From positions 1 through 64,000 of IMG/VR virus record IMGVR_UViG_3300044846_001842: DNA of 64,000 nucleotides; one strand, written 5' to 3'. This document shows positions 1 through 64,000 of the stretch, piece after piece. This DNA comes from a virus. Below the pieces are notes generated by a model that was given only the letters and a program-made list of their open reading frames with translations, searched no databases and was not told where the DNA came from. How positions within the stretch are numbered: position 1 is the stretch's first letter; each line of letters starts with the position of its first letter. Position numbers and translations under genes: made by a program.

Positions 1-1
1 G

Positions 2-172
2 ATGACTAGTGTAGAATTACAACTTACTCTATTACAATTTAAAACTTTAGTAGAAGAAGTTCAAGAAAATGCTTTTGTTAATAAGATGGTTAATTTGGAG
101 AAGTTTGATGTAACTAAACCAATTACTTTTTTAATACCTAATGGAAGAAAATTAATTATCAATATTAAATAA
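2..172 (+). CDS. Small hypothetical protein, or 3' end of a gene starting before the window (MTSVELQ...IINIK)
   Basis: Open frame from ATG at 2 to TAA at 170-172, 6 nt before the next gene; translated by hand, not in the ORF track. Confidence 0.5.
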   Translation: MTSVELQLTLLQFKTLVEEVQENAFVNKMVNLEKFDVTKPITFLIPNGRKLIINIK

Positions 173-178
173 AAACCA

Positions 179-754
179 ATGAGTTTATTATTTACAGTAG
201 AAAGTAAAGTAGTAGTTCCAAGTACAGAAACGCTATTAATATTTCCTTTTAAAGAAATATGGGAAAAAGATAATTCAAAAGATAAAAGATATGCTATAGA
301 AGATTTTTCTTATATAGAGTTTATGGCATCTATTCAAAAAAGTAATCCTTATTCAGGTTACCCTGAACACCAAAGAGCAGAAAAGATTATACAAGATATT
401 ATTACTAGGGCAGAATGGGATCAAAAAGACCCTCTTTTACTTGCTGGTATTGAGAAATTAAAAGAGTTTCAAGCAGAAGCTTCTGTTACTTATAACTACT
501 ATATGGCTGCTAAATCTGCAGCTGAAAAAATGCAACATTTTTTTATTAATTTTAATATGTCAGATGTTAATCTTAGAACTGGAGCACCAATCTTTAAACC
601 TAAAGATATTACTTCAGCTTTAAATGATACTTCTAGAGTACTTGAAAATCTTAATACTTTAAGAGAAAAAGTTGACAATGAGGTATTTGAAGAAATTAAA
701 AAGAAAGGCCAAAAAGTAGTAAGTCCATTTGCAGATCCAAATAGTTTAAAATAA
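179..754 (+). CDS. Conserved crAss-like protein upstream of TerL (possible terminase small subunit)
   Basis: 191-aa helical protein at the start of the packaging module; function inferred from position only. Confidence 0.5.
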   Translation: MSLLFTVESKVVVPSTETLLIFPFKEIWEKDNSKDKRYAIEDFSYIEFMASIQKSNPYSGYPEHQRAEKIIQDIITRAEWDQKDPLLLAGIEKLKEFQAEASVTYNYYMAAKSAAEKMQHFFINFNMSDVNLRTGAPIFKPKDITSALNDTSRVLENLNTLREKVDNEVFEEIKKKGQKVVSPFADPNSLK

Positions 755-799
755 ATGAATACCTTTACATTTTAATACTAATCTTAAAATTAACAAGTT

Positions 800-1234
800 A
801 TGGCAAATTTAGCTAGCATCTTAGAAAATGATGATAACGGAATGGAAGAAAAAAAATCTTCTATGACAAAAGGAAAACGTGAAACTATTGCAGCTATGCT
901 TATGAAAGCTAGAACAGATGCTCACCTTACACACTTAAAACAAAAAGACAGAACTCTTGCTACTCACAATGCTATGAGCATGTTTTATGAAGGTATAGAA
1001 GAATTAGTAGATACTTATGTAGAAACTTCTATGGGTATTGATGATACTTTTTGCTTAGATGAAGTACCTGAAAGTGAACCTATTGAGAATCCTTTAAAGT
1101 ATTTCAAAGATTTGTATAACTCTTTACAAGCTGAAAGAGTAAACATTAAAGAGTCTTTTATTCAAAATCAAATTGATGAGATGGGACAATTAATTGCTCA
1201 CACTTTATACAGAATTAAATTTATTACTACATAA
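800..1234 (+). CDS. Ferritin/Dps-like four-helix-bundle protein (DUF5856-like)
   Basis: AHLTHL...HNAMSMFYEGIEELVDTYVE...IQNQIDEM...TLYRI pattern typical of phage Dps-like proteins. Confidence 0.65.
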   Translation: MANLASILENDDNGMEEKKSSMTKGKRETIAAMLMKARTDAHLTHLKQKDRTLATHNAMSMFYEGIEELVDTYVETSMGIDDTFCLDEVPESEPIENPLKYFKDLYNSLQAERVNIKESFIQNQIDEMGQLIAHTLYRIKFITT

Positions 1235-1237
1235 CAT

Positions 1238-3385
1238 ATGAGTCAATTAAGATCAATTAGAAACCCTGATGGGATTTGGATTAATACAGAAGTATTCAGA
1301 GAAGAGGCTAGGAAGTTTCAAAAATATGGTACTTACTGTCTAGATCCTTGGGGTTCTCCTGATTGGTTTTCTTATTGGCAAGAACAAAGAAATAGAATTA
1401 TTAATGGTTACTCTGTAGGTGGAGTTAAAGTTACAGGTGACCATTATTTCTATTTAAACTTCTGTCCTATCCTTAAGGCTGAGGATATGAATGCTAAAAA
1501 GTCTGCTAAGATTACAGACTTTCCTGACTTTTGGGATGGAGATTATAATTACTTTTGGGTTAGAGAAATTGCTTTTAATGGTATAGTTGATGGACTAGGA
1601 TTACCTATTGAAGAATCAAATAGTCTTTCTGATTTGTACAGAGGTCTTAAACTTGAAGTTAAAATTCAAGAAGAATACTTAAATGGGGGGTATAATCTTA
1701 TTGTAGGAAAATCTAGACGTAAAGGATACTCCTATAAGAATGCAGCTATTGCAGTTAAGAATTATCTATGCTATCCTAAGACCCTTACTATCTTTGGGGC
1801 TTATGAAAAGAAGTTCCTTTACCCTAAAGGTATCTTTACAATGTCTTCTAACTACCTCAACTTTATCAATGCTAATACTGCTTGGGTATACCCTAAAGAT
1901 ACAGTAGATAAGATGGACCACGTTAAGGCTTCTACTATTGAATATAGAAATGGAGTTAAAGTAGAGACAGGATTTATGTCTGAAATTATGGCACTTACTT
2001 TTAAAGATAATGCAGATGCTGCAAGGGGTAAGGATGCCAGAGATGTAATCTTTGAAGAGTCTGGAGCTTTTGGTACACCTGGATTATTGAAAGATTCTTA
2101 TGTAGCAACTCAAGACTGTGTAATGGCAGGAGCTATTAAGACAGGAATGATTACTATATTTGGTACATCAGGAGATATGGAAGGAGGTACTGCAGATTAT
2201 TCTGAGATGCACTCTAATCCACTTAGGTTTGGTATGTTACCTTTTCAAAATATCTGGGATGAAGATTCTGAAGATATGAAATGTGGTTTCTTCCATCCTA
2301 TTACTTGGAATATGGAAGGTTACTATGATGAGCATGGTAACTCTGATAGAGAAGGAGCTAAGACTCTAGAACTTGCTCAAAGAAAGGTTTTATTAGATAA
2401 TGGTGCAACTTCTGCAGATATTCAGAAGAGAATGCAAGAGAAACCATTGGGACCTTTTGAGGCATTTGGAATGGTATCTACAAATAACTTTCCTGTACTA
2501 GAACTTAAAAGACAACTTGAGATTGTCAAAGCCAAGAACCTACACATGATTATGGGGACTCCTGTCAAACTCTTTTATGACTATGAGTCTAAAAAAGTTA
2601 AAGCAGAACCTATACTTGATGGTACAGCTAATGTAATCTATAGACAAAAACCTGATAACACTTCTCTAGAAGGATGCCCTGTGATTTATGAGTATCCTGC
2701 TGAGGTTCCTCAAAGGGGAGCTTATAAAATAGGGTATGACCCTTACAGACAAGCCCAAGGAAGTTCCTTAGCTGTTGTAATTGTATACAAATCAGTAATT
2801 GTAGGAGAAAGAACTAAAAGAATAATTGTAGCAGAATATGTAGGTAGACCAGGAGAAGCAGATGATGTAAATTACATTTGTAGATTATTTGCAGAGCTTT
2901 ATAATACTACTATTATGCATGAAAATGAAGTAACCCATGTTAAGGATTACTTTAGAAGAAGAAAACAATTACACTATTTAGCTTATCAACCTGATGAAGT
3001 TATAAAGAAGAATGTGAAGAATTCTAAAGTTAACAGACTTTATGGATGTCACATGATAGATCAACTTAAAGATGCAGGTGAAAAATACATTAAATCTTGG
3101 TTACTAGAAACACTTGATTATGATGATGAAGGGTTTCCAATTAGAGCTTTAGATCAAATATATTCTATAGGATTACTTGAAGAGTTAATTAGCTATAATA
3201 GAAAAGGTAACTTTGATAGGGTTATGGCTCTTATGCAAGTCATGTTTCAAGATCAAGAAGATTTACATGGTAAAGAGTATCAACCTAAGTTTAATGGAAA
3301 TAAAAAAGCAAAACAGCTATTAGATATGATGGGAAGTATGTATCAAAAAAATAATAACAAGAACTCGCTACAAAGATTAAATTAA
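1238..3385 (+). CDS. terL: Terminase large subunit
   Basis: Walker A-like KSRRKGYSY, Walker B VIFEESG, FGTSG motif, nuclease motifs IGYDPY and NFDRVMA; directly precedes the portal gene. Confidence 0.95.
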   Translation: MSQLRSIRNPDGIWINTEVFREEARKFQKYGTYCLDPWGSPDWFSYWQEQRNRIINGYSVGGVKVTGDHYFYLNFCPILKAEDMNAKKSAKITDFPDFWDGDYNYFWVREIAFNGIVDGLGLPIEESNSLSDLYRGLKLEVKIQEEYLNGGYNLIVGKSRRKGYSYKNAAIAVKNYLCYPKTLTIFGAYEKKFLYPKGIFTMSSNYLNFINANTAWVYPKDTVDKMDHVKASTIEYRNGVKVETGFMSEIMALTFKDNADAARGKDARDVIFEESGAFGTPGLLKDSYVATQDCVMAGAIKTGMITIFGTSGDMEGGTADYSEMHSNPLRFGMLPFQNIWDEDSEDMKCGFFHPITWNMEGYYDEHGNSDREGAKTLELAQRKVLLDNGATSADIQKRMQEKPLGPFEAFGMVSTNNFPVLELKRQLEIVKAKNLHMIMGTPVKLFYDYESKKVKAEPILDGTANVIYRQKPDNTSLEGCPVIYEYPAEVPQRGAYKIGYDPYRQAQGSSLAVVIVYKSVIVGERTKRIIVAEYVGRPGEADDVNYICRLFAELYNTTIMHENEVTHVKDYFRRRKQLHYLAYQPDEVIKKNVKNSKVNRLYGCHMIDQLKDAGEKYIKSWLLETLDYDDEGFPIRALDQIYSIGLLEELISYNRKGNFDRVMALMQVMFQDQEDLHGKEYQPKFNGNKKAKQLLDMMGSMYQKNNNKNSLQRLN

Positions 3386-3389
3386 TTAT

Positions 3390-3397
3390 TACTTTTG
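3390..3397 (+). promoter_or_regulatory. Bacteroidota sigma-A -7 element (TACTTTTG) upstream of portal
   Basis: Exact TAnnTTTG match in the 34-nt intergenic gap. Confidence 0.55.
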
Positions 3398-3419
3398 TAA
3401 CTACTTATATTTTAGAGAT

Positions 3420-5837
3420 ATGAATCAACCTGTTACTCAACCTAAATCTTATTCTACTGAAAGACTCAGTAGAACTGATAAAGAATCTCAAAACTTTCTT
3501 TGGTATAGAGAAAAGATTGACATGTATGATACTAAAGCTAATTTCTTATCTATAGGATATGGAGGAGTTAATGAATACAAAAGAATGAGGGTTAATTATG
3601 ACCTTTTTAATAACATTGTTGACCTTTCAGATTTTGCTTATGTAGCTACACCTTATGGAGCTGATCAAGGAGAAATGCCAGCTCAAATGGCAAACAGAGA
3701 TATTTGCTCTTATAGAGTAAAAGCTCTTATTGGCATGGAAATGAAAAGACCTTTTGGGTATAGAGTAATGGCTACCAACAGAGAAGCTTCTAATAGAAAA
3801 GTAGAAGAAGAAACTAATAGAATCAAACAGTATGTTGTAGAATCTATTATGGCTCCTATCAGACAAGAAGCAGAAGCTAAGTATCAAGCTGAAATGAAAG
3901 GTAGAGAACTTAGTGAACAAGAAATGCAAGAAATACAGCAACAAATTGAAGCTGAAATTGAGCAAAAAACTCCAGATAAAGTTAGAGCTTACATGAGAAG
4001 AGATCACAGAGATCCTGCTGAAGTTCAAGGGCAACAACTGTTAAATTATTTAATTAAGAAACTTGACGCAAGAAAAAAATTTAATAATGGCTGGAAACAT
4101 GGGTTGATTTCTGCTTATGAAGTTTATTGGTTAGGCATAATAAATGGAGAACCAGCAATGAAAGTTGTAAACCCTGTTAGATTTTCCTGTGATAAGGCTT
4201 CAGATTTAGATTACATTGAACAAGGAGAATGGGCAGCAGCAGAGTACAGAATGCATCCTTCACAAATTGTACAGACTTTTGATTTAGATGACAAAGAAAT
4301 AGATACTCTTTGGAGAAACTATAACCACCATATTACTCAAAGAGTACATGATAACTTATTTAACTTTGATGAGTATCTTACCTATGAGGATAAAAATTCA
4401 ATTAGAGTTTTACACTGTGTATTTAAAGGACTTAGAAAAGTAGGTTGGTTAGATTACATTGATGAAGATGGAATTCTTCAAACTAGGTTTATGGTTGATG
4501 AGTCTTATAAACTTAACAAAGCTATGGGGGATGTTAAAATTACCTGGGAATGGCTTCCTGAAGTTTATGAAGGTTATAAGATTGGAATGCACATTTACAA
4601 AGAGATGAGACCTGTGCCAGGACAATTTAAAGATCCAGATAATATTTACAAATGCACTTTACCTTATTATGGTGCTATCTATGATAATACTAACTCTCAG
4701 CCTACATCTGTAATGGATAGAATGAAAGTTTATCAGTACTACTACAACATAGTAATGTATAGACTTGAATTATTACTTGCTTCAGATAAAGGTAAAAAGA
4801 TATTAATGAACATTAATGCTATTCCTACTGATTCTGGAATAGACCTTAAAAAATGGCAATACTTCTTTGAAAGTACTCCTTTTATGTGGTATAATCCTGA
4901 TGAAGAAGGGATGAACCAAAGTGATGTGAATACTATTGCTAAAACCTTAGATCTTTCTTTAGCTTCTGATATTCAAAAATATATTCAACTTGCAGATTAC
5001 TTAGAGCAAAAATGTGGTAAATCTGTAGGTATTACAGACCCTGTATTAGGGCAAACTTCAGTATCTGAAAGAGTTGCTAATAATCAACAAAACTTAGTTC
5101 AGACTTCACACATGTTGGAACCTTACTTTGATTTACACAACTGTATTAAAAGAAATGTACTTCAAGGTTTACTTGATTTAGCTAAAGTTGCTTATGCTAC
5201 TTCTGATAAGAAACATATATCTTATATCTTAGATGACATGTCTATGGAAATGTTACAGATGGATATTAACCTTCTTGATGAAAGTACATTAGGTTTGTTT
5301 ATGGAAGACTCTTCTATGTCAGAAGAAATTAAACAGACTATTCAGCAACTTGCTCATGCTGCAATGCAAAATCAAAAAATTGAATTATCCGATGTCCTTA
5401 AAGTAATTAAACAAGATTCTATACAAGAAGCTGAAGAAGCATTACTTGTATCTGAAGAACTCAGAACTAAAAGAGAACAAGAAAATGCTCAAGCTCAATC
5501 TAAGGCTAAAGCAGAGTCTGAACAAAAACAAAGAGATTGGGAAAAAGAGAAGATGTCTATTGAACATGGTAATACTATGGAGGAAATAGAAGCTAAAGGA
5601 AATATTGACCTTCAAAAACAAGCTATGCTTTCTATGGGATTTGACCCTAATAAAGATGTAGATAATGATGGTATACCTGATGTATTAGAAGTAGCTAGAG
5701 ATGGAGTTAATGCTGAAATTCAAAGGTCAAAAGAAGCTAGAGAAAATAAAAAGTTAGACTTCCAAATTAAAGACGCTAAAGAAAAAAATAAATTAAAAGA
5801 AAAAGAATTAGTCCAAAAAGGAGCAAATTCAAAATAA
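3420..5837 (+). CDS. Portal protein (crAss-like)
   Basis: 805 aa, after TerL; crAss-type motifs (VYEGYKIG, LPYYGAIY) and a C-terminal coiled coil with DxDxDG (DVDNDGIPD). Confidence 0.9.
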   Translation: MNQPVTQPKSYSTERLSRTDKESQNFLWYREKIDMYDTKANFLSIGYGGVNEYKRMRVNYDLFNNIVDLSDFAYVATPYGADQGEMPAQMANRDICSYRVKALIGMEMKRPFGYRVMATNREASNRKVEEETNRIKQYVVESIMAPIRQEAEAKYQAEMKGRELSEQEMQEIQQQIEAEIEQKTPDKVRAYMRRDHRDPAEVQGQQLLNYLIKKLDARKKFNNGWKHGLISAYEVYWLGIINGEPAMKVVNPVRFSCDKASDLDYIEQGEWAAAEYRMHPSQIVQTFDLDDKEIDTLWRNYNHHITQRVHDNLFNFDEYLTYEDKNSIRVLHCVFKGLRKVGWLDYIDEDGILQTRFMVDESYKLNKAMGDVKITWEWLPEVYEGYKIGMHIYKEMRPVPGQFKDPDNIYKCTLPYYGAIYDNTNSQPTSVMDRMKVYQYYYNIVMYRLELLLASDKGKKILMNINAIPTDSGIDLKKWQYFFESTPFMWYNPDEEGMNQSDVNTIAKTLDLSLASDIQKYIQLADYLEQKCGKSVGITDPVLGQTSVSERVANNQQNLVQTSHMLEPYFDLHNCIKRNVLQGLLDLAKVAYATSDKKHISYILDDMSMEMLQMDINLLDESTLGLFMEDSSMSEEIKQTIQQLAHAAMQNQKIELSDVLKVIKQDSIQEAEEALLVSEELRTKREQENAQAQSKAKAESEQKQRDWEKEKMSIEHGNTMEEIEAKGNIDLQKQAMLSMGFDPNKDVDNDGIPDVLEVARDGVNAEIQRSKEARENKKLDFQIKDAKEKNKLKEKELVQKGANSK

Positions 5838-5901
5838 AAGCTATTACATTTTAAATAAGAAGAGTTCATTTTTAAAATGTAATTTATTAAACAATTAAAC
5901 T

Positions 5902-5909
5902 TAAATTTG
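5902..5909 (+). promoter_or_regulatory. -7 element (TAAATTTG) upstream of the scaffold/capsid genes
   Basis: TAnnTTTG 8 nt before the ATG at 5918. Confidence 0.5.
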
Positions 5910-5917
5910 TCACAGTT

Positions 5918-7093
5918 ATGAGTGGAACAGAGAAAACCATTGATCAATTTGGAGGTTGGGAAGATACTTCTCAACAACATGATTTCTTCGGAGAAACTAA
6001 TTTAGTAGAGGATGTAATTACATCAGTTGAGAAAGATGATGTAGTAGACCCTACTAAAACAGAAGAAGTTAAAGAAAAAATTGCCAAAGAAAAAGAAGAA
6101 CAAGAATTAGTAGACAAGCAATTTGAAACTTTTTTACCAACTTCAAAAGGAACAGGAAATGAATATGAAGATGAAAATGAAGGAACAGATCCTAGTAAAG
6201 AAAAACCTACATCAGTAGTAAGTCCAAAGACTACTTTAGCTTTTTTAAAAGAAAAAGGGTTAGTAGAATATGAAGAAGACCCTGAAAAACCTTTAACAGA
6301 TCAAGATGCTGATAACCTTTTAGAAGATTCATGGGAAGCAGCTTTAGAAAAAGAAGTTGAATCTACTATTAAAGATTTACCTGATGAATTAAAACAACTA
6401 ATTAAGTTTGCTTCTAAAGGTGGAGATGTAGGACAGTTATTAGGTAAGATGGTGCAACATGCAACATCAGGCATTAATAAAAATAGTGATATAGACAATG
6501 AAGATGTTCAAGTTCTTGCTGTCACTATGGATCTAAGAAATCAAGGTCATGACCAAGAGTATATAGATGCTCAGATTGAATTCTTAAAAGAAAAAGACAA
6601 ACTTGGAGGAATTGCTAAAAAATCTTTTGATAAGATTGTAGCAGAACAAGAAGCTGAGACTGCAGGCCAAGTTCAAAGACAAAAAGAAGTCTTAGAAAAT
6701 AAAAAGAAAGCAGCTAGAGAATATAAGAGTAATATCACTACTCATATCAATAGCTTAGAAGATGCAGGTGGATTGCCAATATCTAAACAAGATAAAACAA
6801 TTCTTCCTACTTATATTTCAGAGCCAACTGTAGAATTACAAGATGGCAGATTTGTAAGTGAAATGCAAGCTGACCTGTTTAAGGTTATGGCAGATAAAGA
6901 CAAGATTGTTCTTTTAGCTAAACTCTTAAAGTCAGATTTTGATTTTGGTGCTATTGAAAGAAAAAAACAAACAGCAGCAGCAAGAGGAATCAAAAATGAA
7001 ATCCAAAGAGCTGATAAAACACAAACTATAACAAATTCATCTAGTGGAGGTCACAAAACACAGAAGAAAGCAGTCTGGGAGATGCTAGACTAA
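5918..7093 (+). CDS. Acidic coiled-coil protein, probable capsid scaffolding/assembly protein
   Basis: Very acidic N-terminal half, helical C-terminal half; located between portal and MCP as in Crassvirales. Confidence 0.65.
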   Translation: MSGTEKTIDQFGGWEDTSQQHDFFGETNLVEDVITSVEKDDVVDPTKTEEVKEKIAKEKEEQELVDKQFETFLPTSKGTGNEYEDENEGTDPSKEKPTSVVSPKTTLAFLKEKGLVEYEEDPEKPLTDQDADNLLEDSWEAALEKEVESTIKDLPDELKQLIKFASKGGDVGQLLGKMVQHATSGINKNSDIDNEDVQVLAVTMDLRNQGHDQEYIDAQIEFLKEKDKLGGIAKKSFDKIVAEQEAETAGQVQRQKEVLENKKKAAREYKSNITTHINSLEDAGGLPISKQDKTILPTYISEPTVELQDGRFVSEMQADLFKVMADKDKIVLLAKLLKSDFDFGAIERKKQTAAARGIKNEIQRADKTQTITNSSSGGHKTQKKAVWEMLD

Positions 7094-7130
7094 ATTTTAA
7101 ATTCAATTATTAACTTTAAACTAAATTAAA

Positions 7131-8588
7131 ATGGCTACATTAGGAAGTAGACTTCTCGTGAAAGAGATGGAATGGAATGCAAATATGACTGAGCAGTCTC
7201 ACTTAGGTGCTGCTTTGATTGCAAAACCACACCGTATCTTAGGAGAAATGGACAAACTTTTTTCTGCTCAGAACTATTACTCTGACAACCCAATGTCTTC
7301 ATTGTTGATGGGTAACTCCAAGACTGAAGAGACTATTGGTAACACAGAATGGGAATGGGAATTGAAAGGTGCCAACACTAGACCTCTAGTTGTTGTAGAA
7401 AATGTTGAAGCTCAGGGTAACAATACTCCGGGTAAATTCAAAAAAACATTTAAAATTAAACTTGATGAGAACTGGTATTTACCAGGGGATGTAATCATGC
7501 CGGGTACTTCTAACAAGAAATACCAAGTACGAATTCAAAATCAAGGTGTAAAACATGGAGATGGAACAGTCTATACTGTTAGAATGAACTCAGATGACCC
7601 ACAAGCATTTATGCCTGTTAAGTATTTGAATCCAGGACAACAATGGGGTAAACTATTCTCTCAATATGAAGAAGCTGCAGAACAATCAGGTTCTACTGTA
7701 TTCAGCTTACCTATTGCTTTCCGTAATAGAATGTCTAAATACCGTAAAGAATACAGAATTACTGACTATGCTTCTACTGAAGTATTAGCTGTAGCTATCC
7801 CGGATTCTAAAGGTGCTTATCATAATTCATGGATGCGTTATGCTGAAGTTGAATATTGGCAACAATGGTACAGAGAAGTAGAAAGAGGATATTGGTATTC
7901 AAGATCTGCTGATACTGTATTAGGTGCTAATGGTAGACCAGTAAGAATGGGGCCTGGTATTCAGGAGCAATTAGAAGACTCTCACCAACACAGATATTCT
8001 CATTTGACTGCTAAGTTAATTGAAGAATACTTGCAAGATATATTCTACTCAAGAGTTAAACCAGGTCAAGGAAGACAGGTTAAAGGTTTTACAGGTGAGT
8101 ATGGTATGTTACAGTTCCACAGAGCTATCCAAGATTGGCAAAATAAATCAGGTTTCATTAAGAATGTTGAGGTTTATACTAACAAAGTAAAATCTGATAT
8201 TCACACTAATGCACTTGAAGCAGGTTACCAATTTGTAAAATACAACATGGCAAATGGTGCATCTCTTGAGTTAATCCACAATCCTCTTTATGATGACAGA
8301 GAGATTAACTTTGAAATTGATGAGGTTACAGGATTCCCTATTGAGTCACAAAGAATTACATTCTTAGACTTCTCAGGAGAAGCTAAAAACTCTAACATCA
8401 AAATCATGAACAAGAAAGATGGTTTTGCCTTTACTTATGTTGAAGGTATGTATGGTCCTTATGGTCCTAAAAATGGAGGTAGCTCTGCTCACTCTGGTTC
8501 ATACTATGAAATGCATGTTGAGAAGTCTTGTGGTATCCATATCCATGACATCACTAAATGTGGAGAACTAATTTTATCTAGAAATTAA
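7131..8588 (+). CDS. Major capsid protein (crAss-like)
   Basis: 485 aa; EWEWEL, GPGIQEQL, TGEYGMLQF and HNPLYDD motifs of crAss-like MCPs; synteny. Confidence 0.92.
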   Translation: MATLGSRLLVKEMEWNANMTEQSHLGAALIAKPHRILGEMDKLFSAQNYYSDNPMSSLLMGNSKTEETIGNTEWEWELKGANTRPLVVVENVEAQGNNTPGKFKKTFKIKLDENWYLPGDVIMPGTSNKKYQVRIQNQGVKHGDGTVYTVRMNSDDPQAFMPVKYLNPGQQWGKLFSQYEEAAEQSGSTVFSLPIAFRNRMSKYRKEYRITDYASTEVLAVAIPDSKGAYHNSWMRYAEVEYWQQWYREVERGYWYSRSADTVLGANGRPVRMGPGIQEQLEDSHQHRYSHLTAKLIEEYLQDIFYSRVKPGQGRQVKGFTGEYGMLQFHRAIQDWQNKSGFIKNVEVYTNKVKSDIHTNALEAGYQFVKYNMANGASLELIHNPLYDDREINFEIDEVTGFPIESQRITFLDFSGEAKNSNIKIMNKKDGFAFTYVEGMYGPYGPKNGGSSAHSGSYYEMHVEKSCGIHIHDITKCGELILSRN

Positions 8589-8600
8589 TTTGACAAACAT

Positions 8601-8631
8601 TTTGTAACATCCTAAAGTTTTCCTATCTTTG
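8601..8631 (+). promoter_or_regulatory. Complete Bacteroidota promoter, TTTG-N19-TATCTTTG, ahead of the free-standing endonuclease
   Basis: -33 TTTG at 8601-8604, 19-nt spacer, -7 TATCTTTG at 8624-8631. Confidence 0.75.
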
Positions 8632-8660
8632 TTGAAATTAATTCATTAAAAGATACAAAG

Positions 8661-9431
8661 ATGGGAAAAACTTTTTTACAAAAAGAAGCTCTACAAAGAG
8701 TTAATAAAGCAAAAAGATTAAGCACACAACAGTTCATTGACAAAGCAAAAGCTTTACACGGAGAAAAATTTGATTACTCTATTACAGAGTATGTCAATGC
8801 TACAACTAAAATAAAAATAGTTTGTAGAGAGCATGGGGAACAAGAAATGTTACCTCATCATCATACCCACAGTAAAAGTTATGGTTGTTCTGTGTGTGGA
8901 AAGCAAGCAATAAACAATAAAAAACAATTTACAACAGAAGAATTTATCAGTAAAATTTCAGATCTAAAAGGTTTAAATTTTGATAAAACTGTTTATAAAT
9001 CTAAAAGAGAAAAAGTAATTGTTACTTGTTTAATACATGGAGATTATGAAACAAAAGCAGAAATACTTTTAAAAGGGCATGGATGTAGAAAATGTTCTTC
9101 TGTAAACTCAAGAGGAGAAAAAGACATAGAAAGTTGGTTAGAAGAAAACAACATTTTATTTATCCCTCAAAAACAATTTAAAAATTGTATAGGAGAAAGG
9201 AAAAGAAGGTTAAGTTTTGATTTTTATATACCAGAAAAAAATCTTTGTATAGAATTTGATGGTAAACAACATTTTAAATCTATAGAATATTGGGGAGGAG
9301 AAGAAGGATTAAAAAGAAGACAACAGTCTGATAAAATAAAAACTGAATTTTGTCAAAAGAATAATATAAATTTACTGAGAGTCTCTTACTCAGAAAACAT
9401 AAGAGAAAAATTATTAAGTTCATTAATTTAA
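8661..9431 (+). CDS. Free-standing homing-endonuclease-like protein (two CxxHG..GCxxC Zn repeats plus a Vsr/EDxHD-like nuclease domain)
   Basis: Repeats CREHG..GCSVC and CLIHG..GCRKC; C-terminal SRGE..FDFYIP..CIEFDGKQH..DKIK; Lys-rich; has its own promoter. Confidence 0.8.
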   Translation: MGKTFLQKEALQRVNKAKRLSTQQFIDKAKALHGEKFDYSITEYVNATTKIKIVCREHGEQEMLPHHHTHSKSYGCSVCGKQAINNKKQFTTEEFISKISDLKGLNFDKTVYKSKREKVIVTCLIHGDYETKAEILLKGHGCRKCSSVNSRGEKDIESWLEENNILFIPQKQFKNCIGERKRRLSFDFYIPEKNLCIEFDGKQHFKSIEYWGGEEGLKRRQQSDKIKTEFCQKNNINLLRVSYSENIREKLLSSLI

Positions 9432-9443
9432 AGAGAAAAAATT

Positions 9444-10244
9444 ATGGGAGTTAAAGTTGAAGTAAGACCTATTGAATCAAAAAGATGGCACAATAAAACA
9501 GGTCAAGAGTCTTTTACAAGACCAAAAAAAATCCAAGCATTAGTAGATGGCAATACTATGAGGTATGCCACAGGGTTAACTGAGCAAGATATTAAAGAGT
9601 TAGCTAAAAAGGGAACTAAGTATGACTTATCAGACCAGTACAATTCAGATGCTCCACACCCATTTTGGGATTCTAACATGGCAGTAGTTAAGTTAGAAAA
9701 CAACACAATGTTTTTTGATACAGACAATGCCATTGACTTTATTAAGATTAGAATTATGAAAGCTAGTAAGTATGTTGCTAATTCTATGGCAGAGTATGAG
9801 CAAGGAGAATGGCCAGAAGCTACTCATGTTATCTATGATGAAGCAGAACAAGCTCAAGTATTAGCAAGTAAAGTAGAACAAAAGAATACTGCTATCATTG
9901 AAGCTTCTAAATTAAGCCTAGACAGAAAAGTTCAACTTATTTTGGTATTAGGTGGTAAGAATATGAAAAACCAATCTGCAGACTTTGTTGCTGTAGAATT
10001 AGATAAGATTATTCAAAAAGATGCTGGAGAATTTTTAAGATACTTGAATTTAGATAAAAAACAATTAGCCTCACATGCTCTTGTTTTAGAAGCTCTTCAA
10101 AAATCAGTATTGAGAAAAGAAGGACAAAGAATTTATCACATGGACTCTCCTTTAGGTATTGATGAAATTGAAGTAGCTGAATATCTTTCTAAAGAAGAAA
10201 ACCAAGATATTAAAATGCTGATATTATCTAAGATTAATAATTAA
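9444..10244 (+). CDS. Conserved crAss-like capsid-module protein
   Basis: 266 aa; lies downstream of MCP once the endonuclease insertion is discounted. Confidence 0.55.
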   Translation: MGVKVEVRPIESKRWHNKTGQESFTRPKKIQALVDGNTMRYATGLTEQDIKELAKKGTKYDLSDQYNSDAPHPFWDSNMAVVKLENNTMFFDTDNAIDFIKIRIMKASKYVANSMAEYEQGEWPEATHVIYDEAEQAQVLASKVEQKNTAIIEASKLSLDRKVQLILVLGGKNMKNQSADFVAVELDKIIQKDAGEFLRYLNLDKKQLASHALVLEALQKSVLRKEGQRIYHMDSPLGIDEIEVAEYLSKEENQDIKMLILSKINN

Positions 10245-10249
10245 AAACT

Positions 10250-10951
10250 ATGACTACTAGGGAAATGCATTATGACTTCAAAAGGAAGTTTAATAAAATA
10301 GACAGTCAGAAAAACAGAAATTTATTAGTTCCTGAAATTGATTGGTTACTAAATGAAGCTTCAGAACTGTTTGTAAAGAAAATTGCACAACCTAAAACAG
10401 AAAATAGTCTTGGATTTGAATCTAGTCAAAGAATAATTGATGACATTAAAAGTATTGTTGTTCCTGGTGCTTGGTTACCTGTTACAAATAGTTTAATAAC
10501 CTTACCTGCAGATTACTTATATTTTGTAAGGTGTAGAGTAAGGTTATCAAAAAATAATTGCAAGTCTCAAGAAGCTGTACTTTATATTAGAGAACACAGA
10601 GATTTGTTTGAAGAAAGTACATTTTACAATGCTAACTTTGAATGGAGAGAAGTCAATGGAGTTTATAACTCTCAAGGTATTCAATCCTTTACAGATGGCA
10701 CATTTACAATAGATCAAGCTAAACTGACTTATATCAGAAAATGGCCTTATTTTCACAATGCTCAAGACTTCAATGGAGGTTCTTATGCAAACTTAGATGG
10801 GGTTGTCTTAACAGGTACAGTGCAATGTGACCTTCCTGCTCATGTACACAGAGAGATTGTTGATATTGCAGTTATGCTTGCAGCAAGTGAGGTACCAACC
10901 TCAGACTTACAAGTTAAAGCTAGTAAGTTAGGTTTTAATCAGATTGTTTAA
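10250..10951 (+). CDS. Head-tail ring/adaptor protein
   Basis: EIDWLLNEA, LPADYLYFV and CDLPAHVHREIVDIAV motifs of crAss ring proteins. Confidence 0.7.
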   Translation: MTTREMHYDFKRKFNKIDSQKNRNLLVPEIDWLLNEASELFVKKIAQPKTENSLGFESSQRIIDDIKSIVVPGAWLPVTNSLITLPADYLYFVRCRVRLSKNNCKSQEAVLYIREHRDLFEESTFYNANFEWREVNGVYNSQGIQSFTDGTFTIDQAKLTYIRKWPYFHNAQDFNGGSYANLDGVVLTGTVQCDLPAHVHREIVDIAVMLAASEVPTSDLQVKASKLGFNQIV

Positions 10952-10968
10952 TTAAATAACTAAAAGTC

Positions 10969-12132
10969 ATGAGTAATCGTAACAATGATGTTTTTTCAGT
11001 ACTCGTAGAGTCTGAATGTGATGGTAATTTCTTTAGTAGTGGAAATACTATTGAAGAGTTAAGTAATGGACAAATTGGTGCATTTGATGCAGCTACCAAT
11101 TTATCTGTAGACGCTTTTACTAACCCTATGCCAAATGAAATTTTCTTTGCACAGGCTTATCAAAAAAACAATGGAAGTACTGACTTCAGATTTTCTGCAG
11201 GTCAAGTAATTCAAAGAAAAGGTGTAGTAGGATTTACAGAAGTAAGTTGTACTGAAGGTTCTCCTATGGAAGTTACTGTAGGTAACTTTAGAGCAGAGTG
11301 TGATACTGAGTATGGTATCCGTGTAGAATTCCGTAATGCAAAAATCAACAGAATCCAAGGTTATAACCAATTTAGCAAAGCTTATATGGTTAAAACTCCT
11401 TGCTGTGATGATTGTGCTGAAGGATGTGGTAGCTTAGATGCTAACGTATTAAGCCAATTAATGGTAGCTGCTATCAATTCTGATGAATCAGGGTTAGTTC
11501 AAGCAGTGTTTGTTGCAAGACAAAGTATTGATTCTGGAGATCATGGTACTTCTACTGATTACTCTACAGGAGATGTAGTTTCTGCTGCTGACGTTGCAGA
11601 ATTAATTGTATTTAATTCTACTGCTGTAGCTGCTGACCAAGTATTTGCTGATTTTAAATTGATTAGCCAACCTTTGTCTATTGGTTCTTTCTGCCAAGTA
11701 AACTTACACTACTACAAATTATTAGAAACTACTTTGATTGTTTCTTTGATTGAAGGTTTTGGATGTTCAGGTGCAACTACTATTAATCAATATCCTACTT
11801 TTGCACAAGGTACAGGAATCAATATCCAACAAAAAGAGTATCATGCTTCAGGTTGGGCTGGTTCAGGACCATACAAATTGTCTCAAGTAACTGGTACTGC
11901 TTATGGTAATATTACTTACTTAGCTGATAAGAACACTTCTTATAACCAAGTTATCTTGGAGTATAACCAAAGTTCTGAATCAGGATGGCAAGAATATAGT
12001 AATCCTTTGAGTACAGTATTTGCATTCCCATGTGATAATGAGGATTGTGAAGATACTCAAGGTGGACTTGTAAATTTCTTACAAGCTTGGACTACTAACA
12101 CTCCTTTAGAAGTATTAGCTCCAATAGTCTAA
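10969..12132 (+). CDS. Auxiliary capsid/structural protein
   Basis: 387 aa, beta-rich; followed by a strong terminator; synteny. Confidence 0.55.
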   Translation: MSNRNNDVFSVLVESECDGNFFSSGNTIEELSNGQIGAFDAATNLSVDAFTNPMPNEIFFAQAYQKNNGSTDFRFSAGQVIQRKGVVGFTEVSCTEGSPMEVTVGNFRAECDTEYGIRVEFRNAKINRIQGYNQFSKAYMVKTPCCDDCAEGCGSLDANVLSQLMVAAINSDESGLVQAVFVARQSIDSGDHGTSTDYSTGDVVSAADVAELIVFNSTAVAADQVFADFKLISQPLSIGSFCQVNLHYYKLLETTLIVSLIEGFGCSGATTINQYPTFAQGTGINIQQKEYHASGWAGSGPYKLSQVTGTAYGNITYLADKNTSYNQVILEYNQSSESGWQEYSNPLSTVFAFPCDNEDCEDTQGGLVNFLQAWTTNTPLEVLAPIV

Positions 12133-12155
12133 GGAATTTAAAATAAGCTATTACA

Positions 12156-12197
12156 AAAAACATCTCTATACCCATAGAGATGTTTTTATTTTTTTTT
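12156..12197 (+). terminator. Rho-independent terminator
   Basis: AAAAACATCTCTAT-ACCC-ATAGAGATGTTTTT hairpin followed by a long T tract. Confidence 0.85.
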
Positions 12198-12198
12198 G

Positions 12199-12206
12199 TA
12201 TATTTG
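12199..12206 (+). promoter_or_regulatory. -7 element (TATATTTG) restarting transcription after the terminator
   Basis: TAnnTTTG immediately after the terminator, 20 nt before the ATG at 12227. Confidence 0.6.
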
Positions 12207-12226
12207 AACCTTATAAAATAGTTCTT

Positions 12227-12913
12227 ATGCCAGTAGCACACACATATACTAAATATAAAGATGTACATACTTTAACAAATGATACTAATAATTTAGTAAA
12301 TTATGTTATTATAAAAGTACTCTGTGATGAAACATCTATTATAAGTACAGGAGATTTACAACCTGATGCAAGTATTACTATTAATTTTCCTGTAGATGGA
12401 GAGTATGAAGTAAGTTTAGCAGAAAAGGAAGATAATGGTACAGCAATCATTACAATTAACACAGATTCTTTTACAATAGAGACTTTTAATAATCTTTTAG
12501 TTTCTTTTATTGCAGATGCTGAAAAACTATTATGTGGTTGTTCTAAGTGTGATGATTGTGAAGAATGTAATGAATGCCAAGATTATTTAGGTGCTCTTAC
12601 AAAAGCAATATCTTTTACTGTTTTAAATCCTGTTTACAATACTCTTGTAAATACAGGATTAAATAGTATCTCTTGTTCTTTAGGAGATGAAATGATTTGT
12701 TCTATATTGAATGAAAAAGTATTTGGTTCTTCTTCTGTGAAAGAACCTTTACTAAAAATACTTGCTAGTTATTTCTTAGGTTTTTATTATTATGACTTAG
12801 GAGAAGCTGAAGATTCTGAAGAAGAACAATATATAAAAGATAAATATAAATCTGTCAAAATGCTTAAGTGCATAACTAAACTAGGTTTTGACTTAACCGT
12901 GTTTCAAGATTAA
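12227..12913 (+). CDS. Cys-cluster structural protein (Ig-like N-terminus)
   Basis: Contains CGCSKCDDCEECNEC; lies in the structural module. Confidence 0.45.
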   Translation: MPVAHTYTKYKDVHTLTNDTNNLVNYVIIKVLCDETSIISTGDLQPDASITINFPVDGEYEVSLAEKEDNGTAIITINTDSFTIETFNNLLVSFIADAEKLLCGCSKCDDCEECNECQDYLGALTKAISFTVLNPVYNTLVNTGLNSISCSLGDEMICSILNEKVFGSSSVKEPLLKILASYFLGFYYYDLGEAEDSEEEQYIKDKYKSVKMLKCITKLGFDLTVFQD

Positions 12914-12924
12914 AACTAAACACT

Positions 12925-13854
12925 ATGGCAGGTATAGAAGAAAGATTAACAAGATTAGAAAAGATACTTAATAAAGTACTTTGCTGTGAGACCAATGATT
13001 TTACAGGTCCTCAAGGTCCTGTAGGAGCACCTGGGGAAGATGGTGCACCTGGTTCTCAAGGTCCTCAAGGTGTCCCTGGTCCTGTTGGACCTGCAGGATT
13101 AAACTGGATGGGTACTTTTGTTCCTTGTGTAGTCTACAGTCAAAATGATGCTGTAAGTTTTGAAGGAGCTTCTTACTTTGTTACTTGTGAAGACACTTCA
13201 GGTGGAGAATGTGAATCTCCTTATGATAATACTACTTGTTGGGCATTACTTGCTAGTCAAGGAGCTACAGGGCCTATGGGGCCTCAAGGACCAGCAGGAA
13301 CTTCTGCTACTATTCCACCTCTTACTCAAGCAAGTTTAGTTGCAGATACTACTTCTCCTCCTACTATTACAGAAGACATTAACTTTGTAACTTGTAATGC
13401 GAGTACAGACTCAATTACTTTACCTTCTCCTAGTTTCTTAGGACAAGAAATATTAGTACTTGCTCAGAATAATTTATACAACTTTTTTGTAAAATCTGCT
13501 TCTTTTATAATTGAAGACCATGGTACTCAATTTCCTGTAAACAGTCTTACTGTACAACCTAATAATACTTATAGATTTACTTGGAATGGTAAAGCTTGGA
13601 CTGCAGAAGCTATTAATGGTAGAGCATACAAGTTTAATAATTATGATTTAGTAAGAACTCTTTTTAATATAAAAGAAACTGAAGTTAACAGTGTGACTTC
13701 AGGAGCAGGAATTACTTTAGCTTATTTAAATTCTACTTATACTTCAGCTCAATATCCTATAGGGTTTAAAGTTTATTTTACTATACCTAAAACAGTTGCT
13801 ATTAAAATTAGCAATACAGATTGGGTTAGCATTAGTTTTGGAACTATTACTTAA
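12925..13854 (+). CDS. Collagen-like fibre protein
   Basis: Two Gly-X-Y runs (GPQGPVGAPGEDGAPGSQGPQGVPGPVGPAG; GATGPMGPQGPAG) flanking a small beta module. Confidence 0.8.
   Translation: MAGIEERLTRLEKILNKVLCCETNDFTGPQGPVGAPGEDGAPGSQGPQGVPGPVGPAGLNWMGTFVPCVVYSQNDAVSFEGASYFVTCEDTSGGECESPYDNTTCWALLASQGATGPMGPQGPAGTSATIPPLTQASLVADTTSPPTITEDINFVTCNASTDSITLPSPSFLGQEILVLAQNNLYNFFVKSASFIIEDHGTQFPVNSLTVQPNNTYRFTWNGKAWTAEAINGRAYKFNNYDLVRTLFNIKETEVNSVTSGAGITLAYLNSTYTSAQYPIGFKVYFTIPKTVAIKISNTDWVSISFGTIT
13006..13098 (+). repeat. Gly-X-Y collagen repeat coding tract
   Basis: About 10 consecutive G-X-Y triplets. Confidence 0.85.
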
Positions 13855-13865
13855 TATACAGTATC

Positions 13866-15098
13866 ATGGCATTACTAGAAATAGAGAGAATTAAAAAAGA
13901 TATTCAATGGCTTTATTATAATATGAGATGCTTACTTAATAAATCTGCCTTAGAGTCTCCTATAACTGCTACAGAATGGTCTAGTAATCATAGTGCATCT
14001 ACATACAATCAATATCAAATAGGAACTTTTGTTTGGTATCAAGGTAATATATATGAATGTATTGCAACTAATGATGGTTTACCTGTATCTTCTACTTTAT
14101 ATTGGAAACTTATTGGTCCAGGTCATTTACTACAAGAAGAACAAACTGATTGGAATTCTACAGGAGGAAGAAATCAGTTAAAAAATAAACCTACTTCTAC
14201 ATCTGAATTTATTAATGATGGAGAAGATGGTAGTAGTCCTTTTGCTACTATGAATGATTTACCAATGCTTCAAGATTTAGATTCAGTTCTAGGTGCTGGA
14301 GATACTGCAGAAGATAAAGATGCTAATATTAAAGAACTAGGGTTATATGATGATTACCAATCTAATGTTGTAACTCCTGGATTTGCAAAAGTGTTTGCAG
14401 AAAATTTTAAACTTTGGTTTAAAGATAAAACAGGAATTAACTTATTTTACATAGGTTATGGAGTAATTAGATTTTTTAAAGGTGTATATACTTTTAATAT
14501 TTCTACTTCTAATCTTACAGGTAATAGAACTGCTACTTTTCAAGATAAATCAGGAGTAGTTGCATATACTTCTGATATTGCTGCAACAACAAACTATGGT
14601 CTATATAGTCAAACTGATGAAATAGCTCCTGTAACAGGACTTACAGAGGGAACTTTAATAGGACCAGGCTTAGGTACTCTTTCTGTTCCTGCTAATGCTT
14701 TTCAAGTAGGAGATTGTTTTACTTTAAAAATGTCTGGTAAAATTTCTAATGCTAACAATGCTCAACTAATTATTTCATTAAAGTCTGATGGACTTATTAT
14801 AGGAACTACAGGTACTTTAACTTTACCGGCTACTACAAATAAAAATTGGGAGTTAAGTGCAACTTTTGTTATAAGAATAGCAGGTGTTGCAACAACTGCA
14901 GAATTACAAACTAATGGTAGTTTTATTTATAATAAAAATTCAAGTAATGCTTTTGAAGGGCAAATTTTTGATTATAATGAGTCTTTAAATTTTGACACTA
15001 CTATTACTAATACTTTAGAGATTACAGCTACTTGGTTAACTTCTAGTGCTACTAATTCTATTCATTCACATCAATTAAATTTAAATAAAATTTACTAA
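13866..15098 (+). CDS. Fibre/decoration protein
   Basis: N-terminal coiled coil, YQIGTFVWYQGNIYEC small beta module, QTDWN..LKNKP fibre repeat, beta-sandwich C-terminus. Confidence 0.6.
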   Translation: MALLEIERIKKDIQWLYYNMRCLLNKSALESPITATEWSSNHSASTYNQYQIGTFVWYQGNIYECIATNDGLPVSSTLYWKLIGPGHLLQEEQTDWNSTGGRNQLKNKPTSTSEFINDGEDGSSPFATMNDLPMLQDLDSVLGAGDTAEDKDANIKELGLYDDYQSNVVTPGFAKVFAENFKLWFKDKTGINLFYIGYGVIRFFKGVYTFNISTSNLTGNRTATFQDKSGVVAYTSDIAATTNYGLYSQTDEIAPVTGLTEGTLIGPGLGTLSVPANAFQVGDCFTLKMSGKISNANNAQLIISLKSDGLIIGTTGTLTLPATTNKNWELSATFVIRIAGVATTAELQTNGSFIYNKNSSNAFEGQIFDYNESLNFDTTITNTLEITATWLTSSATNSIHSHQLNLNKIY

Positions 15099-15235
15099 TG
15101 GCAGTTAAAGCAAACTCAACAACATTCACTCCAAGACCCAAAGTAAGTAGACCTGGAGTACATGCTAAAAGCAAAACATCTTCTATGAAGAACTCTAAGA
15201 GTTATAAAAAAGCTTATAGAGGTCAAGGGAAGTAA
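15098..15235 (+). CDS. 45-aa basic protein ending YRGQGK
   Basis: MAVKANSTTFTPRPKVSRPGVHAKSKTSSMKNSKSYKKAYRGQGK; TAATG overlap with the upstream gene; absent from the ORF track. Confidence 0.75.
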   Translation: MAVKANSTTFTPRPKVSRPGVHAKSKTSSMKNSKSYKKAYRGQGK

Positions 15236-15255
15236 TTTGTTTAAATCTTAGGATT

Positions 15256-15846
15256 ATGAAACAGCTTATATATATCTACCTTTTATTAAAACAATGCACC
15301 ATGGAATGGCTATCTCTTTATTCTAAGTACTTTATTAAACTAGGAATTAGTTTAAAAACAATGACCTCAAGTCCTATAACTGCTGTAGCAGGAGGAACTG
15401 TTGTAACAGTATCTGTATTTTCTTCAGTACAGAAGGCTATATTGCTTCTGTTTTTATTTTTTATACTTGACTTCATTACAGGAATTTTAGCTTCTTGGAG
15501 AGAAAAGAAACAGGCAGAAAAAGAGAATCCAAAACTAAAAGAAACATCCTTAATATCTTCTGACAAATTAAAGTTATCTGCTATAAAAGCTTTTACTTAT
15601 GCTAGTGCTATCTTAAGTATTTATGGTATAGAAAAAGTATTTTTTATTAAGACTTTTAAGATAGATACTATTAGTGATGAAAACATGACTATCACATTAA
15701 TCTTTGTAGGTTTCTGTTGTGCTATAGAGTTTTACTCTATTGTATTTGAAAACTTTAAAAGAATGGGGTATGACATAGTAAAGAAATTTACAAACACAGT
15801 AACAGGAGTTAAAACATTAATTTCCAGATTACAAAAACCAGTTTAA
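15256..15846 (+). CDS. Holin (phage holin family 4-like)
   Basis: ILDFITGILASW..ISSDKL..IEFYSIVFENF motifs and about 3 hydrophobic segments; true start may be 15301 or 15361. Confidence 0.75.
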   Translation: MKQLIYIYLLLKQCTMEWLSLYSKYFIKLGISLKTMTSSPITAVAGGTVVTVSVFSSVQKAILLLFLFFILDFITGILASWREKKQAEKENPKLKETSLISSDKLKLSAIKAFTYASAILSIYGIEKVFFIKTFKIDTISDENMTITLIFVGFCCAIEFYSIVFENFKRMGYDIVKKFTNTVTGVKTLISRLQKPV

Positions 15847-15858
15847 TAAATAATTCCA

Positions 15859-15866
15859 TACATTTG
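15859..15866 (+). promoter_or_regulatory. -7 element (TACATTTG); possibly yields a leaderless mRNA
   Basis: TAnnTTTG only 4 nt before the ATG at 15871. Confidence 0.5.
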
Positions 15867-15870
15867 TAGT

Positions 15871-16560
15871 ATGGAATTACTAGATAAAATTAAACAGCCA
15901 TTTAGTACTTTAAGTTTTGAAGAGAAAGAACATAAGTACTTTGTAGAAGAGGAACCAATAGAGATTTCAGTATCAGGATTGATTTCTAACTACTATGAAA
16001 AATTCAATGCACATGAAGTAAGTGCAAGGGTATCTCAGAGAACAGGAGTACCTCAAACTATGATACTTCAAGATTGGGTTGATATAAATAAAGAAGCTAT
16101 TGAAAGAGGACACAGAGTACACTCTTTTGGAGAACTTTATCAATTTGATAGAACCCTTACACCTTCTTGTCCTCAAGAAGAAGCTATTGTGAAGTTCTGG
16201 AAAGAGTTACCAGAACATATTATACCAGTAGCTGCAGAACTTAGGATGTACCACTTTAAAGAGTTATATGCAGGTACAGCAGATATAATCTTATTTGATA
16301 CAAAAACACAGACCTATATAATAGCTGACTACAAGACAAATAAAGACTTGTATAAGAACTTTAAAGGTAAAACAATGACAGGTATATTTAGTCACCTATT
16401 AGATTGTCCTTTAAATCATTATGTAATTCAGCTTTCTTATTACCAAATACTTCTAGAACAAGTAGGAGTTAAAGTAGGTAGAAGAGTTATTATATGGTTA
16501 GGATTAGATGGTAACTATACACTAATAGATACAGACAACGTAACTAATTTATTATTATGA
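15871..16560 (+). CDS. PD-(D/E)XK exonuclease-like protein
   Basis: GHRVH..E, AGTADII, IADYKT and YVIQLSYY motifs. Confidence 0.8.
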   Translation: MELLDKIKQPFSTLSFEEKEHKYFVEEEPIEISVSGLISNYYEKFNAHEVSARVSQRTGVPQTMILQDWVDINKEAIERGHRVHSFGELYQFDRTLTPSCPQEEAIVKFWKELPEHIIPVAAELRMYHFKELYAGTADIILFDTKTQTYIIADYKTNKDLYKNFKGKTMTGIFSHLLDCPLNHYVIQLSYYQILLEQVGVKVGRRVIIWLGLDGNYTLIDTDNVTNLLL

Positions 16561-16931
16561 AACACATTGAATTACACAGATTTAAAAAAGCTTTAGGAGT
16601 TGCCTTTGGTATTTTCTTTCCTTCTGATGCTAAAAAATTAGAGCAAAAGCAGGGTATTGGAAAACAACTTGATTTAGTTTTAGTTACTCCAAGTAGACAG
16701 ACTGCTACTGTAACTCATCTTAGAAAACTTACAGGTTGGACTGTTAAACAAGCCACTGCTTTTTTTAAAGAAGGAGACTATCCTAAAGTAGTTATTTATA
16801 ATGTAAATCCTAAAGGAAAACTAAATCCAGATGAATCAAAAGAAAAAAAAGCAATAGAAAAATATATGGATATAGAATTTTACATAGAAAATGTAGCTAC
16901 AAAAGATAATGTAATTTTCAAAATCTACTAA
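16557..16931 (+). CDS. Hypothetical protein with a ribosomal bL12 C-terminal-like segment
   Basis: LDLVLV..TATVTHLRKLTGWTVKQATAFF..PKVVIYNV resembles bL12 FDVIL..[30 protein letters not shown]. Confidence 0.4.
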   Translation: MKHIELHRFKKALGVAFGIFFPSDAKKLEQKQGIGKQLDLVLVTPSRQTATVTHLRKLTGWTVKQATAFFKEGDYPKVVIYNVNPKGKLNPDESKEKKAIEKYMDIEFYIENVATKDNVIFKIY

Positions 16932-16932
16932 G

Positions 16933-17634
16933 ATGTTTATAAGAGAAGTCATAGAAAGAATTCAATCTTTATACTCTAAAGGAGTATCCAGTGATGAGTC
17001 TAGGTTATCTGACAGACATGTCTATAACAAAGTCTTAACAGTTAGGATGCAACTTCTTGCACAACAACTTAAAAAGAAACAAAGAATTAGTGATTGGAAC
17101 TATTCAATCCTGCCTTGTGTAGAATTAATTAAAGTTCCTAATCATGAGTGTTCTTGCTTAGGAGATTTAGGTTGTGATGTGTACAGAACTAAATATGAGA
17201 TACCTAGAGTAATGACAGACTCTAATAGACACTATATTGACTTTGTAATGTCTGTTGAAAATGGAATGAGAATTGAGGAAACTACAAGACAAGGTGTACT
17301 TTATTTAAAAGGTAATAAATACACAGGAGTTAAACCTAAATTTTTATTTGAGAATGGATATTTGTACTTTCCATTAAAAAAGAATCCAGGAGTAGTAAAG
17401 ATTAAATTACTTGCTGAAGATCCTTTAATAGCTAAACACTACCCTTCTTTATGTGATTCTTGTCAAGATTGTACAGACTGTATTCCAGCTTATGATCATG
17501 AATTTGCTATTGATGGGGATTTAATTGAACCATTAATTGATATATGTGTACAAGAAATTATAGGTATATTTGGGCAGAGAAAAGAAGACCTCTCTAATAA
17601 CTCAAGAGATATACAAAGACCTGAAGGTAGATAA
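16933..17634 (+). CDS. Tail ring/structural protein
   Basis: ILPCVELIKV, FLFENGYLYF and LAEDP..FAIDGDLI motifs resembling crAss ring proteins. Confidence 0.6.
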   Translation: MFIREVIERIQSLYSKGVSSDESRLSDRHVYNKVLTVRMQLLAQQLKKKQRISDWNYSILPCVELIKVPNHECSCLGDLGCDVYRTKYEIPRVMTDSNRHYIDFVMSVENGMRIEETTRQGVLYLKGNKYTGVKPKFLFENGYLYFPLKKNPGVVKIKLLAEDPLIAKHYPSLCDSCQDCTDCIPAYDHEFAIDGDLIEPLIDICVQEIIGIFGQRKEDLSNNSRDIQRPEGR

Positions 17635-18107
17635 TGCAAAAAACAGATTTAAACATTAGAAGTTCTTACAAGAGATACTCCAAAGAAGTTGAGAATCCTG
17701 TAGAAATAAAAGAGTTCATTTCAATAGCCAATGGGTATATGGAATTTCTCATGAATAAAGTAGTTGAAGGTGAAGAGGTAACACTACCTGCAAGATTAGG
17801 AACTATCTTTATACAAGGTACAAAGAAGAAACTAAAATTCAATAAAGATGGTGTTCCTATGTTGCCTCCTAATTGGTCAGAAACTAAAAAACTTTGGGAT
17901 AGAAATCCTGAAGCTAAGGCAACAAAAAAGATTGTTTACTGTCTTAATGAAGAAACTGATGGGGTAGTATATAAATTACATTGGTCTAAGAATAGAGTGC
18001 CTATAGAAAATAAACTGTTCTATAATTTTATTTTAACTAGAGGTAATAAAAGAGCAATACATAATTCTATTAAACAAGGAAAAGAATATATAATTAAAAC
18101 TGAATAA
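17634..18107 (+). CDS. IHF/HU-like DNA-binding protein
   Basis: KVVEGEEVTLPARLGTIFIQGTKKK HU/IHF signature; an IHF-like gene is typical of the crAss structural module. Confidence 0.7.
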   Translation: MQKTDLNIRSSYKRYSKEVENPVEIKEFISIANGYMEFLMNKVVEGEEVTLPARLGTIFIQGTKKKLKFNKDGVPMLPPNWSETKKLWDRNPEAKATKKIVYCLNEETDGVVYKLHWSKNRVPIENKLFYNFILTRGNKRAIHNSIKQGKEYIIKTE

Positions 18108-18109
18108 CC

Positions 18110-18724
18110 ATGTCAAAATCATTACAAGAAAGACTTAATAGTCTTGAAAGAAAATACAGAAGTCTTTGTTGTAAGGCAAATTCAGAAACACCTTCTGCAC
18201 CTGCATATAAAGTGTTTACAGCTCTTCTTGCACAGAGTGGAAATAGAGGTGATAGAGATACTATATGTGATGGTGAACTAATAGTAGGAGTAACATATTA
18301 CATAAATAATAATGTTAACGGAGATTTTACAAATGTAGGAGCACCTAATAATACTAATGGTACATATTTTATAGCAACAGGAACAACTCCAAATAGTTGG
18401 GGTCTAAGTGCTTTATGTGACACACTTACTTTTGTTCCAGATGCTCCAGTAGTAACAGTATTAGAGAATACTATTGGGAATGTTTGGTTTACTTATGAGG
18501 TAACTGGAAGTTATGGGATTAACTCTAATGGATTATTTATTCCAAATAAAACATACGCAGATTTTAAAGTTGTATTTGGATCACAATGGGATAGAAATAT
18601 ATGGGAAAATTATGAAGAATCTAATTTTCCAAATACTCTTTTAATAAAAAATTATAGTTTAGATACTGGTGCTCCAATAGATGGTATTGATGGAGCAAGA
18701 ATAGAAATCAGAGTATACAATTAA
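18110..18724 (+). CDS. Fibre/decoration protein
   Basis: N-terminal ERL..LE..LCC module shared with the 12925 protein; YKVFTALLAQSG..VLENTIG..IEIRVYN beta domain. Confidence 0.55.
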   Translation: MSKSLQERLNSLERKYRSLCCKANSETPSAPAYKVFTALLAQSGNRGDRDTICDGELIVGVTYYINNNVNGDFTNVGAPNNTNGTYFIATGTTPNSWGLSALCDTLTFVPDAPVVTVLENTIGNVWFTYEVTGSYGINSNGLFIPNKTYADFKVVFGSQWDRNIWENYEESNFPNTLLIKNYSLDTGAPIDGIDGARIEIRVYN

Positions 18725-18747
18725 TATGAACCTTAATATAAGAAATA

Positions 18748-20538
18748 ATGGATAAGCAAATACTTGATAGAATCAAGAAATCAGAACAAAGAGTCGTAGA
18801 CTTGTATGCTAAAGTCAAAGACTTAAATACTACCGTATATGGTGGTGGAGGCACTCAAGGTCTTAAAGAACAGTATACTATTCTTCAGATAGATCCTGAT
18901 AATGATACAGATGCAAATAGAGGTAAAGCTTTAAAAGATTTGTATCAAAAAATAAAAGATAGAAATGAAAATAGTAGTTCTTGGATACATACTATTTTAG
19001 TTCCTCCTGGAGATTATTATTTCCAAGATGGAGAACCTCTTGTATTAGATTATGAAGGTATTAATGTAGTGTCTTTAACAGGAGAACCTGATGTATTTAT
19101 ATCAGTTAGATATGATAGTCAACCTTTTGCTATTAATGAACTTATTTACAGTGGAGCTGAAACTGCTGAAGAATTTCTTGATACTTTTAATTTTTCTGAA
19201 ACTGTTGGAAATAATGTATATGGAAGTAACTATGGAGTAGATTCTCAAGGTGTATTTTTTAATGATGTAGATCAAGGAGATGAAGATGGAGAATCTTATC
19301 CTATAAGATTTGGACTTGTAAATACTAATGTTAATGATTATCTTAATTATAATATTTCTTTTATACAAGAAGATAATTGTTCTGATTTAGGTTTTGCTAT
19401 ATGGCAAGAAGGAAGTACTCCTCAATGGAATTGGGGAGAAGATCATTTTGGTACTTTATTTAAAGTTCAAATAAATTGTGAAGATACTATAGAAATTGTA
19501 GGATTTAGTAGTTACGATGAATTAACTATTCCTGGAGGTTTAACTATAGGTCATACTTATATGCTTATAATTAATATGGAACCTAGTTCTGGATTTCTTT
19601 TTGTAGGTTTATATGATCAAACTACAGGTTCTTGGGTAGTAAGTGACAATTATAGTCCAAGGTATGCTATTCCTACAGGATATAATATTATTGCAGGAAT
19701 AGCTGCTGATTCTGATGAGGGAAGTACTATTCATATAACTTATCTAAATGGACCAAATGATGTATATACAACATATACTCCTTGTCTTTCTGTAGAGACT
19801 AGTAATGTAACAGTAAGAGGTATAGTAGGAAAAAGAGACTCTTCTAGTAATTGGGGTAGTTGGTCTGAACTTGATTATGATTATAATCTTCCAATTTTTG
19901 TAGATGAAGGTTTGGCTAATGTAGTTATTGAGAATTGTATTGGAGGTCCTTTCTCTTTTGGAGCAGACCCTGAATTTAATGGAAATGGACAATATAATAG
20001 TACCTACACATTTAAAAACTGTAGAGCACCTCAAGGATATTCTTTTGGTTATGGAGTAGAAGATTATGAAGTTACTGCTATAGGTTGTAATAGTCTCAAT
20101 TATTATGGAAGCTATTCTCCTCGTTGTTTTGATGTAGATGATGAATTATATGTTACTGTTATTGATTGTCATTTTGGAGATTACTCTTTTAGAGGTTATG
20201 AAATAGATATAACTGTAAAAGACACTGAAGTTGGATCTAGTTGTTTTGGAGCAGATGGTTATTTTGAAGGAAATTTTGAAAATGTTACAACTGGAGAAGA
20301 TTGTTTTAATAATGGGAATGGTAGTATTTATGGAATTTATAGAAACTGTAAAGTAGGTACTTATTGTTTTAGTTCTTATGATAGTATTTATGCTGACTTT
20401 TATAATTGTTATTTTATAGATGCAAGTAATTTAGATCAATCTAATGCTACTTGTCACTTTTGTATAAATGACGATTATTTAGAAAATGGAACAGCTACAG
20501 TTGGCTATGCTAGTTACAATGTAAACATAAATGATTAA
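18748..20538 (+). CDS. Tail spike / receptor-binding protein with beta-helix
   Basis: ILVPPGDYYF beta-helix start, VVIENC/FKNC/YRNC..SFG repeats, lectin-like insert. Confidence 0.65.
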   Translation: MDKQILDRIKKSEQRVVDLYAKVKDLNTTVYGGGGTQGLKEQYTILQIDPDNDTDANRGKALKDLYQKIKDRNENSSSWIHTILVPPGDYYFQDGEPLVLDYEGINVVSLTGEPDVFISVRYDSQPFAINELIYSGAETAEEFLDTFNFSETVGNNVYGSNYGVDSQGVFFNDVDQGDEDGESYPIRFGLVNTNVNDYLNYNISFIQEDNCSDLGFAIWQEGSTPQWNWGEDHFGTLFKVQINCEDTIEIVGFSSYDELTIPGGLTIGHTYMLIINMEPSSGFLFVGLYDQTTGSWVVSDNYSPRYAIPTGYNIIAGIAADSDEGSTIHITYLNGPNDVYTTYTPCLSVETSNVTVRGIVGKRDSSSNWGSWSELDYDYNLPIFVDEGLANVVIENCIGGPFSFGADPEFNGNGQYNSTYTFKNCRAPQGYSFGYGVEDYEVTAIGCNSLNYYGSYSPRCFDVDDELYVTVIDCHFGDYSFRGYEIDITVKDTEVGSSCFGADGYFEGNFENVTTGEDCFNNGNGSIYGIYRNCKVGTYCFSSYDSIYADFYNCYFIDASNLDQSNATCHFCINDDYLENGTATVGYASYNVNIND

Positions 20539-20561
20539 TTTAATTTTAAAAATAAATAAAA

Positions 20562-20909
20562 ATGAAACTATTTAACTTAAACTCAGAAGGTAATTGGATG
20601 GCACAAGTTGCTTATAGTGACTTAGGTTTTACTACTGAACAAAAAGAATTATTAAGATCTGAAAAAGAAGAGGATGCTACAGCAAAAGCTGAACTAGTAG
20701 CTTATTGGAGAACTATTAAAGAAGTTGCAGCTACTGCAGAAGAGGTAACTCTTTTATCTACTTTCTTAGATACTAAAAAACCTACTTTAAAACCTGAAGA
20801 AACTCTTACTATAGTAAATGCTATTGTATTTGTTAAAGATGGAGTTCCTAACAAAGGTCAAATTTCTTTTAAAATTAATGAAGGAAAAATAAAACACACT
20901 AGATTTTAG
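20562..20909 (+). CDS. Hypothetical protein (possible spike partner or chaperone)
   Basis: 115-aa ORF directly after the spike gene and before a terminator. Confidence 0.4.
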   Translation: MKLFNLNSEGNWMAQVAYSDLGFTTEQKELLRSEKEEDATAKAELVAYWRTIKEVAATAEEVTLLSTFLDTKKPTLKPEETLTIVNAIVFVKDGVPNKGQISFKINEGKIKHTRF

Positions 20910-20924
20910 TCTAGTGTGTTTTTT
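20891..20924 (+). terminator. Rho-independent terminator
   Basis: AAAACACACTAGA-TTTTAG-TCTAGTGTGTTTT hairpin plus T tract, overlapping the stop codon. Confidence 0.8.
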
Positions 20925-20944
20925 CCTTTAGTAAACAGATAGAT

Positions 20945-21286
20945 ATGTCTATATACCTTGTAGTGAATTTCTTAAAGAAACAATGGCTTGGTTCTATATT
21001 AATCATTATTTTTGTATTGGTATTACTTTATGGTAATATCAAGAAAGAAGAAATGCTAAAAGAAAAACAACGTCTTGAAGCAGAGATTAAAGTCTTAGAA
21101 CAAAAAGAAAAGTTTCATTGGAGTAAACTTGATAGTTTAAAAATCAGTGAAACTACCATTAATAATAAAGAAAAAATACTAATACAAATACAACATGATA
21201 CAGTTAAGGTTATTGATTCTATGTCTATTAGTGAGCTTCAAGGGTATTTCTCAAACAGATACCATAAAGAAGATAGTCTTAGATGA
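20945..21286 (+). CDS. Inner-membrane-anchored coiled-coil protein (i-spanin-like)
   Basis: N-terminal TM (WLGSILIIIFVLVLLYG) followed by a coiled coil; overlaps the next gene. Confidence 0.55.
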   Translation: MSIYLVVNFLKKQWLGSILIIIFVLVLLYGNIKKEEMLKEKQRLEAEIKVLEQKEKFHWSKLDSLKISETTINNKEKILIQIQHDTVKVIDSMSISELQGYFSNRYHKEDSLR

Positions 21287-21662
21287 GAAAGTAGCTAGAG
21301 AAGTTGTTAAAGACCTTGTCAAAGGGGATATATGTAAACAACTACTTTCTGTTAAAGATGAAAGAATCCTTAATCTTAAAAGTCAAATATCTGAGTTGAG
21401 AAGTCTTTTATCTATAAAAGATAGTATCATAGTAAACAAGGATAGGATAATTGAAATACAAGATGATGTTATAGGGTGGTGGAAGAAACCTGAGTTACAT
21501 GGTTACATGGGAATGCAGTCTATTCAGTTTACAGCTACAAACCCTATTATCTATGGTAGAGTATTTCTAGAATATCCAAAGGTTAAAGTTGGTGTACAAG
21601 GATTTGTACAACCTAATAATCCTGCAGGATACAATGTTATTGTAGAATATAAATTGTTTTAA
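21195..21662 (+). CDS. Secreted coiled-coil protein with C-terminal beta strands (o-spanin-like partner)
   Basis: Signal peptide ..KGIS|Q, coiled coil, C-terminal VEYKLF; start embedded in the upstream gene. Confidence 0.45.
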   Translation: MIQLRLLILCLLVSFKGISQTDTIKKIVLDEKVAREVVKDLVKGDICKQLLSVKDERILNLKSQISELRSLLSIKDSIIVNKDRIIEIQDDVIGWWKKPELHGYMGMQSIQFTATNPIIYGRVFLEYPKVKVGVQGFVQPNNPAGYNVIVEYKLF

Positions 21663-21663
21663 T

Positions 21664-21930
21664 ATGTCAGAAATTATGAATGCAAGAGTAGAAGGTAAAA
21701 AGGAATTTACCCTACCAGAAGGAGCTACAATTATAAAAAAGAGTACAAATATTACTGTTAGAGAGATTGAAAATGGATTTGTAATTTGTAAAAATTATGA
21801 TATTCAATGGTCTCCTAAAGGAAGTGATGATACTAAGTATGATTATATTTGTAAAGAGTGGTTCCAAAAAGAAAATCCAGTAAAAATTAATATGCCTAAA
21901 GAAAAATCTTTAGCAGATAAATTAGACTAA
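21664..21930 (+). CDS. Hypothetical protein
   Basis: 88-aa ORF, tightly packed with neighbours. Confidence 0.5.
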   Translation: MSEIMNARVEGKKEFTLPEGATIIKKSTNITVREIENGFVICKNYDIQWSPKGSDDTKYDYICKEWFQKENPVKINMPKEKSLADKLD

Positions 21931-21933
21931 TTT

Positions 21934-22161
21934 ATGAAATTACCTTTGATTCCTTTAGACAAAGCAAATCATATCATATATGGAATTGCAATATACATTT
22001 TAGCTAACCTACTATTAATAGAGATGTTAGCTTTTCTTGTTGTTATGTTATTTGGAATAGCAAAAGAATTATATGACTTTAAGAGTTATGGCAAGTTTGA
22101 CATACTTGATTTGCTAGCTACAATTAGTGGAGCAGCAATACTAACAATAATATACAGATAA
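21934..22161 (+). CDS. Small membrane protein (VanZ-like DKxxH motif)
   Basis: DKANH..KELYD..DILDLLAT..G pattern with three hydrophobic helices. Confidence 0.55.
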   Translation: MKLPLIPLDKANHIIYGIAIYILANLLLIEMLAFLVVMLFGIAKELYDFKSYGKFDILDLLATISGAAILTIIYR

Positions 22162-22162
22162 A

Positions 22163-23191
22163 ATGAATCAGAGATTTCAATATGTAACAGTAGATACAAT
22201 CCTATCTAAGTATCTAAGAGACTTCAGAGGTAATGAACTTAATGAAGATGATGCTATTGAATGGATAGGAGAAGCATTAGGACACATGAAGATGGCTACT
22301 GTAACAGAGGAAGCCATTGCTTTTTTAGAGGTAAAAAACTATCAAGCAACTTTGCCTAATGGATTACAATATATAATTCAGGTAGCAAAGAATAATGCTT
22401 GGACTCCTACAGAAGTTAAAGTCTGTACTCCTGAAGCTATTATTACAGAGTTAACTTCTGAAACTCCAGAATCAAATTGTGGCTGTAGTGCTTGTTGTAG
22501 CACTCCTGCAAATGATATGGTACTTCTTGATTGTCAAGGAGAGTTGATAGCTGAACCTGAAGTTGGTTATTACAGACCTTACTTTGACCTTCAATATGAA
22601 TACTTAGGTTGGGTTCATTCTAAATCTTTTAGAACTAAATTTACTCCAGTTAGACTAGCTAACCACACTTTCTTTAATACTTTAGTATGTCAGAATACTG
22701 CTGGAGATGGACTATATAATAATAGTAACTATTTAGCTGATGAATACACTATTATTGAAGACCAACTTAGATTTAGTTTCAAAGAAGGTCTTGTAGCTGT
22801 AGCATATCTTAGAACTAAAGTAGACACTGCTACAGGTTATCCTATGGTTCCTGATGATGAGTCAGCTAAAGCAGCTATTACTTACTACTTAGGTTGGAAA
22901 GTAAAAGAAAGAGAAGCTTGGAACCACAGAGAAGGTTCTATGCAGATTGCTCAAGTAGCAGAAGCAAGATGGTTAAAATACATCAAACAGTTTAAGAACA
23001 AAGCTAAGATGCCTTGGGGAACTGATGACTATGAAGACCTCATGGAACAATCAAATTACTTATTACCAAGAAACAAAAGATACTATGGCTTCTTTGGTAA
23101 ATTAGGAAAAGCTGAAGATAGAATCTTTAATGATCCTAACTTTACAAACAAATACAGATACACATCAGGTAACTCAGCTTATATGAGATAA
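22163..23191 (+). CDS. Tail ring/tubular structural protein
   Basis: IEWIGEAL, GYPMVPDD..AITYYL motifs; directly precedes the muzzle gene. Confidence 0.65.
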   Translation: MNQRFQYVTVDTILSKYLRDFRGNELNEDDAIEWIGEALGHMKMATVTEEAIAFLEVKNYQATLPNGLQYIIQVAKNNAWTPTEVKVCTPEAIITELTSETPESNCGCSACCSTPANDMVLLDCQGELIAEPEVGYYRPYFDLQYEYLGWVHSKSFRTKFTPVRLANHTFFNTLVCQNTAGDGLYNNSNYLADEYTIIEDQLRFSFKEGLVAVAYLRTKVDTATGYPMVPDDESAKAAITYYLGWKVKEREAWNHREGSMQIAQVAEARWLKYIKQFKNKAKMPWGTDDYEDLMEQSNYLLPRNKRYYGFFGKLGKAEDRIFNDPNFTNKYRYTSGNSAYMR

Positions 23192-23193
23192 TT

Positions 23194-26100
23194 ATGGCTC
23201 AAGATCAAGAACAAAGACAAGAACAGAATTCTGTTAATACTTTAGGAGGATTGAATACAGACTCCTCTTTAGTTAATCAACCTCAAGGTACTACAAGATT
23301 TGTAATGACTGGAGTAGATGAAACTAAAGAAGGAGATTTAGGTTTTATATCTAATGAGGAATCCAACTTAGAATGTTATGAGCTCCCTATAGGTTATATT
23401 CCCATAGGTCAAGTTTATATAGGGGATGAAACTAACTTATTATTTTTAGTAAATAGAGCAGGAGATTCACTCTTAGCTACTATAGATAAAGAGTGTAATT
23501 TAACTGTTGTACTTTCTGATGCAGACCAAACAGAGAAATTTGGTTTCACAGTAGATAATCAAATTGATGCTACTTTTAGATTAAGAAGAGGTTGTGAAAG
23601 AACTGTGTATTGGGTAGACCCAAAACCTAGATTATTTGTTATTGATAAACCTGAAGAGTTTCAAGATACTGTTACAGGAGATTGGGACATTGCTAAGTTT
23701 AATCTTTTTAGAACTTATAAATCAATTCCTGTAGTAACTGATATTGAAGTTGTAGATGGAGGAGGACAACTTGCTCCTGGTAGTTATAACTTTTCTATTA
23801 GATATTTAGACCAAGATTTTAATCCTACAGAATTTATTACAAGTACTGAAACTATAATGATTTATAATACTTCTGTAATTCAAAATTATAGAGATATTAG
23901 AGGGGCTACTAAAGAAGTTAATCAGTCTTATTTAAATTTTACAGATAGTAATAAGTCTATTAAAATTAGTATAGACCCTGCTTCTTTAGATACTAGTTTT
24001 CCTTTTTATCAGTTTGCTATTACAGAAGCTAATACTGGAAATGGATTAATAAGTGATACAAAATACACACAAGAGATTTCTACAAGAGATAGTATCTTTT
24101 ATTATACAGGAATTAATTTTGAGACTCAAGGTTCTCAAGAAGAGATTACTGCTTACAATCAAATTATAGAAAAAGCTCAGAGTATTGAGCAAATTGAAAA
24201 TAGATTAATACTTGGTGATGTTGAAGGAAAACAAGTTAATTTTTGTAGACTTCAAAAATATGCAAGTCAAATTTCTGCTGACCTTGTAACTAAAGAAATG
24301 TTCTTGAGTAATATTCCTTTAGATGAAGGTAATCCTAAAGACCCTGCTGCACACTTTAATGGCATAGGTTACATGCCAGGAGAAATTTATTCTTTTGGTA
24401 TTGTATATATTTTTGAAGACAATAGTCTTTCTCCTGTATTTCATATCCCAGGTAAAGGGCCTACAGTATCTCCTTCTTCAATTTATGTTACAGGTGTACC
24501 TAATGTGTATGGAATGGAAAGAGGACTAGGAAATGAAAGTAACTCTTCTTTAGATAATTCATACATAGATAATAATACTTGTGGTTCAGATTCATATTGG
24601 GGTTATGATTGTGAAGGATTGCCTTTAAAAGATCAGCCTGTAAGACATCATAGATTTCCTGTGAGAAATAAATATGGACTAAGATTTGTAGAAGAGCTTA
24701 CAGGAGATGATATAGAAAATGAATTAAAAAGTTTATCTGTAACAATTACAGGAACAGATATTACTGTACCTTCATACTGTGCTCCTGAAGGGGAGCAATA
24801 CTATAGTTCAACTTGTATACCTACTTTTGTAGATTCTATTAGTTTTGATATTACTTATACTGATGGTCAAACTCAACACTATATAGAAGCAGTAGACTTA
24901 GATAACTTTGCAACAGTTGAAGGCAGTGGGCCTAATGAATCTAATGTATATTTTTCTTACAATTCTTCTCCTATTACTTCTAGTGTTTTTGAATTGATAA
25001 GTATTAAAGAAACAGTAGGAAACACTGAAAATACTTTGACATTTTCAGTTTCTCTTTCTTTAGGTATGAATGTTTATACAGCAGTCTCACCTCACTCAGG
25101 TTTAACTTATCAAGTTAGAGTTAATGTAAGTTCTTTTGTTACAACTGAAAAACAATATGTAACAGATTTATATGGTATTAAGTTTTCTAACATTAAGAAA
25201 CCAAGTTTATCAGATACTAATGGTCAAAGTATAATTGGATACTACATTGTAAGAAATGAAAGAACAGAACAAGAAAGAACTATTTTAGATAGTGCTTTAT
25301 TGGCTCCTACTGTAAAACATAAGAACTATGTTTCTCAAGGTTTTATTTATCCTGAATTTACAGCTTTACCTAGTGGAGCTCCTGATCCAAAACAAGGTAC
25401 TTTTAAAAGAGATATCTATGGTCTTATTTATCCTGAGCATAAGTTTAATAATAAAGTTTATTCTAACTTTACTACTCTACTTCAACAAGGAGAATTTGAA
25501 ACTATAAACACAATTAAAAGTTTTTCTAAAATAAATGATGTTGCAGATGGAACAAGTTACATAGGTAACAGACATAAGAGTAATGAAAGAGATAATGATG
25601 GTTGGACACTAGATATTAAAACTAGAGATAGTCATACTAAATACAATGAAAAAGATGATATTAACATTGACTATACTCAAGATGTAAATGATGTTTTTTA
25701 TTTAAATGCTTTAGCAGATAAAGCAATACAAGATAGTGCAGGAGTATTTCAAAATGTTTTTAATCTTGCTGCAGATAATAAAGTAGGAATAATAACTCTT
25801 AAAGAAAACTTGACTGTTGCTCCTAATAAAATTCCTTATGTTTATATCTATAAAGAAAATCTAAATCCTTATTCTAACTTTAGGTTAGACCCTTATTACA
25901 AAGAAAGTAAAAATCCTCATTATTTTACTTCAGGCATATTACCTGAGACTTGTGATATATTTAATGGAGATTCTTATATTAATCCTATTAGATATACTAA
26001 TAGTTTGTTCTATATGAACAGACTTAGAAAGAGAGCAGGACAAACTAATGCTTGGAATTATATTGCAGCTGCAGCTTTAGTTATTGTTGCTGCAGCATTA

Positions 26101-28689
26101 ATATTTATTCCTGGGGTAGGTATAGCAGGTTCTATAGCTTTAGGTACTTTAGCTGCAAGTCTTGTAGGAGTAGCTACTGCTTTAGTTCTTTCTGGTATTG
26201 AACAAAATGCTTGGGCTAAGGCTTATGGTAGATTGTACAATGAAGGCTTAAGAGAAACTGTTACAGACAGTTTCATACTGTATGACAAAGATACAGTTTC
26301 AGGGCATGAAAGAGGATTCTATAAAAATCCTGAAGATGATGATTTACAATGGTTAGGAGAATGTGGTAACTTTTGGTTTGAGTCTTCGGTAAATATGGGA
26401 TTAAGACATGGAGCATCAGATAATACTCCTGATTTTTTAAATGCTCCTGGAGCTGGAGAACCTGGTACTAGTCTAGTAGAATGGGAATGGGAGAATTATG
26501 GAATTAGATCTGTAGGTTCAGGAACAAAAGATGTATTACCTACAAATACTTTAGATACACACATGGTTGAAAAACTTTCTAGCTTTGACATAGAGAGAGA
26601 AAGTTTGAGAAGTTATTTAGGTATACCTGCTGCAGAAATGTATCTTTTAAATCCTGATTACACTAGAAGAAACAAACAAAAGTCTTTTTTCCATTTAGGA
26701 TTAGAATATGATTGTTGTACAGATTGTGTTGAAAGTTTTCCTCATAGATTTCACTGGTCAGAACAAGCTTTTCAAGAAGAGCTTACTGATAACTTTAGAA
26801 TGTTTTTACCTAATAACTACAAAGACCTTGAAGGAGAAACAGGAAGAATCACAGACATATTTAGAATTCAGAATGCTCTTTATGTACACACTGAAGAAGG
26901 TTTGTGGCAATGCCCTCAAACTTTTCAAGAAAGGGTAACTTCTGATATTATTTCCTTTATAGGTACAGGAGAATATTTCTCTGTTCCTCCTAGAAAGATT
27001 GTAGATGATAATAACTCTTCTGCAGGTAATAAACATAAATGGGCTAGACTTAAAACTAAGTATGGAATTTTATTTCCTTCTTACAAAGAAAAGAAATGGT
27101 ATTTATTTGATGGTCAGCAGTTAAATCCTATTTCTGATAGAGGAAACTATTCTTGGTTTTTACAAAATATGGATTTTAAAATCTTAGATCAATACTATAG
27201 TGCTAACCTTAAAGAGTATCCTTTTAATAACAATCCTTCTAATCACATAGGTATAGGTTATTTATCTACTTATGATACTGCTAAAGAAAGATTAATTATT
27301 ACTAAAAAAGATTTTGAGATAACTAATCTTCCTACTTCAGATTTTGAAATTTGTAGTGATGGGAGTACTGTTACTATCTTTAATGATATTAGTCAAACTA
27401 TAGCTGACAGAGTAGATGATGGTTGGACTTATGTGGGAATAGAAGATTGTAGACTTAAGTTTATTAAACCTACTTCTTCTATCCAAGAAGTTGAAAGAGA
27501 AGTAGTTGTTTATGTTGAACCAACAGTTACTACAAGTTACTTAGATTCTGAATGTGATAATGTAATTTCTATAACTATTCCTTTTTCAGTAGAGTTTCCT
27601 TTACTTTATCCAGTTGTTTCTGCTGGTGTACAAATAACAAATTGTAGAAATGAAATAGAATTTACATCTCAATACTTTTTTGTAACTCCAGAGTCTAATT
27701 CATTTGTTTTAACTCTTTATGTAAATGATTGTGTTAATTTAGGAGAAGATAATGCTAATGTAATAAGTGGTCTTAGTTATAGTACAGGAGTTACACAGGA
27801 TGGTCCCATAGTAATTACTTACTATGATGTAACTTGTGATCTTATCCCAGTTCTTACTAATGTTCCTGGGTATTACACTTTGTCTACTATAACAGTAGAG
27901 GTTGAAGTATTTGAAGACCTTGTAGAATATGAAGAAGGAGAAGAGTTTTCTTTTAACTCTGAAAATGTAATTGACCACAGTTGGACTATGTCTTATTCTC
28001 TTAAAAGACAAGAATGGAGAAGTTGGCATCCTTACCTTCCTCATTTTTACTTACAAGTACAAAACAGATTCTATTCTTGGAAAAATGGATTGACTCATTT
28101 ATATAAACATAACATTGAAGGTAGTTATCAAACTTTTTATAATATTCGTTATCCTTTTATTGTAGAGTTTGTAGATAATCCTAATCCTTTACTTAATAAA
28201 GTATGGAATAGTGTATTGTTCCAAAGTGAGGCTAAAAGATTTGACAGTTCAGAACAAGAATATTTTGATGTTAAAGATGTTACTTTTAATAAAGCCATTC
28301 TTTATAATACCCATCAAACTACAGGAATGATAGACTTAACTCTTAAAGCAAACTCAAGTGTAAACTATTTAATGGATCAGACTAAGAACAGTGTTACAGG
28401 TTCTGTACCTTTAGATAGAAATGAAAGAGATTGGACTTTTAATGCTTTCAGAGATTTAAGAGATAACTATAATGTACCTATGTTTATTAAAGATCCTACT
28501 CAATTACAGAGTAATTATTACATAGATAAGATTGTAAATCCTGCTGCCATAGACCTTAATAAAGACTGGGCTGAACAAGAGAGTTTCAGAGATAAGTTTT
28601 TGGTTGTAAGGTTAATATTTGATACATTTGCTGATAAAAAACTTACTTTTAATTTTTCAGCTCTTGATAAAAACATATCTGAAAGATAA
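23194..28689 (+). CDS. Tail muzzle/stabilisation protein (P22 gp10-like)
   Basis: 1831 aa; GLNTD, GYMPGEIYSFGIVY, HRFHWS..DNFRMF..NYKDL..TGRIT, WTMSYS..WRSWHPY and FRDKFLVVRL motifs. Confidence 0.8.
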   Translation: MAQDQEQRQEQNSVNTLGGLNTDSSLVNQPQGTTRFVMTGVDETKEGDLGFISNEESNLECYELPIGYIPIGQVYIGDETNLLFLVNRAGDSLLATIDKECNLTVVLSDADQTEKFGFTVDNQIDATFRLRRGCERTVYWVDPKPRLFVIDKPEEFQDTVTGDWDIAKFNLFRTYKSIPVVTDIEVVDGGGQLAPGSYNFSIRYLDQDFNPTEFITSTETIMIYNTSVIQNYRDIRGATKEVNQSYLNFTDSNKSIKISIDPASLDTSFPFYQFAITEANTGNGLISDTKYTQEISTRDSIFYYTGINFETQGSQEEITAYNQIIEKAQSIEQIENRLILGDVEGKQVNFCRLQKYASQISADLVTKEMFLSNIPLDEGNPKDPAAHFNGIGYMPGEIYSFGIVYIFEDNSLSPVFHIPGKGPTVSPSSIYVTGVPNVYGMERGLGNESNSSLDNSYIDNNTCGSDSYWGYDCEGLPLKDQPVRHHRFPVRNKYGLRFVEELTGDDIENELKSLSVTITGTDITVPSYCAPEGEQYYSSTCIPTFVDSISFDITYTDGQTQHYIEAVDLDNFATVEGSGPNESNVYFSYNSSPITSSVFELISIKETVGNTENTLTFSVSLSLGMNVYTAVSPHSGLTYQVRVNVSSFVTTEKQYVTDLYGIKFSNIKKPSLSDTNGQSIIGYYIVRNERTEQERTILDSALLAPTVKHKNYVSQGFIYPEFTALPSGAPDPKQGTFKRDIYGLIYPEHKFNNKVYSNFTTLLQQGEFETINTIKSFSKINDVADGTSYIGNRHKSNERDNDGWTLDIKTRDSHTKYNEKDDINIDYTQDVNDVFYLNALADKAIQDSAGVFQNVFNLAADNKVGIITLKENLTVAPNKIPYVYIYKENLNPYSNFRLDPYYKESKNPHYFTSGILPETCDIFNGDSYINPIRYTNSLFYMNRLRKRAGQTNAWNYIAAAALVIVAAALIFIPGVGIAGSIALGTLAASLVGVATALVLSGIEQNAWAKAYGRLYNEGLRETVTDSFILYDKDTVSGHERGFYKNPEDDDLQWLGECGNFWFESSVNMGLRHGASDNTPDFLNAPGAGEPGTSLVEWEWENYGIRSVGSGTKDVLPTNTLDTHMVEKLSSFDIERESLRSYLGIPAAEMYLLNPDYTRRNKQKSFFHLGLEYDCCTDCVESFPHRFHWSEQAFQEELTDNFRMFLPNNYKDLEGETGRITDIFRIQNALYVHTEEGLWQCPQTFQERVTSDIISFIGTGEYFSVPPRKIVDDNNSSAGNKHKWARLKTKYGILFPSYKEKKWYLFDGQQLNPISDRGNYSWFLQNMDFKILDQYYSANLKEYPFNNNPSNHIGIGYLSTYDTAKERLIITKKDFEITNLPTSDFEICSDGSTVTIFNDISQTIADRVDDGWTYVGIEDCRLKFIKPTSSIQEVEREVVVYVEPTVTTSYLDSECDNVISITIPFSVEFPLLYPVVSAGVQITNCRNEIEFTSQYFFVTPESNSFVLTLYVNDCVNLGEDNANVISGLSYSTGVTQDGPIVITYYDVTCDLIPVLTNVPGYYTLSTITVEVEVFEDLVEYEEGEEFSFNSENVIDHSWTMSYSLKRQEWRSWHPYLPHFYLQVQNRFYSWKNGLTHLYKHNIEGSYQTFYNIRYPFIVEFVDNPNPLLNKVWNSVLFQSEAKRFDSSEQEYFDVKDVTFNKAILYNTHQTTGMIDLTLKANSSVNYLMDQTKNSVTGSVPLDRNERDWTFNAFRDLRDNYNVPMFIKDPTQLQSNYYIDKIVNPAAIDLNKDWAEQESFRDKFLVVRLIFDTFADKKLTFNFSALDKNISER

Positions 28690-28751
28690 AGCTTAACCTT
28701 TAATAAACTAAAGTAAGACATTAAAATCTAAAAATTAATACAAAAGGAACT

Positions 28752-30677
28752 ATGAAATCAAAAATGAATTTCAGAAAAAAATATGCTGCTGGTACTAATT
28801 TAGGTGGTATGGGAACTCCTGGTCAAATAACTTCTCCTAATGAGACTTTAAATGATTACAACATTATGTTAGCTAAAGCTAGTTCTGAAGCTATGAGTAA
28901 TCCTTGGTTACCTGTAGTATCTCTTATTGGAGGTCTTGCTCAACAAACTGTAGGAGGTCTTGCAGGTAAATTAGGTAAAAAATCTAATAGTAATACTCCT
29001 AATAGTACTAATACTAATGATATTAATGCTTCTTTAGGGGTAGGTGTTCAAGCTGCTATGGGTATGAATAATGTTCAACAAAATGTAGAAGTTGAAGGGG
29101 GAGAAATGTATGAAACACCACAAGGACAAGTAGGAGAATTTCAAGGGCCTACCCATGAAGAAGGAGGTATTCCATTAGAAGTAGGACAAGATGTAGAAGA
29201 AGGAACTAAAGTGTATTCTGATAGACTTAAAATAGGGAAGAAAACTCTTGCTGAAAGAAAAGCTACAAGAGAAAGACAAAAAGCTAATCTTGAAAAACAA
29301 GCTACTCAACCTAATATAGACCAAGCTCTTAAGAATGCACTTCAAAGAAAGATGGCAGCTCTTCAACAAGAAGAAGACATGGATTTACAATTCCAAGGTC
29401 AGGTTGATGAAATGCAACAAATGGCAGATATGGCAGTACAAGCTTTTGCTTATGGTACAAGCATGGAAGGTATTCAAGATAACTCTATAGAAGAGTCTAT
29501 GAGATATGGTTATGGTACAAATGCAGAAGGAATTAAAAAATATAGCACTGGAACTACTATTAATGGTATTCAGTATGATAAAAATGGTAATCCTATTATA
29601 GGTTTTGTAGATGGTTTTGGGATGAATGTAGATCAAACAGAACAAAATTTGCAACCTCTACAAGCAGGCTCTAATTTTAAATTTGAGACTGTAGATATGC
29701 CTACTTTAGATTTAAAAGTGCCTAATGTTGCAAAAGATGCTTTAAACTCTTCAAAATTTAAAGACTCTTTTGCTTTAAAAAGTGCAGGAGATGCTTGGGC
29801 AAATAAAAAAGAAAATCAATTACCTACAGGAGTCATAGACCCTTCTGTACCTGACAGTATAGATTATCAATCAGAAAATTTCCCTAATTTTAACAAAGGG
29901 GTCACTAGCCAAGAAGAACAAAGACCTAGTAAATTTAATACAATCTTATCAAAGTTAGGAGAGAGCACTCCTGGTATAGGGGACTTGACCAAACTTGCAG
30001 GTAACTATATGGGAATGACTGCAGGAACAAAAACTGCTTATGAGCAAAGAGCTTCTGATGTTACTCAGAAAAATACTTTTGCTAATGCAGGTAAAAAAGC
30101 TCAAGAATTGTATGACCAAGCTTTAAAAAATCTTGAAGGACAAAAAGCCCAAGCTTTACTTAAAAGTACTACTCAACAAAGAACTGCTCAAAGATCAGGT
30201 AGAAATAGTGCTAGAGGTATTAATCAAGTGAGAGCTATTGATTGGTTATATAATAGTGCTGCAACTACTGCAGCTAATGATATTGTAAATAATACTCAAG
30301 GACAGATTGCTCAGATATTCCAAGCAAAAGCAGGGGCTTCTATGAATGCAGATCAAATGGTAGGTACTGGAGAATACCAAGCTAATATGGCTAACATGGC
30401 TAGTAAAGATGCCTTCTATACTGCATTAGGTCAAGGAAGGAAAGATTTTGCTACAGGTCTGCAACAGACAGGTAAAGATCTTAATGATATGAAAGAGAAT
30501 AAGATTATACAAAATCTTATGAAAAACTATGGTAAATGGGTTGGTGCAAGTAATACTGGGGAATTAATGAACAAAGCTGGTATTACTCAAGACTCTAAGA
30601 CAAAACAATATAAAGATGCTAGTGGTAAAATACTAACTGAAGAAGAAGTACAAGCTGTATTATTAAAAGTAAAATAA
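28752..30677 (+). CDS. Ejected cargo protein
   Basis: VEVEGGE..GPTHEEGGI..VYSDRL motif, repeated YxxGT motifs, low-complexity helical sequence; first gene of the cargo cluster. Confidence 0.65.
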   Translation: MKSKMNFRKKYAAGTNLGGMGTPGQITSPNETLNDYNIMLAKASSEAMSNPWLPVVSLIGGLAQQTVGGLAGKLGKKSNSNTPNSTNTNDINASLGVGVQAAMGMNNVQQNVEVEGGEMYETPQGQVGEFQGPTHEEGGIPLEVGQDVEEGTKVYSDRLKIGKKTLAERKATRERQKANLEKQATQPNIDQALKNALQRKMAALQQEEDMDLQFQGQVDEMQQMADMAVQAFAYGTSMEGIQDNSIEESMRYGYGTNAEGIKKYSTGTTINGIQYDKNGNPIIGFVDGFGMNVDQTEQNLQPLQAGSNFKFETVDMPTLDLKVPNVAKDALNSSKFKDSFALKSAGDAWANKKENQLPTGVIDPSVPDSIDYQSENFPNFNKGVTSQEEQRPSKFNTILSKLGESTPGIGDLTKLAGNYMGMTAGTKTAYEQRASDVTQKNTFANAGKKAQELYDQALKNLEGQKAQALLKSTTQQRTAQRSGRNSARGINQVRAIDWLYNSAATTAANDIVNNTQGQIAQIFQAKAGASMNADQMVGTGEYQANMANMASKDAFYTALGQGRKDFATGLQQTGKDLNDMKENKIIQNLMKNYGKWVGASNTGELMNKAGITQDSKTKQYKDASGKILTEEEVQAVLLKVK

Positions 30678-30683
30678 TAAATC

Positions 30684-32831
30684 ATGGGACAATTTTATAA
30701 AGGAACAGAAGCTACATTTATTGATGATGCAATGTTTAAACTTCCTTATGAATTAATGGGAGTTGTCATTGACAAAAAAGATAAAGCTATAGATGATACT
30801 ATTGGGCAATACCAAGGGTATTTAGATAAGCTAAAAGCTGATGTTTTAGAACAAGACTCTCCTGAATTAAGAGCCACTATAAAACAGTATCAAGATAAAA
30901 TTGATACTGCTGTGCAAGGCATTATGGCAAACCCTATGGACTATCAAAAGTTTACTCCAGGTATAACTACTCTTGCAAGAGATATATCAAACACTTGGAG
31001 TTCTACAGGTAAAGTAGGAACTATGGAAGCTAATAAGAAAAAGGTTCTAGCTGAGTATGAAGCTATTGATAAACTCCATGAAAAAGATCCTAAAGCTTAT
31101 GATGCTAATTATGTGACCTTAGAAAAACAAAAAATACTTTCTAAGTACAAAGGAGTTCAGTGGAATGAAGAAAAACAGAAAGCTGAAGGCACTCCTGATA
31201 TAGCATCTTCTTACTATGGTTTAGAGGTAGATGAGAAATGGTTAGCACACATGAAAGCTACAGGAGTAGAGACAGTACAAGATACACCAGGAGGACCATG
31301 GGTATATAGACACAAAGATTCTAGAAAAACTTTAACTCCTTCAGAAATCCAAAATGCTTATATTACTTATGCTCAAACAGATACAGCAGCTCAAGCTGCT
31401 TTAGAAAGAAGAAAATCATTAGGAGATCCTGACTTTCAAGATGTAGGATTGAATTCTATTTATATGAAAGTTCCACAACTTGATGCACAAGGTAAGGGAG
31501 TTTATGAAAATGGGGAATTAAAAACTAAAACAGTTCTAAACCCTAATAACTTTTGGGCTAAAAGAATGTCTTTAGCATCTCAAGTTTACAAACAAAATGA
31601 TACTAGTGTTGAAGATACTCTTTCTAATAATGAAGGGTACTGGAAACAATGGCAAAGAGGAAATGAATTAGAAGATAAAGCTAAAGAAAACATAACTGCA
31701 GAGACTGTAGATAGCACTCTTATTACTGCTAGAGATGCAACTGTTAAAGCTTTAGGAAGTAGTTGGACTGCTTCTACTCAAAAGGTAAATTCTACTGTAA
31801 CTAATGCTTTAGAGATTGCAAAACAGTTAAAAATAACTGGGCCAGAATCTTTGAAACAAATAAAAAATGGTAACTTTACTGCTTTAAGAAAAGCTGGAGC
31901 TAATAAAGACGGAATGTCTGCAACTATAGATCAATTAGAGAAATCCTATAAAAGAGCAAATGCAGAAAAGCAACTTACTAATGCAAGTATTCAGGCTTTT
32001 AAAGCAACTCTACCTGCTAACTTACAAAAGGTAATGGATAAACCAGGTTGGGATAATGATAAAGCTCTTTCAGATGCTTATTCACTTTACACTGAAAAAG
32101 CAAAAGCTGAAGGAAGATTTAATCAAAACAATGAAGAACTTCAGGTTACAAGTATGAATGGTATGGACATGGATAAAAATACTAAAGAATCTTTTAAAAA
32201 GGTTATAGTAGATGACATGGACAAGTTCCAATTCAAATTAGATGAAAGTAAAATTTATGAATCTGCTAGTGGAACTAAATTAGTATTTAGTAAAGACCCA
32301 TCTAAGATAGGGAAAACAGGAACATATCAAGGACAAAATGTTACTTTTGTAAAGAATACAGGAATACACTCTTTATCAGAGTTGCAACAATTAGGGATTG
32401 TTTCTAAAGCAGTTGCTACAGTAAAAAGTGGAACAACAGCTAAACCTGTAGTTAAATACAGTTTCTTTGAAAATGGAAAAGAAGTAGGAATGGATGTAGC
32501 TGAAGATACTTTTGGAGTAGTTAAAAACTTAGATAATAGTGGACAAGCTAATATGGGAGTTCATATTCAAATGGGTAAGAATACTTTAAGAGCAACTTTA
32601 GGAGTTAATCAAATAACAAGTCCTCAAGTACAAAATTGGTTTGCAGCTAATGATGATAATCTTTATTTAGAAAATCAAAGAACTAAAACTAACTGGGGAG
32701 TTATTGATATGACTAAAAAGGATGGTGGACAAGTTTACAGAGCTAACAAAGGAAAGTATTCTATTAATGGAGTAGAAAGAACAGATGCTGCAAGTATTAA
32801 AATAATTCAGCAAGCTGTAATGGGATTATAA
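30684..32831 (+). CDS. Ejected cargo protein
   Basis: FKLPYELM N-terminal motif; helical; directly upstream of the vRNAP. Confidence 0.55.
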   Translation: MGQFYKGTEATFIDDAMFKLPYELMGVVIDKKDKAIDDTIGQYQGYLDKLKADVLEQDSPELRATIKQYQDKIDTAVQGIMANPMDYQKFTPGITTLARDISNTWSSTGKVGTMEANKKKVLAEYEAIDKLHEKDPKAYDANYVTLEKQKILSKYKGVQWNEEKQKAEGTPDIASSYYGLEVDEKWLAHMKATGVETVQDTPGGPWVYRHKDSRKTLTPSEIQNAYITYAQTDTAAQAALERRKSLGDPDFQDVGLNSIYMKVPQLDAQGKGVYENGELKTKTVLNPNNFWAKRMSLASQVYKQNDTSVEDTLSNNEGYWKQWQRGNELEDKAKENITAETVDSTLITARDATVKALGSSWTASTQKVNSTVTNALEIAKQLKITGPESLKQIKNGNFTALRKAGANKDGMSATIDQLEKSYKRANAEKQLTNASIQAFKATLPANLQKVMDKPGWDNDKALSDAYSLYTEKAKAEGRFNQNNEELQVTSMNGMDMDKNTKESFKKVIVDDMDKFQFKLDESKIYESASGTKLVFSKDPSKIGKTGTYQGQNVTFVKNTGIHSLSELQQLGIVSKAVATVKSGTTAKPVVKYSFFENGKEVGMDVAEDTFGVVKNLDNSGQANMGVHIQMGKNTLRATLGVNQITSPQVQNWFAANDDNLYLENQRTKTNWGVIDMTKKDGGQVYRANKGKYSINGVERTDAASIKIIQQAVMGL

Positions 32832-32852
32832 TAAAACTAAAAAGAAAGTAAA

Positions 32853-35800
32853 ATGACATTTCCATCAAGAAAAATTTTAACTAGATTTCAACAAATCCAA
32901 CAGGAGGAAGCTAACAAAGATAAAGGTATCTCTTCTGCTACAGGTCAAGGACTAAGTTTTGATGAAATCAGATCTGTAGATACTTCTTTAAATAATAAAG
33001 ATATTAGTACTATTTCTAAGTTTGTAGATAAAGGAGAAAGAGACTTAAGGGAATTCAATGCTTCTGAAGCAAGAAAAGAAATGGAGAAGCATGCTAAACA
33101 GCAAGCTATTGAAGGAGATAAACTTTACTCTACTTATGCCCAGCAAACTTCTTCTGAAGAAGCTATGTCTTTAATGGATGATAATAATAAGATAAAAAAT
33201 CTTGAAGAAAAAAGTTGGGCTACTGCTTATAGTAGAAATGCTAAATTTTATGATGACAGTAAACCTTGGTATGAAAGTGTCAATGTAGCTGCACCTATTA
33301 TAAAAGCAGCAGGTTTTCTTAGTGAAATTGCTAATGATTTATTTTCTGATAAAAAGATAGGTCTTTCTAAAAAAGAAACTCAAGAGTTAGCTAAGTTAAA
33401 AGAGCAGACTAGAGTAAAACTACAACCTACTTTAGACATTCTTAAAACACAGTATGACACTGAAAAGAAAAGACTTCAAGATTTAAAACTTAAAGCTCAT
33501 ATAGAATTAGGTAAAAAAACAGGAGGGGGTGCTTATACAGGCAATATTACTACTGATGAAATAGATGACTTAACTACAGCTATTGCTAAATATGACAAAT
33601 TAGGTACTCAGTTAACTGATTATCAATCTGGTAAAGCTGGATTTTGGGATGGACTTGGTACACAAAAAGAAGATCTACTTACACTAGGTCTTTATTCATT
33701 AGGAGAAAATTTACATGTTGCTAGAATAAAAGATAAATCAGATAGAATTGAAAAAGATAAAGTAGCAAATTCTAAAAATCCTAGTTATGTACCTAAAGAA
33801 AAACTGACTCCTTCTGAGTATGCTGTCTTAGAATCTGAAGGGTATACACAAGAGTTAGAAAGCAAAAATTTATTTGAAGGTAAGTTAGGATATACTTGGG
33901 GAGCTGGAGTTGGACAGTCTTTAGTTATGCTAGAGCAAACTGCAGCTACAGGAGGTTTTGGTGCTGCTGTTGAAAAAACTGTTGCTGAAAGTATTCTTTC
34001 AGGAAGTATGAACACTACTTTAAGAGAAGCTTGGCAACAAGGTGGTACTAAACTTATGTTATCTACTTTAGGAGCTAAAAGTGCTGGAGGTATAGCTAAT
34101 GTTGCAGGTACTTCTGCTATAAGTCCTGGTGCTGCTAGTATGGCAGCTAAACATCATATTGGTAATATTGAATTTGTCACTGATGAAAAAGGTAAAAAGA
34201 AACTATTAGTTGGGGAAGAAAGATACAACTATTACAAAAAAGACTTTGACAAAAGGGTAGACTTAGTAGGGTATGAAATTGAAAACCTTGAGAAAAAACA
34301 AAAAAGAACTGAAGCAGAAGAGCAAAAACTTCAAGGTTTAAAAGATGGATTAGAAAATTTAAAAGAAGAATTTGATACTTTATACAAACCTGAAAGCTGG
34401 GCTGAGTCAGGATGGTATGGTTTTACTGAAACTGCAAAAGAAAACTTTTCTGAAAAGTATGTTGGTGATGCTTTGCCAGGGGTGGCTAATAATATGCTTA
34501 CTAGAAGAATTGCTAAAACTCAAGTAGGAGGAAAAATTGCAAAAGGAGCTACAGAGTTAGGAGAGAAGTTTTCTCAGTCTACAGCAGGAAAAGTTATTAC
34601 AGCTCCTCTTAAAGGATATAATGCTGCAAGAAATGTAGTAAACAACTTGGCTTTAGGTAAGTTATCTAATGAAGCTATTGCTCATACAGGACAAGCTAGT
34701 CTTATTAGCAGTTTACCTGGAGAAATAGCTGAAGAGGTATGGAATCAATTTATGCCAACTTATAAACAAGATTATGCTGAGCAATTAGAAGAACTAAAGA
34801 ATGCTTCTTTCTATAGAGATGTAGTTGCTCAAACTCTTATTATGGGTGGAGGTTTTGCTGGAGTAGGTATGGCTATGAGAGGCAGAAATTATCTTAGTGA
34901 TAAAGCTAGATTGAAAGAAATGTATAAGAGTTTAGATGCTTCAATAACTGATGATGATGTAGCACAAAGCATTCTTATGAATACAGGAGGTACTTTGTAC
35001 AGTCCTTTAGATTATGACCACAAAATAATGCAGTTAAGAAAACAAAATACTGCAGAGTCTCATAACCAAGCTAATAAAATGGAGCAAAACAAGTTTACAA
35101 ACTTGGCTGCTATGGCTATTAGAACAGGTACAGTTGACAACTTTAAAAAGAGTTTAGAAGGAATTCTAAGTAAGAAAGATGTTAGTGATCAAACTAAACA
35201 GAATGTTGCTTTAGCTCAAGGTAGAATTGATAGTCTTATGGAAGTTTATGACAAACATTCTGAGAAAGATAACTTTGCAACTATCTTTGACCTATCTGAA
35301 AGAAAACTTGCTAATGAGCAAACAGTAGGTTTAATTAATGAAAACCTAGCTAAACAAAAAGAAGGGGCTAAAGAAGAAGTTGATGCTTTTTTATTAAGAA
35401 ATAACATGTCTGTAGACTATGATATAGATCATTTACTAGATGCTGATTATAATGACCAAGGAAATAATCCAGAGTATGTTAGTTTTATTGAAGCTCTTAA
35501 CAAAGAAAACTTAACTAGAGTTCAAACTTATGGGGCATTGCTTGTTGAAAAAGCTGGTTTTCAAATGGATAATGTAAATTTATTGAAAGAAATAAATGAT
35601 CAAACTAGTCCATTGTATGAAGAAAGAGTTAAAATAAAACAAGGTATTAACCAAGTTTATGAAAAGACTTTAGAGAAATATCAAAAATCTATTTTGACTT
35701 CTGACAAAGCTGAATTCAATTACAACAATGAGTTGCAAGAGTCTCCAGAATTAGCTGAAGAAGTTATGGCTAAAGTCAAAGAGCAATACAAAGGAAGAGT

Positions 35801-38800
35801 TGATGCAGAGTTTTTTGATGAGGTATTACAAAAAAGAAAAGATGTTCTTGAGATTAAAGAATTAAGAAAACAACAACAACTTCAACAAGATAACTTAAAA
35901 AAATTACTTGCTGGTAGAGAGGCTAAAACTCAACCTTTTAATCCGGAGACAGGAGAAGAAAATATACCTGCTATAATTCCTCCTGGCACTACGGTTACTG
36001 TGGTAGATGATATTGCTGAAAATGAACATCAAAACTTTGTTGAAGAGTCTGTTAATGCTTTGACAGATGTTTTTCCAGTAGATGCTAATACTCCTATTGT
36101 GGCTCCAAATGCTATAGAGACTCCTGATGCAATTATTATAGATGACTCAGAATTTGATTTGTCTTTGACTAATTATACTCCAGAGCAAAGTGCTGCAGCT
36201 AAAGCTTTTACTCAAGATGCTATAGAAAGAATTGAAACTAGGTTAGGAAGAAAACCTACCTTTAGAGAATTTATTGAGCAAACTTATAAGTATGCTTCTA
36301 ACAAAGAAGCTATTAAATCTTTATTCCCTCACATGATTAAAGGGTGGGAAGATAATGGTTATGCCAAAGAGAATTATTGGGATGTGTACAATGACTTATT
36401 CAATCCTTTTGAAAATGCTGTTACTGAATACTTAAAAGGTATGCAGAATATTTTTGAGATAGAAATGCCTGTAGAAGAAAAAGACATTTATTCTGAATTT
36501 GAAGAAAAACAAGCAGAAGTTGAAAAGCAAGTAGTGGCTAAAACTACTTCTGTTGTGACTTATGATGAAGAGAATATGGCAGTAGTAACTGTAGCTCAAA
36601 CTGAACAAGAGATAAGAAACAACTTAGCAATTACTCCTAAGATGGGATATACTGCTTTAGGGTCTATAACCTCTGTAGATGAAGCTGGCAACATTACTAA
36701 AAGACCTGCAGGTACTGAATTGACTTATCAAGAAGGAGATGTAGTAGACTCTAGAGATTTACTAGACCCAAATAAATTTCCAACAGGAACTAAAGTCTCT
36801 GTAGAAATTGGGGATGAATCTTTATGGAACAAAGTCATTGCCACTAATGGTAGAAATGAAAAAGGAGAATTACAGTTTACTACTTTTGATAAGTGGGTAA
36901 AAGAAAGACAAGACAAAGATCCTAACTTTAGAAATACTCAGGAGTTCATAGATAAAGTTCCTATGTTTTATGTTGATAAGACAGGAAAAAGAATAGCTTA
37001 TGTACAAGAAGTAGATAAGTTTGATGCTTACTCTGTGCCTAATCCAAAGGGAAGCTCTAAGAATCCACAGAAAGCTGCTCAAGATCTTGCATGGTCTAAC
37101 CAAATACAAAGAGCCAAAGACAATGCCAGAGATTTGAGAAATAACATTAATGCAGGTTTAAAAGAAGTGTCTATCACTAAGAGTGAAGATGGCCCTTTTA
37201 ATAAGTTGCCTTTGACTATGACTAAAATTTCTGTAAAAGAAGCTAACCCTCAAGCTGTATTAGTAGTACAAAGAGGTACAGATTTGCACATAGGTTTTAG
37301 TAAAAAATTCCCAGGCAAAGTAATTGATAGACAATTATTTAATGCTGGAGAAGGAGGCACTAATGGTAACACTTGGGCAATGTGTCAAATAGGTACTATT
37401 AGAAATGATAAAGGAGAAGTAGTACCACAATACAGAGCATATCCTCTTTTAAGAGAAGTACCTGATGTTCAAGTTGAAACTGCTAGATGGGCTCTAGCTG
37501 CTCACATGACTTTATCAGGAATGACTGATAAGATAAAAGACACAGAGTTTGACATGACAAGAGAGGATGCAGAAAGAATCCAAGCACAAATAAATAAACA
37601 CATGGGATTCAATATTGAATCTCACTTAGAAGCTGTTTCTTTTATCAAAACTTTCTTTCAGACTTATTCTCAAGGGGATAAGATTAGTTCTTATGTAGAT
37701 ACTTTATTTAATAGAGAAGAAGCACCTAACTTAAGACAGCACACTAATCTTAAATTATTAGATACTTCTCATAAAATTGTAGAGATCCAAAATGGTAAAG
37801 TGACTTCTACAGATAAGACTTATAAAGAGTACTTAATGGAAAACTTAACTACTAACATTAAATCTTTAAATGTTGGTACTGAAGAAAAACCTATATATGC
37901 TACTAACATTCATCCTACTATTACTATTGACTATGTACCTTTAGTAGAAAATCCTGGTACTCAACAAGTTCAAGAAAAGCAAGCAGAAACTACACAGTTA
38001 GCAGAAACTATAAAACAAGAAACTACTATAGACATTGCTCAGCATGAGAAATTTTTAGAGGGGTTGAATATTAGTTTAGATGATTTTGAAGTAAGTGATG
38101 ATATGATTGCCGGGACTGATAAGTTGGCTAACTTATTTAAAACAACTGGTAACTTAAACATTCTTCAAGAAAAAGCTATAAGACAATTTATTGTTCACAG
38201 CATTGGGGAAAAAGTAAGTATGGAGTACAAGTCTAATGTTTTAAAAGCAGTACTTAAAGATGCTGTTAAAAAAGAACTAGGAGAAGTGCTAGTCAACTTA
38301 AATAGTCAAATAAAGGATTTACTTGCTCAAGTGAATAATACTTCTTCTACAGACCCTAAAGTGGCTTTGTTGAAAGAAGCTTACACTACTACTTTACAAA
38401 ACATTAAAGACATCAATTCTAATTTTACTGATTTGTTTGACAAGTCTTTTGCTGATATTCAAAAGCAAACTCAACTTGTAGAAAAAGAAAAAGAAGTTGA
38501 GAATGAAAATGACAGTGAAGAAACTTTAAGTGTAAAAGATTATAATAAAGAATCTATTGAAGAGTCTGGGAAATCTAAAGCTTCTTATAGACTTAGAAGA
38601 TTTTTACATAAAATCAATAAGTATAATACTAAAGGAGTAGCTCAAACTACTTATTTAGGGTTGCCTTCTTATATGACATTCAATGATGTGTATAATGAAT
38701 TAAGCAAAGTTTTAAGTATGGGTTCTGAATTAGAGTCTGACTATAGTAAACTTATTGAAAAATTAAAACAAAGTGAGGCTCCTTTTGTCAAAGAAATTGT

Positions 38801-41800
38801 TGCTAAATTAGAGAATGCAGATCAACAAATTAAAAATGAGTTTGTTTACAATTTTGTAAGACACACTCTTTCTTCTAAGTTTGGTATGTATGAGAATGTT
38901 AATGGAGAAACCACTCTTAAGATGTACAATACTAATGCCAATGAAGCAAATAGAATTGTAACTAACAAGTGGAAAAATGACAATATGGTTTCAGGTCTTT
39001 ACAATAAGAATGGAACTGTAAATGTTACTTTTGCAGAAAAATTGATAACAGAGTTTGAGTCTTGGGATAAAGATTATACAAAAGTTGACCAAAAAGATTT
39101 GAGAGGTTGGTTAGGTAAGTTAGGTATAACTTTTCAAGATGCTGCTTGGAATCAAATTTATGAAAAAGGTATTTACAATTCTCAAAGAGAGACTCCTTTC
39201 AAAGATTTGTATACTGTAGAAGGGGGTGGGTTATTCATTCCTATAGTTAAGTTTTTAACTCAAGCTAAAAACAATCCAGAGAAAATGAAGTTTGATATTA
39301 ACTCAAACATTTTCTCTGACTTAGGTGGAGTTACTAAAGCTTTAACTTTAGTTGAAACTAAGTATAACCCTAATCTTATTGCTTTATCTTTTAGAGATAC
39401 AGGGAAAAACATTTCTACTCTTGTACCTACAAAGTACATAACAGATATGGTTGAGAACTTAAAAAGAGCTGTAGGAGATGATTCTAATACATTGATTCAA
39501 GACTTAAAAGCTTTGTCTTTCTCTGAAGACTCTGTTATATTAGATTTACTTGAAAATGTACCTGCATTCAAAAGTTTATTTAAAGTTCATCATGTAGGAT
39601 TGACTTCTATTAAAGAAAGAGGAGAGAACCCTAACAAAGCAGGTATTACAGACTTAAGTGATATTGATTTTGACATGAATGCTTTGGCAGGATTTCAAGA
39701 TAGAAAAGTAGATAAACTTCCTCCAGGAACTAAGATTGAAGGCATCAATATGAGAATGGCACACATGCTATCTCCAACTATGTCTGATAAGAGTACTGGT
39801 CTTTATATAGAAACTGCTGTCTTTGATTTTATGAAAGACAAATCTCTTTTATTCAATGTAGAAGAGGATGGTTCTGTAACTGGATTTAAGATTGCTCTTA
39901 AAGAATTGTTGTTTGAAAAACTAGTACTTCCTGAGTTAAAAAGAATTGTAAAATTCCATAGAACTGTAGGAGGAACTAACATTAAGAATTATGATAATGG
40001 AGCACAATTATTTCATTTGTTGCCTGTTATGAATACTTTAAAAGCTGAAGATGGGACTAGGATTCTAGAAAAATTAGCTGACCCTGTGTTAAATTATAGC
40101 ATAGAAGAAGCTATGGAAGAATTTGGACCTATCTTTCAAAATGCTATTGAAGATGTAGTTAATCAAGAAGTTGCTCACAAAAAACAATCTTGGGCCCCAT
40201 ATACAGAAACTGTAAATGGTAAGACTACATCTAAACTTTTTGATAAAACTTATTTTACTGAGGGGGATATTAAAAGAGATCCTAGTGTAGACCATGACTT
40301 AGCAATCATTGACTTTGTTTTAAATAACATGCTTTTCAATGCTGAGATGTTTAAAGTATTTGCAGGAGATGTTGCTAACTACAGTCAAGACAAAGTATAT
40401 ACTGAAGAAAGAGAAAACAGAGAAACTGGCAAAAAAGAAAATCAAAGAGTTGCTCCTTGGGAAATCAAGAGTGATGAAGCCTACATTTCAATCAATAAAC
40501 AAATTGGAACTAATCTTGGTAAGAGGTTAGCTTTACTTATTGCTCCGGGTAACAAAGTGGCTAACTCAAGAAATGAAAGTTACAATCAAATCTTTTTAGA
40601 GGATTCTGTAGACATTACAGAAAATGCTAGCTATTTGATTAAAAACTATTATGGAGAAGAAGCTTTAACAAAAGCTACACCTACTCTTGACAAATACAAT
40701 GAAGCAGCTAGGTTATTAGATAAACACCAACAAGGTGCTATCACTTTGGCTCCAGAGGTTTACACTGAAGTTGTAAATACTATGAAAGAAGCAAGAGACA
40801 AACTGTCAAAAGACTTTGCTGACTTGTCTGCATACTTTGATATTGAGTCTACTGATGCACAAGAGTATTCAACTGCTGCAGAACATATTTCTTTATTACA
40901 CAGAATGGGAAGACTTACTGATAAAGAAAAAGCTACTATTAGTGCTAAATTAGACAAAGGAGAAATCCTAACTAAAGAAGAGTTAAATGTAGTTTTCCAA
41001 CCTATTAAACCTGTTCACACAGGGACTTATATCAATAAAGATATGGATGTGAACAGAGTAGTTTACATTAAATCTTCAGCTTTTCCTCTGTTACCTCAGC
41101 TTACTGCAGGTACTAAATTAGAAGGACTGAGAAATAAGATGGAAGAACTAGAAAAATCTACAGGTAGATTCACTAGAGCTTCTTTTCAAACTGCTAACAA
41201 GGTAGGTGCTACTAAGAAGACAATCAATCCTTTTGATGTAAATTCTCTTTTAGATATAAGAGAGTATTCAGAGACTGATGTAAACAGTAGTGTTCTAACT
41301 CTTAAAAGAGATAACTTTAGAATACAACAAGATGTACCTTTCAAATCTGATAAAGCTCAAGATGACAAAGTATCTATGGGAACTCAGTTTTTCAAACTTC
41401 TTTTTGGAGATGGAGTAATTGAAGAATATAAAGAAGAAGAAAGAGATAAATATGCTACTTTTTCTTTAGATGGAAAAATGGTTACTGGTAAAGAATTGTA
41501 TCAACACTACAATAAAGCTTTTAAGGATATAGTTGACAGTAAAAAGAAAACTTTATTTAATGAGTTAGGTTTAGATAATAATGGAAATGTAGTAGATCAA
41601 AATCAGTTTATGGTTAAGCTACAAGACCTTTTAATCAAAGAAGCTACTAGTAGAGGTTACAGTCTTAAGTCTTTAGCAGGACTAAAGATAGAGCAGTTAC
41701 AAGCTAAAGCTGGTATTTACTATGAATTTAAAACTCCATTGTGGTTGTCTTCTGATAGTAACAGATATGAATCATTATTGAATGCTATCATTACTAACAG

Positions 41801-44800
41801 AATAATGAAACACAAAATGCCTGGTAACAGCTTTGTAGCTGGTTCTGAATCAGGGTTTAAATTCAAAGAAAGTTTAGAAGGTATTGAACAATCAAGAATT
41901 ATTTTTTTTGATAATTGGAATGGTAAAGAATTACAAGGAACTCACACCACTGAAGTAAATGGCAAGACTGTTTTAAACAAAGCTCAAGTTTTTGTCCCTT
42001 CTAAATTTAAAGGTCCGGATAAGAAGTTAATTGATTTGTTTGAAGGGTTTAATGGTAAAGAGGGTAAATATATTACTAGAAGAGAAAATGGTACTTTAGG
42101 TTTAAAGCCAGGTATGATAGATCCTACTTTATTCAATAGTTTTACTTTTAGAACTCCTACTTCTTCCCATGTATCTGGGTCTAGTGTAGAAATTGCAGGT
42201 ATTTTGCCTCCTGAATCTGGAGATTTAATGATAGTACCTAAAAACTTTACTAAGCAAAAAGGTCTTGATTATGATATTGATAAAGAATCCGCTTACCAAT
42301 TAAATCATATTGTAGATGCTGATGGTAAAATTAAACCTCTTACTAAAGAGTATGCTGAAGCTAAGATACAAGAGTTAAAAGATAAAATTGAAAAGGCTAA
42401 TTTTAATAATCTTACAGCTTCAGCAAAAAGTAATTTTGCTCAAGAGTTATTTAAAAGCTTTGTTCAAGGAACAGGAAGTCTATTAGATGAAGAGTCTTTA
42501 GAAACTTTACTGCTTCCTCAAATTAGTCTTGTAGAAAAACTGACTAAAGTAGAAGCAGAGTTATCAAGAAAAATAGCTGAAAATGAGTTCATTAAGTGTC
42601 ACTTAGCTGTGTTTAACAATCCTGATACTGCTATTCAAAGTAAAATTAACAAGGTACTTTCCATAAAATTTGCTGGAAAACAAGCTGATTTGATTGAAGA
42701 ATTAACTGCTGCAGGAGAAAAAAACCAAGCTGTAGAAAAGATTAAAGCAGAGAATCCAGGTATGTCTTCTACAGAAGCAAACAAAAGATATGCTAAGACT
42801 GTCTTAAACTTTACTATGTTGACTAATACTTACCAAAAATCTAAAATGAATTTAGGTTCTATTGGTAAGACTGCTATTGGAGTGTATGCAAACTACACTA
42901 CTTTTAATGGATTATTACAACAAAATATTTCAGGTAAAGAAGTGTACATAATGGATGAGAATGGAGATCCAAAAACTATAACTATTGGAGGCTTTGTTTC
43001 TAATGGTACATTAGGAGTTGGAAAAACTCTCTCTCCAACAAGTAATGCTAACACTTGGGCAACTAAACACCAAAGAACTACTGCTGAGGTATTTGCTGAA
43101 AAAGAAAATACTGCAACAGATAATGAAAAAGAGCAAATCTTAGGTAGAGTTGGTGTTAATGAAGACACTATCAATGTAGATGCTTATTTGTCTTTGTTAG
43201 GTTTTGATAGAGATGAACTAGGAAATTCTATTTCTTACATGCTTCTTTCTCAGCCTGCAATTAGAGAGTTAGTTTCTATAAGAAAGACTAGTAAAGGTAT
43301 CTTAAAAGACTTCACTAAAAAAGAAGAGTTGCTTAGAAATCTAATTGAAAAAGTTTCTGAAGGCAATGTTACTTATAAAGAAGTAAAACCAGGCAAGTTT
43401 GAATTTGTGAGTAAAGAAACTGGAGAAATTGTGATTCCAGAAGGAAGCTTATTGACAGGTCAAAACTTAATGGAAGGTATTAAATATGGAGGGTCAGATC
43501 CAAAAGTTCAAGCTCATGCTTTAATTTCTTATATACAATTAGAAAAAGAAGCTAGAACTTTATCTACTCTTCAAAAAACTATCAATGCAAATAACTTAGG
43601 TAAGTCAATGATTGAGTCTCAGTTAAAACTAGAGGCTTTGAAAAGCTTACCTGATAATGGTGTAGTTAAAAATGTAGAGTCTTTAATTGGAGAGTTTAAT
43701 ACTGAAGCAGGAACAGGTGGTTTTTGGATGGGTAAATATTATGTTACTCCAACTACTCCTCAAGGGCAAATTGTAATTAATGGTCTTCAGTTAGGTAACA
43801 CTCTTTACAAAGACTTCTTCCCTTATCAAGAAAAAGCTATTGTAGAAGTAGTAAAAGAGATTCTTGCAATACAAGGTAAAGAAGAAGTTTCAGACAGTGT
43901 GATCATTGAAAACTTTGAAGATATAGTAGAAAGCATTAAAAGATACATCTACTCAAGACAAGGAAACAATGTGTTTGAAATGGACCCAAGATTCAAAAGG
44001 TTTGAGTTATTCAAAGACACTGAAACAAACACCTCATTATCTACTTATCTTAAGAGTTTGGCTGACAGTAAAGATGTAGCATTTGGTAAAGGTTTAAGAG
44101 TTGTTTCTCAAAATGCTTTACTAAGAAGCTTTACTTATGAAAGTGCTTTGAGTGAAGAGGATTACTCTGTGATTAAGTATAACAATGCTGCTACAGATAA
44201 CTTGGATGAAGAAGAATTGTACAACTCTATCCCAGAACTTATCCTTATGGATAAACCTCTGCCACCTAAAAATGGACAACCTTATTCTACTAAGCAATTA
44301 GCAGAAGATTTAGTAGCATACTCTTTCTTACAAGGAGGAGTTCAAAAAGCTACTGAGTTTGTGAAGTATGTTCCTGTAGAATACTTAGAAACAGTAGGAG
44401 CTTATGAGACAGTTAAGTCTTTTGAGAATGGAGAGTTAGTTGAGAAAAGTGTTTTTGTACCTGCAAATAGAAAACTACAAGGTTTCAATTCTAAGAAAAA
44501 CTCTAGCATTGATATCTTTGGAGTAGCTTTAGGTGTTGAGTCTTCTCAAGTAGGAAAGGGTCCTAGTATGTTTACTAGACAGTATTTCCAACACAACCCA
44601 AGTAAAGCTCCTAAAATGTCTTCTAAAGGTAAAAAATCAGAAGAGAATGGCTTACTCTCTTATGTGAGTGAGACTGGCAAAAGTCCTGCTTTTATTTCAG
44701 TTAAGAATAAAAAAGGAGAAGGCCAAAGATATTCTCTCTATGAAAATGTAGGAAATGGAGTGTACCAAAAAATAGACACTTTAGGTAATAAAGGAGTTAA

Positions 44801-45875
44801 TGAATATGAGTATAGAAATGCTAATGTGATTTCTATGAATTCAACTACAATACCTACTACTCCTAAAGTTGAAAATAAGGTTGAGACTGCAGATTCAGGA
44901 TTGCCATTTAATATCTTAGAAGGTAAAACTACTGTAAAAGAGGTTGCTACAGCTATTTCAGAAGCTTTGTTATCTCCGGAGTATGCTCATTTAGCTACTG
45001 CTGCTAAGTGGTTATTACCTGTAATCAAGAATGGTGGTCAAAAAGTAATCTTAGATAAAAACTTACCTGCTGCAGGTAGAGCAGGCAGAGAGTCTTTAGC
45101 TATAACTCTTAACCCTAAATACACAACAGAGACTTCTGCTGACACTACTGCCTTAGTGTTTATCCACGAGTTAATTCACACTGTTAGTGCTAAAGAAGTT
45201 ACAGCTTACTATGAAGCTGATGGGGTTAGTTTAAAATCAAACATTGATATACCTCCTCATGTTCAAAAGTTACACAAGGTTTTTGAAAGTTTCAGAGAAT
45301 TGTATAAAGATGAAATTGAAACTTTAAAGAATAAGAGAGACAATAAAGATGCTTCTTTAGACACTACTTATAGTGAAAGAGAAAGAGAAATAATCTATGC
45401 TGGTGTAAATATCAGAGAGTTTATGACTGTGGCTTTAACTTCTCCTGTATTCCAAAAAGAATTAAGTCAGGTGCCTTCTAAAACTCATGCTAATTTATGG
45501 GAAGAAATTAAGGATATTTTTATGAATATCATTAATGAAATCTACCCAGGGTTAAAAGATAACACAATGGCAAAAGATGCTATAGTGGCCTCTATGAATT
45601 TTATTAATGAAGAATCTAAAGTTAGAAGAGAAAAACAAGAGCAAGAAGTTTTACCTGCTGACATTGAAACTGAAATGGCAAAAGAAAATAGTACTAAACC
45701 TAAGTATGGTGTGCCTCAATCCTCTGAAGTAAAACCTTTTAATGAACCTAATACAGACCCTTCAAATAACATCAGAGATGAGAATAGTGGAGACTTAAGT
45801 ATTACAGATACAGAAAATATTGATACCTTTGCTAAAGAAGAAAAATCAGCCTGTGAAGGAGGTTTAGCAATTTAA
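32853..45875 (+). CDS. Virion-packaged RNA polymerase polyprotein (crAss-like two-barrel RNAP) with C-terminal zincin-like domain
   Basis: 4340 aa; STDAQEY, IKSSAFPLLP, QQDVP, RTPTSS, catalytic GLDYDIDK (42261-42284); HELIH (45165-45179) with downstream REF. Confidence 0.9.
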   Translation: MTFPSRKILTRFQQIQQEEANKDKGISSATGQGLSFDEIRSVDTSLNNKDISTISKFVDKGERDLREFNASEARKEMEKHAKQQAIEGDKLYSTYAQQTSSEEAMSLMDDNNKIKNLEEKSWATAYSRNAKFYDDSKPWYESVNVAAPIIKAAGFLSEIANDLFSDKKIGLSKKETQELAKLKEQTRVKLQPTLDILKTQYDTEKKRLQDLKLKAHIELGKKTGGGAYTGNITTDEIDDLTTAIAKYDKLGTQLTDYQSGKAGFWDGLGTQKEDLLTLGLYSLGENLHVARIKDKSDRIEKDKVANSKNPSYVPKEKLTPSEYAVLESEGYTQELESKNLFEGKLGYTWGAGVGQSLVMLEQTAATGGFGAAVEKTVAESILSGSMNTTLREAWQQGGTKLMLSTLGAKSAGGIANVAGTSAISPGAASMAAKHHIGNIEFVTDEKGKKKLLVGEERYNYYKKDFDKRVDLVGYEIENLEKKQKRTEAEEQKLQGLKDGLENLKEEFDTLYKPESWAESGWYGFTETAKENFSEKYVGDALPGVANNMLTRRIAKTQVGGKIAKGATELGEKFSQSTAGKVITAPLKGYNAARNVVNNLALGKLSNEAIAHTGQASLISSLPGEIAEEVWNQFMPTYKQDYAEQLEELKNASFYRDVVAQTLIMGGGFAGVGMAMRGRNYLSDKARLKEMYKSLDASITDDDVAQSILMNTGGTLYSPLDYDHKIMQLRKQNTAESHNQANKMEQNKFTNLAAMAIRTGTVDNFKKSLEGILSKKDVSDQTKQNVALAQGRIDSLMEVYDKHSEKDNFATIFDLSERKLANEQTVGLINENLAKQKEGAKEEVDAFLLRNNMSVDYDIDHLLDADYNDQGNNPEYVSFIEALNKENLTRVQTYGALLVEKAGFQMDNVNLLKEINDQTSPLYEERVKIKQGINQVYEKTLEKYQKSILTSDKAEFNYNNELQESPELAEEVMAKVKEQYKGRVDAEFFDEVLQKRKDVLEIKELRKQQQLQQDNLKKLLAGREAKTQPFNPETGEENIPAIIPPGTTVTVVDDIAENEHQNFVEESVNALTDVFPVDANTPIVAPNAIETPDAIIIDDSEFDLSLTNYTPEQSAAAKAFTQDAIERIETRLGRKPTFREFIEQTYKYASNKEAIKSLFPHMIKGWEDNGYAKENYWDVYNDLFNPFENAVTEYLKGMQNIFEIEMPVEEKDIYSEFEEKQAEVEKQVVAKTTSVVTYDEENMAVVTVAQTEQEIRNNLAITPKMGYTALGSITSVDEAGNITKRPAGTELTYQEGDVVDSRDLLDPNKFPTGTKVSVEIGDESLWNKVIATNGRNEKGELQFTTFDKWVKERQDKDPNFRNTQEFIDKVPMFYVDKTGKRIAYVQEVDKFDAYSVPNPKGSSKNPQKAAQDLAWSNQIQRAKDNARDLRNNINAGLKEVSITKSEDGPFNKLPLTMTKISVKEANPQAVLVVQRGTDLHIGFSKKFPGKVIDRQLFNAGEGGTNGNTWAMCQIGTIRNDKGEVVPQYRAYPLLREVPDVQVETARWALAAHMTLSGMTDKIKDTEFDMTREDAERIQAQINKHMGFNIESHLEAVSFIKTFFQTYSQGDKISSYVDTLFNREEAPNLRQHTNLKLLDTSHKIVEIQNGKVTSTDKTYKEYLMENLTTNIKSLNVGTEEKPIYATNIHPTITIDYVPLVENPGTQQVQEKQAETTQLAETIKQETTIDIAQHEKFLEGLNISLDDFEVSDDMIAGTDKLANLFKTTGNLNILQEKAIRQFIVHSIGEKVSMEYKSNVLKAVLKDAVKKELGEVLVNLNSQIKDLLAQVNNTSSTDPKVALLKEAYTTTLQNIKDINSNFTDLFDKSFADIQKQTQLVEKEKEVENENDSEETLSVKDYNKESIEESGKSKASYRLRRFLHKINKYNTKGVAQTTYLGLPSYMTFNDVYNELSKVLSMGSELESDYSKLIEKLKQSEAPFVKEIVAKLENADQQIKNEFVYNFVRHTLSSKFGMYENVNGETTLKMYNTNANEANRIVTNKWKNDNMVSGLYNKNGTVNVTFAEKLITEFESWDKDYTKVDQKDLRGWLGKLGITFQDAAWNQIYEKGIYNSQRETPFKDLYTVEGGGLFIPIVKFLTQAKNNPEKMKFDINSNIFSDLGGVTKALTLVETKYNPNLIALSFRDTGKNISTLVPTKYITDMVENLKRAVGDDSNTLIQDLKALSFSEDSVILDLLENVPAFKSLFKVHHVGLTSIKERGENPNKAGITDLSDIDFDMNALAGFQDRKVDKLPPGTKIEGINMRMAHMLSPTMSDKSTGLYIETAVFDFMKDKSLLFNVEEDGSVTGFKIALKELLFEKLVLPELKRIVKFHRTVGGTNIKNYDNGAQLFHLLPVMNTLKAEDGTRILEKLADPVLNYSIEEAMEEFGPIFQNAIEDVVNQEVAHKKQSWAPYTETVNGKTTSKLFDKTYFTEGDIKRDPSVDHDLAIIDFVLNNMLFNAEMFKVFAGDVANYSQDKVYTEERENRETGKKENQRVAPWEIKSDEAYISINKQIGTNLGKRLALLIAPGNKVANSRNESYNQIFLEDSVDITENASYLIKNYYGEEALTKATPTLDKYNEAARLLDKHQQGAITLAPEVYTEVVNTMKEARDKLSKDFADLSAYFDIESTDAQEYSTAAEHISLLHRMGRLTDKEKATISAKLDKGEILTKEELNVVFQPIKPVHTGTYINKDMDVNRVVYIKSSAFPLLPQLTAGTKLEGLRNKMEELEKSTGRFTRASFQTANKVGATKKTINPFDVNSLLDIREYSETDVNSSVLTLKRDNFRIQQDVPFKSDKAQDDKVSMGTQFFKLLFGDGVIEEYKEEERDKYATFSLDGKMVTGKELYQHYNKAFKDIVDSKKKTLFNELGLDNNGNVVDQNQFMVKLQDLLIKEATSRGYSLKSLAGLKIEQLQAKAGIYYEFKTPLWLSSDSNRYESLLNAIITNRIMKHKMPGNSFVAGSESGFKFKESLEGIEQSRIIFFDNWNGKELQGTHTTEVNGKTVLNKAQVFVPSKFKGPDKKLIDLFEGFNGKEGKYITRRENGTLGLKPGMIDPTLFNSFTFRTPTSSHVSGSSVEIAGILPPESGDLMIVPKNFTKQKGLDYDIDKESAYQLNHIVDADGKIKPLTKEYAEAKIQELKDKIEKANFNNLTASAKSNFAQELFKSFVQGTGSLLDEESLETLLLPQISLVEKLTKVEAELSRKIAENEFIKCHLAVFNNPDTAIQSKINKVLSIKFAGKQADLIEELTAAGEKNQAVEKIKAENPGMSSTEANKRYAKTVLNFTMLTNTYQKSKMNLGSIGKTAIGVYANYTTFNGLLQQNISGKEVYIMDENGDPKTITIGGFVSNGTLGVGKTLSPTSNANTWATKHQRTTAEVFAEKENTATDNEKEQILGRVGVNEDTINVDAYLSLLGFDRDELGNSISYMLLSQPAIRELVSIRKTSKGILKDFTKKEELLRNLIEKVSEGNVTYKEVKPGKFEFVSKETGEIVIPEGSLLTGQNLMEGIKYGGSDPKVQAHALISYIQLEKEARTLSTLQKTINANNLGKSMIESQLKLEALKSLPDNGVVKNVESLIGEFNTEAGTGGFWMGKYYVTPTTPQGQIVINGLQLGNTLYKDFFPYQEKAIVEVVKEILAIQGKEEVSDSVIIENFEDIVESIKRYIYSRQGNNVFEMDPRFKRFELFKDTETNTSLSTYLKSLADSKDVAFGKGLRVVSQNALLRSFTYESALSEEDYSVIKYNNAATDNLDEEELYNSIPELILMDKPLPPKNGQPYSTKQLAEDLVAYSFLQGGVQKATEFVKYVPVEYLETVGAYETVKSFENGELVEKSVFVPANRKLQGFNSKKNSSIDIFGVALGVESSQVGKGPSMFTRQYFQHNPSKAPKMSSKGKKSEENGLLSYVSETGKSPAFISVKNKKGEGQRYSLYENVGNGVYQKIDTLGNKGVNEYEYRNANVISMNSTTIPTTPKVENKVETADSGLPFNILEGKTTVKEVATAISEALLSPEYAHLATAAKWLLPVIKNGGQKVILDKNLPAAGRAGRESLAITLNPKYTTETSADTTALVFIHELIHTVSAKEVTAYYEADGVSLKSNIDIPPHVQKLHKVFESFRELYKDEIETLKNKRDNKDASLDTTYSEREREIIYAGVNIREFMTVALTSPVFQKELSQVPSKTHANLWEEIKDIFMNIINEIYPGLKDNTMAKDAIVASMNFINEESKVRREKQEQEVLPADIETEMAKENSTKPKYGVPQSSEVKPFNEPNTDPSNNIRDENSGDLSITDTENIDTFAKEEKSACEGGLAI

Positions 45876-45886
45876 AAGACAAAACT

Positions 45887-48800
45887 ATGGGATGTTTACC
45901 ACACAAAGAATCAATCTCTAATGCTACTAAAGATTTAAAAGAAAAAGGATTTTTAGGGGCTAAAAGAGATGTACCTTTAGATAAAGTAGATGAGGTAAAA
46001 GAATATCACAATTCTTTATTAAAAACTATTAATGATAATTATGGTTTACAACTTACTTCTTTATTTGAAGTAGAAATTAAAGTTACAAATTCTGAATCAG
46101 ATTCTAAGTTTTCAAGAGATACTGTTGCTAGGTTAACTTTTACAGAGAGTGCTTTTACTCAAATAGATGCCAAAAGAAAAGAGTTAGGCATTTATGAAGA
46201 TAAAGTTTCTATTGGAGAGTATAATGATTTTATGACTATTGAAAAAGAGACTAAAGTAGAAGAAGAAATAAAAAGACTGGCTGAGATTAGAGAAGTTAAT
46301 GCTCAGTCAGGTTTTATCAATGAAGCTGGAGATATTTTTGCTACAGCAGAAGAAGCTATGCTCTCTCAAGAAGAGGATTTATTTCTAGAAGAAAGTGATG
46401 ATAACTTGATTATCTCTAGGAGTACAAGTGCTTCTTTAAATGATCCTTCTTATGACAGTTACTTAAAACAAAAAGAAAATATCTTAAGAAAAGTAGAAAT
46501 TAATATTGAAAGACTTTATAATGAAAAGAGAGTAAGTCCTCAGTCTGATACAACTGCTAAAATTTCTAGGTTAACTAGAATACAGGAGAGTTTAAAAAGA
46601 GAAATAGATGACTTTAATACTCAAGCTAATAAGGTAGATTTAATAAATGACTATTTTCAAAGAGATTTTGATTTAATTCAAGAGCTTTTAGATAATCCTA
46701 CATTAGACAATCTTTTCTTAGCCAAAGAAGTTTTTAAATACATTGAAACTTCAGCTAACACAAGTATTGAGAACAGAAATAACTCTTTATTTACCCCTAA
46801 AAGCAACACTTATTTTGCTCCTGAAGTTAAAACTCTTATAGATGAAATAGCTTCTAAAGTAAATGATGTAAGAGCTGACATTGATACTTCTCTAGACAAC
46901 ATTTTTCTAAACCTTTTAGAAAAGCATGCTCCTAATTTAGCTACTCTTTATCCTCAGTATGTGACTACTGATTCTGCTGGAAATCAAGATGTAGATATTG
47001 AAGCTATAAAAGAAGAGTTGCTACAACAACTTCAAGACATTACTTGGGGAGAATCTATGTTTTTTGGGCTAGGACAAAATGTGTCAAGTCCTAATAACAT
47101 CTTAGATGATTTGATGGTTTTAGAGTATGAGAAGGCTTCTATTAGAGAATCTGCTAAAGCTCAGAGAATTATTGCTGACATTGATTCAGCTATAGAAGAT
47201 GCTGAAAAAGAACTGGAAAAATTAGGTAAAAAAATCACAGCCAGAGTAGGTAAAATTGTTTATTCCGGATATGATTATAGTATTTTTTATCAAAAAGACA
47301 GTAATAAAAATGTAAAACCTAATCTAGTAGGTAAGTATTCTAAAAAATGGGGAGATACTATTGGGTCTATATTTTCTGACTCTAATAAAAAAGTATTTCA
47401 AGCAAGACAAAACAAAGACTGGTCAGAAGTAGAAAGACTCTTATCTGAAAAATACAGAGAGATGAATGATGTTTCTGATTTTGTAGATTTCACCTTGCTT
47501 CATGATGTTGTGTCAGGCCCAGCTTATGCTAAATTTAAAAACCCTGATACTGCTGCAGCTCAGCAATATAAGCAAGATCTTGTTGATAAGATTGGAGAAG
47601 AAGAATATCAAAATCTAGTAGAACAACAAAAAAACTTCCTAGATAATTTTATGGAAGAAATGAAAGTTCTTACTGATTTTAAAAAAGCAGAAGAAAATGT
47701 CACTAAATATAGATATTTATCTGATGCTGCTAAAACTAGTTTAGAAATTACTGAAAAAAGATTGAGTCCTTTAGAGTTTTTAAAGGCACATCAATCTAAT
47801 CAACAAAATATGATTACCTACACTATAGGTACTCAAACTAATCAAAAACCTTCTTTTTTAAAATACAACACTGTAATACCTAAAGTGCAAACTTCTAATG
47901 GAGTTGATACAGATTTTTATGATAAGGATTTTGATATGATAGACACTAATCCTGCCCTAAAGAAACTATGGACAGCAATGAGAGCTAGCTCTAAAACTAT
48001 TGCAGAGAACCTTGTAGATTCTGATTTAAGAGTAAGTACAGACTCAGTCTTGTTTATGGAGAAACAGAATGCAGAACAGCTTATGGATAAGAGCTTTCTT
48101 GATTTAGTGAAAAGAGGATTAGGTAAATTATTTAATGTAAAAGGGTTTTTAAAAGGTATTGTTAGTGCTAAAAGACCTAATTACAACCATCAAAATAATG
48201 AAGTAGTTTTAGCTGGAGAACTAAAAACAGTTCAAGGCCAAGTTAAAAAAGACTATGATTTAACTAAGACTGAAGTTTCTAATATTTTAGATAAACAAAT
48301 ATTAGATAACACAGATATAACACTGTCTAGTCTTAGCCCTCAGCAAGTAAAAGCTCTTTTAGATACTTTAGGAGTATCTTCTATCCAAGAGTTTCAAACT
48401 GATATTCCTAGTGATGTTTTTAAAGTTTCAGAATTAAAAGTGTTTTCTGAAAGAAGAGTCATGCAGTCTCAAACTTTAAACTTGCCAGTTTTAATGAAAG
48501 CTCTACTAGAAATCTCTGCAGAGCACAAAGCTAGAACTGAAGCAAAGAATGAAATGGCTGTTTACATCACTAAAAGTAACACTATAAAAAACCAAAAAGA
48601 TACTGTCTTTAATAAAAAAGGAGGAGATAGAAAAAGTGAGAGAGAAAGACAAGAGTTTTGGAATGAAAGAGTAGTTCTTAATAAGAATCAAAAAGACTTA
48701 GGGGGTAGTATAAGCCAAAGTTTAATCAGTGCTTTTGGAAAAGCTGATTTTAATGTAGCTTTACTAGGTCAGCATTTCTATAAAAATTTCTCAAAAGAAG

Positions 48801-50836
48801 AAAAATTAATCTACAACTCCGCTATAAAAAGGTTGGGTAAAATTGAAACTGAAATTGCTAATGCAACTTCTGATAAAAAGATTAAAGAATTACAATCTGA
48901 AAAACAAGATTTAGAACAAAGAATTAGACTCTTAGGTAAAGACTATATGTTTGCTGCTTTATTTGATAAGGTAGTAAATGAACTTACAGTTAAAGTAGGA
49001 TTAGGTTATAATGTAGTGGCTAATGTTAGAAACAGATTTCAAGCTTTCTTTACTTTACTTGCTAGAGATGGAGAATTTTGGAGTAATGGAAATATCTATC
49101 CTGTAAACCATTTTATAGGATTAAATAAACTAAGATTTACTAATAAAAATTATGCTACCCAATGGGATATAAGTGAACTTTTTGTAAAACAATTAGGTAG
49201 AATCCAAGATGGTACTAATGAGTTACAAAAAGCTGAAAGTAAATTACAAAAAAGAGCTAGGTGGTTTTCTCCTATGTATGGAACTCAAGTAGTTGAGTAC
49301 TATAACCAAAAGTCAGGTATACTAGCTATGGCTATGGATGTCATGGTTAAAGATGTCAATGGAAAAGAAGAACCTTTATTTGATGGAGGAGCTTTTAATG
49401 TGTATAAAGACCCAAAAGAAACAGGAGGAAAGCTAGTATTAAAAGATGAGTTTAGAACTCCAGAGAATATAGCTCAGTTTGAATCTATGGACTCTGAAGA
49501 TATGACTACCTGGAAAACTGATATAGATAATATGACTAAAAGTATTGCTGGAGATTACAGCAAGACTGGTATCACTAGAATCAAAGGTAGTATCTACACT
49601 AAACCTTTTATGGTTTTTAAAACCTGGCTTCCTAGATTTATTTCTTCAAGATATAGATATGAGCAAAAAAATATCAGAACAGGTCAGACTGAAACAGGGT
49701 ATTTATTGTCTACTTTCTTAAATAAAAAAACTTCTGTGGCAGGAGGATTAATGCTTGGAGTTACTAGTCTTATAGGTATAGCTGCATCTTCTCCAATTCT
49801 TGTGGGAGGTTTTGTAACAGCAGGTTCTATAGCAGCAGCTATGGCTATATACAAGAAAAGTAAAGGGCAAGGGCCTATTGTTGATCCTACTGAGTTAATT
49901 AGTATTAAAGAGCAAGCTTTATTTGTTCTGAAGAGTGTAGCTTACACTCCTTTAGAATGGGGTAATATTGTTTCCGGAAAACAGCTAATAAAACAACCTA
50001 CTTTTAGTGAGGATGCTAAACTAACTAAACAAGAAAAAAGAGATGTTAGGTTAATGGCAAGAAACATGCAGACTACTATTGCCTTTATAATGATAAAACT
50101 TGCAATACAAGCTTTGTTTCAAGACAATGAAGAAGATGAACCAAAACCTGAAGACCCAGATGAAATCTTAGCTTGGGAACAAAGAAAAAAGGATAAGGAA
50201 GAAGATAAAAAATGGTACAACTTTGTAGAAAATCAAGTTACAGGAATGTACCAAGAGATTTCTTTAGCTATGGATCCTTATGCTATGGCAAGTACTTTAG
50301 GTAGTAAAAATGGTCTTCAAAATAGTATGGATAAAATAGTTAAAATCTGTACTAGTCTTATTAATTATGCAAAAGGAGAGGATGAAATATCTAGAGGAGA
50401 AAGACAAGGTCAATCTAAATTAGGTAATTCTATTAGAAAACAGTTTCTTCCTGCTCTAGTTAGAGATATTGGCCATGATACTTGGAGAGGAGGTCTTGAA
50501 GCTTCTATGGAGACTGAGTGGGACAAAGATGAGTGGATGGATGGAATATTTGATTCTGATTATAAAGAGGATAAGACTGCTGCAGAGAAAAAAAGAAAAG
50601 AAGTGAGGCTTCAAATTATTGAGGATTATGACAATTCTTTAAACCCTGATCTTAGAAATATGACAGAAGATGAAAAGAAAAGTTCAGCTAAAGCAGAAGC
50701 TCTAGATTTGTTTCCTAATCCGGAAAGAGAAAATTACACTGAAGAACAAGAAAGAAATCCAGGAGTAGAAGAATTTACAGGAGAACCTGTAAAACCTGCA
50801 CCAGAAGAAACAGATCCTAATCAAGGACAATATTAA
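45887..50836 (+). CDS. Large ejected cargo protein with C-terminal membrane segment
   Basis: 1649 aa, helical; FMVFKTWLP..GQTETGY motif; hydrophobic stretch VAGGLMLG..AAMAIY. Confidence 0.65.
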   Translation: MGCLPHKESISNATKDLKEKGFLGAKRDVPLDKVDEVKEYHNSLLKTINDNYGLQLTSLFEVEIKVTNSESDSKFSRDTVARLTFTESAFTQIDAKRKELGIYEDKVSIGEYNDFMTIEKETKVEEEIKRLAEIREVNAQSGFINEAGDIFATAEEAMLSQEEDLFLEESDDNLIISRSTSASLNDPSYDSYLKQKENILRKVEINIERLYNEKRVSPQSDTTAKISRLTRIQESLKREIDDFNTQANKVDLINDYFQRDFDLIQELLDNPTLDNLFLAKEVFKYIETSANTSIENRNNSLFTPKSNTYFAPEVKTLIDEIASKVNDVRADIDTSLDNIFLNLLEKHAPNLATLYPQYVTTDSAGNQDVDIEAIKEELLQQLQDITWGESMFFGLGQNVSSPNNILDDLMVLEYEKASIRESAKAQRIIADIDSAIEDAEKELEKLGKKITARVGKIVYSGYDYSIFYQKDSNKNVKPNLVGKYSKKWGDTIGSIFSDSNKKVFQARQNKDWSEVERLLSEKYREMNDVSDFVDFTLLHDVVSGPAYAKFKNPDTAAAQQYKQDLVDKIGEEEYQNLVEQQKNFLDNFMEEMKVLTDFKKAEENVTKYRYLSDAAKTSLEITEKRLSPLEFLKAHQSNQQNMITYTIGTQTNQKPSFLKYNTVIPKVQTSNGVDTDFYDKDFDMIDTNPALKKLWTAMRASSKTIAENLVDSDLRVSTDSVLFMEKQNAEQLMDKSFLDLVKRGLGKLFNVKGFLKGIVSAKRPNYNHQNNEVVLAGELKTVQGQVKKDYDLTKTEVSNILDKQILDNTDITLSSLSPQQVKALLDTLGVSSIQEFQTDIPSDVFKVSELKVFSERRVMQSQTLNLPVLMKALLEISAEHKARTEAKNEMAVYITKSNTIKNQKDTVFNKKGGDRKSERERQEFWNERVVLNKNQKDLGGSISQSLISAFGKADFNVALLGQHFYKNFSKEEKLIYNSAIKRLGKIETEIANATSDKKIKELQSEKQDLEQRIRLLGKDYMFAALFDKVVNELTVKVGLGYNVVANVRNRFQAFFTLLARDGEFWSNGNIYPVNHFIGLNKLRFTNKNYATQWDISELFVKQLGRIQDGTNELQKAESKLQKRARWFSPMYGTQVVEYYNQKSGILAMAMDVMVKDVNGKEEPLFDGGAFNVYKDPKETGGKLVLKDEFRTPENIAQFESMDSEDMTTWKTDIDNMTKSIAGDYSKTGITRIKGSIYTKPFMVFKTWLPRFISSRYRYEQKNIRTGQTETGYLLSTFLNKKTSVAGGLMLGVTSLIGIAASSPILVGGFVTAGSIAAAMAIYKKSKGQGPIVDPTELISIKEQALFVLKSVAYTPLEWGNIVSGKQLIKQPTFSEDAKLTKQEKRDVRLMARNMQTTIAFIMIKLAIQALFQDNEEDEPKPEDPDEILAWEQRKKDKEEDKKWYNFVENQVTGMYQEISLAMDPYAMASTLGSKNGLQNSMDKIVKICTSLINYAKGEDEISRGERQGQSKLGNSIRKQFLPALVRDIGHDTWRGGLEASMETEWDKDEWMDGIFDSDYKEDKTAAEKKRKEVRLQIIEDYDNSLNPDLRNMTEDEKKSSAKAEALDLFPNPERENYTEEQERNPGVEEFTGEPVKPAPEETDPNQGQY

Positions 50837-50875
50837 AAAAAAAATAAAGTAAGGCTTTTTAAAAGCCTTACTTTA
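50835..50875. terminator. Terminator at the convergence of the two transcription units
   Basis: TAAAGTAAGGCTTTT-T-AAAAGCCTTACTTTA inverted repeat, preceded by an A tract (U tract on the - strand). Confidence 0.8.
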
Positions 50876-51205
50876 GGTATAATTAAAATGTAATTTCTGT
50901 AAAAAGTCATCTTCTCTCTTGTCTAGAGCTGCTACTAAGGGTAGTGGAGTAGTGTCAAAGGTATCTGTATTAAAATACTTGGCTAACCTGAAGCACTCCT
51001 TAAGGTGAGCTTTTATCACCAGTGCTTTTTCTGACTTAGTCCTTGCTACATAACAACTCTCAATAGGAAAAAGATAGACTTTTAAAGTTTCCTCACTGTC
51101 CTTGTGAATATGAATGGCACTTCTAAAGACATAAATGTTATCTTCTGTACTTTCTGTTTCATAATCAGGAAAGATTGGAAGATCTTCAATGTCCTCTTGT
51201 CTCAT
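50873..51205 (-). CDS. Hypothetical protein
   Basis: 110-aa ORF, last gene of the - strand unit. Confidence 0.5.
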   Translation of the reverse strand: MRQEDIEDLPIFPDYETESTEDNIYVFRSAIHIHKDSEETLKVYLFPIESCYVARTKSEKALVIKAHLKECFRLAKYFNTDTFDTTPLPLVAALDKREDDFLQKLHFNYT

Positions 51206-51401
51206 CTATAATTGGTTCTTGTATGGGATTTTCAGTTCTTTCTTGCCAACCTGTTAACTTTTTCCATTGTGCTAAAAGACTGTTAGCTTTATGGACTAAA
51301 AAAGTAGGAATGTACTCTCTATTAAAAATAGACCTAAGATTCTCTTCTACATTTTTTATTTCTTCTAACTCATGTTTTGTGAAAGTTTTTCTTGATTTCA
51401 T
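51186..51401 (-). CDS. Hypothetical protein
   Basis: 71-aa ORF overlapping the next gene. Confidence 0.45.
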   Translation of the reverse strand: MKSRKTFTKHELEEIKNVEENLRSIFNREYIPTFLVHKANSLLAQWKKLTGWQERTENPIQEPIIDETRGH

Positions 51402-51411
51402 TTTAAATTTT

Positions 51412-51448
51412 CAAAACTGCAAAAGTTGCAGGTTTTGCAACTCTTGCA
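51412..51448 (-). terminator. Hairpin/terminator after the MazG-like gene
   Basis: - strand UGCAAGAGUUGCA-AAACC-UGCAACUUUUGCA 13-bp stem (one G-U pair) followed by GUUUU. Confidence 0.55.
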
Positions 51449-51457
51449 AGTTATTAA

Positions 51458-52147
51458 TTATTTTTCTAGTTCAGCTCTTTCAGCTTCTAAGTCTCTGTTT
51501 TGAGCAGCTTCATTAGTAAATTTTTCCGGGTATCTTACTTTCAACTTATCAATGTTATTAGTAAGTAATTGGAAAAAGTCTAACTCATAAAACTGAGCAA
51601 TATTTGCTAAGACAGCTAGTTGTACAATAGGAGCATTAAACATGTTGTTAGTTGGACCACAATAAGTCATCAAAATAACAGTTAATAATGCTTCAGATTT
51701 TAATTCTAAAGGAAGTTCAGCTTCAGTAAACATACCTTCTTTAATTATTGTACTTATCTCTGCAACAACTGTATCAAAGTTATCATCAAGAGGTACTTCA
51801 TGAAATCTACATTTGTTTACAATGTACCAAGCTGTGTCAGCAAGTTCTTCTCCTAAGTTGACAATGTCAATAGGTTTTTGATAGGCTAAGAATTTCTTGA
51901 AGATATCAAGAGTCTCTCCAATTTCAGTCACAACACCTAAATTCATGTGTCTTTCATTTAGGTCTGGAGTTCCTAAATCTGGGCAGGTTCTGGCTGCAAG
52001 TCCTTGATATTCAAGGATAGTTTCAATTTTACTCATTCTTTTTGTTTTGGTTAAAAATTCTGTCATTTTCATTCCTGAAATAAAAGGCTTGTCAAAGATA
52101 GGAATAAAATTCTTCTTAAACAGAGCCTTTTCCCATTCCGGATTCAT
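51458..52147 (-). CDS. MazG-like nucleotide pyrophosphohydrolase
   Basis: GVVTEIGETLDIFKK..GEELADTAWY..NIDKLKVRYP motifs. Confidence 0.8.
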   Translation of the reverse strand: MNPEWEKALFKKNFIPIFDKPFISGMKMTEFLTKTKRMSKIETILEYQGLAARTCPDLGTPDLNERHMNLGVVTEIGETLDIFKKFLAYQKPIDIVNLGEELADTAWYIVNKCRFHEVPLDDNFDTVVAEISTIIKEGMFTEAELPLELKSEALLTVILMTYCGPTNNMFNAPIVQLAVLANIAQFYELDFFQLLTNNIDKLKVRYPEKFTNEAAQNRDLEAERAELEK

Positions 52148-53241
52148 TATTTATCAAGTCTAAAACCTACACATACAGGAAATCTTGGGATGCCACCATC
52201 TGTGTACTCAAAGAATCTAACCTCTGCCATCTTACCAATGTAATTCTGCTTGTTAGCTAAGATCTCTTCTCTTTCAGCATGACTAAATTTCATACCACAG
52301 TTAAAGTTTTGGACCCAAACATTGTCTCCTGCTTGTTCCATTTTCTTAGAACAAACTACAACACCTTGTTCAGGTCTACTTTCAGAAGGAACTACATCAA
52401 CTACTTGATAAACTTCATCTAAGAAATCTTTGTATTTTAGTAATTGAGAACTTCTCTTGTTTACAGCATACCCTTCTTCAGAGTGTCTCACCATAGTGCC
52501 TTCATATCCTTGAGCAATAAATCTCTGATGAAAGTCTATGATTTCTTCCTGGGAATTTACAATCCAAGTAGGTACAATCTCAATGTTAGGATTATCTAGA
52601 TTTCTAAGTAAGTTATATAATATAGCATGTCTTTCTTCAAAAGGAGCATCCATAACTATATCATAGACATGATATTTAACCTGCTCTGTAAGATGAGGTC
52701 TGTATTTCTTGATTAGTTTCATATTCTCTTGGAAAGAGATGCCATGGGCATATAACTCTCCATCTAAAACCACATCTTCAAGATCTGCCAACACTATATG
52801 ACCAAGAGTATCTATAGCCTTTCCTGTTCTTGACATAAACCCATCATCTTCAGAACCTAAAGATCTCATACCATCTAGCTTAGGTTGTACATAACAAGGA
52901 AATGTAACTTTCTTCACTTCCTTCTTAAAATCCTTAGCTAGCATTGGTAATAAGAAATCCTTACCTCCTTTTTCTTGAGCTTCTTCTATACTATTGAAGT
53001 AACCTAATCTCATCTTTTCAGTAAGTTTAGCTTGAGCTTCAATTAAGGCTTGTGATTCAGGTGTAGTAGCATTGCTTTTACCTACATTCTTTGCTTCACA
53101 AGCACTTCTGTTAATCACTGGGTTATTGGTACCAACTACCCCTGATTCTTGCACTACAAAGTGCCCTTCATTACTTATCTCTAAGTATCTGATTTTTCCT
53201 GATGAATCTTTCTTGTAGATTCTTTTACAAAGTATTGCCAT
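52147..53241 (-). CDS. ATP-dependent DNA ligase
   Basis: QPKLDGMR (motif I), LDGELY, YHVYD, YEGTMVR, LLKYK, PRFP. Confidence 0.95.
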   Translation of the reverse strand: MAILCKRIYKKDSSGKIRYLEISNEGHFVVQESGVVGTNNPVINRSACEAKNVGKSNATTPESQALIEAQAKLTEKMRLGYFNSIEEAQEKGGKDFLLPMLAKDFKKEVKKVTFPCYVQPKLDGMRSLGSEDDGFMSRTGKAIDTLGHIVLADLEDVVLDGELYAHGISFQENMKLIKKYRPHLTEQVKYHVYDIVMDAPFEERHAILYNLLRNLDNPNIEIVPTWIVNSQEEIIDFHQRFIAQGYEGTMVRHSEEGYAVNKRSSQLLKYKDFLDEVYQVVDVVPSESRPEQGVVVCSKKMEQAGDNVWVQNFNCGMKFSHAEREEILANKQNYIGKMAEVRFFEYTDGGIPRFPVCVGFRLDK

Positions 53242-53449
53242 ATTGATGAATATAAAGAGGAAGTCTTTCCTCTGTTTTGTGAAGATCTACTATCATCCAT
53301 TGGCATTGACTTTCTTTAAAAGTTTGACCATGTTCTGAATAGTGTTCAGTTAAAAAATGCTCACCACTTTCCCAAATATTAGGGTCATAGGAAAAAATAT
53401 GGACTTCCTGTGTAGAGAAGTCCATAATAATTATCTTCTGATTAACCAT
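53225..53449 (-). CDS. Hypothetical protein
   Basis: 74-aa ORF with TAATG coupling. Confidence 0.5.
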   Translation of the reverse strand: MVNQKIIIMDFSTQEVHIFSYDPNIWESGEHFLTEHYSEHGQTFKESQCQWMIVDLHKTEERLPLYIHQYGNTL

Positions 53450-53736
53450 TACTCTAACCCAATAATATCAAGATAGTGTACAATAGTCAAAGCAGTAACT
53501 GGGTCTTTTTGGTCTTTAGGAGAAGTTACATTCATCCCATTAAAAGTTACATGATTTTGAAAGATAGGTGCTTTACCCACTTCTATTCCATGTGCTTCAG
53601 GAACCATAGGCCCAATTTCTTTGATTTCAAAAGTGGTTGTGTAACCATCTTTTTCATTCTTGCCTGGCAAGATTACAAAACTTTTCTTTTTAGTGTCTGT
53701 TTGTTGCACTAATACATATTCCCCTGTTACTTTCAT
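53449..53736 (-). CDS. GroES/Cpn10-like co-chaperonin
   Basis: 95 aa; MKVTGEYVLV..VILP..IKEIGP..IEVGKAPIF..IVHYLDIIG follows the Cpn10 pattern. Confidence 0.6.
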   Translation of the reverse strand: MKVTGEYVLVQQTDTKKKSFVILPGKNEKDGYTTTFEIKEIGPMVPEAHGIEVGKAPIFQNHVTFNGMNVTSPKDQKDPVTALTIVHYLDIIGLE

Positions 53737-54050
53737 TACTTTAATTGTTTACCTTCAACATTTCTTTTAATTCTGTCTGCAGTTCTTTTATTTAACCATA
53801 AAAGAGCTTCATCAAGCTTTGTAATAGCAATGGCATTTTCTCTACAAGGAAATTTAGATTGCAAAAAGTTTAATCTATTTAATAAAACTTCTAAAAGTTC
53901 TTCATTAGTAGTACCATCAACAATAGTTTCTAATTCAGTAGAACCTTCTTCTTTTGGCTCTTTATGAATAAATTGTAAAAGCTGACCTGGATTTTCTTTG
54001 TTTTCAAAATTGGACAATTCATATTGATGCCCTGGAACATTTACTTTCAT
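53736..54050 (-). CDS. tad1: Tad1-family cyclic-nucleotide sponge (anti-Thoeris/anti-CBASS)
   Basis: GTTNEELL..L..RL..FPCRENAIAITKLDEALLWLNKRT..R..RNVEG closely matches the Tad1 C-terminal signature. Confidence 0.85.
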   Translation of the reverse strand: MKVNVPGHQYELSNFENKENPGQLLQFIHKEPKEEGSTELETIVDGTTNEELLEVLLNRLNFLQSKFPCRENAIAITKLDEALLWLNKRTADRIKRNVEGKQLK

Positions 54051-54073
54051 AGGATTTTAAATTTATTTGTTTA

Positions 54074-54081
54074 CAAATATA
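54074..54081 (-). promoter_or_regulatory. -7 element (TATATTTG) upstream of tad1
   Basis: CAAATATA on the + strand, in the 47-nt intergenic gap. Confidence 0.6.
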
Positions 54082-54097
54082 AAGAAAAATATTTACA

Positions 54098-54949
54098 CTA
54101 AAAAATGTATCTAATTGTTTCTAAGGGAAAATACTTAGAATATAGTTCTTTAAATTGTTGAATTAAACTGTTTTTGAATTGCCATTGGTATCTAATATTA
54201 TCAGCAGCATACTGAGAGTTTTTAGACTCTTGAATTGTAGGTTGCCAAAGGTAATAGTTAACATCAGCTTTATTCCTTGAAAATTGATTTACATTATAAG
54301 TCATAAATATACATTCTGACTTAAAATCAATGCCTTGTAGTTGTTTAAATAATTCCTCATAGTCTTCTAACCAAGTAGGATAGTAAACTATAGGACTGAA
54401 ATTTATATGCACTTCCATTTTTGTTTGAAGTATAGGTATCATAGCAATTCTATCAGCTATGCTGTCAGTATTGGGTTCTAAGATACTTGATATAAATTGG
54501 GGCATAAGACTTACTCTTATTCTATGCTTACCCGGAGTCAAGTTATACTTTTGTAGCTTAAACTTTGTTGGGTATTTGGTGGCAAAAGTTGTTTTCAGTT
54601 TGTATTGTGTATTGAAGAAATCAAATACCTGTTGCCAATTATAGTGTTTACTATGTAAAGGCACATCAGTACTACATCCTATATCAACACAATAATAAGT
54701 GTCATCTACTTGATTAGGTTCTTTGGGCCAAGGCTTAGTGTCTACCCAGTCATAAATAGATCTTAGAATTTGCTCTGTGTTTTCATTGATATAAACCTTG
54801 TCATGATTATACCTACCTACATAGCAATTATGAGTAAGAATGTTATTAGCAAAGTAATTTTCATTATCTTTTACAGCAAAGTTATAAAAAATTTTGCTAT
54901 TTTTGTTGTCTAAAATCTTACTGATTCTCGTAATTTTTAATTTTCTCAT
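54098..54949 (-). CDS. C-half of split gene: Int-C (41 aa) plus C-extein of a spore-photoproduct-lyase-like radical SAM protein
   Basis: Intein blocks F/G FYNFAVKDNENYFANNILTHN|C, then SPL-like KEPNQVD..VDIGCSTD, FATKY, RIRVSLMPQ..LEP, HINFSPIV. Confidence 0.88.
   Translation of the reverse strand: MRKLKITRISKILDNKNSKIFYNFAVKDNENYFANNILTHNCYVGRYNHDKVYINENTEQILRSIYDWVDTKPWPKEPNQVDDTYYCVDIGCSTDVPLHSKHYNWQQVFDFFNTQYKLKTTFATKYPTKFKLQKYNLTPGKHRIRVSLMPQFISSILEPNTDSIADRIAMIPILQTKMEVHINFSPIVYYPTWLEDYEELFKQLQGIDFKSECIFMTYNVNQFSRNKADVNYYLWQPTIQESKNSQYAADNIRYQWQFKNSLIQQFKELYSKYFPLETIRYIF
54827..54949 (-). mobile_element. Split intein C-fragment (Int-C)
   Basis: Has its own ATG, ends His-Asn, followed by Cys+1 (54824-54826). 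Confidence 0.9.
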
Positions 54950-54950
54950 T

Positions 54951-55781
54951 ATGTTAATTTTTTACTCTCACATTGAAGCAGGAAAACATTTTAAATGTGA
55001 TCCAAGGACTGCAAAAAACAATCTACTCAATACCCAATACGTTATTGACAAATCTTCAGAGTATAACCCTAATACTTTATTTAGAACCTGTAAAAAATGT
55101 GAAAATAAATACACTTCTTCTAAAGGTAGGGCAGGATACTGTCCTAGTTGTAAAAATAAAATTTCTAAAAAAATATTAAATAGAGTTTGTAAAATCTGTA
55201 GTATTACTGCAACTAATATCAACCCTGTGTCTTTAAAATCTTGTATTTGTAAAAAATGTTCTCAGACAGGGATAGGAAGAAAGCTTCAAGCAATTTTTAT
55301 TTCAAATTTACAAACAGGTGTAAACAACTCTAATTTTGTACATGGTAATTCTACAATAAAAATATGGCAAAACAGTAGATGGGTAAAACTAAGAAAGAAT
55401 TACCCAAATAAAGTTTGTTTAAAATGTGGTAAAACAACTAATATACATTTACATCACATAATTCCTCAATGTTTATTACCTCATGAAGAAAAGTTTAACT
55501 TAGATAATATAATACCTTTATGTTCTAATCATCACAAAGAACTTCATCATCTTCAGTTAGATATTGTGCTTCTACCCAGCCTTTACCTACAATATAAAAA
55601 GGATGCTCAGCAGTTACAACAATTTTTTTACCTTCAACCTCAATTTCAATCCATGAGTTTGACTCCCTTGAAAAAATATGATGACATTTCTTTGGTTCAA
55701 CTAACTCCAAAGAATTATTATAAGATAATACAAAAGTGTCATCCTGAATTTTTTCAACAGGAATTTGCCCATTTGGTGTAG
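54951..55781 (+). CDS. HNH homing endonuclease, antisense to the split-intein gene
   Basis: NUMOD1-like start, CxxC pairs, GVNNSNFVHG, HNH core CLKCG..HLHHIIP..LDNIIPLCSNHHKELH; ATG at 54951 is likelier than TTG at 54894; TATTTTTG at 54898-54905 upstream. Confidence 0.85.
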   Translation: MLIFYSHIEAGKHFKCDPRTAKNNLLNTQYVIDKSSEYNPNTLFRTCKKCENKYTSSKGRAGYCPSCKNKISKKILNRVCKICSITATNINPVSLKSCICKKCSQTGIGRKLQAIFISNLQTGVNNSNFVHGNSTIKIWQNSRWVKLRKNYPNKVCLKCGKTTNIHLHHIIPQCLLPHEEKFNLDNIIPLCSNHHKELHHLQLDIVLLPSLYLQYKKDAQQLQQFFYLQPQFQSMSLTPLKKYDDISLVQLTPKNYYKIIQKCHPEFFQQEFAHLV

Positions 55782-55923
55782 AAATTAGTGTGCCTTTTTC
55801 TACACAATATGATTTCATACACCCTCCTAAACAGCCATAAATAAAATTAGGAGAAATAGCATCACTGCTTCTCCCATTATCTCTAGTTACTAGGGTTTTA
55901 GTCTTTTGTTTCTTGATTTCCAT
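55525..55923 (-). CDS. N-half of split gene: 39-aa N-extein of SPL-like radical SAM protein plus Int-N (93 aa)
   Basis: RDNGRSSDAISPNFIYGCLGGCMKSY, then intein block A CVEKGTLISTPNG, block B VTAEHPF, GWVEAQYL..DEVL, stop. Confidence 0.88.
   Translation of the reverse strand: MEIKKQKTKTLVTRDNGRSSDAISPNFIYGCLGGCMKSYCVEKGTLISTPNGQIPVEKIQDDTFVLSYNNSLELVEPKKCHHIFSRESNSWIEIEVEGKKIVVTAEHPFYIVGKGWVEAQYLTEDDEVLCDD
55528..55806 (-). mobile_element. Split intein N-fragment (Int-N)
   Basis: Cys1 at 55804-55806, TxxH block B, acidic end, TAG stop at 55525-55527. Confidence 0.9.
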
Positions 55924-56143
55924 TAGGTAAATAAATTGCTATAATTTGTTTATAAGCTTTATCATAATCAAAAGGTAAAAGACTAGTCCATGTTTCAAAG
56001 TCTACTGTAATATTAGGTTGAATACTATTTCCAGACTCTACTACAGTTAAAGTAAAAGAATAATCTAGATTGTTATGATTATAAATTCCTTTATAAAAAA
56101 TGTGTTTTGCAAAAGGTTGTCTTTCAAGATTTACTTGTGTCAT
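55898..56143 (-). CDS. Hypothetical protein
   Basis: 81-aa ORF within the operon. Confidence 0.5.
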   Translation of the reverse strand: MTQVNLERQPFAKHIFYKGIYNHNNLDYSFTLTVVESGNSIQPNITVDFETWTSLLPFDYDKAYKQIIAIYLPNGNQETKD

Positions 56144-56161
56144 CTTTAATTTGTTTTAAGG

Positions 56162-56347
56162 TTATTCATCTATTCCTACTAAATCACAAATATCATTGTA
56201 AGCTAACTGAACTTCATGAGCTTCTGAGCCACCTTCTTCTACCTCATCTTGACAAAGAGAGATAAAAGACCAAATTTCATCTTTGTGTTTGGGGTGTTCT
56301 TTTGCAACATTCCTTGCCCACTGCACTAATTGCTCTAAATTAGTCAT
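56162..56347 (-). CDS. Hypothetical protein
   Basis: 61-aa helical ORF within the operon. Confidence 0.5.
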   Translation of the reverse strand: MTNLEQLVQWARNVAKEHPKHKDEIWSFISLCQDEVEEGGSEAHEVQLAYNDICDLVGIDE

Positions 56348-56576
56348 CTTCTTGAGCTGAGTCTATAACATTAAACATGCCTGTAACAATTTTGTCCTTA
56401 TCTTCAAATTTGTAAAACTCTCCAAAGTCAGTGTCATCTAACCCTCTATCAATAGCTGCTCTATCTCTAGAACTAACCTCAGGGCAAGGAATTTGTTTCT
56501 GAGTCTTAGTTGTTTTATCATATTCATTCATAATACACTCTATAGTAAGGCTTTTAATTTTAATTTTTTGATTCAT
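56340..56576 (-). CDS. Hypothetical protein
   Basis: 78-aa ORF within the operon. Confidence 0.5.
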   Translation of the reverse strand: MNQKIKIKSLTIECIMNEYDKTTKTQKQIPCPEVSSRDRAAIDRGLDDTDFGEFYKFEDKDKIVTGMFNVIDSAQEDD

Positions 56577-56578
56577 TT

Positions 56579-56962
56579 TTAGTAATTATTAATTTTTTCT
56601 TTAATACTTGCCTCACATAAGATTAGATAGTTTATCAAATCTCCTATTTTTTCATCTACTACTTCTTGTTCAGGAAGCTTCCCTTGTTCTATATCATTCA
56701 GTATATCTAAGAATGATACATAGTGCTTAACTGCAAAACCCCAAAGAGCTTTCTCTTCAGTAGTGTTTTGCACTTTAGCAGCTATCCTAAAATTGTGTAG
56801 AGGGTCATTGTCTCTTCTGTACTCTTTCCCTTTTTCTACAAGAGTCCTCTTGATTATCATACATCTTGTATCTACAAGAGTGTCAAATTGAGTTTCACTT
56901 AGCTTATTATAAATTACTGATTTAGGCTTTTCTTCCATACCAAATATTTTGAAGTTTAACAA
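56579..56962 (-). CDS. DUF1599 / nucleotide-modification-associated helical protein
   Basis: EKGKEY..DPLHNF..KH..DEKIGDLINYLIL; start may be the ATG ending at 56938. Confidence 0.6.
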   Translation of the reverse strand: MLNFKIFGMEEKPKSVIYNKLSETQFDTLVDTRCMIIKRTLVEKGKEYRRDNDPLHNFRIAAKVQNTTEEKALWGFAVKHYVSFLDILNDIEQGKLPEQEVVDEKIGDLINYLILCEASIKEKINNY

Positions 56963-57233
56963 TTAACTTTTGCCACCATTTGAGAGCTATTCTCCCAAGA
57001 GCTTTGTAAGAAGGTTTTTGAAGTTCTTCTGGGGTAAATGCTACACAAAGAGCTTCTCTAACCCATTTAGGCTTAAATTGCTCACTTGCATAGTTTTCCC
57101 ATCTAAGTAAAAGATAGATGTTTTTACCTCTTTTTTCAACAGCCATAACCCTAGCAGGGTTAGAGTTGTTTTTGTAGAGAACATAGACTTTTTCTTCACT
57201 AAGGCTGTTTTTTTCTTTTTTAAAATTCCACAT
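56922..57233 (-). CDS. Hypothetical protein
   Basis: 103-aa ORF within the operon. Confidence 0.45.
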   Translation of the reverse strand: MWNFKKEKNSLSEEKVYVLYKNNSNPARVMAVEKRGKNIYLLLRWENYASEQFKPKWVREALCVAFTPEELQKPSYKALGRIALKWWQKLIVKLQNIWYGRKA

Positions 57234-57441
57234 ATTCTACATTTTGAGATTGCAACTCTGCAATTAATATAGAATCTTCTACTGAAATAGCTGGTGTCTC
57301 ATCTAGAATAGTTTCTAAATTGTAACTACATTCTTCATCATTAGGATTTACCATAGAAGGAGAAATATTTTTCTTTATCCAAGCTTTAAAAGAAGGAGTA
57401 AAGTCAGGCTGAAAAGCTGTAATAATTAATGTGTGTGCCAT
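57220..57441 (-). CDS. Hypothetical protein
   Basis: 73-aa ORF within the operon. Confidence 0.5.
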   Translation of the reverse strand: MAHTLIITAFQPDFTPSFKAWIKKNISPSMVNPNDEECSYNLETILDETPAISVEDSILIAELQSQNVEYVEF

Positions 57442-57471
57442 CTGATTAAAATTAATGAAAGCTAAGGGGGA

Positions 57472-58119
57472 TCACTCCCCCAAAGGCTTCCAAGTGTTAA
57501 AAAATTCTTCTTCTTTATTAGGAGGAAGATCATATTCCCAAGAACCTTGTAAAAAATCTTGTTCTTCTAACTGAACATTAAATACTTCTTTAACTAAAAG
57601 TTTAAACTGCTCTTTAGCAAATAGTGTTTTAAACAATACATGTCTAGCAGTAGCTTTATTTTCATCTCCAAAAAAAAGATTAATTTCATTCTTGGTGTAC
57701 ATTAAACTATACTTACCCAATAAAAATTTATCATAGACATCAGCTAATTCAGGTGGAAAGGCTAATACTATCATTTGTTTTCTACTGTTGTGCTCAAGAA
57801 TTGAGTCATAAGCATAATCTGTGACATAATATTCTTGATGTTTTACCCAATCCATAAAGTTTTGGAATAAATCAGGTCTTACAAGTTTGTCTACAAGAAT
57901 AAAAATATTCTTTTGACCTTCTAAATGAGTACCTTCTAACAAAGAATCATGTATGCCAAAGGCTAACTTAAAGACCAAGTTTAACTTGGTCTTCAAAGTA
58001 GGCCCATAGAAATTAAGAGCAGGAACTAAGTACTTAACGGTTCTGTTTACATACAATTTTCCTAACTCAATTTCTATACCTGTTTTTACAATTTTAGACA
58101 ATACCATCCCATGATACAA
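57472..58119 (-). CDS. Conserved hypothetical protein following the RecE-like nuclease
   Basis: 215 aa; YDKFLLGKYS motif. Confidence 0.5.
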   Translation of the reverse strand: MYHGMVLSKIVKTGIEIELGKLYVNRTVKYLVPALNFYGPTLKTKLNLVFKLAFGIHDSLLEGTHLEGQKNIFILVDKLVRPDLFQNFMDWVKHQEYYVTDYAYDSILEHNSRKQMIVLAFPPELADVYDKFLLGKYSLMYTKNEINLFFGDENKATARHVLFKTLFAKEQFKLLVKEVFNVQLEEQDFLQGSWEYDLPPNKEEEFFNTWKPLGE

Positions 58120-59263
58120 CTAATGGGGTTAAACCTGCTTCTTGAATTTCTCTTTCTTCATTAAAACCATTCTCACTATGGTAAATATAAAGGTCTAAGA
58201 GTTGTTCAAAGCCCTTAACTTCATGTTGAATAATAGCAGTTGCCATAGCATCTTCATCAAACAGATTAGTGTCTATTAAAGATATAGCTTTTCTGCCATA
58301 TCTCCCCATATTTAGGAGAGATTTATCTACTATAAAGTTTAAAGGTTTTCCTTGAAATGAAGTAGATTCTACTACAAATTGGAAAGGTTTAATCACATCA
58401 CTTCCTTCAGGAACTGCAAAGTGTGAATGTAATGCTAGGGTGTACCAAGCAGCTTGAATATCATATCTTCTGGCTTTGATACTACTAGGGAAATAATAAG
58501 TATTTCCATTCATAGTTTTCAAATCAATTCCTGTGATAGAAAGAATTTTTCCTTCAATATCTCTTTCTACAATAACCATGTCTAACAATCCTTTACATTG
58601 TACTCCTCTGTACTCAAAGTAAATAGGAAACTGATAATAAATTGTTATGTGTGGTAATGCTTCAAAAGAAGCCCTATCAAAGAATGCTGAGGTTCTAGGA
58701 TTATTGCATAAAGATATTACAATACTTGCAATAGTTTCTGCTTGTGTTTTGCTGATAACCCTTTTCCCAAAGGCTTTGCATAAATCCATGAAATACTCAG
58801 TTCCAGGTTCAATAATATTCTTTAACTTGGCATCTGCTCCCCATCTAGGTTGCCATTCTGCTCTATCACAGGCATCTAGAATATAAGTAGAGTGATCTTT
58901 CAAATCACCTACAAATTCTACAAAAGAAGTTACAGGTAAAGGCTCTTCCTGTCCCTGTATTACTTCTAAATGCTCTGCATAGTCCTGCAATAAATCTTGA
59001 TGAACTGCTTGCAAAATTCCTATTACAGTTTCAGAAGGAAGTTTCTCCACTCCTGAAATGTAATACTCTGCCTCAAAGGCTTCTTTTGAGTTAGTTAATA
59101 TACAATCTACTGCAGAACCTATAACAAAATGCTCAGCTGAGGAGTCTTCTACTTTATGAAAGGACCCTAAGTCCCCCAGTAATCTTTTTAATTTTGATTG
59201 ACCTAATGCACTAGACTCATAATATTCTAGTACTTCTTCCTTTGTGGCTACTATTACTGACAT
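58094..59263 (-). CDS. PD-(D/E)XK exonuclease (RecE/Exo VIII-like)
   Basis: QSKLK, IGSAVD, CKGLLDMV, IDLKT and YDIQAAWY motifs. Confidence 0.8.
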   Translation of the reverse strand: MSVIVATKEEVLEYYESSALGQSKLKRLLGDLGSFHKVEDSSAEHFVIGSAVDCILTNSKEAFEAEYYISGVEKLPSETVIGILQAVHQDLLQDYAEHLEVIQGQEEPLPVTSFVEFVGDLKDHSTYILDACDRAEWQPRWGADAKLKNIIEPGTEYFMDLCKAFGKRVISKTQAETIASIVISLCNNPRTSAFFDRASFEALPHITIYYQFPIYFEYRGVQCKGLLDMVIVERDIEGKILSITGIDLKTMNGNTYYFPSSIKARRYDIQAAWYTLALHSHFAVPEGSDVIKPFQFVVESTSFQGKPLNFIVDKSLLNMGRYGRKAISLIDTNLFDEDAMATAIIQHEVKGFEQLLDLYIYHSENGFNEEREIQEAGLTPLVVSWDGIV

Positions 59264-59766
59264 GCTACATACTGTTTAATGATTACTTGTTCTTTAAAAT
59301 GGTCAAGTGTCATGCCTACAACAGTTTTAAACTCAGAGTTCAAGTCAAACTTGAAGTCCTTCATCATAGAATACTCTAAATCAGGACTTTTACTTCTAAA
59401 TACATCAAACTGTGTTGAGGACATATACACCATTTCCATGTCCGGAGTTCTTTTAACTCCAGGCTTACCTTGCTTGTAATGAAACAATACACAAGGTCTT
59501 TTTGTAACTTCATCTTCAGGGGGAAACATAGCAGTAATGGATGTTGCCATCATAAATAACTCCTTTCCAGGATTCATATTTTTTTGGACACCAGCCTTAA
59601 TCTGCACATTGAAAGGAATGTACAACAAGTCAATCTTTGCATTGTCATGTTTTTTACTTCCAAATCTAGCAGTTTCACAGAATGTAAAGCCTAGTTCTCT
59701 AAAGAATTTGGCGTAATATCTTTCTGCAGAACTGCCCTTTCTTTTGTTTGTGGCTCCTAATCCCAT
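59254..59766 (-). CDS. Holliday-junction-resolvase-like PD-(D/E)XK nuclease
   Basis: NKRKGSSAER..RELGF..IDL..FNVQIK pattern. Confidence 0.7.
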   Translation of the reverse strand: MGLGATNKRKGSSAERYYAKFFRELGFTFCETARFGSKKHDNAKIDLLYIPFNVQIKAGVQKNMNPGKELFMMATSITAMFPPEDEVTKRPCVLFHYKQGKPGVKRTPDMEMVYMSSTQFDVFRSKSPDLEYSMMKDFKFDLNSEFKTVVGMTLDHFKEQVIIKQYVACQ

Positions 59767-59813
59767 ATAAGATTTTTAAAATTATAACTAAAAAACTTAC
59801 ATACCTTTTGGAA

Positions 59814-60743
59814 TTATCCTTCATCATCAATTAGTTCTATTGGTCTAGTGTCAGTCCTTAGTCTTGAGCCTGTTTCAAAACTTCCTCTTGTAGTATACAC
59901 TTCCACAGGTAACGTAGGAAAATCTTCTGAAGAAACAGTCAAGTTAACATATCCAGACTCTGTATGGGCAGAGTCTAAAATATTGGATTCTGTTAAAAAT
60001 AAATCAGGAATTTCTTCAATAGGATTGACAGATTCAAATAATAGAGCTTCTTCTTCAATAGGTAATTCCTCATTTTGAGTTTGTACTTCTAGTTCATTAA
60101 ATACATAAGAGTCCTCTTCTTCTGTATATAAGAATGTTGGTAGTACTTTACTCATGTACTCTTCTAACTGGCTAACAGAGTTAGCTTTAGGGATTTCAAA
60201 TACGTCTGCAAAGGTATTTCTTTCAATTTCTTGAGAGGTAATCACTCTGACCTCTATACCTTTTTCATAGCAAGACATTAATATTTCTTTTTGAAATCTT
60301 CTGTTAAGTGAAGCAAGATCTGGATTAGTAAAAAAAGATGTGGAGTAAAACAAAACAAAATCTTTATAGTCAACAGAGTTGACTTCTTCCCGATACCTTA
60401 TTTCAGAGAATTTTTTAGTATCTGGGTTTAAGTATTTTTCTCTAGGCATTGCAAAAACTATCATAGGTATCCCTGTTTCAGTAAACATGACACCTTTAAC
60501 AAAAAAGTATATTCTTTTCCCTATAGTTATTTTTGTTGGAGAAATAGCTAGTTCTAAAGCATCTTTAATATTCTTAAGCGTATTTGCTTTTTTTAAATTG
60601 CCTGATTCTAAACAAGGTTTATGATAATACCCTTCCTTTGAAGTTTTAAAGGCAAAAATAGGAATATATTTATTTGCTGTTATAGGAGTTTTAAAAAATT
60701 TATCTTCTATGTGATAGCCTACACTTTTTGGATTTGCTATCAT
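59814..60743 (-). CDS. Hypothetical protein translationally coupled to ThiF
   Basis: ATGA overlap with the ThiF stop; acidic C-terminal tail. Confidence 0.55.
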   Translation of the reverse strand: MIANPKSVGYHIEDKFFKTPITANKYIPIFAFKTSKEGYYHKPCLESGNLKKANTLKNIKDALELAISPTKITIGKRIYFFVKGVMFTETGIPMIVFAMPREKYLNPDTKKFSEIRYREEVNSVDYKDFVLFYSTSFFTNPDLASLNRRFQKEILMSCYEKGIEVRVITSQEIERNTFADVFEIPKANSVSQLEEYMSKVLPTFLYTEEEDSYVFNELEVQTQNEELPIEEEALLFESVNPIEEIPDLFLTESNILDSAHTESGYVNLTVSSEDFPTLPVEVYTTRGSFETGSRLRTDTRPIELIDDEG

Positions 60744-61336
60744 AATTCTGAAGCAGAATAATTCATAGGAACTACAAATTCATAGTAGAAAGGAACTTCT
60801 CTGATAGTTTCTCCACTATAAATGTTAGCAATATGATTAGTAAAATAGGAAGTCATAAGAGTTCCTATCATAGCTGCTGTATGAGAACTTTGCTTCATAG
60901 TACAAGGGGCTTCCTCCACTATTGAATCATGAAACAAATGGTCTTTTTCATACCTGTCAGCATTTTCCGGAGTAACACAGAATATCTGTAATTGCTCTAT
61001 CTCTAGTCTACCATCTATGAAGATTGGAGTCACCCCTGGTGGAGCTATACTCCAGGACTTCTTCCAGACATGAAACAATGCATTTCTTGCCTCCATGTTA
61101 TCAAAAGCAGAAAACATAAAGTAATGTGTCATTGTATTCATATCAATTCTCTCATTGAATGTAGATATAGGAGTATTACAAAAAGAGTTTACAACTCTTG
61201 CTACTGCTGTTACTTTAGCTTGACCTAAGTCAGTCTGCATAAATAATTGACCACCTAGATTATGGTCTTCTACAGTATCAAAGTCATAGAGGTTAACTCT
61301 AAAACCTATCTTAGTTAAGAAATAACATAACCAACT
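60740..61336 (-). CDS. ThiF/E1-like adenylyltransferase, exon 2
   Basis: SWLCYFLTKIGFRVNLYDFDTVEDHNLGGQLF is in frame with the 166-aa ORF; GQAKV, AFDNMEAR, IDGRL, EEAPCTMKQ. Confidence 0.88.
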   Translation of the reverse strand, partial: SWLCYFLTKIGFRVNLYDFDTVEDHNLGGQLFMQTDLGQAKVTAVARVVNSFCNTPISTFNERIDMNTMTHYFMFSAFDNMEARNALFHVWKKSWSIAPPGVTPIFIDGRLEIEQLQIFCVTPENADRYEKDHLFHDSIVEEAPCTMKQSSHTAAMIGTLMTSYFTNHIANIYSGETIREVPFYYEFVVPMNYSASEL

Positions 61337-61551
61337 CGACGTATCTACATATTTCTATATAGGTCGGACTATATCTTCACCCTTATAGGGTGGGGGACAC
61401 TTTTTCATTAAGGGACTAACCTTAATTACTTCCTGTTATTAAGCCACATTGCTGTGGCTCAGGTAGTCTCTGAACCTTCCATCTCTGATGGCTTGGCTGC
61501 TGATTAACAACTTAGTATAAGCTTTTTTCTCACTTATATACCTTAGTGGCT

Positions 61552-62358
61552 TTAGTCTTCCAGCAATTCATCCCCTCCACCAATAGTATTACTACTATTG
61601 GGGGCAGTTATAACTTGGCTCATTTTATTACAACTTTTACATTTTATCCTTGTTTTCCCATTTCTAAATCCATTATAAGAAGTAGACAGAGATAAACATT
61701 TAGGACATTGTATCCTTTCTTTTTGTTCATATTCTGCAATTACATTTAATTTTTCATATTTTCTTTGTAGAAAAATTGAAGCTTCCTTGTAAATATATTC
61801 TCCAAATAATTTAGAGACAGAGTAAGAACTTGTGTATAATTTATAATAATCCAAAGTTCTTAAACCTATTCCTTTAAAAGAACAAGTCAAATTTACTGGA
61901 ATTCTGTTATCATACAATTGTTTAATTATTTCTGTTATAAGAGTAAAAGATGTTCCTCCTATTTCAATTTTTAAATTAAAAAGTTTTTGAGAATACACAC
62001 TCCCATCTCCATCAAAATAACCTCTTATGAAATGGTTCATAAATTGTAAAGGAATATGATTAAGAGAAAGTAATTCCCTATTAACAGAAGATTTTAAACA
62101 AAAAACTCCCTTTTCTAAAAGATCTTTTTTAAGTTTTTTAGAAGTGCAATCTAGCTTATATGCTTTTGCATGAGATTTTCTTATTGTAAAAAAAGGAAAA
62201 ATTTGAACAAGTTTTTGTAAAAGCATTAAATCTTGTTCATGTAAAGTGATACCACAATTATTATTAGCAGAACAAACATACCCATCTGCGTAAAAAAGTC
62301 CTAACAAATATGCTTTTTCTTGTGTATCAAGTTGTTGTAATTCATTTGCATATTTCAT
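61552..62358 (-). CDS. Intron-encoded LAGLIDADG homing endonuclease with C-terminal Zn ribbon
   Basis: YLLGLFYADG and FIRGYFDGDG motifs; CPKC..CKSC. Confidence 0.9.
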   Translation of the reverse strand: MKYANELQQLDTQEKAYLLGLFYADGYVCSANNNCGITLHEQDLMLLQKLVQIFPFFTIRKSHAKAYKLDCTSKKLKKDLLEKGVFCLKSSVNRELLSLNHIPLQFMNHFIRGYFDGDGSVYSQKLFNLKIEIGGTSFTLITEIIKQLYDNRIPVNLTCSFKGIGLRTLDYYKLYTSSYSVSKLFGEYIYKEASIFLQRKYEKLNVIAEYEQKERIQCPKCLSLSTSYNGFRNGKTRIKCKSCNKMSQVITAPNSSNTIGGGDELLED

Positions 62359-62378
62359 ATTTTCTAAGTTTTAGAATA

Positions 62379-62410
62379 CAAAAATACAAACTATAAATGA
62401 GATATACAAA
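62379..62410 (-). promoter_or_regulatory. Intron-internal promoter TTTG-N20-TATTTTTG for the endonuclease
   Basis: -33 at 62407-62410, -7 at 62379-62386, 20 nt upstream of the ATG at 62358. Confidence 0.65.
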
Positions 62411-62417
62411 TATATCT

Positions 62418-62519
62418 ACCAATACCACCTGCACCACCCACCATACACACTTCATTATTTCTAGGGAACCAAGGGGCATCTTTAAATCTAGACTGTTGGG
62501 TTGTGCTATTTTGTCTCAT
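62418..62519 (-). CDS. ThiF/E1-like adenylyltransferase, exon 1 (34 aa)
   Basis: MRQNSTTQQSRFKDAPWFPRNNEVCMVGGAGGIG with the GxGxxG nucleotide-binding loop; start overlaps the JAB stop; spliced product 232 aa. Confidence 0.88.
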
Positions 62520-63753
62520 TTTCTATAAATTTGTTTATCATTGCATTAATAGTTTTAATAGTCAGCCCTATCTCTGGATAAAGTTGTTTTACATCTTCTA
62601 GCAAATCTACAATTTCATGAGTGTACTGCACAAATTCAGCAGCATTAGCATTAGGAAAATGTTGAGCAAAGTTCTTAGCATAATCATTAATTACAGATTT
62701 TGCTATTTCTTGAGGCGTTAACTCATACTCAGCTACAATGTCAAGAACATCTTCAATAGTTTCTTCTTCCTCTAAGGGACTATTAGTGTAACTAAATAAA
62801 GACTTAGCAAAGTTGTAGATAGACATAGTTTTTAAATCTTCTTCTTCTAAATCATCAATAAGATTACCAGGAACCTCCCAATCTTCAAAAAGTTTTTTTT
62901 GATTATTTTTAAGATTTTGTGTAAAATTTTTGTTCCAGCTTTCCATTTCTCTTTCTTCTTGAGATTTAAATTGCTTAGAATTGTTTTTATTGGGGGGATT
63001 ACTAGAAGTTCTTTGCCATCCTTGTCCTATTTTAAGAAGGTCTGGAGTAGTAGGAAAGTTAGATGCTACTTTTTTTACAGGTTTAGGCTCCATGATTTTT
63101 GCTACTTGAGCTGAGAACTGATCTGTCACTAAGATTGTAGTCTTAGGAGCATCAATATCACAATCATAGATAAACAACTTCTTAGTGTTAACTTCAAAGT
63201 CTTGTTTTTCAATGATATAATCTTGGCCTTGTACATTTTTAGCTGTATAAGGAACCTGTTTAATATCCTTCTTAGCTTCTCCAATAAAAGCAACTTTGGC
63301 AATAAAGTCCATATAGTTGTTTACAATAAGAGAAAGATAGAAGTTATGTGCTGGAGCATTGTCATTAAGCTCTGCCATATCTGTACCTGAGAAGAAAACT
63401 GCCATGCTGTGATGACTGTGAACATGGCCTAGTTTCCAAGTACATCTTTCTTCAAAATCTTCTTCAATGAAGTCAATAAATCTATCATCAAGATGGTATT
63501 CAGTATAAGCTGAACTACCCATATCTAAAGGAAGTATTGTCTTTAAAGTAATTTTGAATGTGCCAGGTTTTTCAATACTACCTTCTGTAGTATAAAATAG
63601 AGCACCTGACCACTCTACTTTTGGTATGTTTTTACACAGATACTGAATCTGATGTAATACTTCTATTGGCATTACCAAGGGAATTGTGAATTTTAATTCC
63701 ACTCTGGATAACTGCTTTGCTATAGATTCTTGACTCAAGCTGGCTAAGGACAT
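62506..63753 (-). CDS. JAB/MPN+ (JAMM) metallo-isopeptidase
   Basis: VEWSGALFY catalytic Glu and GHVHSHHSMAVFFSGTD (HxH-x7-S-xx-D); start codon uncertain. Confidence 0.88.
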   Translation of the reverse strand: MSLASLSQESIAKQLSRVELKFTIPLVMPIEVLHQIQYLCKNIPKVEWSGALFYTTEGSIEKPGTFKITLKTILPLDMGSSAYTEYHLDDRFIDFIEEDFEERCTWKLGHVHSHHSMAVFFSGTDMAELNDNAPAHNFYLSLIVNNYMDFIAKVAFIGEAKKDIKQVPYTAKNVQGQDYIIEKQDFEVNTKKLFIYDCDIDAPKTTILVTDQFSAQVAKIMEPKPVKKVASNFPTTPDLLKIGQGWQRTSSNPPNKNNSKQFKSQEEREMESWNKNFTQNLKNNQKKLFEDWEVPGNLIDDLEEEDLKTMSIYNFAKSLFSYTNSPLEEEETIEDVLDIVAEYELTPQEIAKSVINDYAKNFAQHFPNANAAEFVQYTHEIVDLLEDVKQLYPEIGLTIKTINAMINKFIENETK

Positions 63754-64000
63754 GTTTTAAAAATTTAGGATAAATAATAAGGTTTTCTAAAGAAACAATA
63801 GCTTCATTTCTTGTGTCTTCTTTAATTAATTTGGCAAACACTTTCTTGCCTCTAAAAATAGTGTATTCTCTAGGAAAAGTAAATTCAAAACTTCGCTTAG
63901 GTTGTTGCTCAGCTCTTCCTTGAAGAAATTCACTAAAAGTATTAGGTACTCTGGAAACTAAAATGTTTTTATATTGGTCAAAAGTAAAGTTTTGTAATAC
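63632..64000 (-). CDS. 3' part of a longer gene running off the window (possibly the E2-like member of the JAB-E1 cluster)
   Basis: Frame is open from 64000 (VLQNFTFDQYKNILV...) through the 69-aa ORF; function inferred only from context. Confidence 0.5.
   Translation of the reverse strand, partial: VLQNFTFDQYKNILVSRVPNTFSEFLQGRAEQQPKRSFEFTFPREYTIFRGKKVFAKLIKEDTRNEAIVSLENLIIYPKFLKHVLSQLESRIYSKAVIQSGIKIHNSLGNANRSITSDSVSV

Follow-up and report, generated by a model that had tools for sequence, protein, structure and literature searches.

Near-complete loss of CG with partial sparing of CCGG in a crAss-like phage: probable selection by a reader of double-stranded DNA

Results

Organization of the phage genome

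The window, the whole stretch of DNA analysed here, comprises 64,000 bases (GC 31.9%) of an 80,106-bp IMG/VR record of an uncultured crAss-like phage. It encodes a full-length crAss-type major capsid protein (Pfam PF23898, Crass_capsid, E=2.9e-161), sharing 81.6% amino acid identity with the capsids of phages FpV4/Fpv1-3 and 25% with that of crAss001. The gene order is Crassvirales-like (FpV4 / Fipvunavirus-related), with plus-strand open reading frames of 1831, 4340 and 1649 amino acids followed by a minus-strand replication module. FpV4 has the same layout, with 74% nucleotide identity across the conserved parts. Its relatives include phages FpV4/Fpv1-3 of Flavobacterium psychrophilum, and its own host is presumed from them. 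In the comparisons below, F. psychrophilum, on which its nearest cultured relatives are known to grow, stands in for the host of the uncultured phage. The features of the window are collected in Table 1.

Table 1. Genes, CCGG sites and other features of the window
Feature	Position	Strand	Remarks
CG purge	1..64000	.	73 CG vs 1610 expected, odds ratio 0.045
CCGG sites, starts (n=17)	7428, 7500, 7800, 14826, 35943, 38110, 40545, 42015, 44976, 47265, 49974, 50720, 51526, 52138, 54532, 59442, 60967
Major capsid gene (Crass_capsid, PF23898)	7131..8588	+	locally CG-richer, odds ratio 0.185; 9 CG, 5 of them CGN codons; CGT Arg codons; 3 CCGG (7428, 7500, 7800)
Second structural-module gene keeping CG	10969..12132	+	7 CG, 3 CGN codons, odds ratio 0.19
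Lone CCGG site (ACCGGC)	14826..14829	.
Two giant genes for virion proteins (4340 and 1649 aa)	32853..50836	+	purge most complete, CCGG near neutral
CCGG in giant genes, starts	35943, 38110, 40545, 42015, 44976, 47265, 49974, 50720
Five CCGG in replication/nucleotide-metabolism module	51526..60970	-	starts 51526, 52138, 54532, 59442, 60967
Group I intron	61345..61625	-	Rfam RF00028, 89 bits, E=2.8e-21; structured RNA with three non-coding window CG (61337, 61340, 61365)

Extent and sequence context of the CG depletion

About 95% of CG is gone from the phage DNA. The original prediction, a hand tally of about 70 CG against some 1500 expected, comes close to the exact count of 73 against 1610 expected from base composition (symmetrised odds ratio 0.045), which lies about 38 standard deviations under the Poisson expectation. 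The whole 80,106-bp record contains 117 CG (odds ratio 0.056), and the odds ratio stays between 0.01 and 0.14 in all 4-kb bins. GCGC and CGCG, which had not been seen by eye, are both at zero on exact count, and TCGA occurs once in the window. GATC and GGCC, said to occur freely, are present in 80 and 24 copies in the window, but whole-record observed/expected ratios (O/E) of 0.39 and 0.65 indicate that both are moderately under-represented.

Every NCGN context but CCGG is purged (O/E 0.02-0.13), and the non-palindromic contexts ACGA/TCGT, ACGG/CCGT, ACGC/GCGT and GCGA/TCGC are as deeply purged as the palindromic ones (O/E 0.02-0.1). The purge is most complete in the two giant genes, where 12 CG remain of 455 expected. 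Eight of them lie in CCGG, against 11.5 expected (O/E 0.69), and all other contexts retain 4 of about 443 expected (0.009). These figures bear out the predicted count of 12 CG with eight in CCGG, all eight positions being exact, and with it the claim that CCGG is exempt.

Each F. psychrophilum strain has about 10 methylases, with CCGG, CCNGG, GCSGC, GATC, CGCG, CTGAAG, GTATNAC and CGCAG as listed sites (PMC11837570). Several of these sites (CCGG, CGCG, GCSGC, CGCAG) contain CG, and FpV4 displays textbook avoidance of GATC (0 of 217 expected), CTGCAG, CTAG, GGCC and CCGG. Lineages long exposed to hosts with varied CG-containing sites could in principle have lost CG as a generalist strategy against many ordinary restriction systems summed. 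This reading is nevertheless scarcely credible: palindromic NNCGNN hexamers make up about 6% of CG contexts by our own arithmetic, non-palindromic contexts are purged alike, hardly any CG outside CCGG is left in the giant genes, and the sole spared word is a very common restriction site. None of the restriction systems listed for F. psychrophilum corresponds to the CG purge; one does correspond to the separate loss of CCGG in relatives.

Depletion across codon positions and transcripts

Avoidance of CG extends to each of the three codon positions. CGN accounts for 13 of 837 arginine codons (1.5%), NCG for 0.1-2% of each four-codon box, and CG formed across the C|G codon boundary has an O/E of 0.065, so codon usage alone is insufficient to explain the depletion. 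As CG at the boundary is purged as strongly as CG within codons, a tRNA effect does not account for it.

Selection could in principle also act on RNA or translation, if phage transcripts met a ribonuclease that cuts at CG or a ZAP-like sensor, or were subject to effects of codons and tRNAs. Endoribonuclease toxins with short motifs exist, and coding DNA of the record is more purged than non-coding DNA (odds ratios of about 0.04 vs 0.27). This gap arises, however, because most non-coding CG lies within structured RNAs (group I intron, tmRNA, tRNA). Read in the sense direction, six genomes contain about as many CCGH as DCGG, and the bases flanking surviving CG show near symmetry when sense strand and complement are compared. 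Together with the boundary result, these observations make selection on transcripts very improbable.

The purge is offset only where CG is otherwise needed, namely at CGT arginine codons of highly expressed structural genes and in structured RNAs. In the capsid gene of 58 relatives, the columns in which CG recurs are arginine codons that read CGT, with AGA as the alternate.

Hosts, relatives and unrelated phages

A 292-kb sample of F. psychrophilum has a CG odds ratio of 1.05, with CGN at 52% of arginine codons and a C|G boundary ratio of 1.21; other Flavobacterium samples range from 0.9 to 1.1. Unrelated Flavobacterium phages also retain CG (FpV9, 1.54; 6H, 1.09; 11b, 0.74), the temperate phage 6H mimicking the F. 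psychrophilum value. This host-like signature is absent from the phage studied here (0.045 vs 1.05 in the host of its nearest cultured relatives). Both the likely host genomes and that host's unrelated phages retain CG, and the depletion is not host-inherited. Nor does a shared codon bias explain it, the outcome that would have undermined the original prediction, since the host values for CGN and the codon boundary compare with 1.5% and 0.065 in the phage.

The purge recurs in relatives. FpV4 has a CG odds ratio of 0.04-0.09, with a lower GC content (27%) and TG/CA mildly raised at 1.16, and all 80 IMG/VR relatives sampled are purged (0.01-0.33). The Bacteroides phage crAss001 has an odds ratio of 0.017, the median over 80 crAss001-like loci being 0.041. 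The purge is common to Flavobacterium-associated and Bacteroides-associated clades, with a depth from 0.008 to 0.48.

The CCGG exemption

The 17 CCGG sites of the window, as many as the estimate of about 17, compare with 1.99 expected among its surviving CG from flanking-base use (binomial p=1e-11). In the 80-kb record the numbers are 24 and 3.25 (p=2e-14). The predicted enrichment also persists in a conservative maximal-order Markov test (z=+2.9). Among proline CCG codons, 17 of 18 are followed by G. Pooled over CCGG-bearing relatives, O/E is 0.78 for CCGG and 0.097 for other CG. With codon bias not shared and CCGG enriched after correction, a CG-directed pressure is the sensible reading.

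Tetramers of this record in which neither strand reads CCG have an O/E of 0.037, those with one such strand 0.069, and CCGG 0.41, a stepwise cost that accords with either one or both strands being readable. A strand-wise three-base model based on half-site relief predicts an O/E of about 0.13 for CCGG in the record, and half-site relief is only about 1.3-fold in relatives with zero CCGG. Because the observed 0.41 exceeds this prediction and half-sites are so little relieved in those relatives, the exemption may be tetramer-specific rather than strand-wise.

Such specificity would suit a shield, as originally proposed, in which a methylation-sensitive, CpG-directed host defence purges CG and a CCGG methyltransferase of host or phage (HpaII-type, C-mC-G-G) methylates the CpG cytosine and hides CCGG. 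The share of CCGG is also bimodal among close relatives, as for a factor that is present or absent. The evidence points the other way. A search with PF00145 detected no cytosine-5 methylase in this record or in nine related genomes, of which seven are at least 95% complete. Three C5-methylases are present in the type strain of F. psychrophilum, nearest M.HhaI and M.HaeIII and not the CpG methylase M.MpeI. F. psychrophilum does carry an HpaII-like system, FpsJI, with methylase and nuclease (PMC11837570), but this only host with a known HpaII-like methylase pairs with a phage, FpV4, in which CCGG is zero. CCGG is entirely missing from many relatives, with 0 seen in these genomes against 36 expected even at the purged CG rate. 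Since such lineages are depleted beyond the general purge, restriction of CCGG is needed and not the mere lack of a shield. Methylase protection of CCGG is therefore unlikely, and this part of the original prediction is not supported. Its other part, strong selection directed at CG, is supported: the depletion is far beyond chance, within codons and at their boundaries alike.

F. psychrophilum itself under-represents CCGG (99 vs 289 expected), and the absence of CCGG in relatives fits a separate HpaII-type restriction. Presence or absence of CCGG thus looks like a second, ordinary restriction layer over a CG reader blind to CCGG. At positions homologous to the CCGG sites of the replication module, relatives carry CCWG or CWGG through synonymous third-position changes.

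Selection or mutation

Hypermutability of CG, through CpG methylation and deamination or a context-specific DNA deaminase, with repair of T:G mismatches of the very-short-patch (VSP) type restoring CCGG, offers a mutational origin. Loss of CpG in vertebrates and Mycoplasma penetrans is classically put down to methylation and deamination (cited in PMC11282364), and the lower GC and raised TG/CA of FpV4 agree with it. In one relative (G002), CCGG is up at 2.95 as a substitute spelling alongside a 13-fold deficit of CTGG/CCAG, which resembles a VSP signature. However, CCAG/CTGG is purged there in all reading frames, including those where conversion to CCGG alters the protein (9 seen vs about 60), which indicates site avoidance and not repair drive. 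CTGG/CCAG is normal in the phage studied here (O/E 1.09), and searches for Vsr (PF03852) detected none in this record, four relatives or the F. psychrophilum type strain. Vsr repair was rejected on these grounds.

Arginine CGN has been replaced by AGA to 98.5%, a change that requires a C-to-A transversion and is synonymously out of reach for deamination. TG/CA is at 1.05-1.07, the excess sitting instead in AG/CT (1.375), and the host, in the shared cytoplasm, remains at 1.05. With no C5-methylase or Vsr found in the phages searched, we regard a mutational origin as quite improbable. The AGA replacement, the barely raised TG/CA and the alternation of CGT and AGA at the same capsid positions argue, within the formal limits of comparative sequence, for selection rather than deamination.

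Discussion

A candidate DNA reader

The purge is clade-wide, independent of host composition and codon usage, present at all codon positions and about equal for both strand orientations. We consider it rather probable that it reflects continuing natural selection on double-stranded DNA against CG in the phage lineage, exerted by a sequence reader blind to CCGG. The selecting agent would be a sequence-reading activity encountered at every infection, with a weak penalty per CG site, and blind to CG where both strands read CCG, i.e. CCGG. It could be a nuclease-like or nickase-like reader with three-base specificity, A/G/T-C-G on either strand. Where hosts possess HpaII-type restriction, their phage lineages would also eliminate CCGG completely; where hosts lack it, presumably including the host of this phage, CCGG would return by drift at Pro-Gly and Ser-Gly positions where the change is synonymous.

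That the reader is host-encoded, as a defence of Bacteroidota, is close to an even proposition. Against it, the escape of the CG-normal host genome and of the CG-rich phages FpV9 and 6H of the same strain is unaccounted for. An origin within the phage lineage, for example as a host-DNA-degrading enzyme that the phage escapes through lack of sites, is plausible, though distinctly short of even. Here the tolerance of about 100 residual sites is unaccounted for, and comparing the gene content of strongly purged relatives with that of weakly purged ones gave no nuclease candidate. More broadly, and somewhat below even confidence, Crassvirales including crAss001 may have been shaped by a new DNA reader with a two-to-three-base target. 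This could be an innate Bacteroidota defence against incoming DNA with CG, a counterpart of CpG sensing, or an enzyme carried by the phage that nicks or cuts frequently and so destroys host DNA of normal CG content, the phage being safe by near-absence of sites and not by methylation.

Phages are said to resemble their hosts in CpG content (PMC11282364). The present phage departs from host-like CpG 20-fold overall and about 100-fold in the low-expression giant genes, and this departure extends to whole clades of crAss-like phages, which, according to PMC7886860, include the most abundant human gut viruses. A full-text literature search found no paper describing a crAss-like CG purge. Should the cause be a defence aimed at CG, or a phage nuclease that spares its own genome, it would constitute a new class of self/non-self discrimination, an immune or takeover principle, and a source of very frequent DNA-cutting or DNA-sensing activity. 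FpV4 and crAss001 are cultured together with their hosts, so the cause is open to direct test. F. psychrophilum is a fish pathogen that FpV4-type phages are being developed to combat; CG content may restrict the sequences that can be built into such phages.

Comparison with known systems

Like CpG-suppressed animal viruses, the phage has CG far under the prediction from base composition. In vertebrates, CpG is sensed by ZAP on RNA and by TLR9 on DNA, and suppression in animal viruses has been linked to sensor evasion (cited in PMC11282364). Here, in contrast, CG is at a normal level in the host genome, and the signal lies on DNA, with both strands equivalent. We know of no bacterial counterpart of CpG sensing.

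The genome-wide CpG deficit is shared with methylation-deamination decay in vertebrates and in M. penetrans, where the loss has been tied to the CpG methylase M.MpeI (cited in PMC11282364). Unlike such decay, the purge comes with no CpG methylase found in the phages or the host sample, no matching TG/CA excess, loss of arginine CGN and an undepleted host. The CpG level of vertebrates is about 0.2, and the phage deficit is 4-20 times deeper.

Chloroviruses encode frequent-cutting nicking endonucleases, Nt.CviPII (site CCD) and Nt.CviQII (site RAG), and shield their own DNA by methylation. As strand-wise readers of two to three bases that separate virus from host DNA, these nickases offer a parallel, the surviving phage sites fitting a three-base word on either strand. 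Unlike chloroviruses, the phages have no detectable methylase and lack the sites instead; no homologous nuclease was identified.

Virulent phages avoid restriction sites (Rusinov et al. 2018, PMC6286503). The likeness is that selection strips words from a non-temperate phage genome and that differences between lineages may track host systems; the relatives with zero CCGG, and FpV4 without GATC, CTAG, CTGCAG and GGCC, are ordinary cases of this kind. Unlike restriction-site avoidance, the word avoided here is a dinucleotide, or three bases at most, and not a 4-8-bp site, and the CG purge is conserved in phage clades associated with different host genera.

The CG purge of this phage is real, extreme and lineage-wide. 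By exact count, CG occurs 73 times in the window and TCGA once; for CG, base composition predicts 1610 (odds ratio 0.045). The original prediction was based on a hand tally; its count over the two giant virion-protein genes (12 CG, 8 of them in CCGG) proved exact, with all eight listed CCGG positions correct, and the absence of GCGC and CGCG was confirmed, both being 0 in the window. The statement that GATC and GGCC occur freely holds insofar as both are present, but they are moderately under-represented (observed/expected, O/E, 0.39 and 0.65 in the record).

Identity and layout of the phage

The window covers positions 1-64,000 of a linear IMG/VR record of 80,106 bp, about 85% complete, and encodes a major capsid protein of the crAss type. 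Its closest relatives in culture infect Flavobacterium psychrophilum (FpV4, Fpv1-3, Fpv20/21 and the FPSV series). They share with it about 74% nucleotide identity over conserved parts, 81.6% capsid identity and an arrangement of giant virion-protein genes with a replication module opposed to them. The Bacteroides phage crAss001, which is in culture with Bacteroides intestinalis, is a distant relative, with 25% capsid identity. F. psychrophilum, the host of FpV4 and its cultured kin, stands in as the presumed host of the uncultured window phage. When window positions 1-20000 were compared by BLAST with 401 Flavobacterium genomes, the only matches were short, mostly of low identity, and fell in a repetitive protein-coding stretch. 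One exact match of 29 nt in a Flavobacterium genome lies outside any repeat array and thus is no evident CRISPR spacer.

Pfam and PHROGs matches of 30 ORFs included a ligase, a helicase, a primase-like protein, PD-(D/E)XK and RusA-like proteins, homing endonucleases and a spore-photoproduct-lyase-like (SPL-like) radical SAM enzyme; no methylase was among them.

Coordinates of features in the window and in the rest of the record
Feature	Location	Strand	Details
Major capsid protein, crAss-type	window 7131-8588		PF23898, E=2.9e-161
Exact 29-nt match	window 10036-10064		Flavobacterium genome G074:C4:47052-47080
Giant virion-protein genes	window 32853-50836	+	4340 and 1649 aa
SPL-like radical SAM protein	window 54098-54949	minus	intein-splicing match at N-terminus
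Gene split by the group I intron, 3' part	window 60740-61240		phrog_15670; FpV4 annotation 'thiamine biosynthesis protein'
Group I intron, structured RNA with CG	window 61345-61625		
Group I intron with endonuclease ORF	window 61345-62358	minus	RF00028, 89 bits; LAGLIDADG ORF 61552-62358
Non-coding CG cluster	record 69576-69717		six CG in 140 nt
tmRNA with adjoining tRNA match	record 79157-79781 (outside window)	minus	RF00023, 54 bits, above gathering score; tRNA match 100 nt

Depth of the purge along the genome

Among genes, CG is removed most completely in the giant genes (odds ratio 0.024-0.034) and least in structural genes, the capsid gene (0.185) being an example. In non-coding DNA the purge is shallower (0.27), and most of the CG there falls within structured RNAs, namely the group I intron and, past the end of the window, a tmRNA and a tRNA. 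These last two, matched in Rfam but neither detected by ARAGORN, form an island rich in CG within the purged genome. A further non-coding CG cluster, between two replication-module genes, matches no Rfam family; candidate identities are an origin, a group of promoters or an uncharacterised RNA.

Codon usage and host composition

CG is avoided at codon positions 1, 2 and 3 alike. Only 13 of the 837 arginine codons have the CGN form, NCG codons make up 0.1-2% of each four-codon box, and the C·G junction between codons (the dot marking the boundary) has an O/E of 0.065. In 292 kb sampled from the F. psychrophilum type strain, the corresponding values are a CG odds ratio of 1.05, 52% CGN arginine codons, 8-14% NCG and 1.21 at C·G boundaries. 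An explanation by codon usage or by the composition of the host, here presumed from the relatives, was rejected on this basis. Samples of another Flavobacterium genome gave CG odds ratios of 0.9-1.1.

Exemption of CCGG

Enrichment of CCGG was assessed against flanking-base use, that is, the frequency of C before C in the rest of the genome; z-scores from a maximal-order Markov model of NCGN were set aside as of little use, because the CCG and CGG trimer counts consist mostly of CCGG itself. CCGG accounts for 17 of the 73 CG in the window against 2.0 expected (p=1e-11), and for 24 against 3.25 expected in the whole record (p=2e-14). With CCGG so enriched and the codon bias not shared by the presumed host, the data support the earlier inference that selection is directed at CG. 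In the giant genes, CCGG has an O/E of 0.69 relative to composition, compared with 0.009 for other CG, and for 17 of the record's 18 proline CCG codons the next base is G. The homologous positions of relatives read CCA·G, CCT·G, TCA·GG or TCT·GG, indicating that the CCGG sites are labile synonymous third-position states.

Among relatives, the CCGG share is bimodal. Of 41 longer loci, 24 are CCGG-free (0 sites against 284 expected from composition and 36 even at the purged rate), and the other 17 bear CCGG with a pooled O/E of 0.78, other CG being at 0.097. A natural experiment supporting a true exemption is provided by a relative, G002 (IMG/VR 3300048583_000274), in which CCAG/CTGG is purged 13-fold in all reading frames (O/E 0.11 versus 1.1-2.1 in relatives). 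The affected Pro-Gly and Ser-Gly junctions are spelled with CCGG, giving 187 sites at an O/E of 2.95 while other CG remains at about 0.03-0.07. This suggests a host system targeting the four-base non-palindromic word CCAG/CTGG. An origin of CCGG by VSP repair, which the opposite values of the two words in this relative brought up, was dropped because the CCAG/CTGG deficit persists in frames where conversion would alter the protein and because CTGG/CCAG is normal in the window phage.

The CCGG sites of the record, 17 of the 24 lying in the window, also show a flank bias. Half of them (12/24) are TCCGGA, the T..A flank occurs at 10 of 17 CCG·G codon junctions versus 19% expected (p=4e-4), and A-CCGG with its complement CCGG-T is nearly absent. 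One possible cause of this bias is that another site is preferred or avoided, e.g. through an RCCGGY-type system.

Restriction and the proposed methylase shield

Most F. psychrophilum strains carry FpsJI, an HpaII-like restriction system (PMC11837570), and CCGG is under-represented in the F. psychrophilum genome (99 versus 289 expected). FpV4 has no CCGG and shows textbook avoidance of GATC (0 versus 217 expected), CTAG, CTGCAG and GGCC as well. With FpsJI in the host and a CCGG-free FpV4, total loss of CCGG is best explained as ordinary restriction avoidance, and tolerated CCGG would mark lineages free of HpaII-type restriction. The original prediction had instead suggested a CCGG methyltransferase as a shield, which would place tolerated CCGG where an HpaII-type methylase is present; the FpsJI-bearing host and its CCGG-free phage present the opposite, and the shield is not supported.

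In whole records, CTGCAG is over-represented 6-8-fold and CTGAAG about 4-fold in the window phage and its lake relatives, unlike in FpV4 (0 and 0.28).

Phages sharing the purge

The CG odds ratio is 0.04-0.09 in FpV4, 0.01-0.33 in IMG/VR relatives whose capsid identity is 78% or more (80/80 purged) and 0.03-0.23 in seven more full IMG/VR genomes. It falls to 0.017 in crAss001 (19 kb covered), with a median of 0.041 (range 0.008-0.48) over 80 crAss001-like loci; depletion is only moderate in the crAss-like Cellulophaga phage phi14:2 (0.49) and gut phage cr56_1 (0.53). Unrelated Flavobacterium phages retain CG: FpV9, from the host strain of FpV4 (1.54), temperate phage 6H (1.09) and phage 11b (0.74). 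The trait thus follows the phage lineage across host genera rather than the host, contrary to the published generalisation that phage CpG content resembles that of the host (PMC11282364).

FpV9 (KT876725, whole 42,696 bp) has an opposite bias, with odds ratios of 0.43 for AG/CT (GAG 0.18) and 0.47 for TA beside its high CG, no CTAG or CGCG and only 1-2 CATG, which amounts to a second dinucleotide-scale purge among phages of the same host.

Selection or mutation

CG could also be lost through methylation followed by deamination, a route that the following results speak against. A phage-encoded cytosine-5 methylase or Vsr was dropped as a candidate, since no PF00145 match was found in the record or nine relatives, seven of these at least 95% complete, and no PF03852 match in the record or four relatives. 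Moreover, the host, which shares the cytoplasm, is not depleted, and TG/CA reaches only 1.05 whereas the compensating excess sits in AG/CT (1.375). Transitions cannot remove arginine CGN codons synonymously; even so, these codons are swapped for AGA as thoroughly as other CG is removed. In the capsid gene of 58 relatives, the recurrent CG are CGT arginine codons whose positions hold AGA in other relatives. Together with the shallower purge of structural genes, this looks like a small per-site CG penalty balanced by a preference of translation for CGT where genes are highly expressed. Survivors read in sense orientation have the form CCGH about as often as DCGG in six genomes, favouring a reader of double-stranded DNA over an effect at the RNA level.

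Nature and owner of the CG reader

The O/E of CG tetramers is 0.037 when neither strand reads CCG, 0.069 when one does and 0.41 for CCGG. This ordering is that expected, with an imperfect fit, for a target A/G/T-C-G on either strand. CCGG is three times commoner than would follow from multiplying the half-site reliefs, and in relatives with zero CCGG the half-sites are relieved only about 1.3-fold, so the exemption may instead be specific to the tetramer.

The search for the agent yielded none. The listed F. psychrophilum recognition sites do not sum to CG. A CpG methylase in the host was rejected, the three C5-methylases of the type strain being nearest to M.HhaI and M.HaeIII and not to the CpG methylase M.MpeI. 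Comparing the gene content of six strongly and three weakly purged genomes (0.16-0.23) yielded no nuclease candidate. The differences are confined to small ORFs and the SPL-like gene, which all five strongly purged lake genomes in the comparison carry and which FpV4 and the three weakly purged genomes lack.

We give a host-encoded agent slightly less than an even chance; it must account for the escape of the CG-normal chromosome and of CG-rich unrelated phages. A phage-encoded agent, which we hold to be plausible but short of probable, would explain the lineage tracking naturally and must tolerate about 100 residual sites. Such a factor could be, for example, a frequent nicking enzyme shredding host DNA in the manner of chlorovirus nickases. 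The remaining readings taken together (mutation, effects at the RNA level or a cause not considered) appear unlikely.

Comparison with known systems

In full-text literature searches, no account of CpG depletion was retrieved for phages of the crAss-like or FpV4-like groups. Among known categories, restriction-site avoidance (PMC6286503) comes closest; the purge differs from it in its target of two to three bases, its conservation across phage clades on different host genera and its absence from the signature of the host. The agent behind it may be new in kind.

Follow-up and report, generated by a model that had tools for sequence, protein, structure and literature searches.

A mobile split intein with an antisense, overlapping HNH gene as the probable cause of a fractured radical SAM gene in a phage

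How can a phage gene for a radical SAM enzyme of the spore photoproduct lyase (SPL) family be broken into two reading frames, with another gene between them on the opposite strand, and still give rise to an enzyme? The question is raised by a locus in a 64,000-nucleotide stretch of the IMG/VR record IMGVR_UViG_3300044846_001842 (the window). An earlier note on this DNA had proposed that a naturally split intein fractures the gene, and ORF listing and translation confirm the coordinates and lengths that it gave for both frames. On the minus strand, ORF 55923–55525 encodes 132 aa, a 39-aa N-extein followed by a 93-aa Int-N, with the stop at 55525–55527. ORF 54949–54098, whose ATG lies at 54949, encodes 283 aa, a 41-aa Int-C (..THN) followed by a Cys-initiated 242-aa C-extein. 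The best explanation of the whole, which we regard as probable, is a mobile split-intein element with an antisense, overlapping HNH gene, lodged in a phage radical-SAM gene of the SPL family. Its parts are as follows.

55807..55923, minus strand: N-extein, 39 codons from the radical-SAM gene of the SPL family, with ..GCLGGCMKSY at its end and the first two cluster cysteines within it.
55525..55806, minus strand: Int-N, 93 codons and a stop, CVEKGTLI...TAEHPFY...GWVEAQYLTEDDEVLCDD, assigned from Hint/intein matches and from the conserved Cys1 and block B.
54951..55781, plus strand: putative HNH endonuclease gene, 831 nt, 276 codons and a stop.
55525..55781, both strands: probable dual-coding stretch, 257 nt, Int-N codons 9–93 and stop on the minus strand, HNH codons ~192–276 and stop on the plus strand.
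54827..54949, minus strand: Int-C, 41 codons, MRKLKITRISK...NENYFANNILTHN, assigned from a match to the intein C-terminal block.
54098..54826, minus strand: C-extein, 242 codons and a stop, beginning at Cys+1 (CYVGRYNHDK...), the third cluster cysteine.
54827..55806, both strands: whole putative mobile insert, 980 nt, consisting of Int-N, the antisense HNH gene, and Int-C, without non-coding DNA.
54898..54905, plus strand: possible Bacteroidota-type −7 box TATTTTTG, a pattern match 46 nt upstream of the HNH ATG, within the Int-C coding sequence.

The ATG of the HNH gene stands 1 nt away from that of Int-C, on the opposite strand and back to back with it, and the gene is the sole plus-strand gene in its neighborhood. 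The earlier note had correctly assigned an HNH gene to the opposite strand, but it is not confined to the 575-nt gap between the two halves as claimed: the ORF (54951–55781, 276 aa) enters Int-N. In all, 257 nt of Int-N coding sequence are covered in antisense, which is nearly all of Int-N and the last ~85 HNH codons, and the overlap phase sets Int-N codon position 3 against HNH codon position 2. This overlap is the most unusual feature of the locus.

Removal of the insert restores an uninterrupted homologue. Two intein-free homologues, P0002 and P0003, are exactly 281 aa long and 98% identical to the window protein over the C-extein, the N-extein is identical to the P0002 N terminus at 39 of 39 residues, and the alignment is gapless across the junction (..GCLGGCMKSY/CYV..). 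Thus, the 281-aa product and the junction ..MKSY/CYVGR.. that had been predicted are correct. In IMG/VR, 38 intein-free alleles have invariant flanks, IYGCLGGCMKSY/CYVGR. Further IMG/VR hits (L016–L018, L035, L036, and L038) had seemed to span Int-C; on inspection L018 and L035 proved intein-free, the extra match being a chance-aligned N-extein.

The host family is indicated by the C-extein, which (residues 40–282 of the 283-aa product) matches PF20903 (SPL) at 38 bits, over the cut-off of 27. A match to the SPL structure 4fhc in the PDB was found at 2.8e-5. The intein-free P0002 fell short of two further cut-offs, scoring 193.5 bits versus 437.55 with TIGR03886 and 48.7 versus 400 with TIGR04070, the true SPL model. 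The cluster motif in the window lineage is C31-X3-C35-X4-C40 and not the canonical CX3CX2C, with a two-residue insertion relative to 4fhc. The CX3CX4C spacing is kept in the aligned intein-free homologues, and a second host-gene lineage, lineage B, retains CX3CX2C. The gene is broken immediately before the codon of the third Fe–S cluster cysteine.

The splicing residues of a class-1 intein are all intact. Int-N has Cys1 (CVEKGTLI..) and the block B TxxH (VTAEHPFY), and C40, T104, and H107 of the N-half ORF are invariant in 17 sequences (alignment A3). At the other end stands ..ILTHN/CYVGR, of which H40, N41, and C42 are invariant, and Int-C residues N29–N41 are nearly so (alignment A4). The end of Int-N is acidic (EDDEVLCDD) and the start of Int-C basic (MRKLKITRISK), as had been described. 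The profile matches of Int-N (residues 40–132 of the 132-aa product) to Pfam PT-HINT (4.7e-6) and Intein_splicing (2.5e-4) are weak and fall under both gathering scores. The curated intein profiles were not passed (Intein_splicing, 21.3 and 19.6 bits versus a cut-off of 35.8; PT-HINT, 27.3 versus 27.7), scores to be read with the fact that each half is only part of a Hint domain. In the PDB, Int-N also has matches to the intein-like domain 2lwy (1.9e-7) and to the split intein NrdJ-1, entry 8ubs (1.4e-3). Int-C (residues 6–41 of the 283-aa product) matches the C-terminal intein block at 8.3e-4, and the Int-C of lineage B is over the TIGR01443 cut-off (23.8 vs. 15.6). When the two halves were modeled together, the predicted complex scored 0.80, against 0.22 for the best control, and passed a mark that 58 of 80 solved complexes attain, as do two of 110 mismatched pairs. 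The model thus favors binding, although resemblance to split inteins of solved structure may partly explain this pass. The partner pLDDT was at least 68, and separate runs agreed in at least 83% of contacts.

Some 50 independent loci, viral and metagenomic, share both this layout and its insertion site. These comprise 13 viral loci and 35 of 38 metagenomic ones, the script having detected no HNH ORF in the other three. They fall into two host-gene lineages, with extein identity of ~43–46% and Int-N identity of 46%. A chromosome of the Chthonomonadaceae (L099) carries a 47%-identical contiguous mini-intein whose insertion site, ahead of the third cluster cysteine, is identical. The split point aligns with the ..LCD/TLTYKAISS.. 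loop of that contiguous intein, which is where the HNH gene sits here. A bacterial MAG (L100) holds an N-half with the C-half absent nearby.

Might the fractured gene be a dead relic, in which HNH insertion destroyed a mini-intein and left no enzyme, or might its halves work unspliced, as those of phage Aeh1 NrdA do? Decay does occur, as the orphan N-half of the bacterial MAG attests. However, the exteins and all splicing residues are under purifying selection in ~50 diverged intein-bearing loci, where extein diversity by codon position is ~0.2/0.17/0.46, and the predicted complex has a canonical Hint interface. Nor do unspliced halves seem workable, since the third cluster cysteine is parted from the first two, and the halves are unlikely to assemble non-covalently around an Fe–S site into which 134 intein residues are wedged. 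We therefore judge both versions of this alternative very unlikely. The reading of a radical SAM gene fractured by a split intein, as the earlier note had it, is supported by the exact excision, the intact class-1 splicing residues, the ~50 loci, the contiguous mini-intein at the site, and the predicted complex.

The window is a metagenome-assembled viral contig, so an assembly artefact has to be considered, as has removal of the insert as an intron at the RNA level. The phage is a freshwater one, and the assemblies that cover the locus come from lakes. Exact contigs (run X2) and variant contigs (run X3) extend over all four junctions in independent samples, and the layout is common to ~50 loci from many studies. 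An Rfam scan (E ≤ 1) matched no family, introns included, and both intein halves are in frame with their exteins. We give an artefact or an intron almost no credence; the earlier note had named misassembly and RNA-level removal as outcomes that would overturn its proposal, and neither was found in these assemblies or in the Rfam scan. RNA run X21 yielded only intein-free relatives and extein pieces and has no bearing on transcription of the element.

The element is polymorphic for presence and absence. Empty alleles 98% identical to the window gene exist, and the same lake metagenomes contain an empty-site joint as well as loose ends from intein-free alleles, as homing predicts. The joint lies on a contig of run X3 in which 54828 is connected to 55816; 987 nt are skipped and 7 letters stand in their place, so that the empty site lacks a net 980 nt. 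Intein-free alleles also appear as loose ends at 55804 in runs X1, X3, and X21.

What does the antisense gene encode? Its product begins with an N-terminal domain and continues through CxxC zinc-ribbon repeats and an HNH core (~aa 140–200) into a tail of ~85 aa. It matches PHROG HNH families at ~4e-8, and the catalytic motif is present (HLHHIIPQ..NIIPLC..NHHKELHH), with H168, H169, H195, H199, and H200 invariant. Pfam HNH_2 scored 14.3 bits, under its cut-off of 21, and Pfam and PHROG searches gave no GIY-YIG or Vsr match. The predicted fold has a mean pLDDT of 70, and a Foldseek search of it against the PDB returned nothing at E ≤ 0.001 and weak HNH matches only. The window protein as sole query against viral contigs, and the HNH alignment against genome contigs, found nothing. 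There are 13 full-length homologues (273–290 aa, 49–95% identity), and the tail is present in ~25 clusters at 50% identity. The gene most likely encodes the homing endonuclease of the element. As to its expression, a sigma-70 promoter scan was not above shuffled sequence (18 vs. 13.8), the Bacteroidota-type TAnnTTTG is not enriched in the window (96 found vs. 97 expected), and no promoter of either type stands out for the HNH gene; TATTTTTG is a weak candidate for the −7 box of the gene.

The overlap between this gene and Int-N is under a dual constraint. In the window, the antisense frame runs for 84 codons without a stop, whereas synonymous shuffles average 32 (P = 0.004), and the same test in lineage B gave P = 0.001–0.01. 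Third-position diversity is 0.051 in the overlap; the corresponding values are 0.165 for Int-C, 0.225 for the part that is HNH only, and 0.35 for the first eight Int-N codons. The fall comes at intein codons 9–14, and in both lineages 25 nt separate the HNH stop from the start of the intein. The overlap differs from the other parts of the element at p = 3e-6 to 1e-15 (Mann–Whitney). Together, the codon shuffles and the collapsed third-position diversity point to a stretch that is truly dual-coding. We also compared codon usage between the window and five lineage-B loci: among identical residues, the same codon is used in 75–81% of cases in the overlap and in 48–59% in the C-extein. This measure was rejected as a stand-alone discriminator, since codon identity is likewise raised in Int-C (64–74%), and part of the low diversity may thus reflect the younger age of the element.

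An alternative is that the HNH protein effectively ends near residue 200 and that its 75–85 extra codons are accidental read-through of the Int-N antisense strand, conserved because Int-N is under selection or because of a constraint at the nucleotide level, for example antisense RNA pairing or the young age of the element. The tail has no recognizable domain or fold and a low pLDDT (36–72), and in more distant HNH relatives the match ends at ~residue 200. The Int-N C-terminal motif GWVEAQYLTEDDE is conserved also in L054, a DnaE split intein without an antisense gene, and some tail conservation may therefore mirror Int-N. The codon-phase signal within the overlap is weak as well (0.090 at HNH position 3 vs. 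0.051 at Int-N position 3, p = 0.14). Yet selection on Int-N alone would leave third positions free, and the overlap is three to seven times less diverse there than Int-C, the HNH-only part, and the first eight Int-N codons of the same elements. Moreover, wherever the contig includes the end of the antisense frame, that frame stays free of stops up to one shared end point, in lineages whose identity ranges over 38–95%, whereas synonymous shuffles close it after ~16–32 codons. Neither RNA pairing nor young age explains an open frame. Accidental read-through is thus improbable in our view, and true dual coding remains the preferred reading.

How, then, might the locus work? We infer that two polypeptides are made from the host-gene strand, N-extein/Int-N (132 aa) and Int-C/C-extein (283 aa), most likely from one transcript that reads through the HNH gene in antisense. 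The acidic end of Int-N and the basic start of Int-C would pair, allowing the Hint fold to assemble. Protein trans-splicing would then join ..MKSY to CYVGR.., giving the 281-aa enzyme and creating the CX3CX4C motif. Since this motif would arise through trans-splicing, enzyme activity should depend on it. Upon co-infection, the HNH endonuclease would cut intein-free alleles at the conserved ..GCLGGCMKSY/CYVGR.. site, and repair of the cut allele would copy in the whole element. The HNH gene fills that element, and the same 257 nt thus encode both proteins, with selection acting on both readings.

Nuclease genes normally erode by deletions and frameshifts after fixation. A tentative extension, which we consider somewhat doubtful, is that the overlap is an adaptive interlock: the C-terminal, possibly DNA-binding domain of the HNH protein would be overprinted on the Int-N antisense strand, tying nuclease integrity to the intein and to the Fe–S enzyme. 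The tail itself may serve in DNA binding. If an interlock exists, deletions and frameshifts that erode the nuclease would also kill splicing, and the degeneration phase of the homing cycle would be slowed. In that case the HNH tail would have originated de novo as a protein domain, out of a mirror-image Hint domain.

The Int-N (93 aa)/Int-C (41 aa) pair, with its Cys+1 junction, is distant from gp41-1, NrdJ-1, and DnaE and is therefore a candidate orthogonal split intein. Orthogonality is plausible, judging from sequence comparison, because the only match to a characterized split intein is the weak one to NrdJ-1. L054, a classical DnaE example of a fractured gene, has an Int-N 32% identical to that of the window. 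The pair could become a tool, with many natural variants for comparison.

It is useful to set the locus beside known systems. The fractured genes of Dassa et al. 2009 (PMC2677866) belong to replication and nucleotide metabolism, and their split inteins include gp41-1, NrdJ-1, and IMPDH-1. As here, a split intein breaks a conserved phage enzyme gene in place, with the split at the canonical endonuclease-insertion loop; the order of the halves is preserved, an endonuclease gene separates them, and an acidic Int-N end goes with a basic Int-C start. In those genes, however, the three ORFs share a strand, with 27- to 51-nt spacers and GIY-YIG or Vsr-like nucleases, whereas here an HNH gene lies on the opposite strand, with no spacer and a 257-nt overlap, in a radical-SAM host of the SPL family. 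The host superfamily itself is familiar: 48 SplB inteins are listed by Novikova et al. 2016 (PMC4760082), and the NCBIfam model NF038136 exists for contiguous inteins of SplB/Rv2578c-family radical-SAM proteins. Those are single polypeptides that splice in cis, unlike the split form here, and the L099 mini-intein, which shares the site, is likewise contiguous and without a nuclease gene. Thus, of the earlier impression that a radical SAM host with an antisense HNH gene was unfamiliar, the split form and the antisense HNH gene stand, but the host family was already known for contiguous inteins. The nrdA gene of phage Aeh1 is interrupted by mobE (Friedrich et al. 2007; Gibb & Edgell 2007, as cited in PMC2677866), so that there, too, a free-standing gene of the HNH homing type divides a phage enzyme gene in two. 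As that case is presented in the citing paper, mobE lies on the same strand, there is no intein, and the NrdA halves assemble unligated, unlike the arrangement here.

Long antisense dual coding is rare in phages and bacteria. Here, ~85 codons appear to be read on both strands, and this is conserved between lineages that diverged deeply. The case is relevant to the way in which inteins and homing endonucleases become linked and to the resistance of selfish genes to decay. Compared with known fractured genes, the new elements of the arrangement are the HNH nuclease, its antisense orientation, and a radical-SAM host whose Fe–S motif would exist only after trans-splicing.

Both open reading frames that the earlier note had proposed as the halves of a fractured gene, N-extein plus Int-N and Int-C plus C-extein, are confirmed in coordinates and translation:

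55923-55525, minus strand: 132-aa product, MEIK...GCLGGCMKSY, then CVEKGTLI...TAEHPFY...GWVEAQYLTEDDEVLCDD, stop
54949-54098, minus strand: 283-aa product, MRKLKITRISK...NENYFANNILTHN, then CYVGRYNHDK...

Alignment with intein-free homologues, proposed earlier as a check, defines the insert. A search with the C-terminal half returned 883 relatives, mostly of 279–283 aa. The best of these, two 281-aa proteins (P0002 and P0003), are 98% identical to it over exactly the C-extein and run gap-free across the junction (..GCLGGCMKSYCYVARYNHDKVY..), and the window's 39-aa N-extein recurs unchanged in P0002. Because of this gap-free alignment, the insert can be placed at 54827-55806, 980 nt directly ahead of the cluster motif's third cysteine. 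All 38 intein-free alleles taken from IMG/VR carry the flanks IYGCLGGCM(K/x)SY and CYVGR, a strongly conserved target of the kind expected for a putative homing site. More distant relatives with split C-terminal halves also exist (P0055, P0056, P0057, P0061, and P0117; 61%–67% identity).

The host gene product appears from its matches to be an SPL-family radical-SAM-type enzyme. PF20903 (spore photoproduct lyase) matches the C-extein above its cut-off, and the intein-free protein matches the solved SPL 4fhc at 2.8e-5. Among NCBIfam models, TIGR03886 (“SPL family protein”) scores it highest, but its 193 bits fall far short of the equivalog cut-off, and the true SPL model, TIGR04070, gives 49 bits. 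Because of these low scores, we dropped the identification as a photoproduct lyase and use the family name. In the HMMER alignment, 4fhc has a two-residue gap opposite the phage motif, which thus reads CX3CX4C in place of CX3CX2C. This departure from the radical-SAM motif extends to the aligned intein-free members of the same phage lineage among the 883 relatives; CX3CX2C is retained in a second phage lineage and in bacterial proteins. No second, intact copy of the host gene was found in the 80,106-bp viral record that includes the window. The phage database yielded only one similarity, short and at 72%, with Flavobacterium psychrophilum phages. Most runs holding this stretch are metagenomes of lakes and fresh water.

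These sequencing runs bear on whether the interruption could be an assembly artefact. Contigs from an independent lake sample (X2) match exactly at three points, namely the junction of N-extein and intein, the stop of Int-N, and the start shared by Int-C and HNH, and a diverged variant spans the same three points in run X3. Since contigs from both runs cross the junctions, an artefact is rejected. Run X3 also holds a joint from 54828 to 55816, leaving out 987 nt and placing 7 letters between, equivalent to a 980-nt empty site; this is one shallow contig, weak alone, and consistent with the empty alleles seen among the proteins. In runs X1 and X3, and in the RNA run X21, loose ends at position 55804 continue as CYVGRF.. 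or CFVGRY.., and we read them as intein-free alleles from the same waters as the filled sites. Removal of the insert at the RNA level, as an intron, is likewise rejected because an Rfam search at E ≤ 1 gave zero family matches. Together with the intein-free alleles and the recurrence of the layout at related loci, this supports the reading as a putative split intein.

Hint and intein models match both intein parts weakly. Among solved structures, Int-N has matches to 2lwy (1.9e-7), an intein-like domain, and to 8ubs (1.4e-3), the split NrdJ-1 intein. A complex of Int-N (residues 30–132) with residues 1–60 of the C-terminal half, each supplied as an alignment, was modeled with a score of 0.80 versus 0.22 for the best control; because split-intein complexes have already been solved, this score indicates likeness rather than binding. 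The mark used was attained by 58 of 80 solved pairs and two of 110 mismatched ones. Partner pLDDT did not fall below 68, and the runs agreed on 83% or more of the contacts. The predicted complex would set the acidic Int-N end (127–128) against Int-C residues 4–6.

The same element recurs elsewhere. An Int-N query found 13 viral loci (L041–L053; 45%–47% identity), and the HNH protein alignment found 38 metagenome loci (L059–L096). The order of N-extein plus Int-N, antisense HNH ORF, and Int-C plus C-extein, at the same site in an SPL-family gene and judged as far as each contig reaches, is present in 13 of 13 viral and 35 of 38 metagenome loci; in the other three (L069, L079, and L081), our script did not find the HNH ORF. 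The hosts form two lineages: A, with CX3CX4C (the window, L059, L060, and L061), and B, with canonical CX3CX2C and the junction GCLYNCTY/CYMKRH. In intein-bearing alleles, the exteins vary in the way usual under purifying selection (diversity ∼0.2, 0.17, and 0.46 by codon position), which argues that the fractured genes are in use.

The earlier note had also placed an HNH gene on the opposite strand between the halves. The strand and position stand, but the gene overruns the gap into a conserved antisense overlap with Int-N. Its start is best placed at ATG 54951 on the plus strand, since 11 of 13 homologues in the database, whose genes were called separately in other assemblies, begin there; it ends at 55781. 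All 13 are 273–290 aa long with full coverage. In the window, the HNH ATG sits 1 nt from that of Int-C (CATtATG); in lineage B, the two share the palindrome CATG. The gene runs antisense into Int-N for 257 nt in the window and 272–275 nt in lineage B, and its stop lies 25 nt from the first base of the intein in both lineages. Within 51458-58119, it is the sole plus-strand gene. The Int-N-half ATG overlaps the 3′ end of an upstream 81-aa ORF (56143-55898) by 26 nt (55898-55923), and such spacer-free packing on the minus strand fits co-transcription. The cluster of the fractured gene is followed directly downstream, at 51458-53241 on the minus strand, by ORFs of 364 aa and 229 aa; judged by translation, the first resembles an ATP-dependent DNA ligase and the second a MazG-type pyrophosphatase.

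It is likely that the overlap is dual-coding, translated both ways. When Int-N codons were resampled synonymously from the window's codon usage, the open antisense frame averaged 32 codons versus the actual 84, a length attained in 0.4% of shuffles (0.1%–1% for 13 lineage-B loci). Among 24 distinct lineage-B elements, Int-N third-position diversity within the overlap is 0.051, compared with 0.35 for the first eight codons of Int-N (Mann–Whitney p = 2e-7), 0.165 for Int-C (p = 3e-6), and 0.225 for the HNH-only part (p = 1e-15). Diversity drops at intein codons 9–14, where the HNH ORF ends, and the four lineage-A sequences follow the same pattern. Because Int-N position 3 is HNH position 2, this loss of synonymous variation is what dual coding predicts. 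Variation inside the overlap is greatest at HNH position 3, weakly (p = 0.14). Codon identity is also somewhat raised in the element's Int-C, which weakens the dual-coding case. The HNH tail, the last ∼85 codons antisense to Int-N, is present in ∼25 clusters at 50% identity, and matches to other HNH relatives end near residue 200. Its structure model is of low confidence, and no fold match was found.

Three relatives suggest how the element arose. The SPL-family protein encoded on a Chthonomonadaceae MAG chromosome contig (L099, 2030-3721) is full-length and carries, at the same site, a contiguous mini-intein of ∼135 aa that shares 47% identity with the split intein of the phage (..GCSLACSY, the intein C..THN, then CYVGR); no nuclease gene accompanies it. 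Its loop ..EDDEVLCD-TLTYKAISSIRLV.. corresponds to the break point of the window's intein, and the mini-intein likely represents either a precursor or a derivative of the element. In a second Chthonomonadaceae MAG (L100:2102-2866), an orphan N-extein plus Int-N half ends ..TEDDEVLCFS and a stop, followed by unrelated genes including a MreB-like gene; either this copy has decayed or the gene is split and its C-terminal half lies elsewhere. The genome scans turned up no bacterial forms other than the contiguous one and this orphan half. The third, L054 (3092-5960), is a fractured gene of the classical kind, for DnaE (Pol III alpha), with its parts on the same strand; its Int-N is 32% identical and shares the GWVEAQYLTEDDE end. 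Its intervening ORF has a zinc finger and a Vsr-like C terminus (..EFDGDYWHGN..), with another Hint-like segment farther downstream in the same ORF. Thus, a series is plausible in which an empty site gained a mini-intein that an inverted HNH gene then split.

A radical-SAM repair host with an antisense HNH gene had been considered unfamiliar. The host family is not new for inteins, since 48 are listed in SplB/COG1533 of Actinobacteria (Novikova et al. 2016, PMC4760082) and NCBIfam includes an “intein-containing Rv2578c family radical SAM” model. What stands is the form: Full-text literature searches, incomplete in coverage, returned no relevant split intein with an opposite-strand or antisense-overlapping nuclease gene. 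The window's locus brings a CX3CX4C host lineage, a 1-nt start gap, 98%-identical empty alleles, filled and empty sites co-occurring in lake samples, and the contiguous Chthonomonadaceae mini-intein. Fractured genes were defined by Dassa et al. (2009, PMC2677866) as three ORFs on one strand, with spacers of 27–51 nt and GIY-YIG or Vsr-like nucleases, in gp41, IMPDH, DnaE, NrdA, NrdJ, ligase, terminase, and one unknown host; the authors predicted that HNH genes could do the same. The window's element varies this split-intein theme, with splicing and homing predicted. Whereas those nucleases lie on the same strand, here an antisense HNH gene overlaps Int-N, and this conserved overlap is the main addition.

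Follow-up and report, generated by a model that had tools for sequence, protein, structure and literature searches.

A putative HNH homing-endonuclease gene inverted within a split phage intein and overlapping its N-terminal half in antisense

In fractured genes one strand carries all three ORFs, the endonuclease is of the GIY-YIG or Vsr-like type, and the 3′ end of the endonuclease ORF overlaps the C-terminal intein half (Int-C) by 6-69 bp on the same strand (Dassa et al. 2009, PMC2677866). Such genes were put forward as a step on the way to split inteins with fully separated halves, and an HNH endonuclease was only predicted to be possible among them (Dassa et al. 2009, PMC2677866). A split intein also occurs in uvsW of Salmonella phage S16/SEA1, whose locus is annotated uvsW_1, hypothetical protein, uvsW_2. 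For the host family considered here, Novikova et al. (2016, PMC4760082) list 48 SplB (COG1533) inteins in Actinobacteria, and the text searched contains no mention of an inverted HNH gene or an overlap. Finally, genes overprinted in antisense are known from HIV-1 (asp, PMC8781085) and, as long antisense ORFs, from Pseudomonas (PMC8850804).

Here we describe a locus in the window (the whole 64,000-nt stretch of viral DNA analysed) in which a spore-photoproduct-lyase-like (SPL-like) radical-SAM gene on the minus strand is broken at its third Fe-S cysteine by a split intein, with an HNH gene on the plus strand (54951-55781) between both host-gene parts. Unlike in fractured genes, the endonuclease is inverted relative to both host parts and is an HNH rather than a GIY-YIG or Vsr-like enzyme; its overlap is 257 nt long, antisense, and with the N-terminal intein half (Int-N), and the two 5′ ends stand back to back. 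We read the locus as a mobile composite element, an intein plus a putative homing endonuclease, in a phage SPL-like gene and as a variant of the fractured gene (probability roughly 0.8). All coordinates in the original prediction were correct, namely those of the ORFs, the 257-nt overlap, the CSNHHKELH/DEVLCDD* pair and CAT-T-ATG. The features are as follows.

54098..54826, minus strand: C-extein, 242 aa plus stop, with a PF20903 SPL match
54827..54949, minus strand: Int-C, 41 aa, ending ...ILTHN, matching Intein_splicing profile positions 120-155
54893..54905, plus strand: candidate HNH promoter box TTTGCTATTTTTG with TAnnTTTG as part of it, lying in Int-C codons 53 nt ahead of the HNH ATG
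54947..54953, both strands: divergent start codons CAT-T-ATG, Int-C ATG at 54949-54947 (minus) and HNH ATG at 54951-54953 (plus)
54951..55781, plus strand: putative HNH homing-endonuclease gene, 276 aa plus stop, with matches to PHROG HNH families and 13 full-length homologues; a NUMOD1-like N-terminal segment, then two CxxC...CxxC zinc ribbons
55416-55550, plus strand: HNH core, residues ~156-200
55525..55781, both strands: antisense overlap, 257 nt, HNH C-terminus (plus) with Int-N residues 9-93 and stop (minus)
55525-55527, minus strand: Int-N stop TAG
55528..55806, minus strand: Int-N, 93 aa, with Cys1 and block B (T-A-E-H), Hint/Intein_splicing matches and likeness to phage and bacterial inteins
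55551-55778, plus strand: HNH tail (77 codons), residues 201-276
55807..55923, minus strand: N-extein of the SPL-like radical-SAM gene, 39 aa, ending ...GCLGGCMKSY, aligned to intein-less relatives

The host enzyme is encoded in two parts at one locus in their original order and orientation, as an N-extein plus Int-N ORF (55923-55525) and an Int-C plus C-extein ORF (54949-54098), and the junction matches contiguous intein-less alleles exactly. The PF20903 match in the C-part scores 38 bits against a Pfam gathering cut-off of 27, and the first residue of the C-extein is both the +1 Cys of the intein and the third cysteine of the Fe-S motif. In the window's phage clade the motif of the spliced product and of the empty alleles is C-LGG-C-MKSY-C, that is CX3CX4C and not the canonical SPL CX3CX2C, which is present in the second phage clade and in bacteria. 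All residues of a Class 1 intein are there (Cys1, V-T-A-E-H with block B T-x-x-H, ...T-H-N, then the +1 Cys), and the Hint and Intein_splicing matches all fall below Pfam gathering scores. Int-N is 30-35% identical to other phage inteins over residues 1-90 and 37-48% identical to bacterial SPL inteins, which are contiguous mini-inteins and whose C-lobe aligns with Int-C. The intact splicing residues suggest that two polypeptides are made and then joined by trans-splicing, which would restore the third Fe-S cysteine of the host enzyme. Recoding of the Int-N TAG was considered and rejected: readthrough meets a TAA nine codons on, which does not restore a contiguous intein. A search for tRNA genes, made with stop-codon recoding in mind, found none within the window.

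We found the same interlocked geometry in ~30 relatives from two phage clades and Rubrobacter bacteria. These include loci L063-L065, 18 loci of the second phage clade (~35% identity) and Rubrobacter L072, and wherever this geometry is present the HNH stop lies 22-25 nt inside Int-N. The window derives from the assembly of an uncultured virus, and a chimeric metagenomic contig could in principle yield an inverted HNH gene as an assembly or annotation artefact. This is hardly credible, since the arrangement was assembled independently in >20 contigs from different studies as well as in bacterial genomes, and independent lake metagenome contigs cover the junctions. An alignment-based HNH scan of IMG/VR recovered 18 loci where a single-sequence scan gave no match, and the metagenome scan yielded only 3 loci. 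The GenBank phage collection held no DNA match to the locus, and its HNH protein matches were weak, confined to the core and from Bacillus phages.

The HNH frame runs past the catalytic motif for 77 codons antisense to nearly the whole of Int-N and stops within it, 25 nt from the splice junction. Codon positions in the overlap pair 1 with 1, 2 with 3 and 3 with 2. Such a tail could be meaningless read-through, with a frame left open by luck or codon bias and a conservation that is only the shadow of selection on Int-N. Int-N constraint alone does keep a tail-like antisense reading: in a Chthonomonadaceae genome without HNH (G004), the ghost of the tail frame is still 45% identical over 83 aa. 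However, that ghost is broken by a stop, and contiguous relatives of the same intein that lack HNH have 7-8 stops in the antisense frame. When synonymous codons of the window's Int-N were resampled, 3.5 antisense stops were expected and 0 observed (P ~0.003); across sequences the expectation was 3.5-5 stops, none were observed, and P(0) was 0.0002-0.03 per sequence.

Substitution rates point the same way. We summed substitution classes over 8 disjoint sequence pairs, whose independence on the tree is incomplete. Changes non-silent in both frames of the overlap amounted to 0.053, those silent for Int-N and non-silent for HNH to 0.090, and those silent for HNH and non-silent for Int-N to 0.171, compared with 0.428 at free silent sites in the HNH-only region. 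Both one-frame-silent classes differ from free silent sites (Fisher, p = 2e-39 and p = 1e-21) and from each other (p = 4e-4). Sites silent for Int-N thus change almost 5 times more slowly than free silent sites and more slowly than those silent for HNH, which is the reverse of control inteins without HNH, where the normal pattern of 0.389 vs 0.163 was found. A regionally lower rate of mutation or conversion could depress every class in the overlap; the asymmetry between the two one-frame-silent classes is not explicable in that way. AT skew changes sign over the HNH body and is near zero across the overlap. At one further locus (L066) a free-standing intact HNH keeps its full tail over a decayed Int-N ghost with stops, so that the tail has outlasted its partner. 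Altogether, these results make read-through very unlikely. Judged by its sequence evolution, the 257-nt overlap is real dual coding, with purifying selection in both frames; the frame is open beyond chance and both frames are constrained, as is looked for in an antisense overlapping pair. Dual-strand coding had been predicted originally and now stands on stop avoidance together with constraint in both frames (0.090 and 0.171 vs 0.43 at free silent sites); purifying selection on the HNH tail, which that prediction did not contain, is an additional result.

The origin of the tail is a separate matter. Outside its own family the HNH tail has no relatives, which makes overprinting its most likely origin; searched alone against Pfam, it matches no family. 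AlphaFold2 (25 sequences) gave pLDDT 82-85 for the HNH core and <50 for the last 47 tail residues, so no fold backs a structural role for the tail. Both the low confidence and the missing family would also suit the read-through explanation rejected above. The tail is now a selected part of the endonuclease, most likely with a role in DNA binding or stability. We go further and suggest, at even odds, that the 77-codon tail arose de novo by overprinting Int-N in antisense, is functionally necessary and physically ties the two genes together, each limiting how the other can evolve, and that this interlocked module has moved between SPL genes of bacteria and phages. A coincidence may have helped the fusion: the ending typical of the HNH family, H-K-E-L/F-H-H-L, and that typical of the intein family, E-D-D-E-V-L-C, are mutual reverse complements.

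The plus-strand ORF that contains the HNH gene runs from a TTG at 54894 to 55781, and we place the protein start at the ATG at 54951 because conservation among the 13 homologues (49-95% identity, all full length, 273-290 aa) begins at that codon. The motif reads C-x2-C ... HH ... N ... C-x2-H-H-x3-H. Three PHROG HNH families match at E ~3e-8, all ending near residue 200-208; Pfam matches stay below gathering cut-offs (DUF968 18.5 bits, HNH_2 14.4 bits), and a PDB profile search returned weak matches only, to the IscB HNH core. Purifying selection acts on the protein encoded by the non-overlapping body (pN/pS 0.10/0.43; pN 0.101, pS 0.428; ratio ~0.24), and within the window clade the catalytic His, Asn and His are invariant across the 13 homologues.

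These two observations bear on whether the HNH has ceased to be a homing enzyme and persists as a frozen or domesticated remnant of an immobile element, for example as an antisense RNA that tunes the host gene. By sequence geometry its mRNA and the host transcript would be complementary throughout a stretch of ~830 nt, the gene has decayed in one lineage (L073), and the second phage clade lacks two zinc-ligand cysteines, so HNH activity there is uncertain. Selection on the body and the invariant catalytic residues argue against such a remnant, as does a patchy distribution among close relatives that fits ongoing mobility. All 40 of the closest host-gene relatives in IMG/VR (40/40) are intein-less with precisely fused exteins and up to 89% identity; over the first 40 residues N-extein identity is 85-100% in 38/40 and 56% in the two most distant. 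Occupied and empty alleles were found together in one lake DNA run. We therefore consider a frozen remnant unlikely. The sporadic distribution of the intein and the presence of both alleles in one sample are circumstantial signs of mobility and of homing by the HNH. Contigs from two RNA libraries cover the extein parts of relatives and a 35-nt conserved piece, with the HNH body outside them.

At the other end of the HNH gene, its start and that of Int-C are back to back, as originally predicted, and the geometry is conserved in both phage clades: CAT-T-ATG or CAT-AA-ATG (1-2 nt apart) in the window clade and a shared CATG in the second. A -7 box for HNH had also been proposed. Its position inside Int-C codons (TATTTTTG at 54898-54905) is borne out, and the bare TAnnTTTG is at chance in the window, with 96 occurrences vs 97 expected. 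The longer 13-mer TTTGCTATTTTTG occurs exactly once, with looser matches at chance. Both phage clades have kept this extended box, with a distance and an Int-C codon phase that differ between them. It is this cross-clade conservation that argues for a possible promoter function.

These features suggest how the element could have formed. An inverted HNH gene probably entered the loop of a mini-intein, the usual place of endonuclease domains, and the insertion would have split the intein into Int-N and Int-C. Codons antisense to the HNH core would then give Int-N its stop, and the Int-C start would adjoin that of HNH. A promoter hidden among the Int-C codons probably drives transcription of the HNH gene, and the enzyme presumably cuts intein-less alleles, allowing the whole element to spread. 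The shared DNA is under constraint in both frames and changes about half as fast as the remaining HNH gene. The origin of the stop agrees with the sequence: plus 55521-55547 encodes C-S-N-H-H-K-E-L-H, its reverse complement in the Int-N frame reads D-E-V-L-C-D-D-stop, and the likeness of Int-N to contiguous mini-inteins reaches ...E[VL]LC and ends there, with the stop falling within codons antisense to the HNH core. This is what had been claimed for the stop.

The original prediction also held that the inverted insertion itself made the split and cannot be deleted cleanly. The first part fits a series of alleles among relatives, where the proposed search for empty alleles and contiguous mini-inteins found both: empty, contiguous mini-intein, split with HNH, split with an HNH remnant, and halves at separate loci. 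The second part holds in that the split is not simply undone, and fails in that the HNH can be lost. In one Rubrobacteraceae locus the first ~95 HNH codons are gone and an in-frame stop is present, and in the Chthonomonadaceae genome there is no HNH and the halves are at separate loci; the intein stays split in both. The latter genome is formally the case that had been named as refuting an insertional origin, a split at the same point without any HNH remnant, yet its ghost of the tail frame remains and secondary loss explains the absence. Contiguous mini-inteins may be ancestral or secondarily re-fused; the intein tree, built on a short alignment with long branches, did not place the root.

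Our reading of the locus extends the fractured-gene model of intein splitting to an HNH enzyme, predicted but not observed by Dassa et al., and to a splitting endonuclease in reverse orientation. Relatives supply most stages, from the empty site and the contiguous mini-intein through the split with a live and then a decaying endonuclease to separated halves. For phages and bacteria, the overlap provides an unusually clean example of long antisense dual coding: one partner is clearly older, and the arrangement is conserved across deep divergence. With natural controls that have and lack HNH, the way in which a new protein segment comes to lie antisense to an older gene, and its cost to both partners, can be tested directly. 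In practical terms, the locus offers a predicted compact natural split intein (93 + 41 aa) and an HNH enzyme, as yet uncharacterised, for which the intein-less junction is a defined candidate target.

Compared with known systems, the locus resembles fractured genes in occurring mainly in phages, in an invader that provides the upstream stop and adjoins the downstream start, and in a pathway that leads to separated halves, here in the Chthonomonadaceae genome. The S16/SEA1 split intein is related, with an Int-N ~35% identical to that of the window; its intervening ORF is instead on the same strand with short same-strand overlaps, in another host gene and with no antisense coding. Bacterial SplB inteins share the host family and, at the loci examined, are inserted at the same position, the third radical-SAM cysteine, but the Ktedonobacteria versions are contiguous and without HNH. 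As in overprinted antisense genes, new coding lies antisense to an older gene and the evidence is an unexpectedly open frame together with purifying selection. Unlike in those genes, the overprint is confined to a C-terminal extension, carried by an older enzyme that is still recognisable; both partners belong to one selfish element, and conservation of the overlap spans bacteria and phages, with natural controls built in.

The locus is composed of three ORFs, two on the minus strand and one on the plus strand.

55923-55525, minus strand: N-extein and Int-N, 132 aa (39-aa N-extein plus 93-aa N-terminal intein half)
54949-54098, minus strand: Int-C and C-extein, 283 aa (41-aa C-terminal intein half plus 242-aa C-extein)
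54894 (TTG)-55781, plus strand: HNH endonuclease ORF

The N-extein ends in ...GCLGGCMKSY and is followed by an Int-N whose first residue is Cys and which includes V-T-A-E-H; the Int-C ends in ...ILTHN and the C-extein begins with Cys. Using Pfam, we find Hint and Intein_splicing signals in both host-gene halves, and the C-part is assigned to PF20903, the spore photoproduct lyase (SPL) family (38 bits; cut-off 27). The plus-strand protein matches PHROG HNH-endonuclease families (E about 3e-8); its true start is the ATG at 54951, because homologue conservation begins there and the extra N-terminal stretches from some gene callers are unconserved. The geometry of the original prediction is exact: the HNH gene overlaps Int-N by 257 nt (55525-55781), positions 55521-55547 translate to C-S-N-H-H-K-E-L-H in the plus-strand frame and to D-E-V-L-C-D-D-stop in the minus-strand frame, and the start codons abut as CAT-T-ATG at 54947-54953. 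The Fe-S motif of the window's phage SPL clade is C-LGG-C-MKSY-C (CX3CX4C; window 55807-55830 plus 54824-54826), also in intein-less alleles (L001-L039 junctions); the second phage clade and bacterial SPL genes carry the canonical CX3CX2C.

A protein search returned 13 HNH homologues of 49-95% identity, all 273-290 aa, whose most conserved part is the stretch after the catalytic motif. At the DNA level we compared the window clade (L063-L065, n=3), a second phage clade whose HNH has about 35% identity (L045-L062, n=18), and bacterial genomes. In every phage locus and in Rubrobacter (L072), the break in an SPL-type gene falls at the third radical-SAM cysteine, an inverted HNH gene lies between the halves, and its frame crosses Int-N in antisense, ending 22-25 nt inside the splice junction. 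In the window clade 1-2 nt separate the start codons; in the second clade they share the palindrome CATG. The interlock is conserved and not peculiar to one phage, and the antisense coding overlap is well supported and evolutionarily old. The nearest DNA relative, L063 (L063:1030-1383; 85% HNH identity), has an in-frame stop within the N-extein (...GCL-stop-LGGC...), which may be an error at 3.7x coverage, and a different upstream gene whose C-terminus resembles a NUMOD1-type endonuclease DNA-binding tail.

Four independent lines argue that the overlap is truly dual coding, as had been proposed: stop avoidance, HNH-free controls, substitution classes, and natural experiments in relatives. Holding the Int-N protein fixed and redrawing synonymous codons from the phage's own usage, we expect 3.5-5 stops in the HNH frame (P of no stops 0.0002-0.03); zero are observed in 16 of 16 distinct sequences. 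Contiguous mini-inteins, suggested earlier as informative relatives, were found in Ktedonobacteria; they belong to the same intein family, lack the HNH, and have 7-8 stops in the equivalent antisense frame. Selection was also examined in both frames. Third codon positions of either gene lie opposite second positions of its partner, so almost no site is silent in both.

Changed sites as a proportion of each class (eight disjoint sequence pairs, summed)
Overlap, silent in neither frame: 0.053
Overlap, silent only in Int-N: 0.090
Overlap, silent only in HNH: 0.171
HNH outside the overlap, silent: 0.428
HNH outside the overlap, non-silent: 0.101

Both overlap frames are constrained, the HNH frame more strongly (Fisher tests, 0.090 versus 0.171, p = 4e-4; each versus free silent sites, p < 1e-20). 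In the control inteins that lack the HNH, the pattern is the usual one for a single gene (0.389 versus 0.163). AT skew agrees with this evidence: its sign flips within the HNH body, and its value in the overlap is about zero.

The natural experiments come from two bacterial lineages with the following features.

L066 (Dictyobacter), 761-1651, minus strand: HNH homologue
L066, 1745-3211, plus strand: SPL gene with contiguous mini-intein
L149:972-1751 (Chthonomonadaceae): SPL N-half
L074 and L075:1989-2891 (Chthonomonadaceae): SPL C-half

In Dictyobacter, a full-length HNH homologue with its tail (window HNH residues 201-276) intact is free-standing just upstream of the SPL gene, and the antisense of that tail is a decayed Int-N ghost full of stops; the locus looks like a split one that has since been repaired or has given way to a whole gene. 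The Chthonomonadaceae genome has its two SPL halves at separate loci on different contigs, no HNH, and a ghost of the HNH tail frame interrupted by a stop. Its C-half occurs on two contigs of the one assembly. In Rubrobacteraceae L073 (2323-2865), the HNH lacks its first ~95 codons and contains an in-frame TAA while Int-N and Int-C are intact: the endonuclease is decaying and the split persists. The claim that the insertion cannot be cleanly deleted is contradicted by this decay and by the Chthonomonadaceae loss; dual coding, the HNH-supplied stop and the abutting starts stand. Another radical-SAM-type protein, P0026 (316 aa), apparently has a cysteine motif interrupted by a pair of inteins: its first Cys bears a complete mini-intein, its third the N-terminal half of a split intein.

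Similarity to other HNH families stops at about residue 200-208, and the tail alone has no Pfam family match. In a free-standing HNH of a Bacillus phage the motif closes with ...C-x-x-D-H-K-E-F-H-H-L, so H-K-E-L-H-H-L is the HNH family's own; the N-lobe of contiguous SPL mini-inteins closes with ...G/D-D-E-L/V-L-C, which makes E-D-D-E-V-L-C an original part of the intein. The two motifs are mutually reverse complementary in the observed frames. Past ...LC, Int-N reads antisense HNH-core codons to a stop of variable position (Int-N is 93 or 98 aa long), and in this sense the stop does come from the HNH gene. The HNH gene may have joined the intein at this fortuitous motif similarity, losing its own C-terminus and reading on into the antisense of Int-N, a stretch that would then have been shaped into a selected tail; we infer this order of events, and the intein tree is unrooted.

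The window-clade HNH consists of a small, confident N-terminal module (pLDDT 86-92) resembling NUMOD1-type DNA-binding motifs (a weak Pfam match, in L066), two CxxC...CxxC ribbons, the HNH core (pLDDT 82-85), and the tail, whose predicted helices have pLDDT 54-65 as far as residue 230, with values <50 beyond. Purifying selection acts on the body (pN/pS about 0.24). No catalytic or zinc-ligand residue varies within the window clade; in the second clade two cysteines have been lost.

The inserted DNA is little more than an ORF, and HNH expression signals must therefore sit within Int-C or C-extein codons. The proposed -7 box, TATTTTTG, is at 54898-54905 as claimed; the short box TAnnTTTG shows no excess over chance in the window. 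A longer TTTTGCTAT[C/T]TTTG is kept in both phage clades (-53 in the window clade, -40 in the second), where it occupies different Int-C codon phases and residues, which argues for a DNA-level signal and not an Int-C coding by-product. We regard it as a candidate HNH promoter. Matching contigs from RNA libraries cover extein parts of relatives and a conserved 35-nt piece, and none reaches the HNH body.

The host gene is normally uninterrupted. In 40 of 40 C-part relatives from IMG/VR (up to 89% identity), the N-extein is fused directly to the C-extein at exactly the split point; intein and HNH together are therefore an insertion of sporadic occurrence, as a mobile element would be. Insertion-bearing and direct extein-extein contigs (joint 54828 to 55816) co-occur in one freshwater lake DNA data set (run X3, window 53900-56200), where the two alleles may come from different but related phages.

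SplB inteins are known in Actinobacteria (Novikova et al. 2016, PMC4760082). A fractured gene, as originally defined, keeps its three ORFs on a single strand, has an endonuclease of the GIY-YIG or Vsr-like type, and shows same-strand overlaps of 6-69 bp with the downstream part; HNH genes were predicted as possible gene fracturers (Dassa et al. 2009, PMC2677866). Our full-text literature search, whose coverage is incomplete such that an earlier description is possible, turned up no description of a split intein with an inverted endonuclease gene inside it, nor of an antisense gene overlapping an intein. The uvsW helicase gene of Salmonella phages S16 and SEA1 has an Int-N related to the window's and the classical same-strand layout. 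It is annotated in pieces (L042:1811-4540 in SEA1; also S16, STP4-a and others) with a same-strand hypothetical ORF between the Int-N-bearing and Int-C-bearing parts, and is a fractured gene of the classical type, carried by T4-like phages that are in culture. The window locus is a variant of the fractured-gene arrangement with an antisense coding overlap.

Follow-up and report, generated by a model that had tools for sequence, protein, structure and literature searches.

The locus described here lies on the minus strand of the window, by which we mean the whole stretch of 64,000 nucleotides that was analysed, namely the first 64 kb of an 80,106-bp IMG/VR virus record; all features below are read on that strand. 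The source phage is a freshwater virus with an 80-kb genome, a relative of Flavobacterium phage FpV4, and has a JAB-ThiF gene pair in common with the Crassvirales. The upstream gene of the pair (62506..63753, 415 aa) encodes a JAB/MPN-type metalloprotease with the JAMM motif HVHSHHS...SGTD; the protein matched two PHROGs of unknown function, and a Pfam search with it gave no match. Its stop overlaps by 14 nt the start of an E1/ThiF gene that is split in two. Exon 1 (62418..62519) supplies 34 codons (MRQ...CMVGGAGGIG), its last nucleotide, U62418, being the U of the 5' splice site, and exon 2 (60740..61336) supplies 198 aa and the stop, beginning with SWLCYFLTKIGFRVNLYDFDTVEDHNLGGQ, of which AGUUG (61332-61336) is the exon strand of P10. 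The gene order JAB, E1, unknown, unknown and PD-(D/E)XK exonuclease is identical in FpV4, and the JAB-E1 order is also seen in Crassvirales, the E1 gene being present in some phages and not universal among them.

Exon 2 alone matched the Pfam ThiF family above the cut-off (PF00899, 35.5 bits, E = 7.8e-9), and the 95% identical, intronless orthologue L085 matched it with 58.2 bits over residues 25-127, in one stretch across the junction. The host gene is ThiF/MoeB/E1 adenylyltransferase-like and includes the GxGxxG loop, the function expected from its family being adenylation of, or thioester transfer to or from, a ubiquitin-like or sulfur-carrier protein. The insertion point (marked ↓ throughout) falls in the codons of this glycine-rich nucleotide-binding loop, GxGGxG↓S, between ...GGT ATT GGT at the end of exon 1 and AGT TGG TTA at the start of exon 2. 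Joining the exons restores the frame and gives a 232-aa protein (GGAGGIG↓SWLCYFL), which is gap-free at the junction against the 228-aa FpV4 gp50 ThiF (57% identity over exon 2) and is likewise colinear, without a gap, with the ThiF protein of the crAss-like phage cr111_1. The first-pass annotation, made from the letters alone, was thus right in placing the insertion directly after the GxGxxG loop (GIG↓SW).

Between the exons lies a group I intron (61337..62417; 1,081 nt, phase 0), which runs from AGATAT to ACGTCG and has its omega-G at 61337. The Rfam covariance model RF00028 aligned end to end (model positions 1-253 of 253) with positions 61345-61625 (-), scoring 89 bits against a gathering score of 50 bits, and this was the sole Rfam match within the window. 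A search with a group I covariance model had been named as a check on the original proposal of a group I intron at 61337-62417 in an E1/ThiF gene, and its outcome upholds that proposal, as do the exact boundaries: in the DNA alignment against the three closest relatives, which are intronless (L085-L087), the gap is exactly the intron. With AG standing both at the intron start and at the start of the 3' exon, the DNA junction is ambiguous by two bases, and we chose the stated cut because no other leaves the exon ending in U and the intron in G, as the group I rule requires. Two other candidates were rejected, namely an intein, the Hint domain being absent and an RNA core present, and a simple interruption of the gene by a free-standing endonuclease, given the exact group I boundaries and the core.

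The core helices P3-P4-P6-P7-P8, with the P3/P7 pseudoknot, were seen in the Rfam alignment and in the minimum free energy (MFE) fold, and P2-P9, including P7.1 and P7.2, were all reproduced by an unconstrained MFE fold. P3 pairs GGGGAUG (61569..61575) with GUGUCCCC (61393..61400), both strands being placed by the Rfam alignment and by relatives; P4 pairs UGCUGG (61560..61565) with UCAGCA (61498-61503), and P7 pairs GACUA (61464..61468) with UAGUC (61367-61371). The Rfam alignment and the MFE fold together place P6/P6a (61474..61497), the P8 hairpin CACCCU-AUA-AGGGUG (61378..61392) and the P9 hairpin with its GAAA loop (61345..61362). A 62-nt insertion between P7 and P3' folds into two hairpins, P7.1 (61432-61463) and P7.2 (61407-61426; together 61407..61463), which are the extra helices marking subgroup IA. 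The element is accordingly classed as a group I intron of subgroup IA, and its self-splicing is predicted from sequence.

The internal guide sequence UAACUGCC at 61610-61603 pairs with the exon GGU through the wobble U62418.G61605, and its UAACU (61606-61610) pairs with AGUUG of the 3' exon to form P10. We fixed this 3' strand of P1 because it lies directly upstream of P2 and because the wobble G of the Rfam model aligns with G61605. The model's own local 5' strand of P1 is unpaired here (NC marks), and a local guide sought in the first 59 intron nucleotides was not found, no CC being present there. The position of the guide and its pairings with GGU and AGUUG are those originally described; P1 itself turned out to be longer than described, with GGU↓AGAUAUA (62411..62420, from pairing and fold) facing UAUAACUGCC (61603..61612) over 10 positions that include one U.G pair and one A.A mismatch. 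The exon share of P1 is 3 bp only.

Support for P10 from relatives comes as compensatory change, with AGUUG/UAACU in the window, AGUUAU/AUAACU in L005 and GGUC/GACU in L006. For P1 the guide strands paired with their own partners at a mean of 7.9 of 12 positions and with cross partners at 6.6, a weak difference, and we saw one clean compensatory pair (L005 vs L121/L280); in the endonuclease gene this pair amounts to a synonymous change from UCA to UCC. The longer P1 extension, as read from the sequence, is accordingly the less well supported part of the helix.

The 5' splice site and the 3' strand of P1 are separated by 805 nt, which leaves a P1 loop of ~795 nt; the endonuclease gene therefore occupies L1, as had been proposed from a distance of ~800 nt. 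This gene (61552..62358, 268 aa and a stop) is read in a frame different from that of exon 1. Its product matched Pfam LAGLIDADG_3 with 43.7 bits (cut-off 22.5; E = 3.3e-11), and both LAGLIDADG motifs are intact, with D25/G26 and D116-G119 invariant among the aligned homologues. A Foldseek search with the predicted fold returned PI-PfuI, I-Tsp061I and I-OnuI at E-values from 3e-10 to 1e-7, and the structural matches also include I-AniI and the bI3 maturase. From its modelled fold, of the alpha-beta-beta-alpha-beta-beta-alpha type, we read the protein as a monomeric, double-motif LAGLIDADG enzyme, which would be expected from its family to cleave the intronless allele. The AlphaFold2 model has a mean pLDDT of 88, with residues 252-268 below 50. 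Towards the C-terminus a CxxC...CxxC zinc ribbon (residues 215-251; window 61603-61713) resembles the Dof zinc finger of plant CDF1 (8xuf_C, E = 2.9e-4). Some of the endonuclease homologues carry Pfam PF02701, and the fusion of a Dof-like finger to a LAGLIDADG enzyme is apparently unusual.

The end of this reading frame is also ribozyme. The last 20 endonuclease codons (VITAPNSSNTIGGGDELLED) serve as P1', P2, P3, J3/4 and P4 as well, and the UAA stop (61554-61552) falls within the 5' strand of P5, in the conserved CUAA, so that the overlap from P1' to the stop amounts to 61 nt. The RNA GUU AUA ACU GCC CCC AAU AGU AGU AAU ACU AUU GGU GGA GGG GAU GAA UUG CUG GAA GAC UAA is thus read as the peptide V-I-T-A-P-N-S-S-N-T-I-G-G-G-D-E-L-L-E-D-stop and would fold as P1', P2 with its GUAA loop, P3, J3/4, P4, J4/5 and the start of P5. 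Helix by helix, the guide corresponds to codons (A)UA-ACU-GCC (I-T-A), the 9-bp P2 hairpin CCAAUAGUA-GUAA-UACUAUUGG (61580..61601) to PNSSNTIG, the 5' strand of P3 to G-G-D and that of P4 to L-L. The claim that the last ~20 codons encode the guide, P2, P3 and P4 holds on this mapping, which carries the frame on to a stop in P5.

Homologues show how widely this overlap is kept. We detected 1,082 homologues of the endonuclease, many of them on ~100-kb contigs and most between 258 and 277 aa long. Conservation of the tail TAPxxSN..G.DELLE extends down to 37% overall identity, and the tail TAP..SN..G.DELLE is present in 91 of the best 120 of the 1,082. Among these best 120 the reading frame stops in P5 (..ELLEx) in 91 and after P2 (..SNI) in 12, and continues as far as P7 (..GSETT) in 3. 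Inside the ORF the 5' strand of P3 varies between AGGGGAUG (G-D), AGAGGGUG (E-G) and ACAGGAUG, and the P3' strand, ~170 nt downstream and outside the ORF, varies to match (UGUCCCC, UGCCCUCU, CGUCCUG). P2 is kept as an 8-9-bp stem with a GUAA loop by many compensatory changes among five relatives. Pairs in relatives were counted by anchored extraction, without a covariance model, as MAFFT misaligned the 3' halves of L006 and L261 among the seven ribozymes. More than 100 introns in IMG/VR contain the string GAAUUGCUGGAAGNCUAA, and 98 of 105 lack a long ORF in that frame. Because P3 covaries, P2 compensates, the tail is predicted to be disordered and GAAUUGCUGGAAGNCUAA occurs mostly without an ORF, we conclude that RNA structure constrains the tail, the RNA motif and not the protein being the primary constraint. 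The endonuclease ORF runs into a pre-existing ribozyme motif and borrows its UAA as a stop.

These data bear on a different account of the tail, in which an intron with an 805-nt L1 and only 3 bp of exon in P1 is unable to self-splice, the LAGLIDADG protein acts as its maturase and the conserved overlap is there to serve this dependence. LAGLIDADG proteins that act as maturases are known in I-AniI and bI3, and the presence of I-AniI and the bI3 maturase among the structural matches speaks for such a role, as does the fact that the arrangement with the endonuclease in L1 has been kept across a family of ~1,000 proteins. The core, however, is complete (89 bits), the conservation of the disordered tail is explained by RNA pairing, and 12 of the best 120 homologues do without DELLE. 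Phage introns of subgroup IA moreover self-splice as a general rule, and we regard dependence on a maturase as improbable. We favour instead, with high confidence, the reading of the whole element as a mobile subgroup IA intron in the E1 loop whose P1 spans 805 nt and whose L1 endonuclease gene overlaps the core.

On this preferred reading, and by group I chemistry, guanosine would attack after U62418 and the freed exon, aligned by P10, would attack after G61337, restoring GGTATTGGT-AGTTGGTTA and with it a functional E1. As is typical of LAGLIDADG enzymes, the endonuclease would cut intronless alleles around GGTATTGGT↓TCTTGG, and repair would then copy the intron in (homing). By analogy with I-TevI, a ribosome on codons 249-268 would melt P1-P4, which would make splicing and full translation of the endonuclease mutually exclusive on one RNA molecule. 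Exon 1 ribosomes meet a UAG in their frame (62391..62393), 25-27 nt into the intron and 9 codons past exon 1; stops placed just inside an intron, as this one is at 25 nt, commonly serve to bar exon ribosomes from it. The leader fold was not more stable than that of shuffled sequence (z -0.56) and gave no sign of sequestration of the start codon.

Competition of this kind would never arise with the E1 pre-mRNA if the endonuclease were made from its own transcript, from a promoter inside the intron. The minus strand does contain two -7 boxes of the Bacteroidota type (TAnnTTTG), at 62407-62414 and 62379-62386 (21-56 nt ahead of the AUG), and intron endonuclease genes of T4 use their own late promoters (PMC3073962). 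Yet the window holds no more TAnnTTTG motifs than expected (96 against 97), the leader is AT-rich, and a transcript of this sort would still fold P2-P9 across the last 20 codons. A sigma-70 promoter scan was set aside as irrelevant to Bacteroidota hosts. We consider an internal promoter a possible but somewhat unlikely source of the enzyme.

To place the intron among its relatives we read the genomic contexts of those endonuclease homologues that could be traced in IMG/VR or in one metagenome scan. Among 50,697 deposited phage genomes none held a close homologue of the enzyme (best 34% identity), megablast of the intron locus against deposited phages gave no match, and neither did the endonuclease as a single-protein query against IMG/VR. 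The close contexts that were retrieved all lie in the E1 gene beside a JAB/MPN gene, in crAss-like and related phages. Twelve other metagenomic or viral contigs have endonucleases of the same family, in introns that occupy three different sites of E1 genes next to JAB. The site of the window, GIG↓S, recurs in L005, L120, L121, L122, L259 and L280, several of them human-gut assemblies with a cr111-type E1; the endonucleases there are 48-57% identical to that of the window and sit in distantly related E1 genes. A second site, NLG↓GQ, is used in L006, and a third, DG↓R/K, in L007, L008, L052 and L123. Remoter relatives of the endonuclease (30-33% identity) lie in a GHKL ATPase gene (L124, L126), and in L124 the guide is AGCCCAAU, matching the exon AUUGGGU, with the peptide IAQ replacing TAP. 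The 5' exon ends in GGU at all three E1 sites and in the GHKL ATPase gene.

Several side observations were made on these contigs. RF00028 found no ribozyme on L007 or L008 even at E <= 0.1; both carry the same endonuclease-IGS-P2 5' part (L007:3270-3550, L008:3290-3550) and could be folded by hand as group I, with P3 as GAAUUCC/GGAAUUC and P7 as GAGUAU/GUACUC. On L261 (minus, 464-1345) a GIY-YIG gene of 201 aa stands 5' of the ribozyme, directly downstream of the 3' end of another intron, and ends ...DELLED at the same P3-P4-P5 stop; the 5'-ORF read-through arrangement therefore recurs in an unrelated endonuclease family. On the metagenomic relative L120 (364-1848), where E1 carries the intron, the JAB/MPN gene upstream of E1 is interrupted too: a stretch of ~260 nt, perhaps an ORF-less intron, breaks it at its JAMM histidine motif (...AGLVH / QMSHCSFSTFFSGTD). 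The same-family endonuclease at the same E1 site in L259 (9025-9600 and upstream) contains an in-frame TAG, which reflects either decay or TAG read as sense, as it is in some crAss-like phages. Lastly, the source phage holds a second group I intron outside the window (G000 C1:72899-73133 plus ~830 nt further 3'; L004:638-1735, minus; 51.8 bits), whose host is a SNF2/DEAD-like helicase gene and whose 269-aa GIY-YIG gene lies in the P8 loop, a conventional peripheral-loop arrangement.

The unit of endonuclease, IGS and P2 has the guide GCC(C), retuned in L124 to AGCCCAAU, and is combined with two or more different cores, one being the standard IA core and another that of L007/L008. With guide and P2 lying inside the ORF, DNA-target and splice-site specificity are inherited as one gene. 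Although speculative and on balance rather doubtful, it is conceivable that endonuclease, IGS and P2 moved as a unit, a portable targeting cassette and not an accident of ORF extension.

Presence and absence of the intron were followed in the E1 relatives and in further samples. All 25 of 25 E1 relatives in IMG/VR (95% to 39% protein identity, three of them 95% identical) have a contiguous, intronless GIG(S)↓SW. The serine codon after the junction is AGT here (61334-61336) and TCT in all of the close intronless relatives (L085-L096, position 3001-3003), and the AG of AGT pairs with the guide in P10; this two-base synonymous switch probably reflects a co-conversion tract from the donor or selection for P10. 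A sediment metagenome run holds the intron-bearing allele, in which 2 of 387 and 3 of 156 nt differ inside the intron. The third sediment piece spans the 5' junction; of the 12 differences among its 256 nt, no fewer than 9 lie in exon 1, which is 102 nt long. The intron is far more alike between the two samples than its host gene and so bears the signature of recent transfer.

No spliced RNA of the intron-bearing allele was found among the assembled contigs of the RNA libraries searched. In two freshwater metatranscriptome assemblies a contig joins 61334 to 62418, with GA on the plus strand (TC coding) and ~4% mismatches; we rejected it as a spliced product, the TC in place of AG at the junction marking a ~96%-identical intronless TCT relative. 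The missing spliced RNA, and the fact that E1 is not universal in phages, would suit a decaying intron that no longer splices and has left the phage E1 as a pseudogene. Against this stand every core helix, the U.G pair, the omega-G and P10, all of them intact, together with an endonuclease ORF that retains both catalytic motifs, two open exons whose protein is 95% identical to intronless relatives, and the nearly identical copy of the intron in a second sample. Decay is thus very improbable indeed, and the mobile, splicing-competent intron remains our reading.

Parts of this arrangement are already described. The closest parallel is I-Ssp6803I in the tRNA-fMet intron of Synechocystis PCC 6803, with its ORF in P1 and a 61-nt P1/P2 core overlap (Edgell 2011, PMC3073962, Table 1); there as here an endonuclease ORF in P1 overlaps the core with its end. 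Unlike I-Ssp6803I, a PD-(D/E)XK enzyme in a bacterial tRNA gene, the enzyme of the window combines LAGLIDADG motifs with a zinc ribbon and is housed in a protein-coding gene of a phage; its 61-nt overlap extends through P3 and P4 to the beginning of P5. With T4 td/I-TevI, in which ribosome occupancy of core sequences impairs splicing (PMC3073962), the intron shares its phage subgroup IA character and an endonuclease ORF that ends inside the core, whereas the GIY-YIG enzyme, the P6 loop, the 20-nt overlap and the nucleotide-metabolism gene are particular to I-TevI. Endonuclease genes in the P1 loop are also known from Hypomyces cox3-i2, a fungal mitochondrial IA1-like intron with a LAGLIDADG gene (PMC4964425), and from Physarum Pp.LSU3/I-PpoI, which has no core overlap (PMC3073962, Table 1); both resemble the present intron in the use of L1 and differ in their hosts, which are organellar or nuclear rDNA. 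The 'core creep' hypothesis (Edgell, Chalamcharla and Belfort 2011, PMC3073962) posits 3' extensions into the core that are of variable length and run as far as the next in-frame stop, and the extension is indeed variable in length among the homologues: the stops in the family of the window, in P2, P5 or beyond P6, fall as it predicts.

In crAss-like phages, group I introns are found at high density in conserved genes and come with endonucleases of the LAGLIDADG and other families (Yutin 2021, PMC7886860); the hosts named are MCP, PolB, primase, ATP_43b and RNAP subunits, and ThiF and MPN are described there as conserved neighbours. A mention of ThiF as an intron host was not found in the main text of that paper or in the supplements searched, and its analysis concerned endonuclease domains rather than ribozyme structure. 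A literature search yielded no paper combining ThiF, a group I intron and a phage. The first-pass annotation had called an E1-like host unfamiliar; the case is not a one-off, given the 12 other contigs. A P1 ORF overlapping the core having been described before, what is new is the host gene and the insertion sites. The E1 intron family is an unusually clear, family-wide case of overlap between ORF and ribozyme and not a new kind of element.

These findings correct the annotation of the split E1 gene, which would otherwise be called as a 42-aa stub, an 'endonuclease' and a truncated ThiF, and the same correction applies to similar JAB-E1 modules in metagenomes of crAss-like phages. They also extend the list of conserved motifs targeted by homing endonucleases to an ATP-binding loop, that of a ubiquitin-activating-like enzyme. 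Finally, the ~1,000 homologous endonucleases with a translated ribozyme core at their C-terminus constitute a large natural data set for 'core creep', and one relevant to the question of how a single RNA accommodates both translation and ribozyme folding.
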